Below, piece after piece: positions 1 through 64,000 of a DNA stretch of 64,000 nt. Positions within the stretch are counted from its first letter, which is position 1. Each line of letters opens with the position of its first letter. The position numbers were made by a program, and so were the translations under genes. The DNA lies in contig OZ004609.1 in assembly GCA_963924565.1 (NCBI GenBank), positions 32,984,001-33,048,000 of the forward strand, read 5' to 3'. The notes beneath the pieces are model-generated. The model saw nothing but the letters and a program-made list of their open reading frames with translations, ran no database searches and was not told the origin of the DNA. The stretch comes from Ascidiella aspersa. Its lineage: Eukaryota.

Positions 1-31
1 GAACATTGCCATTGGAGCATAATTTCTAGAG

Positions 32-437
32 GTTGGTTCCCAAACTGGTTTGCACGAACCAACTGGGGTCCGCACAGCAGTTTTATACGGTCCGCAATGA
101 GAATTAGTCTTAAGTTTTTTTTTTAACATTTGGCTTTAGCGATTGTTTTTAAATTAGTTTATGTTTTAAACATGATCTGTCATTATTATGGTCTTTAGTT
201 ATGCTTTAATATTCGATAATATAGCGTGTTTTATGATGTCTCTTGTGATATCATAAAGCATCTATTGTGCTGTACCTGCTATCAGCGAATCATTCGCATT
301 AGTTAGACTGTTGTTACATTAAAAAGAATCGTTACCGCACTAGTGTACTACAAGAATCATGGCTCAACTGACCCTTAATTTAAGTAATTTCAACGGGTCC
401 ACCTGGCAAAATTTTTAGAAAAGTTTGGGAACCACTG
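32..437. mobile_element. hAT (Charlie-like) non-autonomous MITE
   Basis: TIR (g)tggttcccaaact / agtttgggaaccactg; TSD ttctagag at 24-31 and 438-445. Confidence 0.7.
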
Positions 438-670
438 TTCTAGAGGTTAAAGTTAGATACAGAAAGAATATCAAACACATTTAAGGATGTCAAAGTGTTA
501 CCTACTTGGGCTAAACATTGCCTAGTCTTTAATTTATAGTAACTACCATGATAACCAATTCTTTTTAGACTTTCCCTATCACTCTGCATGATTTCTGACG
601 AGGATGCCCAACAGGTTTTGTCCAAGTCTAATTATTCCTCATATCTAAATGTGAAATTTCAAACTTGCAG

Positions 671-3600
671 AAGTTTTGGTTTAGTCAAAGAGGAACAGTG
701 TGAAATAGAGGTTTTTATAAGACATCTTGCATACATTAGCAATTTTCCACATTAAAAAGTTTATTGAAAATAAAACAATCTGTCTTGGTATTGTTTACAG
801 ATCAGTTAATATATTTTAATGTATTGTTCCATGGTTTGTTATGAACGCATAAAAATAAGTTTCAGCTTGACATTTAATAGCAGGCTGTATTTACCAACCT
901 AAAAAATGCCAGTAAGTTTTTATGATTAAAATTTTTAAAGAAATCTGTAATAAATTAACAACATACAAAGCTGAAAATGTAAAACAAGGCTGCTGTTGTT
1001 TTGCTTGGGTTTTTGATGAATGAATCACTAACCACAATAAACTTATTATAAACCTTGATATTGTTTTTTGTATCTAGACTTGTGGTTACATTTTTAAATC
1101 ATATAAGCCTAAAAAGATGAAATATTGGTAAATAAGAAACTATATGTGTAGAGGGTGATTTTTTTATAAACAAACCTTTTCTTTTTTTAAACACTTTTGG
1201 ATACAGAATGTTTTGTGCGAGGTTTTGACATTAACTATACCTAACTAATTTTTTCAACTGATCTCTAGTTTCATTTTGAAGAATTTGAAGAAGAAAACCA
1301 GCTGGATATTGAAATGGGCTTTTTGACATATGAAGATAACTTGGTAGGAGTAAAACAGTAGTTTATGTTTAGGGACACTTGTTTTCCAATTACGTTTTTT
1401 CTTTAAAATGTTGAGTTTTACTGAAGTTTTTACTAGTATACTGCCGTATTTAAAATAGGTACTTGTATAACCATTCTGTACCTTCCCAAGTACAGTATAT
1501 ACCCTTTCTCAACCTGTTTACGCGGTGACCCAAACATAGAGCGTTAGTTTACTGAAATCTTGCTCAGAACAAATCTTATTTAATCTAACCATGTAAAGTA
1601 CTTCGAACTGCAACCCAACTAACTTAAACAGCCCCCCAACTGTGGGTCGCAACTTGTGTATTAAGGAACACTGTGCTAAGACACTTTATTGATGTGTATT
1701 TCTACGATAAAAAGTTTTAAACTTAGCGGTTTAATTGTAATGTAAAACCTAGAAAATTGGTGTAATGCAAAATAAATTCTGTGTTTTTTTTGTAACAAAA
1801 AAAAAATGTAACAAAAAAACGAAAAATTGTCATTATTCTGAAGGCAAAGTTTGAAGAATCTCAAATGGCTTTGGAAGTTAATGAAATACACTTTGAAGAT
1901 CTCACTAGGGGTCGTTTTGCAAACATCTCAGATCTTGTTAGTGGCTTTACCTCTGGCCAACTTGACACTTTTCCACCTGAGTTAACCGTCCAGGTTCTCC
2001 ATATTTTGTCAGGCGATTTTTCCCTGTCCAGAGAAAAGGCAAGTCTAATGACATTTATTTTCTAATTTACTGCATATTTTTTTTAATTTATTGCAATTTT
2101 GTGTGCAGTCCATGCACAAAGTAGTTCCAGAAAAAAAGGTAAAAATTAAGTTTTAGTTTTTACACATCTTTTTTATTGTACTTACAGAGGCGTAAGTTTT
2201 TGGAAAAGATCCTGGACACTGGATATGATGTAAGATTAAAAAATAAATGGCCTTATCTTGGTCAAAGTATTTTATGACATATAAATAAAAACATATATGA
2301 ATTTGACCCAAAAATTAACGATGTAACTTACTCCTCTTGAAGAGCATAACAACAATCAAATGACATACACCACTTGAATAGTTTCATTCAATTAAAAAAC
2401 AGACAGAACCCTTTTTTAAATTTACAGATCTCCAGCCAAGAAAACATCACCGCTCTTGGTGTCCTTGCAACTGAGCTTCCGTTGTCTGTCTTTACTTGGA
2501 AACTCATGAATGACACTTTGAAAAAACGGCCGGAACTAAAAAAGTACTTTTCTAAGCCAAAGCGACTGAAAGTTCTAAGCAATGTAAGCGTCATCTTCTT
2601 GATAATATTTGTGTGTTAAACCAAATAAAATTTGTGTAAAATTTGGCTCTAGCTTTTGAATTATTTTTCAAATTAAAAATATTCTTTGTGAATTAAATAC
2701 TTTATTCAAATACTGGTTTGAAAATCTTCAGTGGTGAGATGAATTGAAAACCCATCTGAAGGCAAAATTTTTAGCAAGAAAATTTGGACAAAAATACAGA
2801 TTTTTAAAGAGGGCATGTCTACCCAAGATAATTTAAACTAAAAAATGTAAAACACAAAGTAAAACTGCAGTTCTAATCTAGTTACTATCATAAAACTCCT
2901 TGATTCAGTGGTTTTCGAGTTATTAACATAAAACTCCTAAGTTCAGTCGTTCTCAAACTGTTTCCTTGCGGAGCCTTTTGGAAAGATTTGTTGAACTTGC
3001 GATGCCCGCCCCAAGCTGTAGAAATTTACTTGTTTATTTTTTTTTCACAAAATCATGATCAATTGGTTTTGTTTTAAATGTGTTTGTCATGGCATAATAA
3101 AACCTGTAAGCCAGGAGTGCTTAAACTTGGGTCCATGAACTAGTTTTAGGGGGTCCATGAAGGCCAAATTAAAGAACTAGTGTATACTTAAGAAATAATT
3201 TATTCTTTAAAGAAAACACTTTAATGAAAAATTAAACGGTTTTGCACTGAATGTATAGTTAGACTCCATTTACCTTTCACATTTTTCGGACCGAAATAAA
3301 CAGAGTTATGAAGTCTATTTGTATTGTGACCTCAATTTATGACGTCATTTTGGAGCATTTTCTTGCCTACCAGGGTCCATGCAAAGCAAAAAAAAATGTT
3401 AGGGGTTCGCCGTAAAACAAGTTTAAGAACCCCTGCTGTAAGCATTTTACTACAGCGATTGAGTTTTGATACAAAGAAGAATCATTGTTTAAAGCAAGTA
3501 AAAAATAAAACAATACACAGTTTGAAAACCACTGTCTCATGTTATCCAAAAATATATCTAAACAGAAATGTTTCAATTATATGAAAATTATTAACTTAAA

Positions 3601-6600
3601 ATAAAAAACAGTAGAATGAATCTGACTTTATGCAGATAAATTAGTATATTTTTTTGTTCTTTTTTTTCTATTGCCAAGTGGATTGAAGAGGAAGGAATAT
3701 ATACAGTTTTAAAAAGCAAGTCAGAATTACTTACAGACATGCCGTCCAGTGTTATTTTAACTGCTAGCAACTTATTGATTGAAGATGTCAACACAACAAG
3801 CTGGAACAGAATGCAGGTAAGCTGTTACAAAAAGTCTGACATTTAAAAAAAAGTGGAAGTTTCAAATTCAAATTAATTTTTTTTATCAAGACTATGTGTA
3901 ATGGTCTAACTTGTTTAAGTAAGATAGAAGCTGTAATTAATTATTTTATTTTTTTGTTATTTTATCCTAAAAAAGATAAAAAATCCTTTTATTTTGATTG
4001 AGTTCTTGTAGTGCAGCTATCTTTAGCAAAATATTGTATGTTAAAGAGTTGCATAAACTCCCCTTTTCATTGTATTTTCGTTGTATAGGCATTAATGATT
4101 ATTCAACAACACAAGGTCACCACTGGATCATCCCAACTTACTCTAGATGACTTCAGGTTAGACCAACTTTTTAAAATACTCCTATTGCTTTTTATTACAC
4201 TAAGTAACACTAATTTTATTTCTGTCTTATTTTTTATTCCCCTTAATTTTTTTTGTGGCCCTGAGTTAACATATCCTGTTATTTTTTGTGTATCAATACT
4301 GCTTTTTGTTATAATCACACTTTTAGCCCTTTTGTTTACATAACAGTAGACTTCTAACTATGTATGGATAACACAAAATGTAAAAATGCTTTCCCAGAAC
4401 CTTGGGAAAAGTTGCAATTGGATTGAGCTGTGATGACGTGTCACATATCTTTTATCAGGATATTTTTAAAGTTATTTCAATGCTTGACAAACAAGTTGCA
4501 GAACACTTTTCAAGCGACCTGGTAATAAAATGATTTAAGACAGTTTGTTAAAACAAAAAGATCTTGATTTTTAAATACAAGAGCTTAAAATTGATTACTA
4601 ACATTGTAAAAATAGGCAAGGCGTATATTTTAGGCTTACGAGGAACTTTGTGTCAAAAAATTGTGCATTTATTTGTGTTTTTAGGCCAACTGTTTTGCAA
4701 CCAAGCTATATTTTATAATAAGATTACGCGGGCTGCTTCTTGAAGATGTCCAACAAGTGTTTGGCTCCACTATACCAGGAAGCATTCTTCTCTATATGCC
4801 GTGAGAGTTAACTTTTAGATTTGTTTACAGAAAATAGATTTGAAAACAGAAAGTGGAACACACAAATTGGTTCAAATTAAGGCTAGGCTTTAAAACAAAA
4901 ACTATACTTAGGTGTTAGCTATCTGTTCGGTTTAAATTTATGCAAAAAATCGAAAAACGCATAAGAGTAATATCGTGGGAAAGTGCATGGTATTTCAAGT
5001 GCTTTAATTTGTTTTTATTTATTCCCTGCTACCGAACGTCAATTTCATGAAATTTTATCTTGAATGCATAGCGTAACGTTGTCAATTAAGCCCACATATA
5101 TGTTGCCAAAATAAATTTTCTTAAACAGTCCATATTTTTTGCAGTCACTCTATGCTCCTGTCTGTCACTGATCCTTCTGTTTGTATTGCTATGGTGGAAA
5201 AACTGGAAAAAACTAGCTTGAAACATCTTTCTGAACTCACTGGCAGCTATATATTTTCTGGCATATTGGCCTTGTCAGAAAGATGCAAGGCAGGAAAATT
5301 TATTTTTTTATTTTCGTTTTAAAGAAAATCATCAGTGTAAATAAAATATGCTTAGCTAAAAAAAATTGGGTAGATCTAAAACATTAACTGTTAAAAAATT
5401 ATTTTAGGATAGAGATAAATTAAAAAAAAAATTCATACATTTGTACAAATAATAAAAACATATAAAATGATTAAAATGGTTTATCAAGTTGAATAACAAT
5501 TTTTTTTCGTTATTGTACATTTTTATTCTTAGGAATTAGGTGCAGTGTATGAAGCAGCGATGCCTTTCTGGGCTGACCTTGTGTATAACATTACCAAGCT
5601 TGATCACAATATAGATGAAGGAAAAGAAATGTCAGATCATGAAATTGAGAATCCTAAAAAGCCGCCAAACTTAATTCACAATAAACTTGATGGAAATTTT
5701 TTTTTCAAAGGGTTTGGTAAGACTTTTTTTTTGCCAAAAATGTTTTCACATATTTTCTGTTTTATATGTTTATTTAATTGTTTACATGATTTTTATTATC
5801 ATTATTTTTGCTTGTTATATGTGGAAAAGGAGTAATAATAATCATTTTTTGTGGCTTTTACTCATATCATTTATTTAATGACTCAAGTGGTTTGTAGTAC
5901 TTAGTGAGATTTTAAAAGGGAAATTATGATATTTAATTTACCATCTAGAATTAATTTAATTTTACCATCTAGAATTAGTCTACCATCTAGATTATAGAAT
6001 TATTTACCATCTATATATAAACAATTTTGTTTGCTTATAAATTTTTTTTAACTATTTTGGTACAAAATTAACCAACTTCAGAGAATTTTATATTTTTATT
6101 TATTTATTTTTTTTTTTTTATAAGAAAATATTTAACTATTTTGGTACAAAAATAACCAACTTCAGAGAATTTTTTATTTAATTCACATATGTTTACCGGT
6201 TGTGCCAATATTTCTACCACAGCTCCTAGGGCAAAATGGGTTTCCTCCTATTACCACCGCAGACACAGCAGAAGCACAGCACTTTCCTGTTTGGACACCG
6301 ACATATTTCCTAACCCAGTTGTGGCATGGCACAAATGGTGCAGACAAATGTAAGCACTTTAGGCAATCACCAACCGGAGTTAAAAGAAAATATGCCTCTC
6401 TATTTCGCGTACATTTTTTACAGCAAGTTTTGTTTAAAAATTATTTTCTAGCTTATTTTGCTATTCTACATGTATATTTTCTACTTAATATTGGGTTGGT
6501 CATAAAAACCAAAAGCATCTTTGAACACACTTTAGCAGTATAAAAGATACACACAAACATACGTGTTTGTCAACTGTTATCATTCTAGAGTCTAGCACTA

Positions 6601-9600
6601 GATTCTAGACCTTCTTAAGTCGCTTTTTGACCAATGCAGTATTTTTGATGGCATTTTAGCAGAATTGTTACGAAACTAATGTGTGCCTTACAGCCAGGGT
6701 CCACAATACTTTCACAAAGTGGCCGAAGCCTTAAAAGACAATCTTATGGACCTGACAGCAAGTGTTCCCAGTGATTTCGAAGCTTTCTTGCCTTACATGC
6801 CGGACGAAGTACTGCATTTTGCCGCTGGGGTAGGTTTACTGAGGTTGCAATAAAGCCCTAATTAAAAGTGATTGATTGATTGAAGTAGGTGTGGCTGTCC
6901 AGTCAGAAACCAAGAGACATATTTTCTACCCAAACTTCCGGTGTCATCCATAAACAGCCACGCCCAGCACATTATATAACACCCAGAATGTGTCTTCCTT
7001 ACTCACATTTATAAGTTTATATTCTTACGCAACAACAATAATAGGGCTACAAAAAGTGAATTTACTATTCACAAACAAGGTATTGTTAAGTTTTCTACTG
7101 CATTAATGCATTTTAAAGCTTGTAATATGTATATATAATAAATTGATTATAAGTCGGGACTTTTTTTTACTAAAGGCAAAATACATTGACACTGTTCATT
7201 TTAGAACTGAAAAACATAACCTAATTCTAAAAGTCGCTTAAAACTTAGTAAAGAGTTATATTTATACTGTTTGCAACCCCAGGGGTTAGTCACTCTTGAA
7301 CAAAAGTATTTTATTTTCCTTATTCATATTCCTAAATGTAGTGCGAATCACAGGTTGAAATCAACAACTACCGTTACTACAATTAAACTCTGTTGTTTAG
7401 GAACTTTGCCAGTTTATTCTTAAATCATATTTATTTTCCCTCATTTCCAGGTAATTTTGCTTTTACTTGCTAACATTCAAATATGTCTATTTTTGTCAAC
7501 AGCCTTTGCTGATGAAATCTTTGCGACATTTCGATCGGATTGTTATGATCAACAACAGTCAGCAAGTTTTGTTGGGCGACATGACACCCACAGTAATTAA
7601 CAGTGATGATATCGGAATCCCATTTGGTGAGAACGTAACCCAGCTTGATTTCAATCCAATCAACAAACACTTTGCTGAAATTGCTGCGAATAGAATCATC
7701 GATTATTTAGCATTAGATCCAGGTAAGACAATTGGCTCAGTTTCTTCAAGTTCAACAAGAAACGTCACCGCTTTACTATATATCTTTGCGCCGCAAGTTT
7801 GATTTAATTATTCGTGATACAACTAATATTCAATTTGTACCTTATTTCTTCCAATGTAGGTGTTCTATGCAGAAATCGATAGAGAATCTGCCTTTATCTA
7901 TATCGACATAATTTATTCAGTATTTTGCCGTTAGAGTCTGACAAACCGACATATTTTAGAATTTCCAAAAATTGGACTAAGTCTGCATACACTCCACCTT
8001 TTGGGGCCAGCTGTCACCGGGCTAAGCTCAAATATGCTGCAACAGATTAACGCCAGTATATTTGAGGACGCAATTCCACTTTTAGGCCGGTATAAAGGAT
8101 GGAACAGGGAACAACTGAATGCCATTAAGACCATCATGACGAGTGTGAGTTGTATTGTTACCACTTAATTAGATTACAGTGCATTTGTGTTACTGCATAA
8201 TGGCTCTACTGGAATAAAGCGTAATACCATTACAAAGTTGCTCACTAAAAAAAGTATTCCACGGTTCTGCTTATTTGAAGCTTTTCAGAAAATACTCACA
8301 ACATTAAAATGTTGCTAGATGAATAAATATTAATAAAAGTGTTTTTTAGCAATATACTTCCGACTTTGTTGTCTGAGTCAAAATCAGTCATTTATAAGTT
8401 CTAGTTTTAAATAGAGAAATTTATTTCGCCAATTCGGCATCATCAGTCTCTGAAGAAACAAATACAACATGATGCAAACACGTAAACTAGGTGGTAGAAA
8501 TTAAAAGTCATGTGAAAATGATAATAGAACCAAGAGCAACGAACTACGCGACTAGGCATAAAATCTAAGATAAAAGATAAAACATTTATCTTTATTTTTT
8601 AGATGGTTTTGTACTACTAATTTAAAAAATGTAGTAAAAGTAAATAACTTTAAACTAGTTTCTACTTCCACTATCTTTAAGTGTTCTTTACGTTAGTTGT
8701 TGTATGACTTTAACAGTTCTCCAATTCAGCGTCGCATATATTTCACAGGTCAGCTCAATATCAGACTGGTCAAGCAACCTGCTCAAGGACATGGGTCATT
8801 TGGCTGCTATGCTTGACATATCTGACATCAATCGCTTCATGTACTTGGATCTTGAGACAGTTGGGGCTCTTGAGAAAGTGGATTGGCCGACAAACGAGCT
8901 CGTCAGTTCTTCATTAGTTTGTGCTAGACCAGTGGCCAGCAAACTTTTCTCGGGCTGGATATAACTGTAATGCCTGACCAACCCGGGCCGGATAAATCTT
9001 AGGGTTTCTGATTGCGGACTGGATAAAAAAATGTCGAACTTTATTATAACTTAATTATTTTTATGCGAAGGAAAAACAAACAACTATGCAATAACCACTG
9101 GACCCTAATAAATTGTCGTACGGTTTAATATTTCATGAAAATTGCATTCGACAACGTGTAATTCTTCACGAAAAAAAGCGCCTGGTCGGATTAAGTGACC
9201 CAGGGGGCCCTAGGCCGGAATTTGCTGACCCCGATTCTAGACAATGAGTGTGTTTGCTTTACAACAAAGTTAATCGGGATAATTATTTTTTTTATCTAAT
9301 ATCCCCAAGCTTACTTATTAACGACGGGTTAAAGAATGCTTTTGTAATATGAAATTAAGGCAAGTGGAAAATTATGTAAAAAAAAATAATAACTGAGCAA
9401 ACGACTTTATTTTTGAATTAATTAAAGCTTGGGGTGTTTAATGGCTATCTGTCAATATTCATTTGCAATTACGATATGTCGAGACCATACCATTTGCCAT
9501 TGCATTATGCCTGTTATCCGGTTATTTTAAAACTGCTTATTTTTTATGTTTAGAAATGGGCAATCGCACAGAATTACATGAACTCTGGTAGTTTTTCCGC

Positions 9601-12600
9601 AATGCAACTCAAAGGTTTCGAATTGGTTGTATTTCGAAGTCTGCTGTGCGGAATTCCAACCTACTACATCAAATACATTCCCGAAGATTCAATGCGGTAG
9701 GCGTGATAAAGTTTTGTGGCTTTCGAAAAACGATGCACAATTATATTTGCTGATAAGTTACTTTCAGTTCAAAGTAGTTATTCAGTGTCGGCGTAACTGG
9801 AGAAAATAAAGCTTGTTGGGTGCGGTTTTATTGTGTTACAAACCTGTCCTTAATTCCTGTAAGTGAAAGCACTCGTTTAGATTTTTTGCTACATATTCTG
9901 AACAGTATCGTTATATTTAAAAATCTGCCTACTTTTCAACTTTGCACTCCCAACTATTGTAAAGTTGCATTGTTGAAGGTTTATTCGAAACGTTCACAAA
10001 ATTATACCGTTCACAAATTGAAACCGTTTTATTTTAGGCACGGTATAACTTTCCTCAAAAACAAACCCGACGATCGTTTAATATAATTTACCTGTTATTT
10101 AAAATTATTTGTACATTTTAAGCAAAGTGTTTTTTTTTTCTTTAAAGTATCCCGAACACAGACTTAAAAAAATCCAATAGTCGAAACGCGATCGGAAATA
10201 GATTTATGCAGAGAAACAATTGAAAGGTCCAAGCAAATTTTGCCTTTCTAATCTCAAAACATATTTTTTCCAGCTTTGCACTTCCAACTATTGGAAAGGT
10301 GCATTGTTTTGATGCTGAACGGATCGAAGAGTTCAAAGCTAGAGCTGATGCGATTTTGGGTGATTACGCCTTAACGCATGGAGTGGCACAACTCGGCGTC
10401 CTGGCCAGTAGGTCTTCCAAAACTTGTTGTTTTTGTCTTCATTATAATTATTTGTTAAAGCAGCTTTTATATTTGACATACTAAGTTGTCTATCTTGTTA
10501 TAAATATATTTCTGTCTTATTAGGGCTTGAGAAGAGCACCGCTTTCAAACACTCTAAACACATACTAAACTTCTATGTCTTATTACATTTGTTTTTTATT
10601 TTTGTGTTTAAAAAACAGGAAAGATTCACAGCTACGTTTTTACAACTTTTTTAATTGATTGTCTGTTTAGGTGCATTTACAAACTCAGAGCTCAAAGCGA
10701 TGAAATATTATTATTTTCCATCTTTTCCAAGGAACGCACTCAAAATTATTCCCAATCTAGTAAGAATGAAGAACCTTTGTGCTGTTAGCTTAAAATGTAA
10801 AATATGCTTTAAATTAAATATTTATTGTTTACCATTCGGTATACCACTTTTAGTTGTTTGACATATGTCATTAAAAACTGATTAATATTTTAATTTTTTA
10901 TGAAATAAAGTGACATCGTATTTGAAAAAATATTCAGTCCACATTTTTTGGAAAAGATTCGGCCTCTTTATTTTTTTGCCTGTTGCAAATTTACTGCTTA
11001 AAGTATTAACTTTTGTTATGTCTTTTTCTTTTGTAGGATGCCTTCAGTACCAGTAAACTTGAGTATTTTGGAATTGAAAATGGTGCAATAGTTTTATCCC
11101 GGAAGGACATATTTGAGGATTTACCACCGAAGTGGAAAAACACCATTTTTAAAGCTGCCTTTGGTGCAAACGGTGGTAAAACATTAGTAACATATTTTGC
11201 TTGTCTTTCATTAATCCAAGCCACAAGTTGTTCGATATGCAATTTGGAAATGACAAATCAGTTATCTTATGAAACATGAACAGTAAACAACTTTATTAAA
11301 ATTTAATATATTAATGGCAAATATAAAAAAAACAAAAAACGTCATGTATATTGTTGTTGACTGGGATAGGAAACAGTATTTCCGTTTAATATTTACCTAG
11401 ATGGCCTTCAGGTTTTTACTCCAAAATCAATAGAAAGCTTTTCTACTAAAAATGCATCAGCAGATTTCAAAATAGCCATGTTCCGATTATGTTCTGTTAT
11501 GTTCCACCACGTAATTCCGTTCAAAAGCAATTAAAAAAAGCTACAATTAAAGGTGACATGTGTTTTTTAGCCTTGATATCGAGCCAAATCAAATCGTTAC
11601 GATCTGGAAAGCTTCAAGCTTCACTCGCATTCCACAATATGATGGTTAACATGTCAAGCAACGTACAAATGCTATTTCACAGCACCCTAAACTCGTCAAG
11701 TATATTGCAGCTGCTCTATGGACTAAGAAACCCCTACGTTTACGAAACGCCGCCCCCTCCCAAGATAAAACGCTCTATTATGAACATCGACATAAAAATT
11801 ATACGTAAGTGATCAATGACGAGAAGTTTAAGCTTACTTTCAATAAAGACCCAATTACAATAGTGTTGTACCAAGCCATTTTGTTGTTAGTCTTTCATTC
11901 TACAAGGTTATTTTTTAGGTGTGGGGTCATAATCACGGCACCAATTTAATTTGGCCATGTCTTTAATTGTTTCCACAGTAAAGCTTGTTAAAAAGTTTAT
12001 TATCAGCCTTGCCTGTTCTTTAGCCAATATATTAGTTTTATTTTGTATTAAAACTATAGATTTCTGTACTGCCTAGATTTGTTAATAAGCTGTAACTCAA
12101 CTTTGTTTTTTTTTTCAGCAAAAAATACGATTGAAAAAAGTGCAGTGGTGGCAAAGTTGTAAGTAGAAAAAGTATTATCTATTAGCAGCCCACATTTATT
12201 TATTTTCATTATATCTGGTGTTTTGGGGCTATACAAATAGTTAACAAAAAAAATATCAAATACCAGCATAAATGATATATCACCAGAAAACCTGGCAAGT
12301 TACAGATTTAAATTTTTATTTTAATATACATTCTTAACTATAAAGAAAAACTGCCGAGGTAATTTTCAACTTCAATCCTTAAAGTTGAGGTTATTGATTT
12401 AACAGTGTGAACCAACACGCCGAAGATGAAGTCTTTCTTGATGTACTTGAAGGAGTGGTTTCCATGAACAATCTTGATAAGGAAATACTCAAAAAGCTTC
12501 CACCACAGTTTATGGACAAAGTTAAGGTGGGCGTAATGTTTACCCAATTAAACATTGACACTTTACTTTTTGTACATTGGTTGCCGAATGGGCACCAGTC

Positions 12601-15600
12601 ATCTCCTTGGCCCGTGAGGTAGTTTTGGTCTGTGACAATAGTCAGTATCTAGTTAGTGGTTCGAGTCTGATGTTTACCGCCCAACATTAATTACTTTTTT
12701 CACAAAATTCGGCCTCATTAATCTTCCTTACTTGAAAACTCCTTCTACTCGTTTTTTTCCCAGGGATTTCGGTTACGCGAATTTGAAGAATCGCTGAGAA
12801 TCGAAATAAGGTGGGCGTATTGTTTACCCAATTAAACAGTGGCAGTTTACCTGTTGTACATTGGTTCCCTAATCTGTGCCAGCCAGCTCTTAGGTCCGTG
12901 AAGTAGTTTTGACAGGTCTGCGACAAAAATGTACAAAACTTTAACCCGAAATATAAAAATAAATTTTTCAGCACTATATACGGATCTGTTCATCAGTTTA
13001 ATGGTGAAAATAACGGCCCATATAGACGTAAAAAGCGACATGCTTTATTGTTCAAACGTAACTGATGATGGCATGAGCATTTGACGAAAGGTTTGAACAA
13101 TAATGTCGCTCTATTTGGGCCGTTATTTTACCATTAATTTTTTTTTTTTTTAAGTTTTAAAACCCCTGGTCTAGTGATTTTAGGGTTCTGTTTTCTTTGT
13201 GCATGTCAATAATACTACCTGGTTAATGTCCCTACTTGCACAATCTAACGTATCTACCGTGCACCTGAAATTTTGTGATTGGTTGTGAGCGGTTTGCAAA
13301 ATGCGACACTGCACAATAATATGGGTAGCAATAACGAAGCCTTGTCTTGGCTCATTCTGATTATATAGTTAGCTCAAATCTTGTTAAAGTTATACACAAC
13401 TAATTGGTGGTAAAATACTTATTTATTATTAGTTTGAATTTCTGTTTATTAAAACAGTACATGATTTTTTTAATTTTTAAACGATTAGGTAAAGAGGGTT
13501 GTAATTCGTCATTTGACTGCATTACAATTGGAACATTTTTATTTATTTTTTTTACGTGCATTTTAAAATTATATTTTGAGTTGAATAATAGTGTAATATT
13601 AGCATGAAAACGAACGAAGAATAAAGTAAAATGCAAATTTCAGTAAATAAGCTTCATTGCCTCTTAATTAGGATGAAGTAATAAAAGAAATAAGTGGTGA
13701 TTCACTAGCTGAGATGTTGGACTCCGACGTCATTGCACAAGATGCGCCAAACCTTAAGAAAATGCTCGATCGATTTGATGATACCCAACTAGAAGAATCG
13801 ATGGCTGTTATTTCACAGAAGACGGTAAACATTGCCGTACAAAGTTCTTTGCGTGTGCTATTTTCCAACCTAGTTAATTTACCTGGCCTTCTTTGACAAA
13901 TTTTTTATGAAAATAAATGCTTCCCGCCGTCGTGGTTGTTTAATGAATTTTTTAAACCCAAAAGTAAAAAAAAAATATTGAAGATGTTATTTTAATTTTT
14001 TTGCCTGAAACGGAATAAGTTTTTCAAAGTTATTTTTTTTATGTTATCACTATCAAACATTACGAGTCACGTATTAAAATTTTTTGAAGCCCTTACGTAA
14101 GCCATACAATCATAAATTGAAAAGTGTAAAAAATAGAAGTTTTCTTTGAAAAAGTAACTAACCGTTTTTGTTCAGTTTTCCTAAAATTGCCTTACTAGTC
14201 ACACGCACTATAATAACTTTAGTAGTGTCCTTTACATTCAGAAAAAAGAGACTGCCACAATGGCGAAACCGGCCTTTGCAGTCCAGGAGTCTATTGCGGA
14301 AGAGTTTATGCAACGAAATATTAAACGGGCACCTAGCAAGAACGACCAAGTCTCTTTCCTCGATAAGTTTGTCGATGTAATGTGTCCCTTCGTATCCGGG
14401 ATGTCGCCCGCACTTATCACGAGGCTTCCTATGGATCCAGACGATTCTGGAAAAATGTAAGCCGTCTATCTCGTTGTCGTTGCTTTACTTTCCCTAAAGC
14501 GTGACAAAACGAGAAAAATAACCAATAAAAGGGCGTATCTTTATGGAATTTAAAACCATTGGCAGTAGGTTTCTGCTTGTCGATCACTGTTCCGCTAACG
14601 CGTTTATTAACAATAAAACTCAAAGTTTAAAAAACAGAGTAAAACCAGGATCAGACAGTTTTTAAAGCAATACATATTTCGCCTATATTGGCGTTGTCAG
14701 TTCCTTAATTCGAATAAGTACGACGTAAGTTCAGTCTCTAGAAAAGGCATGCTGTGGTTACTAATGTTTTTGTTTTTAAAAGAATTGACTTTAGTCAATT
14801 TGACAAATTTCTTAAAATTCAAGTGTTAAAAAATTGGGGTATTTACTTTCGCCTTTGGCGTAAAACAGTTTGCTTGCTATTTATTTTGCTTTGGGGTTTG
14901 CTACGTGAAATATTGTTAGAGATTGTGCGAGTTTTTCAGATAGTTTTTATTAAAATCGTTGAATTTTGATGCGAAAGTGAATGAGAACTGACTTCCAATT
15001 TTACGGACTTCCCTTGGTTTAGTAAAGACTTCGACTTGAATATTTATTGCAAATAACTTGTCTGGAACTTGACTTGTTTACATAACTGACAACAACGGGC
15101 GTTAGTTGTTATCTTTGAAAGAGTCTAATAAGTGTCGACACAAGATTTTTTAAATGTGATTGGTAGAGAACATACGACACTTATTTGAAGTTAAACATCC
15201 GTTGCCATTTTGAAGAGAGTGTCTGTTTGTTATGAAAGTCATTTACTAAACTTTTCGTGTTTCCATCTGTAGAACGGATTGCTTCGCCGAGTCCTACAGA
15301 GACCTAGACAAGGCTCAGAGAACCATTTTTGCCAAATACTTGATGAAAAGCGACCAAAGCAGAAACCAGAAGATCAACCCTTTCGCCTACGGGCCGTTTG
15401 TCCTCGATGTCTCCAGCAAATTTTTAGAACGCAAGCTCTCACTCTCTGAGGTAGAAACCACTGTTTACGACCTACTTTTTTAAATATTTGTATTTCTGAA
15501 AAAATAAAAAGACTTAAGTCAACTGTGGTGCAATTGATGTTTTTTAGGTGGTTTCAAGAGCAAAAAAATATAATTTTTAAGTAAAAGTTTAATTTAATAC

Positions 15601-18600
15601 ATCCAACAATTAAATATATAATTTTCCTAATACATTTTGGTAAAAGCAAATTAAAATATTACATATTACGTAAAACATTTACCTTAAAATTAAGCATTTA
15701 GAAATGGCCAAAAATATACTGACAGCTACAAAAGGTTGTATGTTTGTTTCAATTAACTAACTTTTTTTATAGTTGTTCTAATTTAACTAATTCACAGCTG
15801 AATGAGATATTGGAAAGTGGTTTTGCCGATTTGGATCGCACCAATGCCAATTTTAAAACATTTGCCAGATCTGTCATTACTGCGATTGTTCAACACAACA
15901 TTTCTTTTCTGTACGAAGAAGAAAATCTAAAAAAGTGAGTGAAAGAACATGGGGATGAGTGAAAATATATTAATATTTTTGAAAGAACATGGGGATGAAG
16001 TTAAAATATATTAATATTTTGAGTAATGAGCAACTAAAAAAATCTTTAAAAACCTAATCATTCTTACAGCTAAACATCCCTTCAACTCATCTAAAATCAA
16101 TTTCCGCTGTTAAGACATGGACATGTAAAACAACTATATACATAACATTAAACCAACTGTTACATTATATAGTGTTGTAAGCAAGGGAGTTTTAAAACCC
16201 AAACGTTTATTTTCGCTCAACTATTTACCGTTTTAAACGAACCTAAATAACAATACATTAAAGCCAAAGCCTTAATCAGTCGTATATAGAATTGATTTTA
16301 TTACAAGCTGTGTTTAATTTCTCCCTTTCTCTACAGGCTGGGTGTTGTTTTATGCGAGTACAGCTTTGATCAGCTGAGAAAGCAGATAAACTCTTCTTTC
16401 GACATACTGGTGGCCAAGGCCTACGTTAAAATGTGCGGGATTGGAGAAATAAGTTCTGAAATGCAGGAGGTGCATAGTTTTCAGTTGATAAATTTAACTT
16501 TTGATTTATTTAAATGATGTCAGCTAATAAGGAAACTAATAAATAGGTGTATATTGCTATGTAGGGAAAATCTAGGAAAAAAAAACTGTCTGATGTTTGT
16601 TTCACCCGGGTTTTTTAACTTTGATTTTTATTGCTATGATAAACTTTTTACTTTTTACTTTTTATCTAATTCAGTGATTGTAAAAATGGATCGCGTGCCA
16701 AACGACCGGGCCTGGTAAAATGTTGGTGGTACATGGAAGTTTTTGTTACGCCCGATCTATATGACATCTATTGTTAGTTTCTGCTTCCGACATTTTAAAA
16801 AAAGTGGGTCCCGTCAGAAAAAAAATTGAATCACTTGTCTAATTGGTAGAAACATGCATAAAATTGACAACCACAAACGGAGTTAAGTGTGTTGTTGTCG
16901 ATTTACATGTTTTACATTTCTTAGAAGATTAAGTACTGTGCAAATTTTCCAACGGATTCGCTTTCGTTCAGTGCACTCCGATTGAGAAGCGGCGTTTAAA
17001 ACGATGCAAAGAGCAGTACACGCAACATCTGACGACCACTAAGCCCAAGAAGAAGAAAGAGAAGGTCAACGTGGCACAGTTTAAGGTGCGGGTTTCTACG
17101 GAACAAGTAGTAATAATTAAACAATTAAAAATGCTATCGGTACCGGGTATCGGTAAAACGAAGGTACTATTACGAAGTAAACCTACTAGAATATACAAGG
17201 AGGGCGATTTCAAATCCTAAGCATAAAATCCAAAGTGCCAGAATCCTAAGCTTTGTGGGTACACGTCTGAAATAGTGTAAATCAAGTGAACACGTTGGTA
17301 TTTATGGTATTTCCCTTGTTTTGTATAATGCTTTACACTTCTTGAGGTCTACCAATTTAAAGTCAAATTGGTCAAAACATGCTGTAGGTTGCTCAAGAGC
17401 AGACAATTAAATATTAGGAAATTTCTAGAAACCAATGTATTGTGTGCACTCATCTAACATACGGTTATTTATCTTATATTTTACACTTAATGAAATCACC
17501 TCAAATTATTAAGCTACGTCATTACTGCAAGGCACAAAATCTTATTGAGGGGTTTCGAAAAAGTATAAAAAACGCGTATATGCGGCTGGAAAAAAGGCCT
17601 AATATACAATCTCTTTTTATTTTGTCAGTTTTTCATTTAGCCCATTGGTAAATTGTCGTACATGCCTTATGACAAAAGCCTTGCATGAGGCTATAACTAA
17701 CATTCCTTCCAACGCTATAAACACCCAATAATAAAAAGGTCGTACTGCGGTGGAAATGTTAACATCATATATTTCACGCAGATGATGCGGACCGCGGCCA
17801 AGACGCTCCTCAAAGAAAAGAACCTGACGCAGCTTTCAACCGCCGATGTTGAGGACGTGGCGTCTGCACTTGGAGGCCTTAAACCGAGGGAAATCGAAGA
17901 AATACCCGATTCGGCTATTCTCAGCGCCATGTCCACCATAAAAACAAACAAAAATTTGAGCGGAAAACAGGTAAATAATGTTTGTTTTGCATAGTTTTTA
18001 TTTTATTATACCGTTTTAAGCATCTCATAAAAATATATTCAAAAAGAAACGAAACTACCTCATTCTTGACAGTTTTTACGAAGTTCAGTAGAACAAACTT
18101 CAAAAATCCTATTATGCTGAAACTTCTCTTCATTTTTTTTAATTATACAGGGTTTCAACATGACCCCAAAACTGAAAACGTTTACAGAAAATTTGGCAAA
18201 AGGTTTTTTGAAAAATTAAATTTGAAAATTAAATATATTATACAAACTTATTTTTCTAAACTAAATTGCGAGCTGGTATTTGGCCAAGACACGTATGGTA
18301 AATTTGATCTCATTTCAAATTTTCATGTGTCACACAGTTAAGTTAAACTGTTTTTTTTAATGAACTTTAGAGTAGAAGTCCATTTTTGTGCTTTTATAGA
18401 AACGGTTGATGCTAAAAAAGGCGCGGTCTGCTGGCTTGGAGATCACGAACCAGACGAAACTGGCCGATATTGGCGAACTGGTGACGGCTGTGGGCGCCAA
18501 GGAATTAAGACAAATCCCAGCGAGAGAAATGCTGAGCAACATCAAAATGATGACCGACAAGGCGGACAGCTTTACCGGGCCACAACGAAAATCCATAATT

Positions 18601-21600
18601 CGAACGGTATGACTAAATGGGTTGCAGCATTTCCCTGGTAAATTATTGTATAATATTTTTTTGTGGAGGCTAGTTTGTTAAACGTTTTAAGAATATTGAA
18701 GTGACGTAGTTTAGCCTCGTTCTAATAAAACTTTAACAAAAAAATAAATAACATGCTTATGTATTTTCGAAAGGTATAACTGTGACTAAAATATAACTTT
18801 TATGATTATAATAAAGCTTTTTAGAAGGCTGGAATTACTTAACTATAATTTATAATTGTTTTGTTTAAGCTAGTTTGCTTAAAGATAACCTTCTTTACAA
18901 CTAGTATAAAACGTATTTTTTATAATGTTATTTAAAATGGGATCTAATTCTAAATGATGTTGGAACACACGCATTCGTGAAATTGTTGATTGTTTGCTTG
19001 TAACGTTTTTGCTTGAAAAATATTCTATGTTAATAATAACCCTTCACAACTACTATAACACGTATTTTTTACAAAACTATTTAAAATAGTGTCTAAGTAA
19101 GGTTCGAACACACGCGTTTGGGAAATTGTTAATGGATTGCTTGCAGCGTTTTTCCATGTAAATTATTCTATATTAATTTTGTCCAGTATAGTTTGTAAAG
19201 CGTTTTTAAAAAATAAGGGTAGTTTGGAACACTATATACGGATCTGTTCATAAGTTTAATGGTGAAAATAACGGCCCAAATAGAGGTAGTTTGTTTTAGG
19301 AAATATCCGAAAAGGTGCCTCGTTCGAAAAAAAACTTTTTAATTTCCCTTTAAACGAAAAAACCTTTGTTTTAAATTTATTATCCTGCATATAATTAAAC
19401 ATTGACTCAATTTGGTATACTATGTATATAATGTTTAGGACAGCGGTTCTCAACCAGTGGGCCATGGCACTGGTGCAATGGCCCACTGGTGGGCCATAAT
19501 AACGTTTGAGGTGGGCCACAGACCAATTTAAAAAACCTAGATTTAGTTTCATTTGTGTCATTATATTTAAATTTACAGGAATAGTGGCTTGGGGAGGAAT
19601 TAAAAAAGAATGTAACTTTATTGTTCAGCCGCAAGTATCTCACCAATGCACGGTTGAATAAATAATCTGTTTACAAATATGTTCTGCTGTGTTTTGTTCC
19701 AAACCTTTTTTACAGTTTTTATTTTTTATTGGGCCACAGAATTTTTTTTGCAACGTAAATGGGCCACGAAAGAAAAAAGGTTAAGAACCACTGACTTGGG
19801 ACTTCCATAACAATGCATTCACGTTTTTTTTTGTACCGTGGTGATTCAAAACTTAAGTTGCTAATTTAGTCATATTTTCTCAGCTGCAAGAGTTGAGCGT
19901 TAGCGAGATGATGGAGAAAGATCTCGGTGCCTTCGCCGCCGAAATTCCGCTCAAGAAAATAAAGGAACTTAAAACGGTCAACTTGACAATGGTTAAAGAT
20001 AAAACCTGGAATCGAGGACAGGTATGACTGATATATTCGATTTTGCTACTGACAAATTAGGTATAAGGAGTGTGGCTATAAAACACAATAATCGACGTTT
20101 ACAGCTAGGAGCAATGCAAAAATGCTAAAACTAAAATCTTTTTTATCAATTTTAAAAGCATATATTTGAATCAATGGATATATTAGGGTTTGTAACGTAT
20201 AAAATTAATAAATAATTAGATGTTGTTACAACATGAAGATTTAATTATTTTAAATGTATTTTATGTTAACTTAAATAAAACAAATAATCGTTGTTTAAAC
20301 AATATTAAATTATCGACTATATTTTAATAGTTTGCTTTATGTTATGCTAGGCTGCAAGGCTTATTGAAATTGCAAATGTCACCAATGACTACGACCTCGA
20401 TGCTGTTAAAGTCAGGTAATTTAACCTTTTGTTTTGGTAATGCCATTGACAGATTATTGGATGATGCTTCAGCAATAAAGAACGAGCAATGCAAAACTAA
20501 AAGTATACCATTTTTTCGCTTATTGTCCTGAATGAAATTTTGTTGTAAAAAACAGTTTGCCGTTATTTGCAAAAAACAAAAAACGTTAGCCATTTTTAAT
20601 AAAAACAGACAGGTAAGGTTTTTTTTATAAATTTTCGATCCAATTCCTTCTAAACGAGTTTGCGGAGGGTAAATGAAGGGTTGTGTTTTTGTTGGGTTTC
20701 TATTTTATTGTTAGTGAAGTGCTAATTTCATTTTTTTGATACAAATCAATCTTCACTTCGCTTTTTAGGGAGCTTGGCACGACGGTGGTTGGTTTGAAAT
20801 GTAGGCACATCATGAACGTTCGATACGATGAAATCTTACCAGTGACCGTGGCGCTGGACGATTCAACCGAAATGTCGTTCGATATGGTAAAAATTAATAA
20901 ACTTTCAAAACATCAGTTGTTGAGGTAAATTGAAAAGGTTGATTATTCAGACACATTAGTTTTTCTTTCGACGTAATTCAAAAGTGAAATAAAAAAAGGT
21001 TGAATACAAAAGCTACTACTTTTAGATGTGGGTTTATCCAATGATTTACACAAATACCCCTATTAGCTTGACGTCTAATGAAGATGAATTTAAGTTGTAA
21101 TAAAAATAAATGTGCTGTTGCTTCCAGATATAGAAACGTCGCATAAAACAAATAAGTACCGGAAGAACTTATTTTCAGTGTAATTATGTAATAAATTGCT
21201 TCAAAATGCGGAAGAAGAAAGTAGTGCCTTATAGAAAAAGTCTAGATGTGTTTCACCGGGTTTCATCAGCAATGCCTTTACTAAAAAGTATCTGTTGACT
21301 TAAATTAGAATGTGCTGTGGAAAGAATTGTATTAGATTTGTTGTCAGATAAATTTTCACGCAGGACGAATGCATTGCGGAAAAGCTTCACTTTTCGAAGG
21401 AAGTCGAACTGGGAATCGATTACCTCAAAAACTCAAGCAACCCCGATCTTCCCGGCATGCTGGGAAGCATACCAAGTGACGTGGCGCTCTTTTTCAAGTA
21501 AGATTTATATGAGTACACAATGCACATTGCACAATTCACAATTGCACATGCAATAGTTTAGCACCAAAAAAAAAAAATATATAATCTAAAAAATCTTAGC

Positions 21601-24600
21601 TTGATTATCTTCAGTAGAAAGAGAGTGGCCCAAATAATAGATAAAAGATTCATTCTTTTATTAGCAAACGTTTCGGCAATTTCTTTTGCCATCATCAGTG
21701 CTCGGCACGAGACCGCTACCGCCTCCTTCTGTTGGAGTCGCTGCTTATACAGCAGCACAAGCCCGCTCTCAATGTTGACACGGTCTCAGTCCCCCTGTAT
21801 TTGTTTAATACTTAAATGGTATATTCGCGCAATTCCATCGTCGTGTTCATATTTCATTTTTAATTTATTACTAATTCCCTCTTACGTGTATCTGTTGCTT
21901 CCCATTGACCTCATTGTCTTATCTTTGCCCTACTTTCGCCTTACTGATGTAATTTTTCGTTGCAGTTCTTATCTCCGTTACTTTGCGACTTCCTTTTCTG
22001 TTTATATAACGTTCTAAAACGTCCGAGCGTATATATAGTGACTCGTTTTTATCTTAGCCTCACTTACTGCACTGATGATGGCAAAAGAAATTGCCGAAAC
22101 GTTTGCTAATAAAAGAATGAATCTTTTATCTATTATTTGGGCCACTCTCTTTCTACTGAAGATAATCAACAGATCCGTGTTTAGTGTTTCTTAGCTTGAA
22201 ATGTTGTATTTTGGGAATGACACACATAAATTTAAATTCAAAATATGTTTTTTTTCCTTTTTTTTCTTTTACCGGTGGGTAGAACTTACTGGCGCCAAAT
22301 GCCGAATAAACTGGTCCCACGACCCACACGTATGCCAATTATACACAAATAGCAGTGATGAATTATAAAAATCCCTAAGACTAAAGTATCATAAACCTTT
22401 CGACCTATTGTTGTGAACTAGTGGTTCTCAACCTGGGGCATCCAAAACCCAGACGTTAACAAGAAGCTTTCGGGGTATCTTGGATTGCAGTGCAGTACAC
22501 GCGTGTTGCTAATGTTTCAATATCATAACTGCAGGAGAAAGACTTGGCAATTAGGTTTCACAGTTTCTATTTACTTAGAGTTACCACTTTCTACAGCAAG
22601 GAAGGCCAACCAGTCAGAGACCCAGAGCTACATTTCTTACTAAGTTAACCACAATGAGCTAAATGGATTTACATTGAAGTAGTTGCCAAAACACGAGTCG
22701 CATAAAAACTGGTTGAAGAGCCACGGTTTGGCCACCAATGTAGTGTTAAATTCCGTGGGATTCTGGTTAATTTTATATTTTGAAACTCAATGGTGCCACA
22801 AATATAGTTTTAGAACCTCTATTTTTTGTATTTTTACGTTATCCAGGCCTCAGCTGCTTAACTTTACTTCATCGCACGCTTGCGGTAGGCTGGTGGAGAA
22901 AATCGGTCAAGCCAATCTCGATTACTTGCCCGACATTGGTGGCGTATCAAGGAGGAAAGAGTTGGCTCTGGTCTCTGTCGAGTGCCTGGTATGCCTGAAA
23001 CTGACGGCTTTACAGACCTATTAACTATAGTTGTTAGTTTTTTACCAAGTAAGTTATGTTTTGACGACCAAGTGAAATATGTACGCCTTTCTGGTGAGAT
23101 TCCCTTTTGGCTTAACTTTAGTGTCTGTATAATTTTTATCGTTTACACGTCACACCTGACTTACACTTTCTAAACTTGAAATCTCGTGTTTTAAACAATA
23201 CTGAAACTCGATCTACAGCACCGACTCTTTTTCTTTTATGGATCATTTTCAAATTATTATACGCTACAGCAAATCACACGCTTGTTCTTTCAGATGCGCT
23301 CGGAAAACCGCACAGGCGGTGACGGTTTGTCTGAGGAGGAAGTCTTTAAGTTGGGCGACATGTTGTGCGACATTCCGCCCGATCAAATCGCTAAAATACA
23401 GGACAACGCAACCGAAAGTGCCTTGGAAAAACTAAAGTCCTGCATTCCAAGGTTTGGAAAGTAGCAAGCCGAACGCCGCTTGATTGACGAAGTAACACAA
23501 AATCTATTTTGTAAATTGTTATTGTTATATTGATTGAGAGAATCTACACTACGAAACTTAAATAATAATTTTATATGTATGACTTGGACTGCTCTACTAC
23601 TGTAGACTAACTGGACATTTTAAAACGGAGCTTGTTTTCTTGGCACCTTTTTAAAAGCAATGTTCTGGTTGTCAATACAATTTTAATACACAACAATTAT
23701 AACCGAACTATTTGTATTTGCTCTAAGCCAGGGGTGTCCAATTCAACCATGCCGGCGTGCCAATTTTTATCTTATAACTTCTTCCCAAGTTTCGTAACCG
23801 AACCAATTCTTTTTAATCATAAAAGCGCTTTTTTACCAAAAATAAGAACGTTTATTTAAACTTGAAAAAAAAAATTGTCTAGTAGAAATGCGCATCACTA
23901 CATGAAAGTGTCTCTCGGTGAGCTTTTGTTTGTTCACACCATGCTATATAATATTATGTGAATGCTAGCCTCCACTACTATATCAAAAATAATTGTTGGT
24001 TGTCGTGATTGCCGCGATTGTTTTATATTGTGAACAAACAATGGCAATTGGCTGTATAACAAACTTAGTATTTTCTGACAATTGGCTGAATAACAAATTA
24101 AGCTTTTTTGACAATTGGCTGAATAACAATTTTAGTATTTTTTGGGAGGGCTTGCGTGCCATTTTTTTATTAGGTCGTGCCGCTTGTTGGACACCCCTGC
24201 TCTAAGCTATTTTCAATATGCTAATATCCAAAGTCAAACCGATAAAGTAGTTATCAGCATTAATTTGCCAAGATGTTTCAGCGCTAACCTTCCTCATAAA
24301 CTCAGTTGTTTTGTACGACGAAAGAAAAGTTCCCGGCAATGTCATTAAGCACATACCGATTTATATTGTTGTTATATTGTAATATTGTTTCGCTTAAATC
24401 GAAATCTTTGCAGATTCTCACGCGAGTATGTGAAGCCGGTGGTGGACATGGTTCACAAGCAGCTTGGATCAGATGCTTCCGCTTGGACTGTGGAGGCTCT
24501 CGCTAAAGTTGGACCCATCGTCGCACTTCTCGTTGATGATGAAATCGCAAAGATCGACAATGTAAGTTCTACATTAGGTATTGTTTGTCTTCTTTTACAA

Positions 24601-27600
24601 TTAGAATATTTTTATTACGATCAATGCCAGTTGCTAATCCTGTGTGATATATAATTTTCTTTATTGCAAAATAAGAATCAGCAAGTGTTCAAATTATGCT
24701 TATCCCATTCATCCGTTGAAGACAAAGGAGTTGCGCTGTATACTGTATAGTTGACCGATCAGTTCTAAAAAAGAATATACAAAAAAAACATACAGGAAAG
24801 GTAGATTTGGGAATAAAGTACACAAAAGGCCTTTAGATTTTTTCTAATAATAGTCTATTCTTCGTTTTAAAAGATTTTAATTTCCTGCTTAAATGTAACA
24901 AAAATAAATCTTTGTTTTCTATTACTGGCTTTACGCTTAGTGGTATGCCTACTTTTGCTTTCATCAGATCTAACCATTTTATCGACTGCAACAACATTTG
25001 CTACGCATTTAAATAAACTCGCACTGAACTAGTAAGCCGTTAAAAAGTTTTTTTGCGTGTTAAATAACCTTGTTCGTTTTAACCGCCAAATGATAGCTTT
25101 TGCAGTAATCTTCAATGTAGCGCACCACTTTACTCATTTGAATAAATGACTTAGTTCAAGTGAAGTTATTTTTCAAGTTGACTTAAGTCAAGTCACTTTG
25201 CCCGAAAAACTTCAAGTCAAATCCATTGAAAACAGTGTCTTAGTAATTACAATACCACTGCTTTGTTTTCCAGGAGACTTTCTTGGAGGCTTTTGACAGC
25301 ATTGTGCCACCCGATGATATCATGGAGATGGTAATCGTTAACTCTAAAGCGTTTTACCGAAAAGCGTCCGAGGTGCTTACTCCTGCTCCTACTGTGAAGA
25401 ATAGCATAACAAAGAGACAAATAGGTTCGACAAGCCGGCAGGCCAGATTAAATTTCAAACACCAATATAACAAACATTACCTTAAAACTATAGTATAATG
25501 CTAAATAATGAATTAAATCTTTTCTACAAAAAAACATTTTGTTACAGTCTGCTGCTTAGCACCACATGTCTTCAGAATAATTTTATTAAAAAAAAATTGT
25601 TAAAACAACCTACTTTTCATTGAATACACGGCCATTGTACCGGGCCTGAGTTGCATATCTATAGCCAAAAAGTCTTTCAGGTGAAGAAAATTGTAAACAT
25701 TAGAAAATAAATGGATTCTAGTCTACAATGTGCTCAAAATCCTATGTTCCACTGTACAAACAATCATCCACATAAACGCACACAAGTCAAAGAAGAGCCT
25801 TGCTATTGGGACAAAAAAAATTGACTGATCTTTTTTCTATATAAAGAACAAATAAAATGCCATTAAGGGGAAGTAAACTTAACAGTTTTCTGCAGCAAAT
25901 TCGCTAAGAACTGTGTCCTCGCTTACTTTTAGTTGAAACCGGGCCTGACTTCGACCAGATAACGGCTCTTGGAGATGGCAACGTGAACTGGACGCCCGGG
26001 CAACTGAGCTCCATTTCCGACGAGGACTTCGCCAACTCACTTCCCGCACTAGGAGCGATCGAGAACTGGAGCGGCGAAGCAACTGTAGCGCTCTACGATC
26101 ACATGATTCAGGTGAAAGAGCGTTCATATTTATCGTACATATTATCTAGGAACCTTTGTTTGGTGTTTCTTTATACGTTTAAAGTTTGAAGCATCGCATG
26201 TGTTTTTTGGATTACTTTTAAACTGCATTATTTTATTCCACTGTATTGTTCGTTTTTACTTACTTAAAGTTACGCTTTCAGCCAGGAATATAATGATGCA
26301 GTTTTATTTTTTCACGTTTCACCATTAAGCCATGTTTTTTTATTGTAAAAACACTTGTACCTGTTGTGATTCACCGGAACGTATAGTAATTTTTGCGAAA
26401 ATAATGTAACTGGGTTTAGCAGTCTAACCGAACATGTTTTGGACACCGATAGGCAACTTTGGGTTAAGCTTTGTGCTCGAATTCCATTTTGTAACCTAAT
26501 ATTAGAAGCGCCCCTCAAAACTACCCTGTGTCGCTCTTTGTAGATATAAATTGTACAATCTGATTTCAGGTTTAGTTTAACTTTATTTTTATTTTCAGAC
26601 GTTTAACGAGCCGGAGACTTGGGAAGTTGAGGTGATATCTGAAGCCAAGCACATTCTCGCCAACATGTCGGTCGACGGCATTCTCACGTTAGACCTCACC
26701 GACCCGGATGCTGTTGCCTCCTTGTCCGAAATCAAATGGAACCACCAACAGGTTATCGATTGCAATCTGAATATGTAAAATATAAAGATTGAAGATATCT
26801 CCTCGTCCTTGTACGTTAATGACGACAATGACTTCGGACAACCAGCTGTGTTGGCAAAGCGAAAAGAAAATAGGAAAAAGTGTGTTGCCAACACAGCTGG
26901 TTGTTTTTTTCAAGACTTGGGCAGCGGAATGGTCCAGTTTCCTAAAGGCCTACCTTTAATTTTAATATTTTTAACTTACTCACGTCGTACGTCGCTTTGC
27001 TCTCTATTGTTATTTTTGTATTAGGCAATGCAAACACGTATATTTCTCTAATAATGACTAGAACTTATATATGACTGATTTTGACTTAGTCAAGAACGTC
27101 TAAAGTATATTGCTGATTAACGATCTGTCAGTTTTAAACAACACCTGCCTTTGCATATGCCGCCCCTTCGCACATTTTTTCAAAGCGGAGACTGGATTAA
27201 GGTTGATTGCACATTTACTGTAAAATAGCTTTTTGCTTTCTACCAAGCTTTCGGGACATTTAATGCTTCCTTGATCATTTGTAGTGTTGCGAAATTAAAA
27301 CGTCCAAACGCCTTTTTGCCAGTTACTTAATCGAATATTTTCTTTAGCATTAGTAGATTTAGTTACCGCTAACTGTTAACCTACTATTATATTTGGACTA
27401 ACTTACCTTCAAAGTAGCAATAGCAGCGTTGGTTCGTAAACCATGCCTAAAATTTCTATGTTAATTTGATATCGGATCGCCACCGGTACCACCCTAGTAT
27501 AAACTTTTCCCAATTTAGGACAGTAACTCATGCCGGAAAGCATTCGAGTCTTACATACGCTCTATCTATTGGAAATCTGGTAATATTAATACCTTTACCT

Positions 27601-30600
27601 ATTGCCTTGCGTGTTTTAACTTGTCTATGCCATGTAGAATGAATATTATTATTAGGTTGCTTCTCAGTCACATTAACTGAAGGTGATATAGGCTCGTATC
27701 GAAACGTCTTAATCAAGATGCTGTCGATTTACTCGACCTTTTTGGCTTTGCAATTTATTATCAAGCTACATTACAGATTCGTGCATAGTATACCCAAGTA
27801 TAAATTTTTTTTTGTCAAAAGTGTGTAGCAAATATTTTTTTACTGTGTCGTAAGCTAAAAAAGTTATCACTGCAATAAAGAAATAAAAACAAACATTTTT
27901 TTTTAATTTCAATATTTTCAGAGAGCAGCTGCATTGGCGGGCTACATTAACCAAAACTCGAAAAGGATGTCGTCACTGACGAGTGATGACATCACCGCTC
28001 TTGGTGACATCATGTGCGGGTCTTCTCCCATCGAGCTGATATCCCTTCGTCACGACGTAATGAGGTAGCGGTGGATATAATTGAAGATAACTATTTCCAA
28101 TATAACATTTTAAGATAAAATAAAATTTTGTTTGGTATGACGTCGATTAATATACATCGGTAAATCTTTTATATCAAACAACTTTGATTTAACGTTCATT
28201 TTTTGAATGTACAAAAAGTGCTCATTATTTGGCCGTTTTGATGGAATGTTGGTAATAACCAGCCGTATTAAATAGATTTAAAGTTTAAATCTGTGAAAGT
28301 GTAATAAAAAAAAATGACGCATAGGCTTACACTTATCCCAGAAATTAGCAAGGAGACTTTCCAACTTTCGTCAGAAACAACCACTTTACTGCTTTTGTGT
28401 ATCTTTCTATAGCGAGTCGATGTCGGAGTTGGGTTACTCGGAGTGCTTCGAGCAACCGCAGAGTGACGTTCTTTTCTCAATTATCTTGATGCTGAGTGAT
28501 GAGGAAATGCCAGACGCTCCATTACTACAAGAGATGGGATCGCTAGCAGGTATAGTCAAGTGTTTAGGATCCTTACCGATTACTAGAGTGTGATAAGGTC
28601 GCGTTTATTATATTGACTCTCATCTAACTTGATCTTGTCGAAAAACTGTTAAAATCAAAGGTGAACTGTAAACGTCATACAAACGATCTAAGAGCAGACT
28701 TATTGTTTATTAAAATATGTCACCGAAAAATAAATTACGATAATAACGAATAAAACAACAATCCTCAAACTTAAAAACAAATAAAGTCGGTAAATTTATA
28801 GGATATTTGATAGAAATGTGCTTCGACAATAATAAAATTATTTGTTAACCGGTGTAAAAAAATTCAGGAGATTTTGTACAAAATTCTTATTAGCAATTCG
28901 ATTTTTTAATACTTGTTTAATTGACAGCTGGTCTGGCCGTGGAAGAACTGCGGGACATTTCCCTGGAAACGATGCCTTTTCTGAAAGAAGTCTTCTTTAG
29001 AAACATCGACCCAATTCGTATCAGGGTATTTATTGACGGACCAAAAAATCTCTATTGCGGATGATTTACCTAATCAAGTTATTTTATATATGCGCTTATC
29101 TGTTAATTATTTCAGCACATTTTACCAACGGCAGGGTAACTGATAATTATACAGGTAACAGTACAGAAACAATCTGGTATGCGTTTTCGTTTTTTTAACG
29201 CGAAATGTACGTTTGTTAATAAATATGTAACGCATTTGTAACCTATCTAGGTATTAGAACAACAAATTGGAAGTTTAGCACACAAGCACAATGCGCATAA
29301 AAAACTGAGACACTGTTGAAAATGCTGATATTGTTGACATATGCTGTGGATTTGGCGTATTATCATAAAATCAACCTTACTTTTGTCCTATAAACCCTAC
29401 TTGTTGTCCTTAGGACGGCTTATCCCCCGACCAGCTGGCAACCTCTGGTATCACAAACGTGGCGACCGTTATGAACAAACCAGACCTCTTCGATGTGCTT
29501 GGAAAAAGTCAGCGGAACGCTCTCCAAATGGCGGCATACGGAAGAATTTTAAGTACCTCACAGTGAATTGATAATATCTCACCCTAATAATTAGCTGTTC
29601 AGTGTTCACGAGAAGGCACTTTCGTTTTAACTTCGATCTTTTTATTCAGTTTACCTTTGCTTAGAACTATATAGAAGTTATTTATGTGTCCACAAACTCC
29701 ACAAAGCTTTTAGGTCTACGTTTAACACTGTATTCCCTTCTATAGTTTAATTAAGTGGCGACTAGTTGGTTTTCATTTCGAAAGATGGTTTGAAACCAAG
29801 CCCTTAATTTCTAACCTAATACAAGTGTTCTTAAGCTGGGGTTCGTAGACTCATTAGGTGTATACGTGGAATGGTTTCACCTGATTGTATTATTTAAAAA
29901 TGGAATGATTTGTTTAAAAGAAAATTGATTAATATATTTTGTCAAGAGGGTATTTAGGTTCTATTTCCGTTTTATATTTGGGCGTGATTTTGACCGAAAA
30001 TAGCAGGTTTTAAGTCTTGTTTTATGTCAAGTTATGATGTAATTTCTGAAGAAATTCATGCCACACGAACCAATTTTTTTGTGGGTGATCCGCGTTTGCG
30101 TATTAATCCAGTATTGTTACACGATTGTGCGTGCTGCCTCATAATTCTCCACAAGTGGCACTGAATTAGTTTTTCCCTTTGAATAAAGTGCCCTCCAAAG
30201 TTGAAAGCACCACTGCAGCCTACAACCCCAACAGCAACAACACGAACTTCACCGGTGCCATCGATGTTCAACTTGACAGTAAGTTATTCGGGATTCTCGC
30301 TTCCCGTGAACGCTAATTGTGGCCGCAGCTAGTACCGGATTCAGGGTACTGTAGGCCTAAGGCTGTTAACTTAAATAAGGGCCTAATTTTGCAAACCAAG
30401 CAACAAAAAGTAATAGAAATACGCACATTTTGACTCTACTCATTCATTGTGAAGCAAAAACTGTACTGTAGTTGTACTGCATCTATATCACTATCAGGTA
30501 TCAGGCTTATAAAAATTTAACCTTTAAAAAAATTGGGGGCCGACTTTTTCCAGGGCCTAAGGGTATAGTCTTAGTAGCCTAATGGTTAATCCGGCACTGG

Positions 30601-30808
30601 CCGCAATTACCCAACTGTCGAAATTTAAAGTAAAATAACTAGCATGCTGTGATTGTTTCCAGATTCCGGCGCCGCGGGTACTATTGATTCAATGGAGACG
30701 CCTACTAATGCAACCATTGGATCGCCTGGCAATTCGCCGTATGTAGTCGGAACTGCAAGATACGCCGCTACATTTTTCTGCTTTCTTGTGTCGTTATTTA
30801 TATATTAA
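671..30808 (+). CDS. Gene A: multi-exon (~47 exons in window) otoancorin/mesothelin/stereocilin-like GPI-anchored protein with two tandem modules; 5' end probably upstream of the window; roughly 2100+ aa in window
   Basis: Hand splicing gives a continuous phase-compatible frame, e.g. 1269-1343, 1844-2038, 2188-2229, 2428-2583, 3679-3816, 4089-4156, 4398-4521, 4685-4800, 5145-5289 ... 11571-11804 ... 30663-30808 (exon 671-710 is tentative). It contains repeated short helical LG-x-x-x-x-GL/C motifs (LGKVAIGLSC, LGDMLCDIPPDQI, ITALGDIMCG, QEMGSLAAGL) typical of this family. The last exon ends ...GSPGNSPYVVGTARYAATFFCFLVSLFIY*, a GPI-signal-like tail. Confidence 0.75.
3112..3435. mobile_element. 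hAT MITE
   Basis: TIR caggagtgcttaaactt / aagtttaagaacccctg; perfect 8-bp TSD ctgtaagc (3104-3111, 3436-3443). Confidence 0.85.
8930..9234. mobile_element. hAT MITE
   Basis: TIR cagtggccagcaaa / tttgctgaccccga; TSD tgctagac / ttctagac. Confidence 0.65.
12972..13137. mobile_element. Penelope-like pLTR fragment forming a hairpin, with a degenerate hammerhead core
   Basis: Inverted arms ttaatggtgaaaataacggccca...ttgttcaaac / gtttgaacaa...tgggccgttattttaccattaa enclose CTGATGA (13062-13068) ... GAAA (13086-13089). Confidence 0.6.
18880..19175. repeat. Diverged tandem duplication of a ~150-bp intronic unit
   Basis: ataaccttctttacaactagtataa...gaacacacgcattcgtgaaattgtt recurs as ataacccttcacaactactataa...gaacacacgcgtttgggaaattgtt. 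Confidence 0.65.
19230..19285 (-). repeat. Short end fragment of the same pLTR-like family
   Basis: cactatatacggatctgttcataagtttaatggtgaaaataacggcccaaatagag, nearly identical to 12972-13026 and 40093-40136. Confidence 0.75.
19441..19793. mobile_element. hAT MITE
   Basis: TIR cagcggttctcaacc / ggttaagaaccactg; degraded TSD gtttagga / acttggga. Confidence 0.7.
21601..22186. mobile_element. Penelope-like pLTR insertion with 101-bp perfect inverted repeats, each carrying a minimal hammerhead ribozyme core
   Basis: 21601-21701 is the exact reverse complement of 22069-22169. The arm reads gca-CTGATGA-t-ggcaa-aagaaa-ttgcc-GAAA-cgtt-tgc, then AATAAA, and the right end is aacagatccgtgtttagtg. Confidence 0.75.
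22069..22106 (+). ncRNA. Putative minimal type I hammerhead ribozyme (mirror copy on - strand at 21664-21701)
   Basis: Intact CUGAUGA and GAAA boxes, 5-bp stem II ggcaa/uugcc, palindromic mini stem III (AAACGUUU), GUU triplet, short stem I gca/ugc. Confidence 0.6.
23729..24199. mobile_element. hAT MITE
   Basis: Perfect TIR caggggtgtccaa / ttggacacccctg; perfect TSD ctctaagc (23721-23728, 24200-24207). Confidence 0.9.
30330..30599. mobile_element. hAT-type MITE
   Basis: TIR tagtaccggatt / aatccggcactg; TSD gccgcagc / gccgcaat. Confidence 0.65.
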
Positions 30809-31930
30809 ATATTATTTTTTGTACTTTTATGTGTTCCAATTAAATATCATTTAATTTTTTCTACAGCGCTGTACTCGACTGTCGAAAAAGCAGTTTTTTT
30901 CAATGATGAACATTAGCTAGGAGATTCCAGATGCTTTGTGACTTTCTAAATTTCGAGCAAAAATAAGCTCTTCTAATTTTTTTCCGGTAGCAAAACAGTT
31001 TTTTTTTTTAGAGACTAGCGTCTTTATGGCGAGAGTTGGATACAAAGTTACGATTTTAATTTGCTTTTTGAAAGGATCAAATTTATCTAAAAAGTTTAGC
31101 TGCGCAACCTAAACGCTTAATAATTCTGGTAGTCTTTTGTTTAAGGAGAAATAAACAAAAATTATACCCCCTTGTTCGATATTTAGGTCTACATGGATTG
31201 GTTTCGTCCATCGGTCAGGTTCTCCATTAAGTTTGCCACTATGCGTGGAAAACGCGATTCGTTTGAGAGGGATTTTTTACCTTGATCAATCCAGTTATTT
31301 AGGGAAAATTTTGAAAAGGCTGTTGTAATAAAATTGAAGCAAACTATGCCCTTGCTTTCGTAAAAGATTGTTGTTGCCTCTACAGGTGATTATCCAATGT
31401 ATCGAAACTTCAGGTAAAGGAAGACTGTTTATCTGCAATGGCATTACATTAAAATATTTAGGGCAATGTTCGTTTTGATTGTTAAAACCTAAAAGATAGT
31501 TTAAATAAACCTATATTTTATCGTACACAGAAAATAAACCCTACTGCTCAGGATAAAATGAAGAAAGTTCGGGATTTGTCGCTTGCTTGATGAGTGACCT
31601 TGCAAGGTCGCTTATAAAAAACAGAATTGTAGGTATTTGGTTTAATTCTATTTCTTACGTTTAACATTGAAACTGATTTTACTGCTTACTTTCATTGTCC
31701 AGGCAAGTAAAAGTTTTAAGTAATTCGCGCGTTAATATGTAGGTCTTTGTTTCGGGTTGCATTATTAGAGATATTTTCCAAATCAGTGTATCAAGTTTGT
31801 TAAAATGATTTGTTTTTCTTTGTTAAATTATTCAGATGAAATGTTATTAAGATTGGGCCTGCGTTGAAAACGTATAGTTTTTTATTTATTCCTAATCTTG
31901 CTGATTAAGTGAAAATTGTGATTATTGGCA

Positions 31931-34900
31931 ATGACAATATCCGGTTTGTCAAGCTACTTGATCGTTCTAGGTAAGCATAATATGGTATTAATTGAAGTTA
32001 TTTTTTTGAGTTGAATCTTTTTTACAATTATTAGTTAAATTTATTTTATTATCAGGGTTTCTACTGGGATGGATGACGGTAACTTCTGCAGGTTAGTGCC
32101 AACTACGAATTCCAATATAGAATTATATCCGAGATAGACAACGCAGATTAGGTTTACTAAAATGTTGGTTTAGTATTTTTTACTACATATTGTTCTAATT
32201 AAATCATCGTTTTACAAATCACGTAAACCTTTACATTATGTTATTGTCGGGTAATAATAATTTACGGGATGATGAATGGTCGGAACACTCACTAATTTAA
32301 GTGTTACCCCATTAAAACAATTATTAAACCAACCCACAATATTTGAGTTAGGGTGGGGGTTTGGGTGAAGGTGGGTCAAGTGTTATTATATTTAATAATA
32401 ATACTGTGAGCGTTCTGACCATTCATCATTCCGTAAATTAGTGTTTCCCGTTTTTGTACACATTAAAATGAGACCATCTCAGAATATATTTTGTGTATAA
32501 AAGTTATCCTTTTTTTAGGTAATTTGCCTTTTGTAGATTCATTTTTTTTTAATTGAAGACAGTTTACGCTAAACCGTTCGTTGTTTTCTTTTTTAAAGTA
32601 ATTTACCTTTTTTTTGTAATTACTATTTTTTTTTTCTTTCAGCTTTAAGCAATTTAGGTGGATTACAAAAATTCAGAGATGGCATGCCAGAAAACTTGAA
32701 CTACAAGGAATCATATGTTAAGCAAAAAAGTAAACTCTGTCTCTTGCTTTATATTTTGTAGGCATTTGTACACACACACACATATTTATACACAGTATAA
32801 TATATTCAAATTATTTATATGGAAAATGCAAATATACAGCTGCATATTACTCTTTCCACTCTATAAGTATCTAACTTACTTTTCATAATTACTGTGTAAC
32901 TGTTTTGTCACAGAGACTGTTGTTAACATGTAATAAAATACTGCAAGAATTTTCTATTTGTTTTTGATCTGGAGTGTTAACTAGTAGTATATTAAAAAAT
33001 GAATTCTTGCACTGTCACATACCAAATAAAAGCCCTGCAACATTAAAAATGTGACCACTTATAAAATAGTTCTTGATAAATAAAAAAGTTTTGTTTTCAC
33101 CAAAATGTGTAAGAATTTAATAAGGTGCTCTGAAGGTTTTTATTTTTAATAAAAATTATTTAAAAATTATTTAAAAAATATACAAAGTCTTATGTATAGT
33201 CGCATCATAAAATATTTAGTCACAGCAGATATTACAGTCTTAAGTTTTAAAATTTGTCTTTTTTTCAGATCCCAGGATAAAGCGCAATTTAAAAGACATC
33301 AACATTAAAATTTTCCGTAAGTATATTTGCAAAAAGGACTATTTTTGCAAGAAGTCTGGTTAACCAAATATAATTAAAGGCTACTATTTTATCTTTAAAT
33401 AAAAGCTGAATGCACGTCTCTCCAGTTCTCATTTATTTCAAATAAATTAGGTAAATCCACTTTCGTTTTAATAGTTTATATCACACCTCAAGTCATTACG
33501 TTTTTCAGCTTGAACTTTACTTTGTCTTGAAAAACAATTAAATTATATACCTGTTGTGGCCACCTTACAATCACCTGTCCATCAATAAACAACCATAAGG
33601 GCATTGTACTGCTCACCAAATAAGGAGTGTAAAACAATGCATAGGCTACTAAAAAAAGCTGTGTTTGTAACTAACAAACTGTAATCCAATTCCGCAGCCA
33701 AATTTGCACCATGGCTTGTTTATGAGCTTTACAGCACAATTAAACAAGACAGACCACTGTATGTTGCATTAAGTATAAAATGACAGCATATATGTAATAT
33801 AGAATTTTAATTTGATTGTTTGTTATGACTTGAAGAATAAATGCTTTGCTTGTATATATATAGTTTTCTATTGCAGTAGTTTTAGATTTGAAACTACCAC
33901 AATATCAATAACAATATTACCTAACTAAACTATAAAATACTTTTATAGCAAGAAATTTCATTGATAGAGGTTCAGCAGTCACAAAATTGTAAGTTGGCTA
34001 TAGAATATTAATACCCTTTATGAATGGATTCAACCATATTTCAAGCTTAAACTTTTAAAAGTATTTATAACTCTTTGGGGAATCACATAAATGTGCACAT
34101 AATGAACAAAACATTTAAATAACAATTTGGAAGCTTGGTTTACTGCATTGTTCAACCTAATCTAATTATACAATATATACATGCTTTTTTTAATAGATTA
34201 GTCCACATTCAATAATAGGTTGTTAAACTCTAACATGACTCACTAGTTACTACTTTATCAGTATAGCAACACATGAAAGTGAAGTTTTGGTCGATGTTTT
34301 AGAAGGATCTGCCTCTATCAACGATCTAAATAAAAACACCCTCAAAGAGATTCCCCCACAATTTATGGCCAAAGTTAAGGTTAGCCATATTGATTTATTT
34401 TCACAGGTCTTGAAAAGTTGGCTGAATGCCTTTAGTTGCGAATATAGTAACGGTTAGTAGAATAAAACAATGAAATGTTCAAGTATATGTTTTTTACTAT
34501 TATTTTAATTACTCTTTTTTTATTTTCAAAACAAATTAGGTTATGTATTCTGTCTTGTTTTTGTAGAAATGGGATAAATTAATACAAGAGGTATCAGTAA
34601 AAACACTCTACACGAATCTTCAATTTGTAAAACATCTGTGTTAAAAATACATTTTGAGTATATACCTCTTAACTTATGGTGACACCCGACATTTTTAAAA
34701 ACGAAATTGAAAAAAAATTAAATCGTTTATCTATATTTATTTTTTACGAATTGGATAACTGCAAATATATACAAGATAACCCGCGAATCACATGTAATTG
34801 ACAAACATATTACTTATTTATTTAGAATGATGTAATAAAAGAAATCAGTAGCGATTCGCTGGCTGAGATGTTGGACTCTGATGTGATTGCACAAGATGTG

Positions 34901-37900
34901 CCAAGCTTGAAAAAAATGCTTAAAAGGTTTGATGACACGCAGTTGGAAGAATCGATGGCTAAGATTTCAGAAAAGACGGTAAGTAGAATGAAACCTAAGA
35001 TCATTGTCTGTAAAAATTATTTAAATACGACATGCGTTCTTGTTTCGAAAATCCTATACCAATAAGTTATGCCTATTTAAAAAAGTCATTTTGCAACCCT
35101 GCAATATTTTATCCTAACCATACGTTTTAATTTTACATTTAAATGTAAAAAATCACCTGTGACTGTGAGTAAATGTACAGTTATTTATATTCAATTAAAA
35201 ATGATAGTTACCACATACCAATTAAGATTTTAAGGAAGTATTTTTGACCAATCAGCGTGGAGAAAGTGGAACGATGCTAAATCCGGCCATTGCAGTTCAA
35301 GAGTCTATTGCGGAAGAGTTTATGCGTCGAAATATTAAACGGGGATCTAACAAGAAGGACCAAGTCGCTGTCCTCGACAAGTTTGTCACCGTCATGTGTC
35401 CCTTCGTTTCTGGTTTGTCACCTGGAGATATCAATAAACTTCCTGTGGACTCGGACAAAACTGCGGAAATGTTAGATGTTGAATGTTTTAACATATTTAA
35501 AAAGTCATACACTGCAGCAGATAAATTCGCGTGACGCATAGGCTATTACGGCAATGTAAATAATATTCAGAACACTTTTTTAAAGCATTATCTGATTTAA
35601 TCTAAAATACAATGTTTTACATTATTGGATAGCGTGTCACTCTTACTAATGCTATTCACGATAAAGTAATTCTGTGTATCTATGTTAAAACTGTAAAATG
35701 AACATATGAAAATAACACTATTTAAACGAGTTATTTCCTAAAATAGTATATTAAAAATGTCATACATTAAGCAACGTTTAAAATTAAGCAACGTTTTAAA
35801 ACCTAAAGCGGAAATATCATAAATCGTGAATATATTTTCCAAATGTAGAATGGAATGCTTTGCCGAGAACTACAAAGATCTGGACAAGGCTCAAAGAACC
35901 CAGTTTGCCAAATACTTAATGAAAGTCGACAGAGGCAATAAAGAGGCGATAAAGCCGTCTAACTACGGGCCATTTATGCTGGATGTCTCAAGCAAACTTC
36001 TCTCACGCAAAATGTCGGCCTCCGAGGTGAAAACCGAGCAGATGTATTATACCTTTTATAACTGAATAAGGTAACATTTTTTATCTAAGCTTTTCTTTTC
36101 CATGCAAAAACATGGCAGTTAAAACGAGCTTCTGCCTGAAACATTTTAGCTAGTGGCATGATTAATTTAAAAGCGATTACCGATCGTAAACGGGTTGCTT
36201 AGCGTTTTTGCCAATCAAAAACATAATAATGTAAGATTCCCAAAAACTTGTCATTAATTTAATAAACAACAAAATTGAAAATATTGTTATTTTGTATGCA
36301 ATTCATGAATTTTCAGTTTGCGTTATAAAGTTATTGAAACTTTTTAATGCAATTACTTTGCTCAATAAAATAAGAAACTTATCTTTAAGGTGTTATTAAT
36401 CAACTTTTATGACTGCAAACAATCAATTATTTTGCAGCTGAATGAGATGTTACAAGGCGACTTCGCCGATTTGGACCCGACCAGTCCTAATTTCAAAACA
36501 TTTGCCAGATCTGTCATGTCTGCGATTGTTCAACACAACATTTCTTATTTGTACGAAGAAGCAAATTTAGTAAAGTGAGTAAAAGTACAAAGGAAAGTGA
36601 AATAGACTTATATCTTCGTCTCTATCTGAATATGTTTTCAATTGAAGAAACTAGCAATACTGTAGTCCTGAAAAAACGGGTTGACTAAAACTGCACGAAA
36701 ATAACATAAGGGCAAAAAAATATCAAATTGACATTTAGTACTACAGTAAGACAGTTTGTCTTCATGGTGAATTGTTTTTCTTATTATGTATTTTTTTTGC
36801 TTTTTCTTATTATCTACTGCTTTGAACGTTTTTTGTTATAATAATGTTGAAGCATCGTATAAGCGCCTAGGCCTTACCACCGCTGTTTTTTGGCTCTATA
36901 GTATTGTTGTATAAAAAAGAAGCTTAGTCGCGTGACGATTTACAAACCTACGATAACCGAATCAAGTCGTATACATGCTCGTAATTTAGTTTAAATGTTT
37001 AGTTGAATTGACAAAAAAATAGGATAGTCAGGTTAAATTCACTAAGATTGTCGTTGTAAAATCTCCCACTTTGTAAAAAGAAAATTACTTCTGATGAGAC
37101 AGGTGAGAAAGTTTTACTCTGAATAATGCGTATATCTCAACTTTTTTGTCAGGTTGGACATTGTTTTGTGCGAGTACAGCTTTGATCAGCTGAGAAAGCG
37201 GATAGACGCTGCACAAGATGTGCTGGTGGCAAAGGCCTACCTTAAAATGTGCGGAATGGGGGATACGAGTTCTGAAATACAAGAGGTTGAGTGTTATTTG
37301 TTTACATTAATTTACACAGGATAGTTCCTATATATATGAAATCCAGTCCCCAGGCAAAATTTACATTAACAAGTGTTGACAAAACCTGCAAGTTATTAGA
37401 AACATCAACTTTAGTCAATAACTCCAAAGCAAGCTAGTCGGTGATTTGAACCCACGCCCGTGGGAACCCGCGTCCACTAGTTTTCTGACTAAGTTATCAA
37501 AAAAAGTAGAGCTGTAACTGATGGTTCTCTGGACTTGGCAGCCCGTGAAACAACTACATTCGCTATCTAGTAAAGTGGTGGTTCTTAACCTTTAGTGGCG
37601 TACCACCTAGTTCAGGGTTTATTAACGATAGGGATGCTCGCACCCCCAGGAGTGCGTGAAGTGTTTCAAAAACTCACATTTTTATAATGTGTTACTGTGT
37701 TATCAGTTACTTGTATAAAAATAAAATCACAATGGTTTTGGTATTGGAGATTAATTGGTGGATTCAAAAGGAGTGCGACAATTGTTTGGTGATTTGAAAG
37801 GGGTGCAGCAAGGAAAATGTTCCACAGACCTAGTTGATTTTACTATCGCTGTGTACCAACTGGTTGATAAAGAAACCATCTTGCTCAGATTTACTTGTGT

Positions 37901-40900
37901 TTAACAAAGCCAAAAATTGAATTAAAAACATAGCTCCCAGCGCTATCTAAAAACTTTAGATTACATCCCGATTTAATTATGTTAAACACGAGTGACACGT
38001 CTACCACACGTTAACAACCATTGCATCAAGGCACTTCTGTGTTTGTTCCATGTCATAGAACAGTGGTTCTTAAGCCTTGTAAACCCCACACGCCTTCCCA
38101 AGGGGAGCGCGCCCCCAGTTTAAGAACCATTGTCATTGAACGTCAACTGCTTGTGATTTGTCCAGTGCACTCCCGCTGAGAAGAAACGCTTAAAGAGGTG
38201 CCAGGAAGCAAAGAAGCGACCATCCACCACCAAACCAAAGAGGAAAAAACCTACAGTGAACGTTTCGCAGTTTAAGGTGGACGGTTCTTGTGTTAAAATA
38301 AATACACAAATATCGTAATATACATATTGTACAATACCTTCATTACAAATATGTTGTGTTTCAATTTAAGTATAATGTGTTTCGGTCAAGTTATAAAAGC
38401 AATTATCACCCCGAACCACAAACGAAAAAATGAGGTCCGGTAAAAGTAAATTTTAAGATTTTTTAACCTTAACCTCTTTTCAACCGTTCCGCCTTCCTGC
38501 TGCCAATAGTCGAACAACTTAATCCTAATACTTCAAGAAAACAGTTACATGATATTTCGGGTACAGCGAATGTACACTAAATGGTCTCCATCAAATGGGT
38601 TAACATAAAATAAGTCTGACCGCGGTTATTTTTCTAAAATGTTAAAAAATCTTCCAAAATTTAAATAAGTTAGAAATCGGAGTGATTTAGCATTAACATT
38701 AACAACATGCTGTTTTTCCCGATGTTAACCTCGCGATATTATATTTTTACAGGAAACTATTTACGCGTGAAACCAAAATTAAACGTCGCGAATTACACTA
38801 ATGCCATTTCACGCAGATGATGCGGACTGCAGCCAAGACGCTCCTCAAAGACAAGAACCTGACGCAGCTGACAACCGCCGATGTTGAGGATGTGGCGTCT
38901 GCACTTGGAGGCCTTAAACCGAGGGAAATCAAAGAAATACCCGATTCAGCTATTCTCAGCGCCATGTCCACCATAAAAACCAACAAAAATCTAAGCAGGA
39001 AGCAGGTAAATATAGATTCTGTACCTTACTGTTTTTTTCGCAACTTTTCTTCGATATTTGAGGTATATTTTATTTCGATATCCACAGACAGCCTAAACCA
39101 GTGGTTCTTAACCTTACATGCCTCGTGGCCCCCTTCGAAAGGCTTTTAATCCTCGTGCCCCCCCTCGATTTAAAAATAAACTTAAAAGTTGTGTTTAACG
39201 TGTTTTCACTTGTTTTATTCTAACACGTTAATAAAAACACACTTCGATTTGAATGAAAGCCGATAAAAAAATACACTTAAAATCCAAAATTAAGTAACGT
39301 CTGGTCGAATCGCATTATTTTGGCAGAAATAACATTGGTATCGTCATTCTTTCTTCGGGGATGCTTTTTTAGTTTTGAGGGTGGTAATGACACATTTGAC
39401 ATCACAACCGAGCAGTGCAGACACTTCGCACAATTATGGCTGTTTTGTCTAACTTTTGTGAAGCCAAAAGTGACGTAACTCTCGCAGTTTTCGACATTTG
39501 ATAAAAACCTTGTTTAAGCTTCGTGTAAAAACGTATTTTGAATAGTAAACTTCTTTGAAAGTATTTTCTAATCAACTATCCTTCGCTCTGTAAAGCTTGC
39601 TTTGACTACTTAACCCAATTAATTTTACCACAACATTTAATCAATGGAACAACAACAATCATTTTGTGAAAAAAAATGTTCAACTGCTTGTATTAGTTTT
39701 ACTCTTATTCCAACTTGCGGTTTACAAACCCATAAAATGCTGGTTAAACGTTGCAAAGACAAACTGAGTAAACAGGAAAAACACAAATGTTGGATGTATG
39801 TGACGTAACAATGATTGGCAACTAGGCGAGCAGATAAAAAATTGCAAGCTTGACGTCGAGTGTTGCAAAACTTTTTACGAATAGCCAATAGTAACGTGTA
39901 AGAAAAAATCCGTTACAATAGTTCAAAGAAGATTTAACACTACAAGTTTGAGTTTAACTAAATAAATTCAAAATAGTGACACGGGTCGCAATACCAAGAC
40001 ATTGCAGACTTATGCTCGTGGCCCCCCGATGACAGCTCCGTGCCCCCGATGACAGCTCCGTGGGGGCCGAGGGCTACGGTTGACTTTGGAATCACTATAT
40101 ACGGATCTGTTCAAAAGTTTAATGGTGAAAATAACGCAGGTCGCTTACACCTCGGTTCTGCGCACCTTTTTATCTATCGTTTTTTGCGACGCTTGTTTCG
40201 CACCTTTTTATCATTCCTTTGTGCGACTAAAGTGTATATAAACAGGTGTAACTGATGTGGCCTTTATTTCACTGATACGTGGAATTGGACAAAATTATCA
40301 ACAGAACCTTTTTATTAAGGCACCGTGTTTATCTTAATTTACCGTCATTGAAAATAACCTGTCCAACATAGCCTTTCAAACATAATATCATTTGATAAAG
40401 AATTTGAGTCGGAGTTTGGCCTACCCAAATATAGGCAACCAATCTAAATGCTTAGCAATTCTGCAAGGGACATTACTCTGAACAAAAAATATTTTTCTCT
40501 TTATAGAAACGGTTGATGCTAAAAAAGGCGCGCTCTGCTGGCTTGGAGATCACGAACCAAACAAAACTGGCCGATATTGGCGAACTGGTGACTGCTGTGG
40601 GCGCCAAAGAATTAAGACAAATCCCAGCGAAAGAAATACTGAGCAACATCAAAGTAATGACTGACCACGCGGACTCTTTCTCTGGACCCCAACGAAAATC
40701 TATTATCCGAAAGGTAAGGACCCTTTCACAAGTTGAACGATTGTATTAAAATTATTTTGCGTAGCTTGTTGTGGCTTGTTTTTATATTTTGGTTTGGTTT
40801 CAAACTATTTTTATGATAAGGGCTGTCATGAAACACTTTTATGAATAAAAAAACATATTTCTTTCGATATGGACATTGTTGGTTACGCCTATACAACAAC

Positions 40901-43900
40901 CCTTTAACTATAGGCTCAAATTACTTCCTTTACCACTCAATTAGCATATTTGTGGTTTATTTTTCGTTCAAGAAAATAAGTCTAAATTAATGAAATAAAG
41001 AATTGTACGAAACAAACGTGTTGCGCTGACTTTATATATTTCATGTATTTTGCTCATTAGTACATTAAAAGACCTGTTCCGTTTCTTAAGTTAACCGTAT
41101 TTTTTCAGTTGCAAGAGTTGGACGTTAACGAGATGATGGGGAAAGACCTTGGCGTGTTTGCCGCCGAAATTCCGCTCAGGAAAATAAAGGAACTTAAAAC
41201 GGTTAATTTCACGATGTTGAAGGATAAGCCATGGAATCGTGGCCAGGTATGTCACCGCTAAAAAATAAAAGGGTGATGTGTGTACGGGACGATAAATCAA
41301 AATCACAAATCCAAATTTACAATTGGCGCGAAATCAGGAAAGTATGGTTTAAAATAATTAAAGCCAAGTTGTAATTTGTTTGACAGCTTACAACTTGGGG
41401 ATGTTTTTTTGCTTCATCTAATGTTATTTTGATACCAAATCAAGGATTTTTAAGTACAAATATTGCAGTTTTATAATAGTACGAAAATGTCAAAGTGTTA
41501 ACCGAGAGGTTAATAGATTTTTGTTTCACAAAGTCAGGTAACTTTAAGATTACTGACAAAGTATCTTTGTTTCTCTAGGCTGCAAAACTGATTGAACTTG
41601 CCAATATCACAAAGGATTATGACCTCGATGCGGTTAAAGTCAGGTGAAATGACGTTATACATTGGTCCAAATGTTTTCCAAAGTGTGATTACCCCTCATG
41701 TTTTTTTTTAAAATTTTCTGTATTACAACTATTCTTTAATTAAAGTTGTTAGCTTATAAAGGCCGAACTCCTGACCTCTGATTAGATCCATTTTTTCCTG
41801 ATTACCTGTAATACACTGCTATTATGTTTAAAAGCTGTCGTGAAAAAAATTGCAGCTCAAGTTGCTATAAACGCTTTAAGATGCCCTTTTTTAGTCCTTC
41901 GCTCTCGATTTTTAGTTTAATTATTTCATGCCGGACCCCTTTTTGCTTGTTCAATGATCCACTAACCTATTATGAAAACAAGAAATAAGAAAAATTTTTT
42001 GTGAATTGTAAAATCACGACAAAAAGTTTGATGACATGTGTGAACTGGCTTATTAATTCATTCCTCCAACTTAGTACACCGAAAGCCATTGCAGACTAAT
42101 CACATCTGTCGATCAATGATGCAAGCAGGGCAGGCTGTAAAACAACTAGCCTGCAGTGAGGTTCGAACTCACGACCTCCGGTCAAGCCGGGACCGTCGCT
42201 CTACCAACTGAGCTATGCAGGCTCAGAGAGAAGGGAGTCGAGAAACAGCCATACGCCAATGCTTGCTCAATCTGTTAGTACAAGCAATTCAATTGAAGGG
42301 GATCCACAGTACCATATCATTTATTTCCTTCAACTTGTGATAGTTTTGTAAGGCAAACATAGTTTATTATGCGGCCATAGAGAACTACTTTACGAACCCC
42401 AAATGTTCGGCGGATCCCGCTATAAGACCCACTGTTTTCGTGTACAATATTGGCAAACTCGATTTGTTGAACGCAAAAACAAACATAACACTCGCTGTTT
42501 CAGAGAACTGGGCAGAACCGTGGTTGGTTTAAAATGTGGCCACATCAAGAAAGTTCCAAACGACGAAGTCTTATCGGTCGCTGTGGCGATACACGACTCC
42601 ACTGACATGTCGTTTGATATGGTAAGATTTCTGATGGATAGTTAGTTTCATGAATAAGCTTAGTAGGGTTTACACAGCTATGGTACCCAGCTGTCTGCCT
42701 TTAATAATGTTTTTTGCAGATTTCAAAATACCATAAAACAAGTTTTACTTAAAATTACACTTGTACGTTTTAGGCCAAGTCATCGATCATAAGACTTGCT
42801 TCGACTTTTTAAATTCTTTTTAATGCCAAAAACGCACCAAATGATTGTTGGTTAAAATTTTCAAGTTTTACTTAAATGCATATATGGCTATCCGATTCAA
42901 TACCAACGTTATTACTTATCTCAGATAAGCAAACTAGACGAAACTCAAACGTTCAAAGGGTATTTACTTCAGCCCAATACGCCAAAATGTACTTTAGTAT
43001 TCAAAAGTTTATATCCAGTTGTAAACTAACTATGTATTAATAAATATAGGAGAAACCTCTGAGTTGGGTCACATACCAGAGTTTAATTTTTTATATTAGT
43101 TTGGTATCGGATAGTCACCGACGCCACCCTATTATCGGACGAGTGCCGATAATACAACTTCACACCGAGCATTGGCTCCGATCTGATATTATCGGACATC
43201 CCTAGCAATCGTTAGTATTTAACTTAGTGTCGGCCCAACAGTGTCAGACATCCAAGTTTACAGATCGATATTAATATTTATTTATTCCTTCATTGGAAAT
43301 CTATTTTAATGCCCCTGTACTGTCACTCAGGACGAATGCGTAGCGCTAAAACTTGAAAAAGCCAATATAGAGGAACTGGGGACTGATTACCTCAAGAACA
43401 CGAGCAACCCCGATCTACCCGATACAATTGGAAGCATACCGAGTGACGTGGCACTCTTTTCCAAGTAAGTTTGGTGCGATTCTAATGTCATTGCGTATCC
43501 TTGAAATATTACTTTAAAACAACATTTTTTTAGTAAAATGCGTTGTTGGTTTGTTGTAACATAAATTTATATTTCTATCCTCCTTGCTGTTAGTAGAATT
43601 GCAGGTCAACTTCAGTTTGTTTACCCTTTATATACGTCATTAACTCGACTTGGTTTTGTACGCAAAAACAAACATATTTTTTGGCAAATTGGCAGACCCG
43701 GTGTGTAAATCACTTTAAACCCACCACGCATAGTTTTATCCTTAAATCTATTTAAGGATGGTGTTATTATTGGTTCCCAAATAAATATAAATCGTATTTA
43801 AAAAAAACTGCAACACGAGAGCACTTGTGACATAGTGCGTTTGCTATTTTGTTTTAGTTCCCCATGATGGGAAATTTGCACACCGATTATCTTTTAAATT

Positions 43901-46900
43901 AGTTTATTGTATTGTTTTTCTAAGCGGTTTATTCGTTTAAAATGCCGCATTTTGACTTGCTGATTTTCCTGTCGTCATCGTTTTGTACTTTTTTAAATAG
44001 GCAATATGCATTCTTTCCAAACTACAGTGAATCTTTTATGTAGTCGTTAAGCAAGCTTAAGTAGATAGACCGATATATCAGTTTACCGGTTATTTTGGCC
44101 GATATTTTACTATGAAGATATCATATACAATATATAGCTTTTCCGCATAAACAAACTTATTTTCTAGATTTTGAACTTACAAATATTTCCTTTTGTTTCT
44201 TTTTCATAAGGGTTGTATAATTAAACAGGTAGACAAAATAAATGTTTTCGCATTTGATTTTCAAATAATTTAAATTATTACCATATCCCAGGTATATAAA
44301 AACTTGGTATACAGTATCGGTAACGGGAATCGGTTGACAAAAAACATGAAAAAATCGGTGTTTGGTATCAGTCCAAAAAAGTGATATCGGTCGGTCTCTA
44401 CTTGTTAGAGGAAAAAACTGTTTGTTATTGCAAAATAGTTCCCTTTCCGAACATTTCTCTTCGTGTTTAGACTTGAGATGATTGACGATACGTCACCTGA
44501 AGTATGCTCGAGGTTGGTTGAACAAATCGGCCGGGCTGACCTCGACTCTCTGCCAACTGTTGGGAATGTATCGAGGGGAAAGCAATTCGCCGAATCCTCT
44601 GTCATCTGCCTGGTATACAATTATACTTCTTTCATTTTTTTCAAATGGGCGTCGACTAAATTGTTTTGATTGGGTTTTCATTCAAAACATTGTCCACTAA
44701 TCTAAACCTAAGTTGTTCAGCATTAGCCTTATTACAAAATTTGTGCACTTTTTTGTTTTGTTCTTTCATGGAACCTTAACCTTTTATGCGTTGTGGTTTA
44801 AAGACAGATGCAAATCTGTTTACCTTGCTGTTAGAATTTTTAAAGCGTTACTTCAGTGTTACACGATATTTTAAGCCTGGGTGTAAACGTTTTTAAACTC
44901 CCTAAAAATGGCCTGTAGTTGAGAGTTATTAGTTTCACTAAAGTACATTCTGGTGAGCGAATGCTGTGTATTACAAATGCTCTGGTGTGTAGTAGAATTT
45001 ATATTCGACTTTCAGATTTCAGTCTACGATATAATATATAGCTGTAGTTAGTTAATTCAAAGCGTGTTCTTTTGCAAAACATGCATCAAATAATTTCTAA
45101 ATTTACATTGTCGCTTTTATTCATTCAAATTATCACACCCATGAGCAAACCACACGCTTGTTTCCTTCAGATGCGCTCGGAAAACCGCACAGGCGGTGAC
45201 GGCTTGTCTGAGGAGGAAGTCTTCAAGTTGGGCGACATGTTGTGCTACATTCCGCCCGATCAAATTACAAAAATACAGGACAACGCAACCGAAAGTGCCT
45301 TGGAAAAACTAAAGTCCTGCATTCCAAGGTTTGGAAAGTAGCAAACCGAATTCCCTGCATATTTAACGAAACAGTTACCATATGAGCTTCTTTCGTGGCA
45401 CGGTACTGTTTATTTTCTCTTAGGATATTTAAAATCAGAATTCACGTTTAATTATAATGTTTATTGGGTCCCATAAAATGATTTCGGGTAACAATGTTTT
45501 TTATGCGGTGTTATTATTTAAAATGATACTTTTTGAATTTTAAACTTAATTTTTTGTTGTTCTGTTTTATCTACTTTCCTGCAAGCGTTTTGTAACGGTA
45601 TTAGGAGAACTCTTTGTAAAAACACTCAAATTCACAACGTACCAAGTCTTCAATTTCAGACATTTGCTATTTTTAGAAGAGTTTTCACTATTAAAACAAA
45701 CTTTTTTAATTTATTAAAAAAAAAGGCGAATTAGTAAAATTCAACGCCTCGATTTGCGTTTTGATACCTTGTAATTTTCACAGAAATCTGGGGTAAATTA
45801 ACATTTCCTATCGCAAATACGGTTCAAAACCAACTTTTTTTCTTTTTTTTTAAATAGTTGTTATTCGACGGTGGAAAGTCGCAAGGTAACTGTTCAACTT
45901 ACTCCTCTTTGTGTACACCCACTTAGTACTGGTTAACGACACCGTATCCATATTAATAAAGTGATCGACTGTTTATCTTTTGTATTGTCATCCAAGCAAT
46001 GCCATCAAGCATGCAGCAAACATGTTTTAAATTTGACCAAATCTGTGCAGATTTTCACGCGACCAGGTGTTGCCGGTGGTGGAGATGGTTTACAAGCAGC
46101 TTGGAGCTGACATTTCAACTTGGACCGTGGAAGGACTGGCACAAGTCGGACCCGTCATCGCATTGCTGGAAAAAAGCGAAATCGAAAAGATTGACGGTGT
46201 AGGTTTCTGTTTTCGTTGTTGTGTCATTCGCTGTCGATATTGCAACGGTTTTCTTTGGTTTTGAGTTCGTCAGGTGCATCGTTAATATCGAAATTTAAGT
46301 TTATATAAGTTGTGACAGCATTTTGTCACATTTCCTTCACAACATGATATTTAAGCAATAGTATGTCTATTTAGACGCAGAATAAGATGTTTAAAATGGA
46401 TTAAGAATTAAGATGTCTTGAAAATGTGCTACCAATACCTCTGTATGGGCTTTATTTCCGTCTAACTAAAACATCCAGCCATTATGCTCCCAATTGTGTA
46501 TTTATACTAAGGCTCAAGACGGGTCTTTTTACTGAAGCACACTGCCGAAGGTGTATTTGACCTACCTCGGTTTTGGAAAAATCTAAAGTGTAGTACAATG
46601 TTTACCTTTAGAATTACTTTTTTATGCTCTAAAATGTTTGTTAATTTTCTGGTATAGATATGACCTAACAAATCGCTACTTTTGGCCGTATTTTTAGTTT
46701 TGCGCTATACGCTGCATCAATATAAATGCGATGTTCGCTCTTGCGCCTAGTTATATTTACAAGTTTATTCCAAAACCGATACAAGATATTTTGGACGAAA
46801 AGTTTTGCGATCCGATACATAATGAGGTCATTACCATGCTTATAAAAGCAAAATCGATGAAATGAAAAACTTTAAAAAAGTTGAGCTACTTCCAAATATT

Positions 46901-49900
46901 TATGTATTACTGTTTTATAGCTGGGGTCGGCAACTTTTTGCTAGTCGCGGGTAGGGATGTTCAAAGTAGAATCCCAAGGTATTCTAGAATAGTAGGTTTC
47001 GAATCTAGAATAACGAATCCAGAATAGCGAATCCTAGTATATTTTTATTAAATTATTTAACCTCGATTTTGTTTGGGGAAGGGATTAATCTTAATCTACC
47101 CTATAGGGTAAACTGTAATATGTCAACTGTCCAGGTTGTTGCCAAAACTTATATTTTTGCCAATAGTGAGTACAATGCAACACTGCACACAGAAGTCTTA
47201 AGCAATTCGGTCCTGTTTTTCAAGCATTGTTGGGTCTTAGGGCTTATTTTTTTACTTTAACGTGATCTGTTATGCAGTCAAATATAACGAATTCTTGACA
47301 ATTACGCTGCACATAACTGCATAACCTCGCTGAATATTGGTCTAAAGTTGACCTTAAGTAACCCTATAGCGCATTTTGTGGACGGCCAGCACGTTTTACA
47401 ACTTAACGCATCTAGGGAAATTGCGAACTCCACACCAGACATTACACGTTGATCGCTCGCCCAATAACGCTTGATTGACACTTAATTATTAGACGAACGT
47501 TATCGCGAGACGCGGTAATTGGTCGCCCGAAAAAACGCTGACACTGCACTACCAGGTTACATTTAAAGCAAGCACTGTAAATTGGTCGCCGCAGCAACAG
47601 GCCAACTTACCACACGCGTTTGTACAATTAGGCGCAACAATCGGCGGTAAAACATTAAATTATATCGGTTCCAATTACCCGAAATAAACGGCAGAATTGG
47701 ATTCGGTATTCTACTTTGAACATCCCTAGTCGCGGGCCAAAACCAAACTTAAAAGATCTTTGCAGGCCTCACAAAATGTTAACTAATACTTGTTTTATTA
47801 ACATGTTAGCACAGTGAAATCAGGCGGGTAGACAAATCGGAGAACGTAGAATAATCATTCGCGCGAGGCGCGAAAATTTTTCGCACTTACGTAGTTAAAA
47901 TAGTCAAAAAGTATAAGAAATGGACTAGTGTCTAATTTGTTAAAGATCCGCGGGCCGTAGGTTGCCGACCCCTGTTTTATAGCATCACCTTTTAAGGTGG
48001 AAACCACTGCGTTCAATCGAAAATCATGGCTGAATTTTTTACGTAAATTTGGTATCGGACAGGCACGATACCACCCAAATGTCGGACGTATCGGGTATCG
48101 GCTACGTCCCGATATTACAACCCTGCGAATAACAGTTAAAACTCTTTTTATTTTTTCAGGATACATTTTTGGAGGCGATCGATGACATCATACCCCCGAC
48201 TGAGGTCAGTTCAAGAGATGTCGTCAACTCTGCAGCTTTTTATCAGAAAGCAATCGAGGTTCTATCAACTCCTACTGCTGAGAATAGAAGAAAGAGGAGA
48301 GAGACAGGTACACCATAAAGTTGTGTGCTTCGCTTGACAGAAAACAGTCTCGAAGCTTTTTCACGTTGGCGCCAATAAAAGATAATGCAACTATGATGCC
48401 TATGTAATAAAACACACGGCGGTAAAGACTTTTTTCCTAAAATCGATTCACCAAAACTTACTAGTTCGTGTATCATCTAAAAATATTTTTTAAATCCTTT
48501 CGCCCAAATCTTGTTGATTATAAAAAACAAAGACGCAGATATGCAAATCTTATTCCTTAATGCACTATTGTCCAGGCGAGACCGTGCCCGATTTCGACCA
48601 GATAACGGCTCTTGGAGATGGCAACGTGAACTGGACGCCCGAGCAACTGAGCTCCATTTCCGACGAGGACTTCGCCAACTCACTTCCCGTGCTAGGAGCG
48701 ATCGAGAACTGGAGCGACGAGGCAACTGTAGCGCTCTACGATCACATGATTCAGGTGAAAGAGTGTTTATATTTAAGGGCGTACATATTTTTTTCTGTAT
48801 TTTTAACTTTAACAAGATCACGCGATTTTTGGGCCGATCGCATGATAATCTATTAAAATATCAATTTATTGTATCACCAGGGACACATAATAATTTATAA
48901 ACCTTTGTCTGTTATTACATTATGTTTATACGAGGTACAATCGCATAATTAGGATGAAACGTCAATTATTATCAGAGAAGGTCGTGTAATTTGGGATCTG
49001 CTTGGATTTTTTTGTCTAAAATCTGTCCCAATCACATAACAATAGTGAACACATAATCACATTGCTTAAGTCTGTTACATTCATAACATTTAGGCAAAAG
49101 TTACATTTCGATAATCAAACCTTTTCATTTATAGACGTTCGATGAGCCGGCCAAATGGGAGGCAGAAGTTATCTCCGAAGCCAAACACATTCTCGTCAAC
49201 ATGTCGTTCACCGACATCCTCAAATTGAATCTTACAGACCCAGATGCTGTTTCATCATTGTCGGAAATACCTTTCGACCATATTCAGGTTGAGACTATAG
49301 GGCTGTTACAACCAAACCGAACGTCTTCGGTTTTATTAACTTTTTAGTATCGATTTTATCTGGAAGAACTTAAAGAAACTTATTCACTCCCTTGACAAAA
49401 TATGACCTGCAATTGTATATTCATCAAAAACTACACGAATGACAGATTAATTTACATTCAAGCGCTGATACTAAGTTATTGCCTACTAAGTCAAGGTTAA
49501 CTTGTTTTAGAGAATCTTTTAAGTCGCCCAAGCGGTTTATTAGAATCTGTAAAAAAAACTGCAAGAATTAGTCCAAAATCAACAAAAAAATGAAATAAAT
49601 TTTGCTTTTATTTTTATTTAATGTTCGTAAATTTCAATGTCCAACATTTTTTATTAAAATTTCAACCTTTCAGAGGGGCACTGTGTCGGCCGGCTACATG
49701 ATCCAGAACTCGAAAACAATGTGGTCACTGACGAGCGATGACGTCACTGCGCTTGGTGACATCATGTGCGGGTCTTCCGCCTTGCAACTCGCCTCCCTTG
49801 GAAAAGACGTCGTGAGGTTGCTAACAAGTTATTCGTCCGAGCGGCTACGAACTAAGTTTAAGTGACCACATGATGCCACCGTAAACTATTACTGTGACCA

Positions 49901-52900
49901 ATGGGCCTAATTAGAATTTTCGTGCAAGCAAGGCCAGGCTAAAAAAACAACTAGTCCGCTTTGAGTTTCAAACTCACGGCCTTCGGTTAAACCGGGACCT
50001 TCGCTAGATCGACTGAGCTTCGCAGGCTCAGAGGAGGGGAGCTGGTCGAGAAACGTCCATAGCACCGTTTCCTGCTGCATCCTGTTCGTACATAGGCCTA
50101 CAAGATCAACAACCCGAATCAGCATCTGAAACATCCGTTCAAACAATGTGATCACATATTATACACATTGTGTGTATAAATGTTTCATGTTTTAAAGGGA
50201 TTTAGTGGAATGTGCCCGCCCAATGCCCATGCAAAGACCACAAAGATTGTTCGCTTTCATCACCGATGAATTTAAACTGTAACGTTTGCATTACTTACAT
50301 TTCATGCTTAAATTAATAGAGATGTCTTGGCAAGGTTGGGCACATAGGGTGGGGGATTTCGTGGCCATGCCCCCCAAAAAAACTTATTTTTTGCGTTTTT
50401 GAGTTGCGTAACTGTAAAAATATTGTCGTAGGGCATTTTTATAAATTCTTTTTAGTTCATAAGGCGTCGTGCGTCTCATCGCACCCTGCAAAATGAAAGT
50501 TTCCGCAACTTAAACAACAGAAAGCCGTGTTTTCGCTTGACCCGAATCGATAACATCTATGTAGTATAGCTTTTGTATAGATAATTCTTACCAAAAACTG
50601 TAACAAAATAACCGAAGTGTGTCGGGTTCTTAAGGTTACTTCTTTATGGCGTCTCGTTTTGATGTAACATTTCTAACTTTCAGTTTTACGTCACTTGTAA
50701 CGTCAAGATATGACGGCGTAAAATACCTGGTATTGAGTATCCTAGATAGCTTGGTATAACACCTGCGCTTACCGCTTTGCATCGTTTAGCGAGTCGATGG
50801 CTGAGCTTGGATATTCGGAGTGCTTTAACCAAGCGCAGAGCGACGTTCTTTACTCCATCGTTATGATGTCGAACGACATGGAGATACCAGACGCATCGCT
50901 TCTGCAGGAGATGGGCTCTCTCGCAGGTCGAAGAATGTTTAAACGCTATATAGGGCTGTGGATTGTTTAACGGAGGCAAAGGCCAGCGAATTAAGACTCA
51001 TTTTACACGTAGCGGTATGCATTTGATAAAGGTTATAGCTAAGCGTAGAAAAGTAACGATTTTGGGGTTACCTAGGAAAAATACGGTATTTGGTGAGAAT
51101 CGAACTCAGACATGACTAAAACCGGTAAGTTGTTGTGCAAGTTGAAAACGACGAATGGCACCGCTGCACTCGATAATGTTGAAGCCATCAATTCGAGTCT
51201 ATCAACAGCCGGGGTAATTGCCGGAGGCGCTTCATTGACAATTTATTTTATTTGAAAACTATATGATAGACATATTATTAGGATTAAGATGTGTGCTTTT
51301 GCCGGGCTATTTCTTGAATATCTTACTGTTATTAAAAATATTATTAAACTTTTACTTTTTAGCTGGCCTTGCTGTATCAGAGCTGCTCAAGGTGCCAGTG
51401 GAGTCGATGCCTTTCATAAAAGAAATTGTCTTCAAAAAAATCGACCCAGTTCGAATAAGGGTAACAGTGCAATTTTCTAAACTTTAAATACACAAAAGAC
51501 GCGCATGCACATTGACATTGTATTTATGGAAGACTTTACTACTGTGTAGTGTAGAGGCGTAAGGTTATCTGTAAATGGGATAAACCTTGAAACGATGAAC
51601 AATTGTACATAAAAATATTTACCGATAAAAATTGTCGTTTAGTAATAAATTTTGTATAGATTGCATTCCACGTACATTTTCGATAACAAACTATCTTAAT
51701 AAACGTATTTTACGTCGTAAAAAATAGCAGTTTCGGATCTGGCCATCGTTCCGCAGTTTGTTGACCACTGCTCTCAAACATTTCGGTCACTTTCTCTCTT
51801 TCATTCTTTTTAGGACGGTCTGTCGGTTGAGCAACTTAAGAACGCAGGCGTCACAAACATCGCTGCCATTTTGAACAACCCTGATCTGTACCCCATGCTG
51901 AGACGCAACCAGCAAATCGGCTTACAGATGGAAGCATACGGCGAGATTAAAAGTATACGTTTATCTTTATTTACATGTTTGTTACTGCAGTGTGACTGTG
52001 TGGCGACTCCATCAAATTTTAATGGTTAATTGTAGAACGAAACTTTTTACATCTTTATAATCACTTGAGGTGTACTCTGGGCAGCTGGCCTTGTAGAAGT
52101 TGTGCGCTTTTCGACTCGTATTTGTCATAGTTTTTAAGTTTCTTAAATGCGAAAAGCATTACTGTACCTAACCGCTCTTTTTTTATTTATCAGAAACGAA
52201 ATACAAAAATCCCTGTCCATATGGTTTATTTAAACAACATGAGCTTAATGCCTAAACAGCAACGAAAGAACTTTATAAGAAAATCATTTTTTACCCGTTT
52301 CAAATCCCTTCACTTCACCTAAGAAGCCACTTAAGAATTAACAACCTTTCCGTAGGCATATAGCGATCAAACGGCGAGTAATAAGTTTATATACTTTTAT
52401 TGCAGTGCCACTTGCAGAGTTGCCCACAGTCGCAAAAGATGATGATTACGTCGACGGAATTGATGTTCAATTAGACAGTAGGTTTCTTATTACATATGTG
52501 TGTAGTTCGTCGCGGTAAGCCGCGAATCTTCACGAATAGTTTTGTGTTTACCTACTGATTTTGTATTCGGGTTATAGTTTTCAAACAAAGTCTTAGGACC
52601 GTTGTTCCGCGGTTCAAACAAAAAATCAAACGTAACGATTTTATGTCTTTCTTTTTTTTTCTAGGTACATAAAATAGATATATTTAAGTATTTGTACTTA
52701 ACTCGTTATAAAGTAAATTTTTTGAAAATTAAAAATCATGGGAAACAGTTTGAGTTGACAAGGTATGACCAAAGTTAAGGCCAATTTTGAGCACTATTAC
52801 ATCGCTATTTCGTTGCTAAAAAAAAATTTTAGGGTGTTTACCAAAATCCAACTTTAACTTCAGACACCTAACATATAACAGCTGAAGCTCCGACCAAAAG

Positions 52901-53211
52901 ACTTGTAGGTATGCAGTCTACTGTATTCTCGATTAATATGTTCTTACCGGTGACGTGTGTAAATTACGTCAATAAAAAAAATCCAATTCCATCTGGGTTT
53001 TTTTACCCGATACGACAACCTAATTGTAAGCGAATTCTGTGAGATTAACGGCAAACTTACTCGCTGTGATTTTAAAGATTCAGGTGAAGCCGTTACAATA
53101 GCTTCGATGGAGACAACGGCTGACGGCTCCGGCTCTCCTGGCAATTCGCCTTACGTTGCTACGCTATTCGTGTCCATTGCCATATCTTTCGTGTGCCAAC
53201 TTTCGTGTTGA
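31931..53211 (+). CDS. Gene B: otoancorin/mesothelin-like secreted GPI-anchored protein (~30 exons, roughly 1250 aa)
   Basis: ATG at 31931. The first two coding exons splice to the signal peptide MTISGLSSYLIVLGFLLGWMTVTSA. Exon 33269-33316 encodes NPRIKRNLKDINIKIF, then exons are collinear with gene A module 2. Last exon 53078-53211 ends ...SPGNSPYVATLFVSIAISFVCQLSC*. AATAAA at 53329-53334. Confidence 0.8.
32248..32450. mobile_element. Foldback MITE with ~45-bp inverted ends
   Basis: cggg...taatttacgggatgatgaatggtcggaacactcac vs gtgagcgttctgaccattcatcattccgtaaatta...cccg. Confidence 0.65.
38061..38132. mobile_element. Miniature (72-bp) hAT MITE
   Basis: TIR cagtggttcttaa / ttaagaaccattg; TSD tcatagaa / tcattgaa. 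Confidence 0.75.
39099..40096. mobile_element. hAT-derived non-autonomous element with degraded right end
   Basis: Left TIR cagtggttcttaacc, subterminal gtggcccc repeats at both ends, internal tandem duplication near 40018-40065. Confidence 0.5.
40093..40257. repeat. pLTR-like family fragment joined to an oppositely oriented piece ending in aactgatg
   Basis: 40093-40136 matches the 12972 and 19230 copies; the 3' part ends gtgtatataaacaggtgtaactgatg, like the hammerhead entry at 13058-13067. Confidence 0.55.
42149..42222 (-). repeat. tRNA-derived repeat (SINE-like or tRNA pseudogene)
   Basis: Minus strand GCCTGCA-TAGCTCAGTTGGTAGAGC...GTGAG-TTCGAAC-CTCAC-TGCAGGC: perfect acceptor stem, A and B boxes. 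The anticodon loop CCGGCTT lacks U33. A diverged copy lies at ~49923-50095. Confidence 0.75.
44062..44400. mobile_element. hAT-like MITE (TAGAG-type ends)
   Basis: tagatagaccgatat / atatcggtcggtctcta with subterminal tatcgg motifs; no clear TSD. Confidence 0.5.
46921..47974. mobile_element. hAT MITE hosting a nested insertion
   Basis: TIR ctggggtcggcaac / gttgccgacccctg; perfect TSD ttttatag (46913-46920, 47975-47982). Confidence 0.9.
46952..47728. mobile_element. Nested Ac-like hAT MITE
   Basis: Perfect 21-bp TIR tagggatgttcaaagtagaat / attctactttgaacatcccta; perfect TSD gtcgcggg (46944-46951, 47729-47736). Confidence 0.9.
49923..50095 (-). repeat. Second, diverged copy of the tRNA-derived repeat
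   Basis: Aligns with 42120-42285 including both flanks of the tRNA-like part. Confidence 0.7.
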
Positions 53212-53533
53212 ACGCAATGACTCGTATTTGTTGTACGTGATAACCTATTCGCATTTATTTTAAGGTTTGTAGCAAAAAATTAGCTGTGCGTGAAAATATT
53301 GCATTATTTTTGCCACTCCTGAAAAAGTAATAAAGTGTGCCGCAATTTTTAGCTTTGCGTGTTTCAATTATTACCAATAGAAAGGCAATGACATTTCAAA
53401 TTTGATTTTGTGGTTGTTTTAGTTAATATATTATAATCCTAGTTGCTCTAACACTATAAGCTTATTTATTTTAAAAATATTAGCGTTTTACTAATTAGTA
53501 CTAAAAGTTTAATATTTTATGTAGGCCTTTAGT

Positions 53534-56500
53534 CATAGAATACTAATTACATAGAAGGCTCACTGGGTCTCGTCACGCATGAGTAACACTGACACGATTT
53601 GTTAAAAAAACTTGTTTCGGCGGCAATTTTAGGTAGAGTATTTATGTCGTTTGTTAATCTCCGTATTATTTTGCGCGTTTTCGCATATTTTATTTTGTTA
53701 GTTTGACAAATTTAGCATGTCAAGTACGGTATCGAACTGACAATTAAGGTAATAGCCGAACCGCTTAACGTTCCCCAAGAAGTGGAATTACAACCACTAA
53801 TCAAGCCAACACCAGAAGCAACCATCAGTTTTGTATCTCGTGTTCTTCCTAGAGACATTCAGCTTTTCCCTCTTGGCTTCAAAGTGATAACAGATTGGTT
53901 GCAATTATTTTTAAGAAAAAATCAACCAAGTTGTGTAATATCACAATATCTGAAATACTGCTGTAATGCTGATAAGTTATTTTTAAATTTATCACAATTG
54001 GAAGCTGCAAAGCAACCTATACATTTAGTCAATGAAATCGTCAAAAACAAAGAAGATACAGTTTTACAATCCTATTCTATAAATAAAGATGAAAGTGAAA
54101 TATTAGTGTATGTTGCTGGATACTGTATTCACAAGTAATCTTTGTATATGGCCGTATTTGTCTAATTCTAAATAGAGAAATCAGGTGGCACTGAATAAAG
54201 ACAAATTGTATTTGATTCTCGACAAGCTTTCGCACAACCGTGCTTCATCAGGTCAAAGTATAAATAAAAACAATTAAAATGCACGTAAAAGCACAGGCGC
54301 AAGTAAAAGGCGATAAGAATGGTGACGTCTAAAATATCCACAGGCACATGCTCGCAAAAGCGTGTTACTGACGCAAAAACAATCATACTACGATGCCTGC
54401 GCTTCAAGGTACGATGGGTGTAGTACCGCCTGCTATGAGGTGTAGTGTGACATAAAGCCCAAATCCCGATTGAGCCCGACATTAAATGCATCGAACTTTT
54501 TAATTATGTTTTGTTGGACTGTGAGCCTCGCTTGGGTGCCGTTACTTACTTTTTTGATCACCGAAACTCTAGGTCTTTTACACTGTGTGATCCTTGGTTA
54601 AAATGTTCGCCAACAGGTTTCTCCATATGTCCATGCCTTATGTCACTTTTATGTCCGTTCATGCGCTCTCTGATTGTTTGTCCAGATTCTCCAATGTAGA
54701 TGGTTCGGGGACATTTTACGCATGTGATTGCGTACACCGCATTGGTGGTATCGCAGTTATAATTACCGCCGACTTCAACGCTGCTGCCGTTCGGTACTTC
54801 AATGATGTGACTTCTATTGATATGTGAGCACAGTTCACAACGACTTTTCCCGCAGGGCAGGGTACCAAAGTTTTGCTTTTCGTCTTTAAATTTGCAGGTG
54901 ACGACTATGTTGCGCGGTTGCCGATAACTTATAAGTGGCTTTAAAGGAAATATCGAAGCGGTTATTGGATTGTTATTCAGTATTGGCTGCAGGTCGGCGA
55001 TTATGCGGTTCAGGTGTTGGAGCCGCGGATTGTACGTTAGAACTATGGGGGTCCGGTTGTTGTCCTTCTTGGTTGTGGGCGTCAGGAGGTCTTCTCTATT
55101 GCTCATACTGGCTTTGGTGATCTGGCTTTGCACTAAGTTTTTTTTTATAATTTAAATTCTCAAACGTTGATGCAAGCTTTTTTAGTTGTGCTGCTCTGTC
55201 TTCGGTTTCGGAACAGATCCGGATGTATCGTAGTGCTTGACTGTAGACTATTGATCTGAAGATGTGTTTCGGATGGAAACTATCTGGATTTAGAAAGTTT
55301 CCACTGTCCGTTGGCTTGTGGTAGACCGTGGTCTGTATTAATCCACCTACAATTGACGCCGTTGTGTCTAGAAAGTTGACTTTGGTTGTTGAGTGTTCCA
55401 ACGTAAATTTCATGTTTTGATTTGCCGAGTTAAAATCGTTAAAGAACACCTGTAGTTGCTGCTCCCCGTATGTCTAAACTAAAAATATGTCATCGATATA
55501 TCTTAAATAGAGCCTTGGTCTTAGCTGGCAGCTACTAAGGAAAGCATCTTCCAATATTCACAAGGCCTTCAAAAAGTTCTAAGACTTGCATTCAATCATT
55601 CAAGTTTTACGTGCACCTGAAAATAAAAAAACATCAAATTCAGCCTTTCTTTTGAAGTTGGAAAAAGAAAATTGTCATCTAAAGATGCCTGCTGAATGGT
55701 GCTCATATTTTTTTAATTATATGTACGGTATTTTACTTTTAGCATAGAATGCAGCAAAAAGACTGATCAAATTAATTTTGATAAAGCAATAGTTGACATA
55801 CTTTCAAGCAACGGTGACTGTATTTATTGTTAAGCTGTTTATAAGGGTTTTGGGACACAGTTTTAGTAAAAGCTTTTTGAAAATGTTTTTAAAAAGGTAA
55901 ATAAGCAATCTGCAGGTTTAAGAAGAGATTAGCCAACAAAATAAGAAAGGGGCATGTAAAATGATATTACTAAACATTGAAAAAAGAAACAATGTAAATT
56001 TAAATCTTTATTATTACAGTTTATTTGCATATAAATGTTGTCTCAACTTGAAGTTGAAATCCTGTATTGTATTTATTTATGCCATATGTCTTGAGTGGTG
56101 TTTTCATCTTTGGTCTATTATTGGCATTTGTTAATTGGCTGTTAGGGATCATTTAAATAGTAAAATAGTTATATTATTTAATTTCAGCCCAGTAACAGCA
56201 ATTTATTACGTATTTTTTACATCATGTAATAAAAGAACACCAAATTATTATTCAATTTGCCCATTTTTTCTTTTTGGGAAGTGGATCTTCACAAAGGGTT
56301 GTCCAAGCATTTTTTATTCCATATGTTGTATTGCCGCCTTTAATTTTTTTATTACTTTTGTTTGTATGATATGCTGTACACCTTATGAGACCTGGTGAAT
56401 ATCCTGATTTCTTGCCAGGTAACCAAGTTGCCTCTAAATAAAACACAATTGGATATTTACTCAGAGGTGAATATACTTTTTAAGCTTGGTAACGATTCTA

Positions 56501-57748
56501 ATAAATAATAAATTACATCTTCAAGTATATTATTGCTATAGATATACTGTATATTCACAAATGCTGTGTGAAAAATTACTTTTCATTTCATCAAGAGTGA
56601 GAAATCCAATTAAATTTGAACTTGAAGTTGATGCTCGTTGAATTTCATTAAGACCCGGTTTTGGGGGCATAAAATTCCTATGAAAAGGTAATATTAGAAT
56701 ATACTTATAGAATAGCTTAGTTCTACCTCTTACCGGTAACGTTTGATGGTTGATGGTGATGGAAGAGTTAAAACATCTGATCCACGGATGTGATCATAAG
56801 CACACGGTGATCGACAATAAAACTCAATGCACCAACGAATCAAATCAGGGTGATAACGTCTTGCGTTTGGTGGAGCAGACATATTTTCCAATTGTTGTTT
56901 TAAAAACATTTTTTTCCATGGGTTCACATAAACCTATTAAGCATTAGATTATATTTGATGATGTTTATACTTCCACAAACATAGTATTTTTTTCACAGTT
57001 TCATTCTCATCATTGTCATCATCAAGGTAAATAGATTCACTGTTAATTTGGAAAATATTGCTACATTTCTGGCAGTGTGTCATCTCATCGCAAGCTAAAA
57101 TATGATTGACAGTGGTTGCACAAACATTATTTTAAAATACAAACCTTGTGAGTTGCTCTCTGTGTATTCTTTCTTCATTGCTGGTTGCCAAACATGGCTT
57201 ACCACTTACGCACAGTAAAGCAAGATACTTTGGGTAGGTTTTTTGACTTGGAGTTCCTGGTACTGGAGATGCAGCCCGGAAGACAGCAGTGACTTGGTGC
57301 CATTATTATATATATATTATTAAATTGTATCAAAACAACTGCTTAACCAAAATTGGATTCGTTACAGCACAGGTGTAGGAAAACGTCTTCCTGCGACGAC
57401 AGCGTATGCAATTTATACTAATGTTAATTTTATGTAAAAGCCTAATTGGCAATGAACTAAATGATGATAGAAGTGCCAGCAATAAGCAAGAAATTGCATA
57501 AGAATCGCAATTTAAAAACATTGGCCCGCAAGATAAAATAAACCTTGTTTTTGGTGTCCCGCGATGAAAAGAAGTTGGACCACCCTGCCTTAGACAAAAG
57601 AAGATGAAATTGTGGTAAGCGGTGTAAAAAAAAATTATTTCGCCGAAATGACAAGTAAAAAGGTTTATTGGCGACCGAAGTAAGTGTCATTCATGCGGAA
57701 CAGTATGCAAATGAAGCAGTGAGCCTTCTATGTAATTAGTATTCTATG
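53534..57748 (-). mobile_element. Decayed P-element/THAP9-superfamily DNA transposon
   Basis: Perfect 32-bp TIRs catagaatactaattacatagaaggctcactg (53534-53565; 57717-57748) and a near 7-bp TSD ctttagt / ccttagt. Minus-strand remnants include a THAP start MAPSHCCLPGC (ATG 57303) and RRYHPDLIRWCIEFYCRSPCAYDHIR...LPSPSTIKRY spliced to ...GFLTLDEMK. Confidence 0.85.
54558..55560 (-). pseudogene. Penelope-like retroelement fragment (RT C-terminus plus GIY-YIG endonuclease) inserted in the P element
   Basis: YLRYIDDIFLV* (RT motif with an in-frame stop), VNFLD and VYHKPTD motifs, a frameshift at the T run near 55138-55146, linker CGKSRCELCSH, and VYAITC..C...YIGESGQTIRERMNGH...EHF. Confidence 0.9.
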
Positions 57749-57764
57749 CCTTAGTTGCAATTTA

Positions 57765-57817
57765 GGGAAATCCCCGTACTGTTTTAGGGGAGACATTAAT
57801 GTCGACAAATGACGTCA
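57765..57817. promoter_or_regulatory. Putative TMEM267 proximal promoter motifs: NF-kB-like GGGAAATCCC and CRE TGACGTCA
   Basis: Exact consensus matches at 57765-57774 and 57810-57817, 130-180 bp upstream of the ATG; function untested. Confidence 0.3.
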
Positions 57818-57945
57818 TACATAACTACGTGTATTTTAGTTCAAGTCTTAAACATCTTAATATTACACCGGACTGTAATACAACAATACAGTCGATAAAC
57901 AACTACAAAGGAGTTCACCTTTAAAAGAAAGCTCAGGAAAGTTGT

Positions 57946-58987
57946 ATGTTGAACTTATTTCAGTATTCTTACAAACTCTTGTTTTGTCTCGCTGTTGCTT
58001 CCTTCGCTATTTTGAGTGAAAACTTTGTCAAAAGCCAGCAAGATGTCAGTTACGTGGTGAACGCTGTTTTGGATACTTCTGTACATTTCCTGATAGGTTT
58101 GTTGTTTTTTAAAAAAGTATTCTGTCTACGAAGAGGCATTTTTAAGCAAAACATTTGCAAGTTATTTTTTTTGGTAAAATATAATATGGTCAATATAATA
58201 TGGCCTATTAACTGACCGTTTTAAAGCATTGTATTTGGTTTAAACAATTTATTATTTCTTAAGGTTTTGGATGCTGGTTAATTGCAGCATTTGATGGAGT
58301 CAAGAATTCGTTGCTGCAAGCTTTGATGTGTGGAATAATTTCTAGCGCAATAGATGTTGATCACTTTCTTGCTGCACAAAGCTTTTCACTAAAGGTAACT
58401 TGCTTTTTTTAAGGTCTATGTTAGATTGAGTTTTTCGGCCTTCTGGACAAAATTTGCATTATATACCCCAGAAAATGGAAGCTTCCATGATTTACTCCTA
58501 TTTAAAAAAAATATCTTCTATTTTATGCAAAAAGTACAGCAATTAGTTCATTGCCAACTGTTATTTCTTTAAAGCTATTAGTGAACCTGTTTTGTTTTTA
58601 CAGAAAGCTATTTCCTTGCCTAATAGGCCAATTCTACACACTGTAATTGCTATTCCAATATTTGTGGGAATTTGTCTACTCATTTCCACCTGCGTAAAAT
58701 CCAAGTTGATTGCAAAATATTTTGACACCACTAACCAGTTTAACATCATCGAAAACCTGCACTTACTTTTACTTGTTGCTTGGTCATCGCATCAACTAAG
58801 AGATAGTTTGCGTAGAGGTTTGTGGCTGTGGCCATTTGGTTCACTCCCACCTACACCTTTTTGGCTTTATGTTACTTCAATTTCTATATTTCCTCTTTTT
58901 TTGCATATTTTACTGTTGAAGGGGTACACTGACAACCCAGATGATACCAGCAAACAATCTGAAAACGTTGAGTTGTTAGATGTGTAG
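57946..58987 (+). CDS. TMEM267: Transmembrane protein 267
   Basis: Exons 57946-58096, 58264-58394, 58604-58987; motifs SAIDVDHFLAA, RPILH, SHQLRDSLRRGLWLWPFG. Confidence 0.9.
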
Positions 58988-59430
58988 CTTGGCCACTGTC
59001 TTTTGTGTTTAATTGGTGGTGCTAAGGCTGATTTTTATTCAACAATTTGCACTGGTTGACGCTATACTATGTAAACTGTATAGTTCACTGTTTTATTTTC
59101 AAAAGTCTTTAACTGTACCAGTGTTACAAAATCACTCCTATTGTTGTTGGTTGCTCTACCTATCCTGTTTTTACTTTTCTTGTTATATTTTATTATTTGT
59201 CTTTATACTTTTTATTACAATGGAAGTTTTATTTTAAAACTGTAATAATTTACTAGTACCTTTTTCTGAAAAAATTATATTCTTTCGTTTCTAAATAATG
59301 CTTTTGTGTATGATGTCTTTGTTTAGGTAGCATGAATAAGATGCTTAACAAGTGTAATGCCATGTATAAATTTTTTTTTTATATACCAGAAAGTAAGGGA
59401 TGACTGTATATAGCTAGAACTGTGATAGGC

Positions 59431-60931
<1,501 letters not shown>

Positions 60932-61160
60932 TTTGAAGGTCTGTAACTAATAAATTCAATTTGCTGACATATATATGATATAGATGTTTTATATTGCTAC
61001 AAAAATAGCAGCCTTTAGCATTCAGGTTACAATTGGGAATAAAATAGCTAGCATCACATGATTTTGTTACATAAAAATATATATATATATATATAAAAAT
61101 AACAACATGATTGTTTTATATATTGTCATCAATTGCAGTCAATGGTGAGCACCAATTTAA

Positions 61161-61858
61161 TCAAACTGCTGATGTGGATCTGTAGTATGCAATACCAGCT
61201 GAAGAGCCAGCTGTAAGAAGAAGGCACCAAAGAGATAAACTATTGGGGCGCAGTTGGGACTGAAATCCATATGTTCTGCAAGACAAAAACAAGTTTAATT
61301 GTCTATAAATTTGCTGTTGCATGTTTTCACAAATATACTAGACTGGTCCACAAATATTCTAGACTATTGTTTATTAGTTAGTGTTATTTTTGAGTTTGGA
61401 CATGATTTGAGTAGCGTCAAAACTTGCCTAAAGTTGTTTTTGGGCGATGCCAGAATATTGCCTTGCGTTGAATCTTCAACATCAAACCAGTTGAAATAAA
61501 ACATTGTCCAGAGAAACAGGAGCATGCTTGTACCTGAAATGTATAATTTTAAAAAGTTGTTAGAAATAAACTATTCAACTTTCAAATTCTTTGCATTCGA
61601 ATTTGTGCATGTCTTCAGCATATATAAAAACTCGCCTGTTATGCAAGATGAAACAACTGGATTTAGGTTGTTTAGGTATTCCAATAGAAAATGGTTTCCC
61701 ATATCAAGTGGTGTGTTTGTTTGATGTTCGCCGAACCTTAGTTTAAATCCCCATTGCAACAAAGTTGCTGCAATTAGGCAACAAGCCACAGCCAGTGAAA
61801 ATGAAATGCGACTTCTTCTATTGTTTCTGTCTTGATCGGCTGACAGTTCGCTTTCCAT
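61161..61858 (-). CDS. ARL6IP6: ARL6IP6-like small membrane protein (147 aa)
   Basis: Exons 61858-61636, 61533-61428, 61275-61161 are in frame using two GC donors. SCITGTSMLLFLWTMFYFNWFD...SPKNNFR resembles the ARL6IP6 FSWTVTYFDSFEP...SPARF segment as recalled; it is followed by a C-terminal hydrophobic helix. Confidence 0.65.
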
Positions 61859-62916
61859 TTTGATTAGAGGACTTAAAACAAGACTCTTGATTAATAATTT
61901 TTACATAAAATAAAGCCTAATCCGAAATAATTATTAACACGCTGTACTACCTATGTTAATTTGTATTTAGAAATACCGTAGTTCACGGTTCGGCATAGCT
62001 ATCTAAATGAATATAGCATGGAAACTTTAGTTTAATCTAAGAAAATAGTGTCGTAGATGTATATTTTCATTTCGTGCCAACCATGTAACTTTCCGCACGA
62101 AAAATTGTGAACACACCTAACAAAAATTAATAAAATATCTCGATTTTTTAAACAAAGGTTAAGGCATAAAAATTCTATAATTGAGCTATTTATAATTGTC
62201 TGCATTCGAGCGTAACTTAATGGATCTCGTGCGAAACGTAATATTCTAATTTTATAAACATTTTAAAACAACAACTGACAAACTGTTTTTAATATTTTGC
62301 TTTTGAACTTTGTTTTTTTAAATGGCTTACGATTTAGGACTCTGTCGTACATCGTTGCCAAAATCCCCTTTTACCGTATTTTAGTGTTTAGAAAACTACT
62401 TGTGGCGCTGGTTTACAATTCTATCACATTTTAGTACGGTGGTTTCTAAATTGCTAATATTATTTGAGTTGTGGTACGAGTTAGTGTTCAGGTTTCGGTG
62501 GGTCAATAATTATTATATTTACTCCAACATTTATTTATTGCCATTTCAGTTTTGCCGACTCGTTTCATTAGTGTAAAACAAATAGATTATAATCTCTTTG
62601 GTGTAAAAAAAGTGGGAGGATTCGAGACAGTTTTTTTTTATTAAGGCGCAGCCCCAGGCCAAACTGTTAACTGAAGAATTTACATTTGAATTACATTGCT
62701 AAAAATAAAAAAAAATTGGAATCTTAGTAGTCAAAACCTGAATATATGTACATTGTACAACTACATTTATATGGCTTGTATGACAGAAATACACGACAAT
62801 TAAAACTACTAGTTTCAATAGTTATACATACCCAAGTTAGTGTTTGGTAATTTATTCAACTGTTTTTAGTAAAGCGATAAACCTCCCCTTTAAATGAAGA
62901 GGTGATCACAAACACA

Positions 62917-63729
62917 ATGCCACTAGGAAAAATATACCTACAGCTTGTGACTGGAAATGTAGGTGAGCCTGTATATCAAATAGAATGTGAAGGGAACTGG
63001 ACAATCAGCGATTTGAGACATATAGCAGAAACCAAATATCCTTGTGCAAGGGTAGGCATGGCATGTATTTTTAAGCATTTAATCTATTTTGTTTTAACGT
63101 ATGGCAAAACATGCTTATGTAAAAACTGTTTCAGAGTCTCTACAACATCCGGTATATGAATAATGGAGAACTATTGCCACCAGACACTCCTTTATCAGAT
63201 ATATATGAGGTAAGACAAGGATAGATAACATAAATCGGTATGTATAGAAGTTCAAACTACACAACCTTATAAGTGTAACCACATTATGTATCTCTTAAGC
63301 AAGTTATCGTTCTTAAACTTATATGTACAACCAGTAGATTATTTTTTTTTAATCATTGTTGTATACACTTGACTATTTTAAAGCAATTTGTGTTCATACC
63401 TGGGTTAGTAAATTGCCCACTTGAATTATGTAAAAGGTTTAGTTGTGGTTGGGTCCTAACCTAAAAAGTATTTTTCCATTTTTAAACACCCGGAATTCAG
63501 CTAAAAGTGTTATGAAATAATACAGGCGTCCAGTATAAAAAAATGGTTTACAAGTACAACGCTGGGCTTTAAGGGGCAAAGTAGTCCTAATTTGCAGTAA
63601 TGCTTTTTTCAGTTACTATAAAACTTAATCAGAAATTTGATGTTTAAAGATCAGAGATGAGCCTCACATTGAACTCATCAACGAAAAAGGTCCTTATACA
63701 CCGTCCTATCCAGACCCCCCACCTAATTT
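62917..63729 (+). CDS. Partial gene with an N-terminal ubiquitin-like domain (continues beyond the last recognised exon)
   Basis: Exons 62917-63051, 63135-63209, 63650-63729: MPLGKIYLQLV...WTISDLRHI...RYMNNGELLPPDTPLSDI...IELI, a beta-grasp-like pattern. Confidence 0.55.
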
Positions 63730-64000
63730 GTAAGTAATAAATTTAGAAATTTATAATAAAAATTTAGTTTTAACAGACACTAATTTATTATATCTTTTGA
63801 ATATTAATAATTTTTATTGCAAGATTTATATCTGTAAATAATCAAGTGCAACTTTTTATATGTTAATAAGAGTCATCTATTCTGAAAAACTGAATTTTCA
63901 TTGCTATCTGACAGCCAACTTTAAAACAGATCTCAATTCTTTTTCTGTGATGAATAGCAATAAAACCAATTGCTTCTTTTTTTGCAACAGTGTGCGCATA

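Follow-up and report, generated by a model that had tools for sequence, protein, structure and literature searches.

Two otoancorin-type modules in one spliced gene of Ascidiella aspersa: a predicted double-length surface tether beside a one-module paralog

Gene A, paralog B and transcription across the linker

The window analysed here, a stretch of 64,000 nucleotides of Ascidiella aspersa contig OZ004609.1, carries on its + strand 47 exons of a long gene, hereafter gene A, followed by a paralog, hereafter B. The gene A model comprises 70 exons and 2,946 aa, and no stop interrupts the translation of its window exons (569 to 30808). The gene runs on upstream: positions 1..568 (+) are gene A intron, as judged from the open frame, the splice sites and agreement of phase with module 2, and the start likely lies 12.5 kb upstream of the window, where an ATG and a signal-peptide exon pair are predicted (G000:C3:32971526, +). 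These first two exons encode a hydrophobic N-terminus that is mirrored in B, and the prediction continues with 14 further phase-1 exons (~430 aa, of no known family), one 150-nt exon and, from G000:C3:32980645 (+), the first six exons of module 1, placed on the same grounds. All exons upstream of the window (among them those of the signal peptide and six that belong to the 24 exon pairs described below) are predictions, RNA evidence covering the window only, and one exon boundary in the model was set by homology to module 2. Pfam searches with 19 upstream exons returned only a sub-threshold glycine-zipper match and other weak matches, and the N-terminal region matched none of the proteins compared (best E 0.68). 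A third module in this region was considered and rejected, as the region matches neither module nor itself.

Within the window, module 1 occupies 20 exons at 569..11175 (+; aa 767-1670 of the model), with an open frame, profile matches, read depth in every bin and junctions from 7722 on. It is a diverged otoancorin-like body with neither a tail nor a furin motif at the family processing position (that of the mesothelin furin cut). Its most diverged zone, 5533..7722 (+), delimited by a profile-match gap, the alignment and the exon table, has one additional intron and two insertions and has lost the family cleavage motif; an RHSR (R-X-X-R) motif lies within it at 6258-6272. The linker exon (11571..11804, +; 234 nt, phase 1-1), single-copy in the genome and without a match in an ESM Atlas search, encodes PPPP-KIKR, the KIKR at 11762-11773. 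Module 2, a full-length otoancorin-like body, follows in 24 exons at 12119..29552 (+; aa 1749-2878), supported by blastp, profile and RNA junctions to 14242, with a dibasic ITKR site at 25406..25417 (+) placed by alignment to the mesothelin furin position. A stalk exon and a terminal exon (30219..30808, +) close the gene with a small-residue spacer, a hydrophobic end and a stop, a GPI-type signal predicted from translation and hydropathy. Windows of 19 residues with hydropathy >1.6 occur in the model at two places only, the N-terminus and the last 20 residues; thus no tail follows module 1 and no separate signal peptide precedes module 2, and the single C-terminal GPI-like tail proposed in the earlier note is also predicted from hydropathy over the whole model.

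Paralog B (31931..53211, +) is an open model of 30 exons and 1,265 aa, with a predicted signal peptide, a short pro-piece ending in RIKR, one module and a GPI-type tail. It is 70% identical to aa 1734-2940 of gene A, lacks module 1 and the counterparts of gene A exons 3-15, and carries at the family site RRKRR, which conforms to R-X-[KR]-R. Its exon 32643-32729 resembles upstream exon 16 of gene A (45% over 31 aa, E 0.021), and the last 48 nt of the linker exon are homologous to the B pro-peptide exon (75% nucleotide identity over 53 nt to 33270-33322). RNA reads with B sequence numbered 139 and 249 in two loose-end groups, one across a B splice junction.

Transcription across the linker was followed in a stranded RNA run (X3; 151-nt reads, ~6% of the run sampled), with junctions listed individually for 7400-14520, from the end of module 1 through early module 2. 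Of the 12 joints in this interval, 11 were GT..AG introns that follow one another between 7722 and 14242; the remaining one, with 3 reads, was a one-base variant. Junction 11175>11571 was crossed by 17 reads with 13 start places and 11804>12119 by 12, followed by 12158>12406 (21 reads) and 12526>13671 (8 reads); contigs from two other runs also span the linker region. No pile-up of molecule starts or ends was found over 7400-14520, so that, together with the consecutive junctions, breaks between 11175 and 12119, which the earlier note had named as the sign of two separate genes, were not seen. Since the reads are 151 nt long, the transcript is documented as a chain of junctions rather than as a single molecule. 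The in-phase passage of module 1 through exon 11571-11804 into module 2 was thereby upheld, and gene A is confirmed as one spliced gene with two modules in one frame. Two exon starts needed correction: the first window exon begins at 569 and not at 671 (8 reads cover 607, and the frame agrees), and another begins at 4398 instead of 4459.

Internal duplication and family membership

The two modules (~1,165 and ~1,130 aa) are 22% identical, and blastp aligned them on the diagonal with E 5e-26 over 682 aa and 3e-17 over 279 aa. The local alignment score of the halves was 353, against 47.8 ± 6.5 (maximum 78) in 200 shuffles. Intron phases agreed in order for 24 of 24 exon pairs, a value reached by none of 100,000 permutations (maximum 20); intron positions fell within 3 residues of each other on the module alignment in 21 of 24 cases; and four pairs were identical in length (153/153, 143/143, 138/138 and 139/139). 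Taken singly, 9 of the 24 exon pairs were reciprocal best matches. The shared exon order, phases and lengths first noticed, including the 153- and 143-nt identities, are thus real, but the module 2 share is not confined to 18-29.5 kb: module 1, which starts ~3.4 kb before the window, corresponds to module 2 in full (12119-29552). The alignment indicates that the duplication covers the whole otoancorin body. Half of the 26 listed allelic differences in module 1 and the linker (13) are synonymous, versus 21% expected, and module 1 is, judging from these sequence differences, under purifying selection.

Both halves belong to the otoancorin/stereocilin/mesothelin family (PF06060, PF21058), as the earlier note had proposed, with homology along the body and profile matches. 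Module 2 matched the amphioxus otoancorin-like protein P0072 over nearly the full module length (blastp E 6e-47). A profile was built from 26 single-module relatives that had been retrieved with 59 aa of the gene A modules, and its matches extended far past those residues: positions 47-1073 of 1108 in module 2 (iE 9e-136), and 119-613 and 792-1042 in module 1 (iE 5e-28 and 4e-35). Blastp, shuffles, the 24/24 phases and the family profile together uphold an ancient internal duplication. The family profile also found the solved mesothelin structure (E 2.5e-6). Of 115 matches, 30 were looked up: 17 were named otoancorin or otoancorin-like, one stereocilin, one msln.L and 11 uncharacterised or unnamed, and none of these 30 carried a tunicate label. 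Pfam scans of 43 single exons gave three sub-threshold family matches (E 0.037, 0.096 and 0.054), all in module 2 and two of them at consecutive profile positions; no module 1 exon, scanned singly, matched the Mesothelin or Stereocilin model. Among 24 relatives scanned with Pfam, 21 matched one or both family models, 20 above the cut-off; P0001 and P0036 were discarded as unrelated false matches.

Conserved family columns were kept at 35 of 75 in module 1 and 50 of 75 in module 2 (family median 62), and conserved Cys/Trp columns at 9, 12 and 10 of 15 in module 1, module 2 and B, respectively, three of those missing from module 1 lying in a poorly aligned insertion zone. Both trees joined module 1 to module 2 and B (FastTree 0.96; SH-aLRT 92 / UFBoot 61), module 1 being a long branch and the UFBoot value of this three-module clade 61. 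The gene A modules were placed as the sister group of vertebrate otoancorin plus mesothelin, outside the msln clade, which had full support, and apart from stereocilin (one named stereocilin included); no other sequence joined their clade in the 78-row tree. Close relatives were not found by single-exon word searches, nor was any protein of 2,054-5,000 aa with residues 700-1150 of the amphioxus relative as query; these are all weak negatives, so that further double-module otoancorins may exist. Low-sensitivity searches of the same genome found no family copy beyond A and B. As to the ARM/HEAT-like helical solenoid of the family, the AlphaFold model of P0072, a proxy for gene A (pLDDT 78), is almost all helical, with RNRR in a low-confidence loop; a Foldseek search with this model gave only generic solenoids (TM at most 0.17), and the rows listed contained no mesothelin. 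Repeat proteins retrieved from the PDB with the 59-column profile scored through summed weak stretches, none of the top 35 passing singly, and were set aside as noise.

Phase-1 introns bound the otoancorin body at both ends, which makes tandem duplication possible without a frame break. Gene A would have arisen by tandem duplication of this body, the first copy then losing its stalk and GPI exons and diverging faster, and B would be a later duplicate that retained module 2 only.

Processing sites and competing readings

By alignment, the family processing position lies at ITKR within module 2 rather than at the linker; in Xenopus msln.L, the alignment of mature human mesothelin starts right after this site. 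R-X-[KR]-R is present there in 41 of 78 aligned sequences. Gene A does not show it at this MPF/mesothelin boundary, module 2 having the dibasic ITKR and module 1 no motif; the alignment indicates that module 1 has lost the family site. The idea, drawn from mesothelin, that a soluble module 1 is released while module 2 stays wholly anchored is not supported in that form; mesothelin-type processing, if present, would leave the last 353 aa anchored, not the whole of module 2. The dibasic linker as a processing site stood in part: paralog B has a canonical R-I-K-R at the homologous spot, so that the linker KR is probably a convertase-type site, but P4 is Lys in gene A (KIKR) and Ile at the family site (ITKR), while B has Arg at both (RIKR, RRKRR). 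Given these weaker motifs, slow cutting of a long tether is a likelier fate for the gene A product than clean release of module 1. Lys-Arg sites can be cut by PC1/PC2-type or other convertases and, since both gene A sites retain Lys-Arg, efficient processing is possible and gene A may still act like a furin-type precursor via another convertase.

Gene A likely encodes a membrane-anchored tether of double length, a relative of the human inner-ear and mesothelin proteins. The fuller reading that we moderately favour is that of two anciently duplicated otoancorin-type bodies forming a GPI-anchored helical-solenoid tether of double length, with slow or partial cutting predicted at the two Lys-Arg sites. 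Otoancorin and mesothelin are proposed binders of overlying glycoprotein matrix. The signal peptide would route the gene A glycoprotein to the cell surface, where it would bind such a matrix, two bodies doubling the reach or providing two binding specificities. Complete cutting would yield pieces of ~1,715, 855 and 353 aa, only the last anchored.

A polyprotein is a possible but less probable alternative: an efficient convertase cut at KIKR would free the N-domain with module 1, leaving module 2 anchored whole, or recut at ITKR to a 353-aa mesothelin-like stub. The linker is Pro-rich ahead of KR, the canonical RIKR of B at the same place would remove a 35-aa pro-piece, 4 of 22 inspected relatives have a basic motif within the first 130 residues, and a module 1 that is diverged yet under selection fits a separate function; however, the P4 residues weigh against efficient cutting, and KR pairs are so common in the gene A protein (39 dibasic pairs, 8 [KR]-flanked motifs) that the linker motif alone is weak evidence. 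It is unlikely that the double form, though real, is one of several isoforms, with upstream phase-1 exons joined straight to the linker as in B, an early-ending secreted protein or a separate gene. Every junction concerned is phase 1, the short arrangement is precisely that of B, read depth goes up from 28-30 (11118-11157) to 38-40 (11638-11707), 3-4 reads lie inside intron 11176-11570, and a candidate exon with a stop follows gene A exon 16; yet 17 reads use 11175>11571, no loose end falls at 11571 among the 6 listed of 23 (the smallest listed having 9 reads), and no second signal-like segment lies between N-terminus and tail.

Two neighbouring genes (an operon or read-through) or an assembly artefact are largely refuted and very improbable. 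Tandem paralogs are present here, as gene B attests, and a single molecule cannot be traced over its whole length with short reads, but splicing across the linker is in frame and GT..AG with similar depth on both sides and no pile-up of starts or ends, and there is neither a stop or tail exon in module 1 nor a signal peptide in module 2; haplotype duplication does not fit halves 22% identical, and contigs from two other runs cover the linker region. A joint reading of both genes, which as a whole we regard as tentative, holds that the lineage split an ancestral otoancorin job between A and B by tuning protease sites. Under it, B, the commoner transcript in the library, would be a one-module precursor cut by furin like mesothelin; A would be a double-length tether resistant to furin, or else a regulated polyprotein of three products, with a new ligand for module 1; and the 'mesothelin' furin site would be ancestral family-wide, from sea anemone to fish, and lost in the tetrapod otoancorin branch.

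Otoancorin, stereocilin and mesothelin are relevant to deafness and cancer, and their ancestral role and the link of length and processing to function are poorly known. This locus is a natural comparison, with a one-module B carrying two canonical furin motifs beside a two-module A in which both are weakened; in the trees, the lineage stands beside the vertebrates. The otoancorin body appears to be duplicable in its entirety, as a phase-1 unit, and the mesothelin cleavage position appears to predate mesothelin by far. Fold, family and multi-module predictions were already known, and the locus will mostly interest those who study protein evolution and the biology of apical matrices.

Comparison with known relatives

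Otoancorin (OTOA) and the otoancorin-like proteins of amphioxus (XP_035685072.1), hemichordate (XP_070581149.1) and eel (XP_035279443.1) resemble each gene A module in length. Otoancorin shares with gene A the conserved Cys/Trp/Gly pattern and, as predicted for gene A, a signal peptide and GPI-type tail, and has a basic site at the family position, as in module 2. It has one body, whereas gene A has two in one chain and ~480 aa of unrelated N-terminal sequence. Near-full-length relatives named otoancorin likewise have one body each (XP_034029550.1, flagged as low quality, has a partial repeat), and the identity of otoancorin relatives to gene A is at most about 25%. In stereocilin (coelacanth H3AWV5), the family body follows a long N-terminal extension, as in gene A, but there is one body, the N-terminus does not match and gene A does not group with it; stereocilin is GPI-anchored (PMC2628672).

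The mesothelin precursor (MPF plus mature mesothelin; PDB 7ued, 8fsl) has a homologous C-terminal part, and its furin position corresponds to ITKR in module 2 and to RRKRR in B. Mesothelin, a solenoid, is cleaved by furin ahead of E296 (PMC10035497). Its precursor, of 622 aa (PMC10035497), is far shorter than the gene A product, with one body and a canonical furin site; gene A does not group within the mesothelin-like clade.

The literature searched on otoancorin, stereocilin and mesothelin (subscription papers and supplements apart) held no description of a double-module otoancorin-type protein. The claim that the architecture is undescribed holds for that literature, but multi-module relatives are already in databases as shark and fish predictions. 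The zebra shark XP_059510198.1 is predicted at 7,881 aa with five mesothelin-like modules in one chain, the whale shark XP_048465576.1 at 4,700 aa with three modules and a part, and the Hoplias XP_066510539.1 at 3,098 aa with two. Both shark predictions end, like gene A, in a single terminal hydrophobic tail. The shark and Hoplias repeats are younger, neighbouring modules being 46-88% identical versus 22% in gene A; these multi-module proteins, automatic predictions all, belong to the mesothelin-like branch and, according to the trees, originated independently of gene A.

Transcript and model of gene A

To follow the otoancorin-like gene A across its linker exon (11571..11804), we used a stranded short-read RNA run labelled as the same species (X3, of which about 6% was read), in which sense-strand depth was present in 30/30 bins over 1-16.6 kb. 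Over 7400-14520, this run alone gave 12 joints, namely 11 consecutive GT..AG introns (5-21 reads each) and a one-base variant with 3 reads. Joints into the linker exon were supported by 17 reads that start at 13 places and joints out of it by 12 reads, and 9 more reads at 12119 bore its end as a loose end; no pile-up of molecule starts or ends was found over 7400-14520 among the loose ends listed (6/23). Thus, as the earlier note had proposed, consecutive in-frame joints connect module 1, linker and module 2 in one transcript. Minor isoforms may also exist, given the short reads, the share of loose ends listed, 3-4 reads inside the intron preceding the linker exon and the somewhat greater depth past linker entry (38-40 vs 28-30 before). 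Among the read-versus-assembly exonic differences listed, 14/29 were synonymous vs 21% expected (13/26 in module 1 and the linker), and this excess shows that module 1 is a maintained coding region.

The DNA examined comprised the whole window and 30 kb upstream in the same 308.6-Mb genome. Its compact introns, rich in AT, and the tree position of A's modules given below would suit a tunicate. One open frame runs through 47 window exons (569 to 30808); counting 23 predicted upstream exons, the full model encodes 2,946 aa in 70 exons, arranged as a predicted signal peptide (aa 1-23), an N-terminal region made of predicted phase-1 exons and reaching aa 504, module 1 (aa 505-1670), the linker exon (aa 1671-1748), module 2 (12119..29552, aa 1749-2878) and a stalk with GPI-type tail. 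Everything upstream of the window is predicted, one module 1 boundary there having been picked by homology to module 2, and further exons may be hidden between exons 16 and 17. In a 2,936-aa version of the protein, hydropathy gave only two strongly hydrophobic windows, one per end, and 43 N-glycosylation sequons were counted.

Upstream of the window, 13 predicted phase-1 exons (L002:7939-9967 and L001:602-2845) encode ~400 aa for which no known family was found. Four of these exons contain amphipathic stretches rich in Gly, and one of the four gave a sub-threshold glycine-zipper match (E 0.004). Module 1 has two predicted GC-AG introns (2038/2039 and 5289/5290), and inside the next intron (12764-12810) the end of exon 12406-12526 recurs, together with the start of its downstream intron, as a short degenerate copy; no joint to this copy was listed among the X3 joints over 7400-14520. 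Short high-copy repeats in introns (200-420, 3130-3440, 12970-13130 and 14500-14960), with very high summed contig depth, are probably miniature transposons. Neighbouring genes upstream are presumably a PRPF3-like splicing factor (L003:700-6400, minus), a collagen-stub and fibrinogen-domain gene (L003:7250 to L002:930, plus) and a long single-exon gene (L002:4780-5880, minus). Beyond paralog B, 53700-55600 holds a short plus-strand open stretch and a minus-strand stretch, which we take to resemble the terminal part of a reverse transcriptase from a non-LTR retroelement, with a tail of GIY-YIG type; the small genes tightly packed in 57950-61900 are presumably TMEM267-like (57950-58990), METTL5-like (59400-60950) and a small membrane protein gene (61170-61860, minus).

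Internal duplication and family membership

The internal duplication claimed in the earlier note was borne out, and its extent exceeds what the window showed. Modules 1 and 2 are colinearly similar (E 5e-26 over 682 aa and 3e-17 over 279 aa), with 237/1,064 aligned residues identical and a local alignment score of 353, against a maximum of 78 in 200 shuffles. Intron phases were equal, in order, for 24/24 exon pairs, counted after merging two pairs in which module 1 has an additional intron; none of 100,000 permutations reached 24 (maximum 20). In the multiple alignment, 21/24 introns agreed in phase and lay no more than 3 residues apart, the other 3 all falling in a diverged zone of module 1 (5533-7722). 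Single exons are weakly alike, the counterpart being the best match in 9/24 pairs. The duplicated unit is therefore an entire otoancorin body, flanked by phase-1 introns.

A search of 1.84 billion proteins, using a profile built on a single exon that is homologous in module 1, module 2 and the downstream one-module paralog B, gave 115 matches. The 30 looked up come from sea anemone, rotifer, annelid, brachiopod, snail, crinoid, hemichordate, amphioxus and vertebrates, and 17 of them are named otoancorin or otoancorin-like; a Pfam scan of 24 matches found PF06060 or PF21058 in 21 and two false hits. A profile from 26 single-module matches finds the gene A model twice (module 1, iE 5e-28 and 4e-35; module 2, iE 9e-136), and a 27-member family alignment found solved human mesothelin (E 2.5e-6), behind a top match to a 120-aa chain named HeliScrew4. 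Pfam on 43 window exons singly gave three sub-threshold family matches, all in module 2. Of the two copies, module 1 has eroded further, keeping 35/75 conserved family columns (50/75 in module 2) on a branch about twice as long. It clusters with module 2 and B in FastTree (0.96; 78 rows, 10 of 88 having been dropped for poor coverage) and in IQ-TREE (24 rows, 92/61), where A's modules are sister to vertebrate otoancorin plus mesothelin (joint clade SH-aLRT 93 / UFBoot 97). Because module 1 groups with module 2 and B, the trees suggest, with only moderate support, that a body was duplicated inside A's own lineage, as opposed to two vertebrate-type subfamilies having been fused.

Paralog B and the basic sites

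Paralog B (31931..53211, plus strand) starts 1.1 kb past A's stop and has 30 exons and 1,265 aa; from the linker KR onwards, the two proteins are 70% identical. It is spliced and about 10x better represented in X3 (139 and 249 reads vs 5-21 at A's junctions). Its exons 1-2 resemble A's signal exons (50% over 22 aa, E 0.13), exon 3 matches A's exon 16 (E 0.021) and exon 4 the end of A's linker exon; B thus resembles a version of A that lacks module 1 and exons 3-15. Since module 1 is much more distant from both B and module 2 than these two are from one another, the simplest account is that B formed once the internal duplication had taken place and then lost module 1. No counterpart of the 13 upstream phase-1 exons was seen in B. 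Four A/B exon pairs (17782-17970/38817-39005, 18400-18606/40507-40713, 23294-23451/45171-45328 and 25933-26111/48576-48754) are 88-96% identical vs 60-83% in the other 17 equal-length pairs, and three of the four share 63-70% of the first 30 downstream intron bases, which looks like patchy gene conversion.

The earlier note put a possible cleavage at the linker KIKR by analogy with mesothelin. That analogy points to another site, as the mesothelin furin position aligns to ITKR at 25406-25417, inside module 2. Aligned there are RRKRR (B), RNRR (amphioxus), RKKR (hemichordate), RRKR (eel) and RARR (Xenopus msln.L), mature human mesothelin aligning to msln.L from just past RARR; furin cleaves the human protein before E296 (PMC10035497). 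Among 78 aligned sequences, the 24 residues before the cleavage point hold R-X-[KR]-R in 41, a dibasic pair in 5 and neither in 29, some of them misaligned (3 uncovered); no basic motif aligned there in module 1 or in bird and toad otoancorins. Many fish members share R-X-[KR]-R at this position with those of sea anemone, rotifer, annelid, snail, crinoid, hemichordate and amphioxus, which suggests that the family as a whole inherited the site from its ancestor. In the AlphaFold model of the amphioxus relative P0072, almost entirely helical (pLDDT 78), it falls in a low-confidence loop between helices.

Tether or processed polyprotein

We tentatively favour a secreted, glycosylated, GPI-anchored double solenoid acting as a matrix tether with slow or regulated cleavage, a reading drawn from the in-frame transcript across the linker, the two family bodies, the single tail and the weakened basic sites. 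The double solenoid would link the cell surface to the matrix above it, as has been proposed for family members (PMC2628672), and its two bodies would give greater reach or two specificities. The main rival, which we regard as less likely, is an efficiently processed polyprotein, which would yield pieces of ~1,715, 855 and 353 aa if both basic sites are used. The linker site does have a real pedigree, because B bears the canonical furin motif RIKR there, where a cut would remove a 35-aa pro-piece; A, however, lacks the P4 arginine at both sites where B has it. Furin prefers P4 Arg, and other convertases are able to cut after Lys-Arg. An RHSR (R-X-X-R), preceded by Arg, at 6258-6272 in a module 1-specific insertion is a possible replacement cleavage site. 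As to where the tether would act, an otoancorin homolog is expressed in testis of the ascidian Botryllus (PMC4523013), which may serve as a lead only for the tissue of A and B.

The family is already known, and its single-module members are pan-animal. An RNA-supported, ancient (22%) duplication of a whole otoancorin was not found among the profile matches or in the portions of literature searched. The double body of gene A is a real feature. Automatic predictions in the mesothelin-like branch also have several modules, with 5 in zebra shark, 3 and a part in whale shark and 2 in Hoplias; their adjoining repeats are 46-88% identical vs 22% between A's modules. These shark and characiform predictions (P0122, P0012 and P0050) may have arrived at such a design independently.

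Follow-up and report, generated by a model that had tools for sequence, protein, structure and literature searches.

A probable two-module otoancorin-like gene beside a one-module paralogue in the ascidian Ascidiella aspersa

Little has been written on the invertebrate history of otoancorin, stereocilin, and mesothelin, which are tethers of medical interest. Excerpts of two reports describe how furin cuts the mesothelin precursor internally, so that the N-terminal part is soluble and the C-terminal part GPI-anchored (PMC2628672, PMC10035497). For the ascidian Botryllus schlosseri, an excerpt of one report describes an otoancorin homolog as testis-expressed and 54-fold up in fertile animals (PMC4523013). 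Family members with several modules are already known from automated annotation in sharks and fish. A search of the open-access literature found no paper on duplication or fusion in the otoancorin/mesothelin family.

The window analysed here is a stretch of 64,000 nucleotides of Ascidiella aspersa (contig OZ004609.1 of assembly GCA_963924565.1, positions 32,984,001 to 33,048,000), and all coordinates are counted from its first nucleotide. Self-BLAST shows that its plus strand carries two intron-rich paralogous genes, A and B. Both were modelled by hand from splice signals and phase continuity, and each ends independently, with a separate stop codon, a GPI-like tail, and a hexamer resembling a polyadenylation signal. 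Our best reading, with a probability of roughly 0.55, is that B is a processed gene of the ancestral type and that A is a fusion of two modules, A1 and A2, encoding an anchored tether whose junction is cut poorly, if at all. Downstream of the two genes, minus-strand open reading frames at 54558-55473 resemble a reverse transcriptase and a GIY-YIG endonuclease, as of a putative Penelope-type retroelement. A TMEM267-like gene lies at 57925-58987 (+), and its nearest named match, one of three matches, is from Clavelina lepadiformis (52% identity). One A intron contains a perfect 101-bp inverted repeat (21601-21701 and 22069-22169), probably a small DNA transposon, and several other introns contain high-copy repeats.

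Gene B spans 31931-53211 (+) and has 30 exons encoding 1265 aa without internal stop in the hand model. Its features are as follows.

31931-31970 (+): B exon 1, the ATG and first half of the predicted signal peptide, with a phase-1 GT donor
32056-32091 (+): B exon 2, completing the predicted 25-aa signal peptide
32643-32729 (+): B exon 3, most of a 35-aa N-terminal segment without homolog in A
33269-33316 (+): B exon 4, the first A-homologous exon, with RIKR (canonical R-X-K-R) at 33274-33285
33949-33988 (+): B exon 5, 40 nt from phase 1 to phase 2, corresponding to A 12119-12158; absent from the preliminary description
34262-34379 (+): B exon 6, equivalent to A 12406-12526
48286-48300 (+): RRKRR of B (B908-912), an internal mesothelin-type furin motif at a family-conserved position
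53078-53211 (+): last exon of B, with a GPI-signal-like hydrophobic tail

Exons 1-6 are all bounded by AG/GT, with phases 1, 1, 1, 1, 2, and 0. Exons 1 and 2 encode a hydrophobic start of 25 aa, predicted to be a signal peptide by hydropathy only (best nine-residue value 2.88). The 35-aa segment comprises residues 26-60, between this start and the end of RIKR. Small upstream exons encoding a predicted signal peptide and a segment of about 35 aa, as given in the preliminary description, were thus recovered. Exon 4 encodes NPRIKRNLKDINIKIF, the N of which comes from a split codon. As a measure of shape only, the hydropathy of the GPI-like tail is 2.58 in B and 2.93 in A, and 20 family tails have a minimum of 2.27 and a median of 2.85. 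Judged by sequence, B is one otoancorin-like module running from signal-like start to GPI-like tail, the standard layout of the family.

The family assignment comes from profile searches. A three-exon profile retrieved 115 proteins at E<=0.001 among 1.84 billion representatives. Most of the 30 looked up are named otoancorin-like, and they come from Nematostella, Lingula, amphioxus, lamprey, sharks, and fishes; all 16 homologs scanned contain PF06060 and/or PF21058. A family HMM built from 24 homologs, with no sequences of the window, finds one module in B (E=1.4e-147) and the module twice in A (4.6e-141 for A2; 1.4e-24 and 1.5e-34 for A1). Proteins with a single module, about 1100-1250 aa long, are present in Nematostella, amphioxus, a hemichordate, lamprey, sharks, and fishes. 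Smaller queries gave little. Pfam scans of 26 single exons produced no match above the curated cut-off and weak hints in two (E=0.096 and 0.054). Word-based searches of proteins of up to 2000 aa, which are weak evidence, found nothing among 52 candidates for A2 exon 18400-18606 and 23 candidates for A1 exon 7962-8144. When 13 B exons were aligned to one homolog, the quality was insufficient for use. By homology of their helical-repeat bodies, A and B are assigned to the otoancorin/mesothelin/stereocilin superfamily. A 67-aa fragment (P0056) is 48% identical to A1 exon 7962-8144 without matching B in the same search, and could represent an A1 ortholog of a different species.

Gene A is open over 2127 aa in 46 exons (1844-30808), and its 5' end lies beyond the window. 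Two GC donors are assumed in the first part of the model.

569-11175 (+): module A1, a diverged module copy, with a firm model from 1844
569-711, 881-911, and 1269-1343 (+): putative A1 exons upstream of the firm model
11401-11534 (+): candidate alternative last exon of A1, open, phase 1, with 44 codons, a stop, and ATTAAA
11571-11804 (+): A junction exon, 234 nt, phase 1 to 1, with KIKR at 11762-11773
11759-30808 (+): module A2, 70.7% identical to B and with the same exon structure
25406-25417 (+): ITKR of A2, degenerate counterpart of RRKRR in B
30663-30808 (+): GPI-like last exon of A2, its own tail

The putative exon 569-711 is weakly similar to B exon 11, so A1 probably extends upstream as a full module. 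The least certain part of the model is a pair of A1 exons, 6223-6349 and 5533-5716, that replaces one B exon; the insertion adds HRRHSR, a minimal RxxR. The last conserved exon of A1 (11037-11175) is equivalent to B exon 28 and ends in phase 1. The junction exon opens with about 62 codons without homolog in B and closes with the counterpart of B exon 4, an exon likewise starting in phase 1. This linker has no signal-like stretch (hydropathy 1.52), and before KIKR at the module boundary it is Pro-rich and looks unstructured. In the model, A1 passes in phase 1 straight into the junction exon, and A therefore has neither the two A1 tail exons nor the three A2 leader exons.

We located the point at which the homology between A and B begins. 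B56-1223 aligns with A905-2081 at 70.7% identity over 1177 columns (E=0), and the out-phase is identical in all 26 internal exon pairs compared between A2 and B. The preliminary description had matched 33269-33316 of B to 11756-11804 of A with the same downstream intron phase, and both points are confirmed: the A stretch has the sequence PPKIKRSIMNIDIKII, and its phase-1 donor matches that of B at 33316. To the left of the shared Pro, no anchored alignment scores above 0, a value that 300 of 300 shuffles equal or exceed; the homology therefore starts there. A possible YV match left of the junction was rejected, as it gave no positive anchored score. The start coincides with the acceptor of B exon 4, five residues before the putative scissile bond. 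Of the earlier claim that B begins exactly at the cleavage site of A, what stands is that the homology starts beside the motif; the start is five residues off the bond, and the 'cleavage site' is a motif match. The shared start point is mostly an exon boundary that carries the motif along, which limits the surprise in the coincidence. In 27 frame comparisons across three junction intervals, no remnants of the first 56 aa of B or of the tail exons were found. One comparison exceeded all 100 shuffles, the A tail scoring 29 with 10760-11036; this is the wrong intron for a remnant, and the match was set aside as chance. At the nucleotide level the alignment score was 28, and shuffles averaged 27.8.

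Divergence at fourfold sites varies strongly among the exons shared by A2 and B (chi-square 74 on 25 df; 0 of 20000 simulations). It is 0/10, 5/30, 1/18, and 1/25 for 15798-15934, 17782-17970, 23294-23451, and 25933-26111 of A2 compared with 36438-36574, 38817-39005, 45171-45328, and 48576-48754 of B, respectively, and reaches 9/11 elsewhere. These low-divergence exons also show raised identity in the downstream intron flanks. The pattern suggests gene conversion between A2 and B.

A1 resembles B more distantly. B446-743 matches A16-318 (E=4e-12) and B927-1194 matches A575-838 (E=3e-13); the local score is 263, compared with 60 +/- 8 (maximum 99) in 100 shuffles. Of the 19 introns of A1, 13 have a B intron of equal phase no more than 1 aa away, and the A1 exon model was made before its homology to B was seen. 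Two trees were computed as quick searches without bootstrap, the first from 61 of 66 rows (five poorly aligned rows dropped) and the second from 26 rows under a mixture model. In these trees A1 groups with (A2,B) (SH-aLRT 95 and 96), sister to vertebrate sequences. The end branches of A2 and B are equal, and the placement of A1 is unsure owing to its long branch (1.78 vs 0.15). By these comparisons A1 is an ancient copy of a B-type module, apparently joined in frame to A2 through a phase-1 exon.

The two genes differ in their basic motifs, of which there are two kinds. The first is the putative pro-segment site, RIKR in B. No canonical R-X-K/R-R lies between the modules of A, where the sequence is KIKR (A906-909). 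Motifs of the form [RK]x[RK]R number five in A and six in B, so KIKR is singled out by position alone. According to excerpts of two papers, furin prefers R-X-K/R-R and Lys at P4 is not recognised (PMC12405487, PMC2702071). Within the first 100 aa, a basic motif is present in 3/29 full-length homologs with a hydrophobic start, which by rough estimate is near chance.

The second kind is the internal motif. R-X-K/R-R stands at one internal position in 41/63 homolog rows, and Xenopus msln.L has RARR there. Homologs carrying it range from Nematostella and amphioxus to fishes and Xenopus, and it is absent in one vertebrate clade (P0021, P0027, P0068, and relatives). We read this position as the putative mesothelin site parting MPF from the anchored part, aligned via Xenopus msln.L. 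Such a distribution points to a mesothelin furin site as ancient as the cnidarians. B carries the motif intact as RRKRR, A2 has ITKR, and A1 has no basic motif at this position. Hence, a cut at KIKR would still leave mature A2 unlike mature B. Aside from these two positions, canonical RLKR occurs in both A2 (16972-17085; A1253) and B (38166-38276; B403), followed by Cys and a lysine-rich linker, and may be a processing site. A1 carries RxxR at A413. Thus, A is not free of furin motifs.

The motif states bear on a polyprotein reading of A. KIKR would be cut by a non-furin convertase or a surface protease, giving a soluble A1 and an anchored A2 with an N-terminus matching that of mature B. In its favour, both genes retain a basic motif where the module begins, in A after a Pro-rich linker, and Nematostella has KDKR at a similar N-terminal place, outside the filter of the 29 homologs. 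Excerpts of the protease literature also give (R/K)XnR as the pattern of convertases in general (PMC12405487) and mention type II membrane proteases that accept K at P4 (PMC2702071). These points are set against the preference of furin, the rarity of the N-terminal motif in the family, and the loss of the internal site from A2, by which the products would be unmatched even if cut. We regard this reading as possible but unlikely. The same evidence does not uphold the preliminary description in taking KIKR as the processing site of A, nor in predicting matching mature forms. Its long and short forms survive as two genes, one long and one short, with B better read as ancestral-type than as a short form of A.

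A bolder proposal treats A as a two-module otoancorin polyprotein in which an ancient paralog and a stand-alone copy were fused and the pro-segment site was reused for module release. The locus would then yield A1 in soluble form, A2 anchored and uncut, and B processed twice, and the arrangement would have arisen independently of the multi-module mesothelins of sharks and fish. We put it forward tentatively, as a rather unlikely outcome.

In the preferred reading, with B ancestral-type and A a fusion, an ancient tandem duplication would have given A1 and a B-like gene, and a later duplication A2 and B. A1 would then have been joined to A2 by splicing via compatible phase-1 introns, with loss of the A1 tail exons and the A2 signal exons; read-through fusion of adjacent genes is reportedly a known route. 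KIKR would be the inherited pro-segment site, since drifted. B would give rise to a shed N-terminal part and an anchored part of about 330 aa, as mesothelin does. A would form a GPI-anchored tether of double length (about 2500 aa, estimated) with weak or no cutting at the junction, which we infer from the K at P4 in KIKR, the ITKR in A2, and the lack of an internal site in A1. The order of events is inferred by parsimony: the outgroups show the one-module layout to be ancestral, which does not order the A2-B duplication relative to the fusion. Profile and word-based protein searches found no tunicate ortholog able to order the events. Between the two origins offered earlier, a partial duplication with a new 5' end or a fusion, the fusion is the better one, as B keeps the one-module layout of the outgroups.

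The reverse order, in which A1-A2 preceded B and B is a later partial duplicate of A2 that acquired a new promoter and three new 5' exons, fits the lack of any trace of B-like signal exons upstream of A2. It is also compatible with the equal A2 and B end branches, and outgroups cannot order these two events. However, it needs a new promoter, a signal peptide, and three in-phase exons, and B retains the ancestral internal site and the one-module outgroup layout and is the more highly expressed gene in the RNA run X3. We hold this order to be improbable.

RNA data bear on whether A1 and A2 form one unit. We used run X3 (about 6% of it read) and contig sets X1 and X2 over 11000-30999, with depth taken at listed variant sites. 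In X3, reads of a single strand give a depth of 20-30 on the last A1 exon, 40 at 11638 in the junction exon, and 34 at 12442, and depth ranges from 6 to 31 on later A-specific exons. It is 4 at 11294-11312 and 4 at 11478-11482, with 3-5 in the flanking introns. The low depth after the last A1 exon indicates that splicing carries most reads out of that exon, with the junction exon as the fitting partner. The depth pattern is indirect evidence for a join of A1 and A2 in one transcript. The X1 and X2 contigs cover the junction as overlapping pieces, no single one spanning it, which argues against an assembly error. Among 21 exonic variants listed, 15 are synonymous and 18 fall at third codon positions, supporting the frames of the models.

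If A1 and A2 were instead separate units, A1 would end in 11401-11534 and A2 would be a 5'-truncated copy with its own start. An open phase-1 exon with a stop and ATTAAA does follow the last conserved A1 exon, and the splice from 11175 to 11571 is absent among the 15 joints listed, beside 251 further joints. But depth on 11401-11534 is at the intron level of 4 with 20-40 on both flanking exons, neither read starts nor read ends are listed as clustering in it, its tail hydropathy of 1.8 falls below the minimum of 2.27 in 20 family tails, and the linker offers A2 no signal-like stretch. Separate units are accordingly very improbable. The exon 11401-11534 was rejected as the main last exon of A1 and may be a minor or vestigial one.

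B reads cross-mapped on A at 90% likeness, and their overhangs match the modelled B junctions when compared by eye. Junctions 10|11, 12|13, 13|14, 19|20, 22|23, and 23|24 have 139, 204, 220, 182, 210, and 258 reads, respectively, and B-type reads are about 5-10 times as deep as those of A in X3, which is one sample. B is spliced as modelled at six internal junctions and more deeply than A, so it is not mainly a read-through of A but is expressed independently. That A and B are one gene through read-through splicing, a concern raised in the preliminary description, is scarcely credible: the last introns of A and the first of B are all phase 1 and could be spliced in frame, but B-type reads are several times deeper and each gene has a separate stop, tail, and hexamer.

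The locus offers a natural comparison, as a one-module gene with both processing motifs lies beside a probable two-module fusion in which the motifs have drifted. If confirmed, it would represent module multiplication outside vertebrates and make it testable whether duplication alters tether length or shedding. The closest described proteins are the otoancorin-like proteins (OTOA family; PF21058 Stereocilin and PF06060 Mesothelin), such as Branchiostoma XP_078605556.1, Ptychodera XP_070581149.1, and Lampetra XP_078451123.1. They have a signal peptide, for which B has a predicted counterpart, and share with B a length of about 1100-1250 aa and a GPI-like tail. B is 21-25% identical to them (best E=1e-52), the amphioxus protein aligns over B97-1170, and the internal basic site is shared. 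Unlike them, B has a 35-aa segment ending in RIKR, a motif with counterparts in only those 3/29 homologs, and A has two modules; none of these matches groups with A1, A2, or B in the trees. The otoancorin of Botryllus schlosseri is likewise an ascidian homolog, set beside A and B by description only. For the mesothelin precursor (MSLN; MPF plus mature mesothelin), RRKRR of B aligns with the RARR of Xenopus msln.L. Human MSLN has 622 aa and is cut inside one module, not between modules, and A1 and A2 are without that site. Multi-module mesothelin-like proteins are predicted in Rhincodon (XP_048465576.1, 4700 aa), Stegostoma (XP_059510198.1, 7881 aa), and Hoplias (XP_066510539.1, 3098 aa), with four modules (the first partial), five near-complete modules, and two modules, respectively. 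The internal site is absent in 5/9 module rows of multi-module proteins. Like A, they have whole modules in tandem in one chain with one GPI-like tail. They are proteins predicted by automated annotation, belong to the vertebrate mesothelin branch, and have repeats that are young and alike. In contrast, A apparently joins a very old paralog to a young one, beside a free-standing copy.
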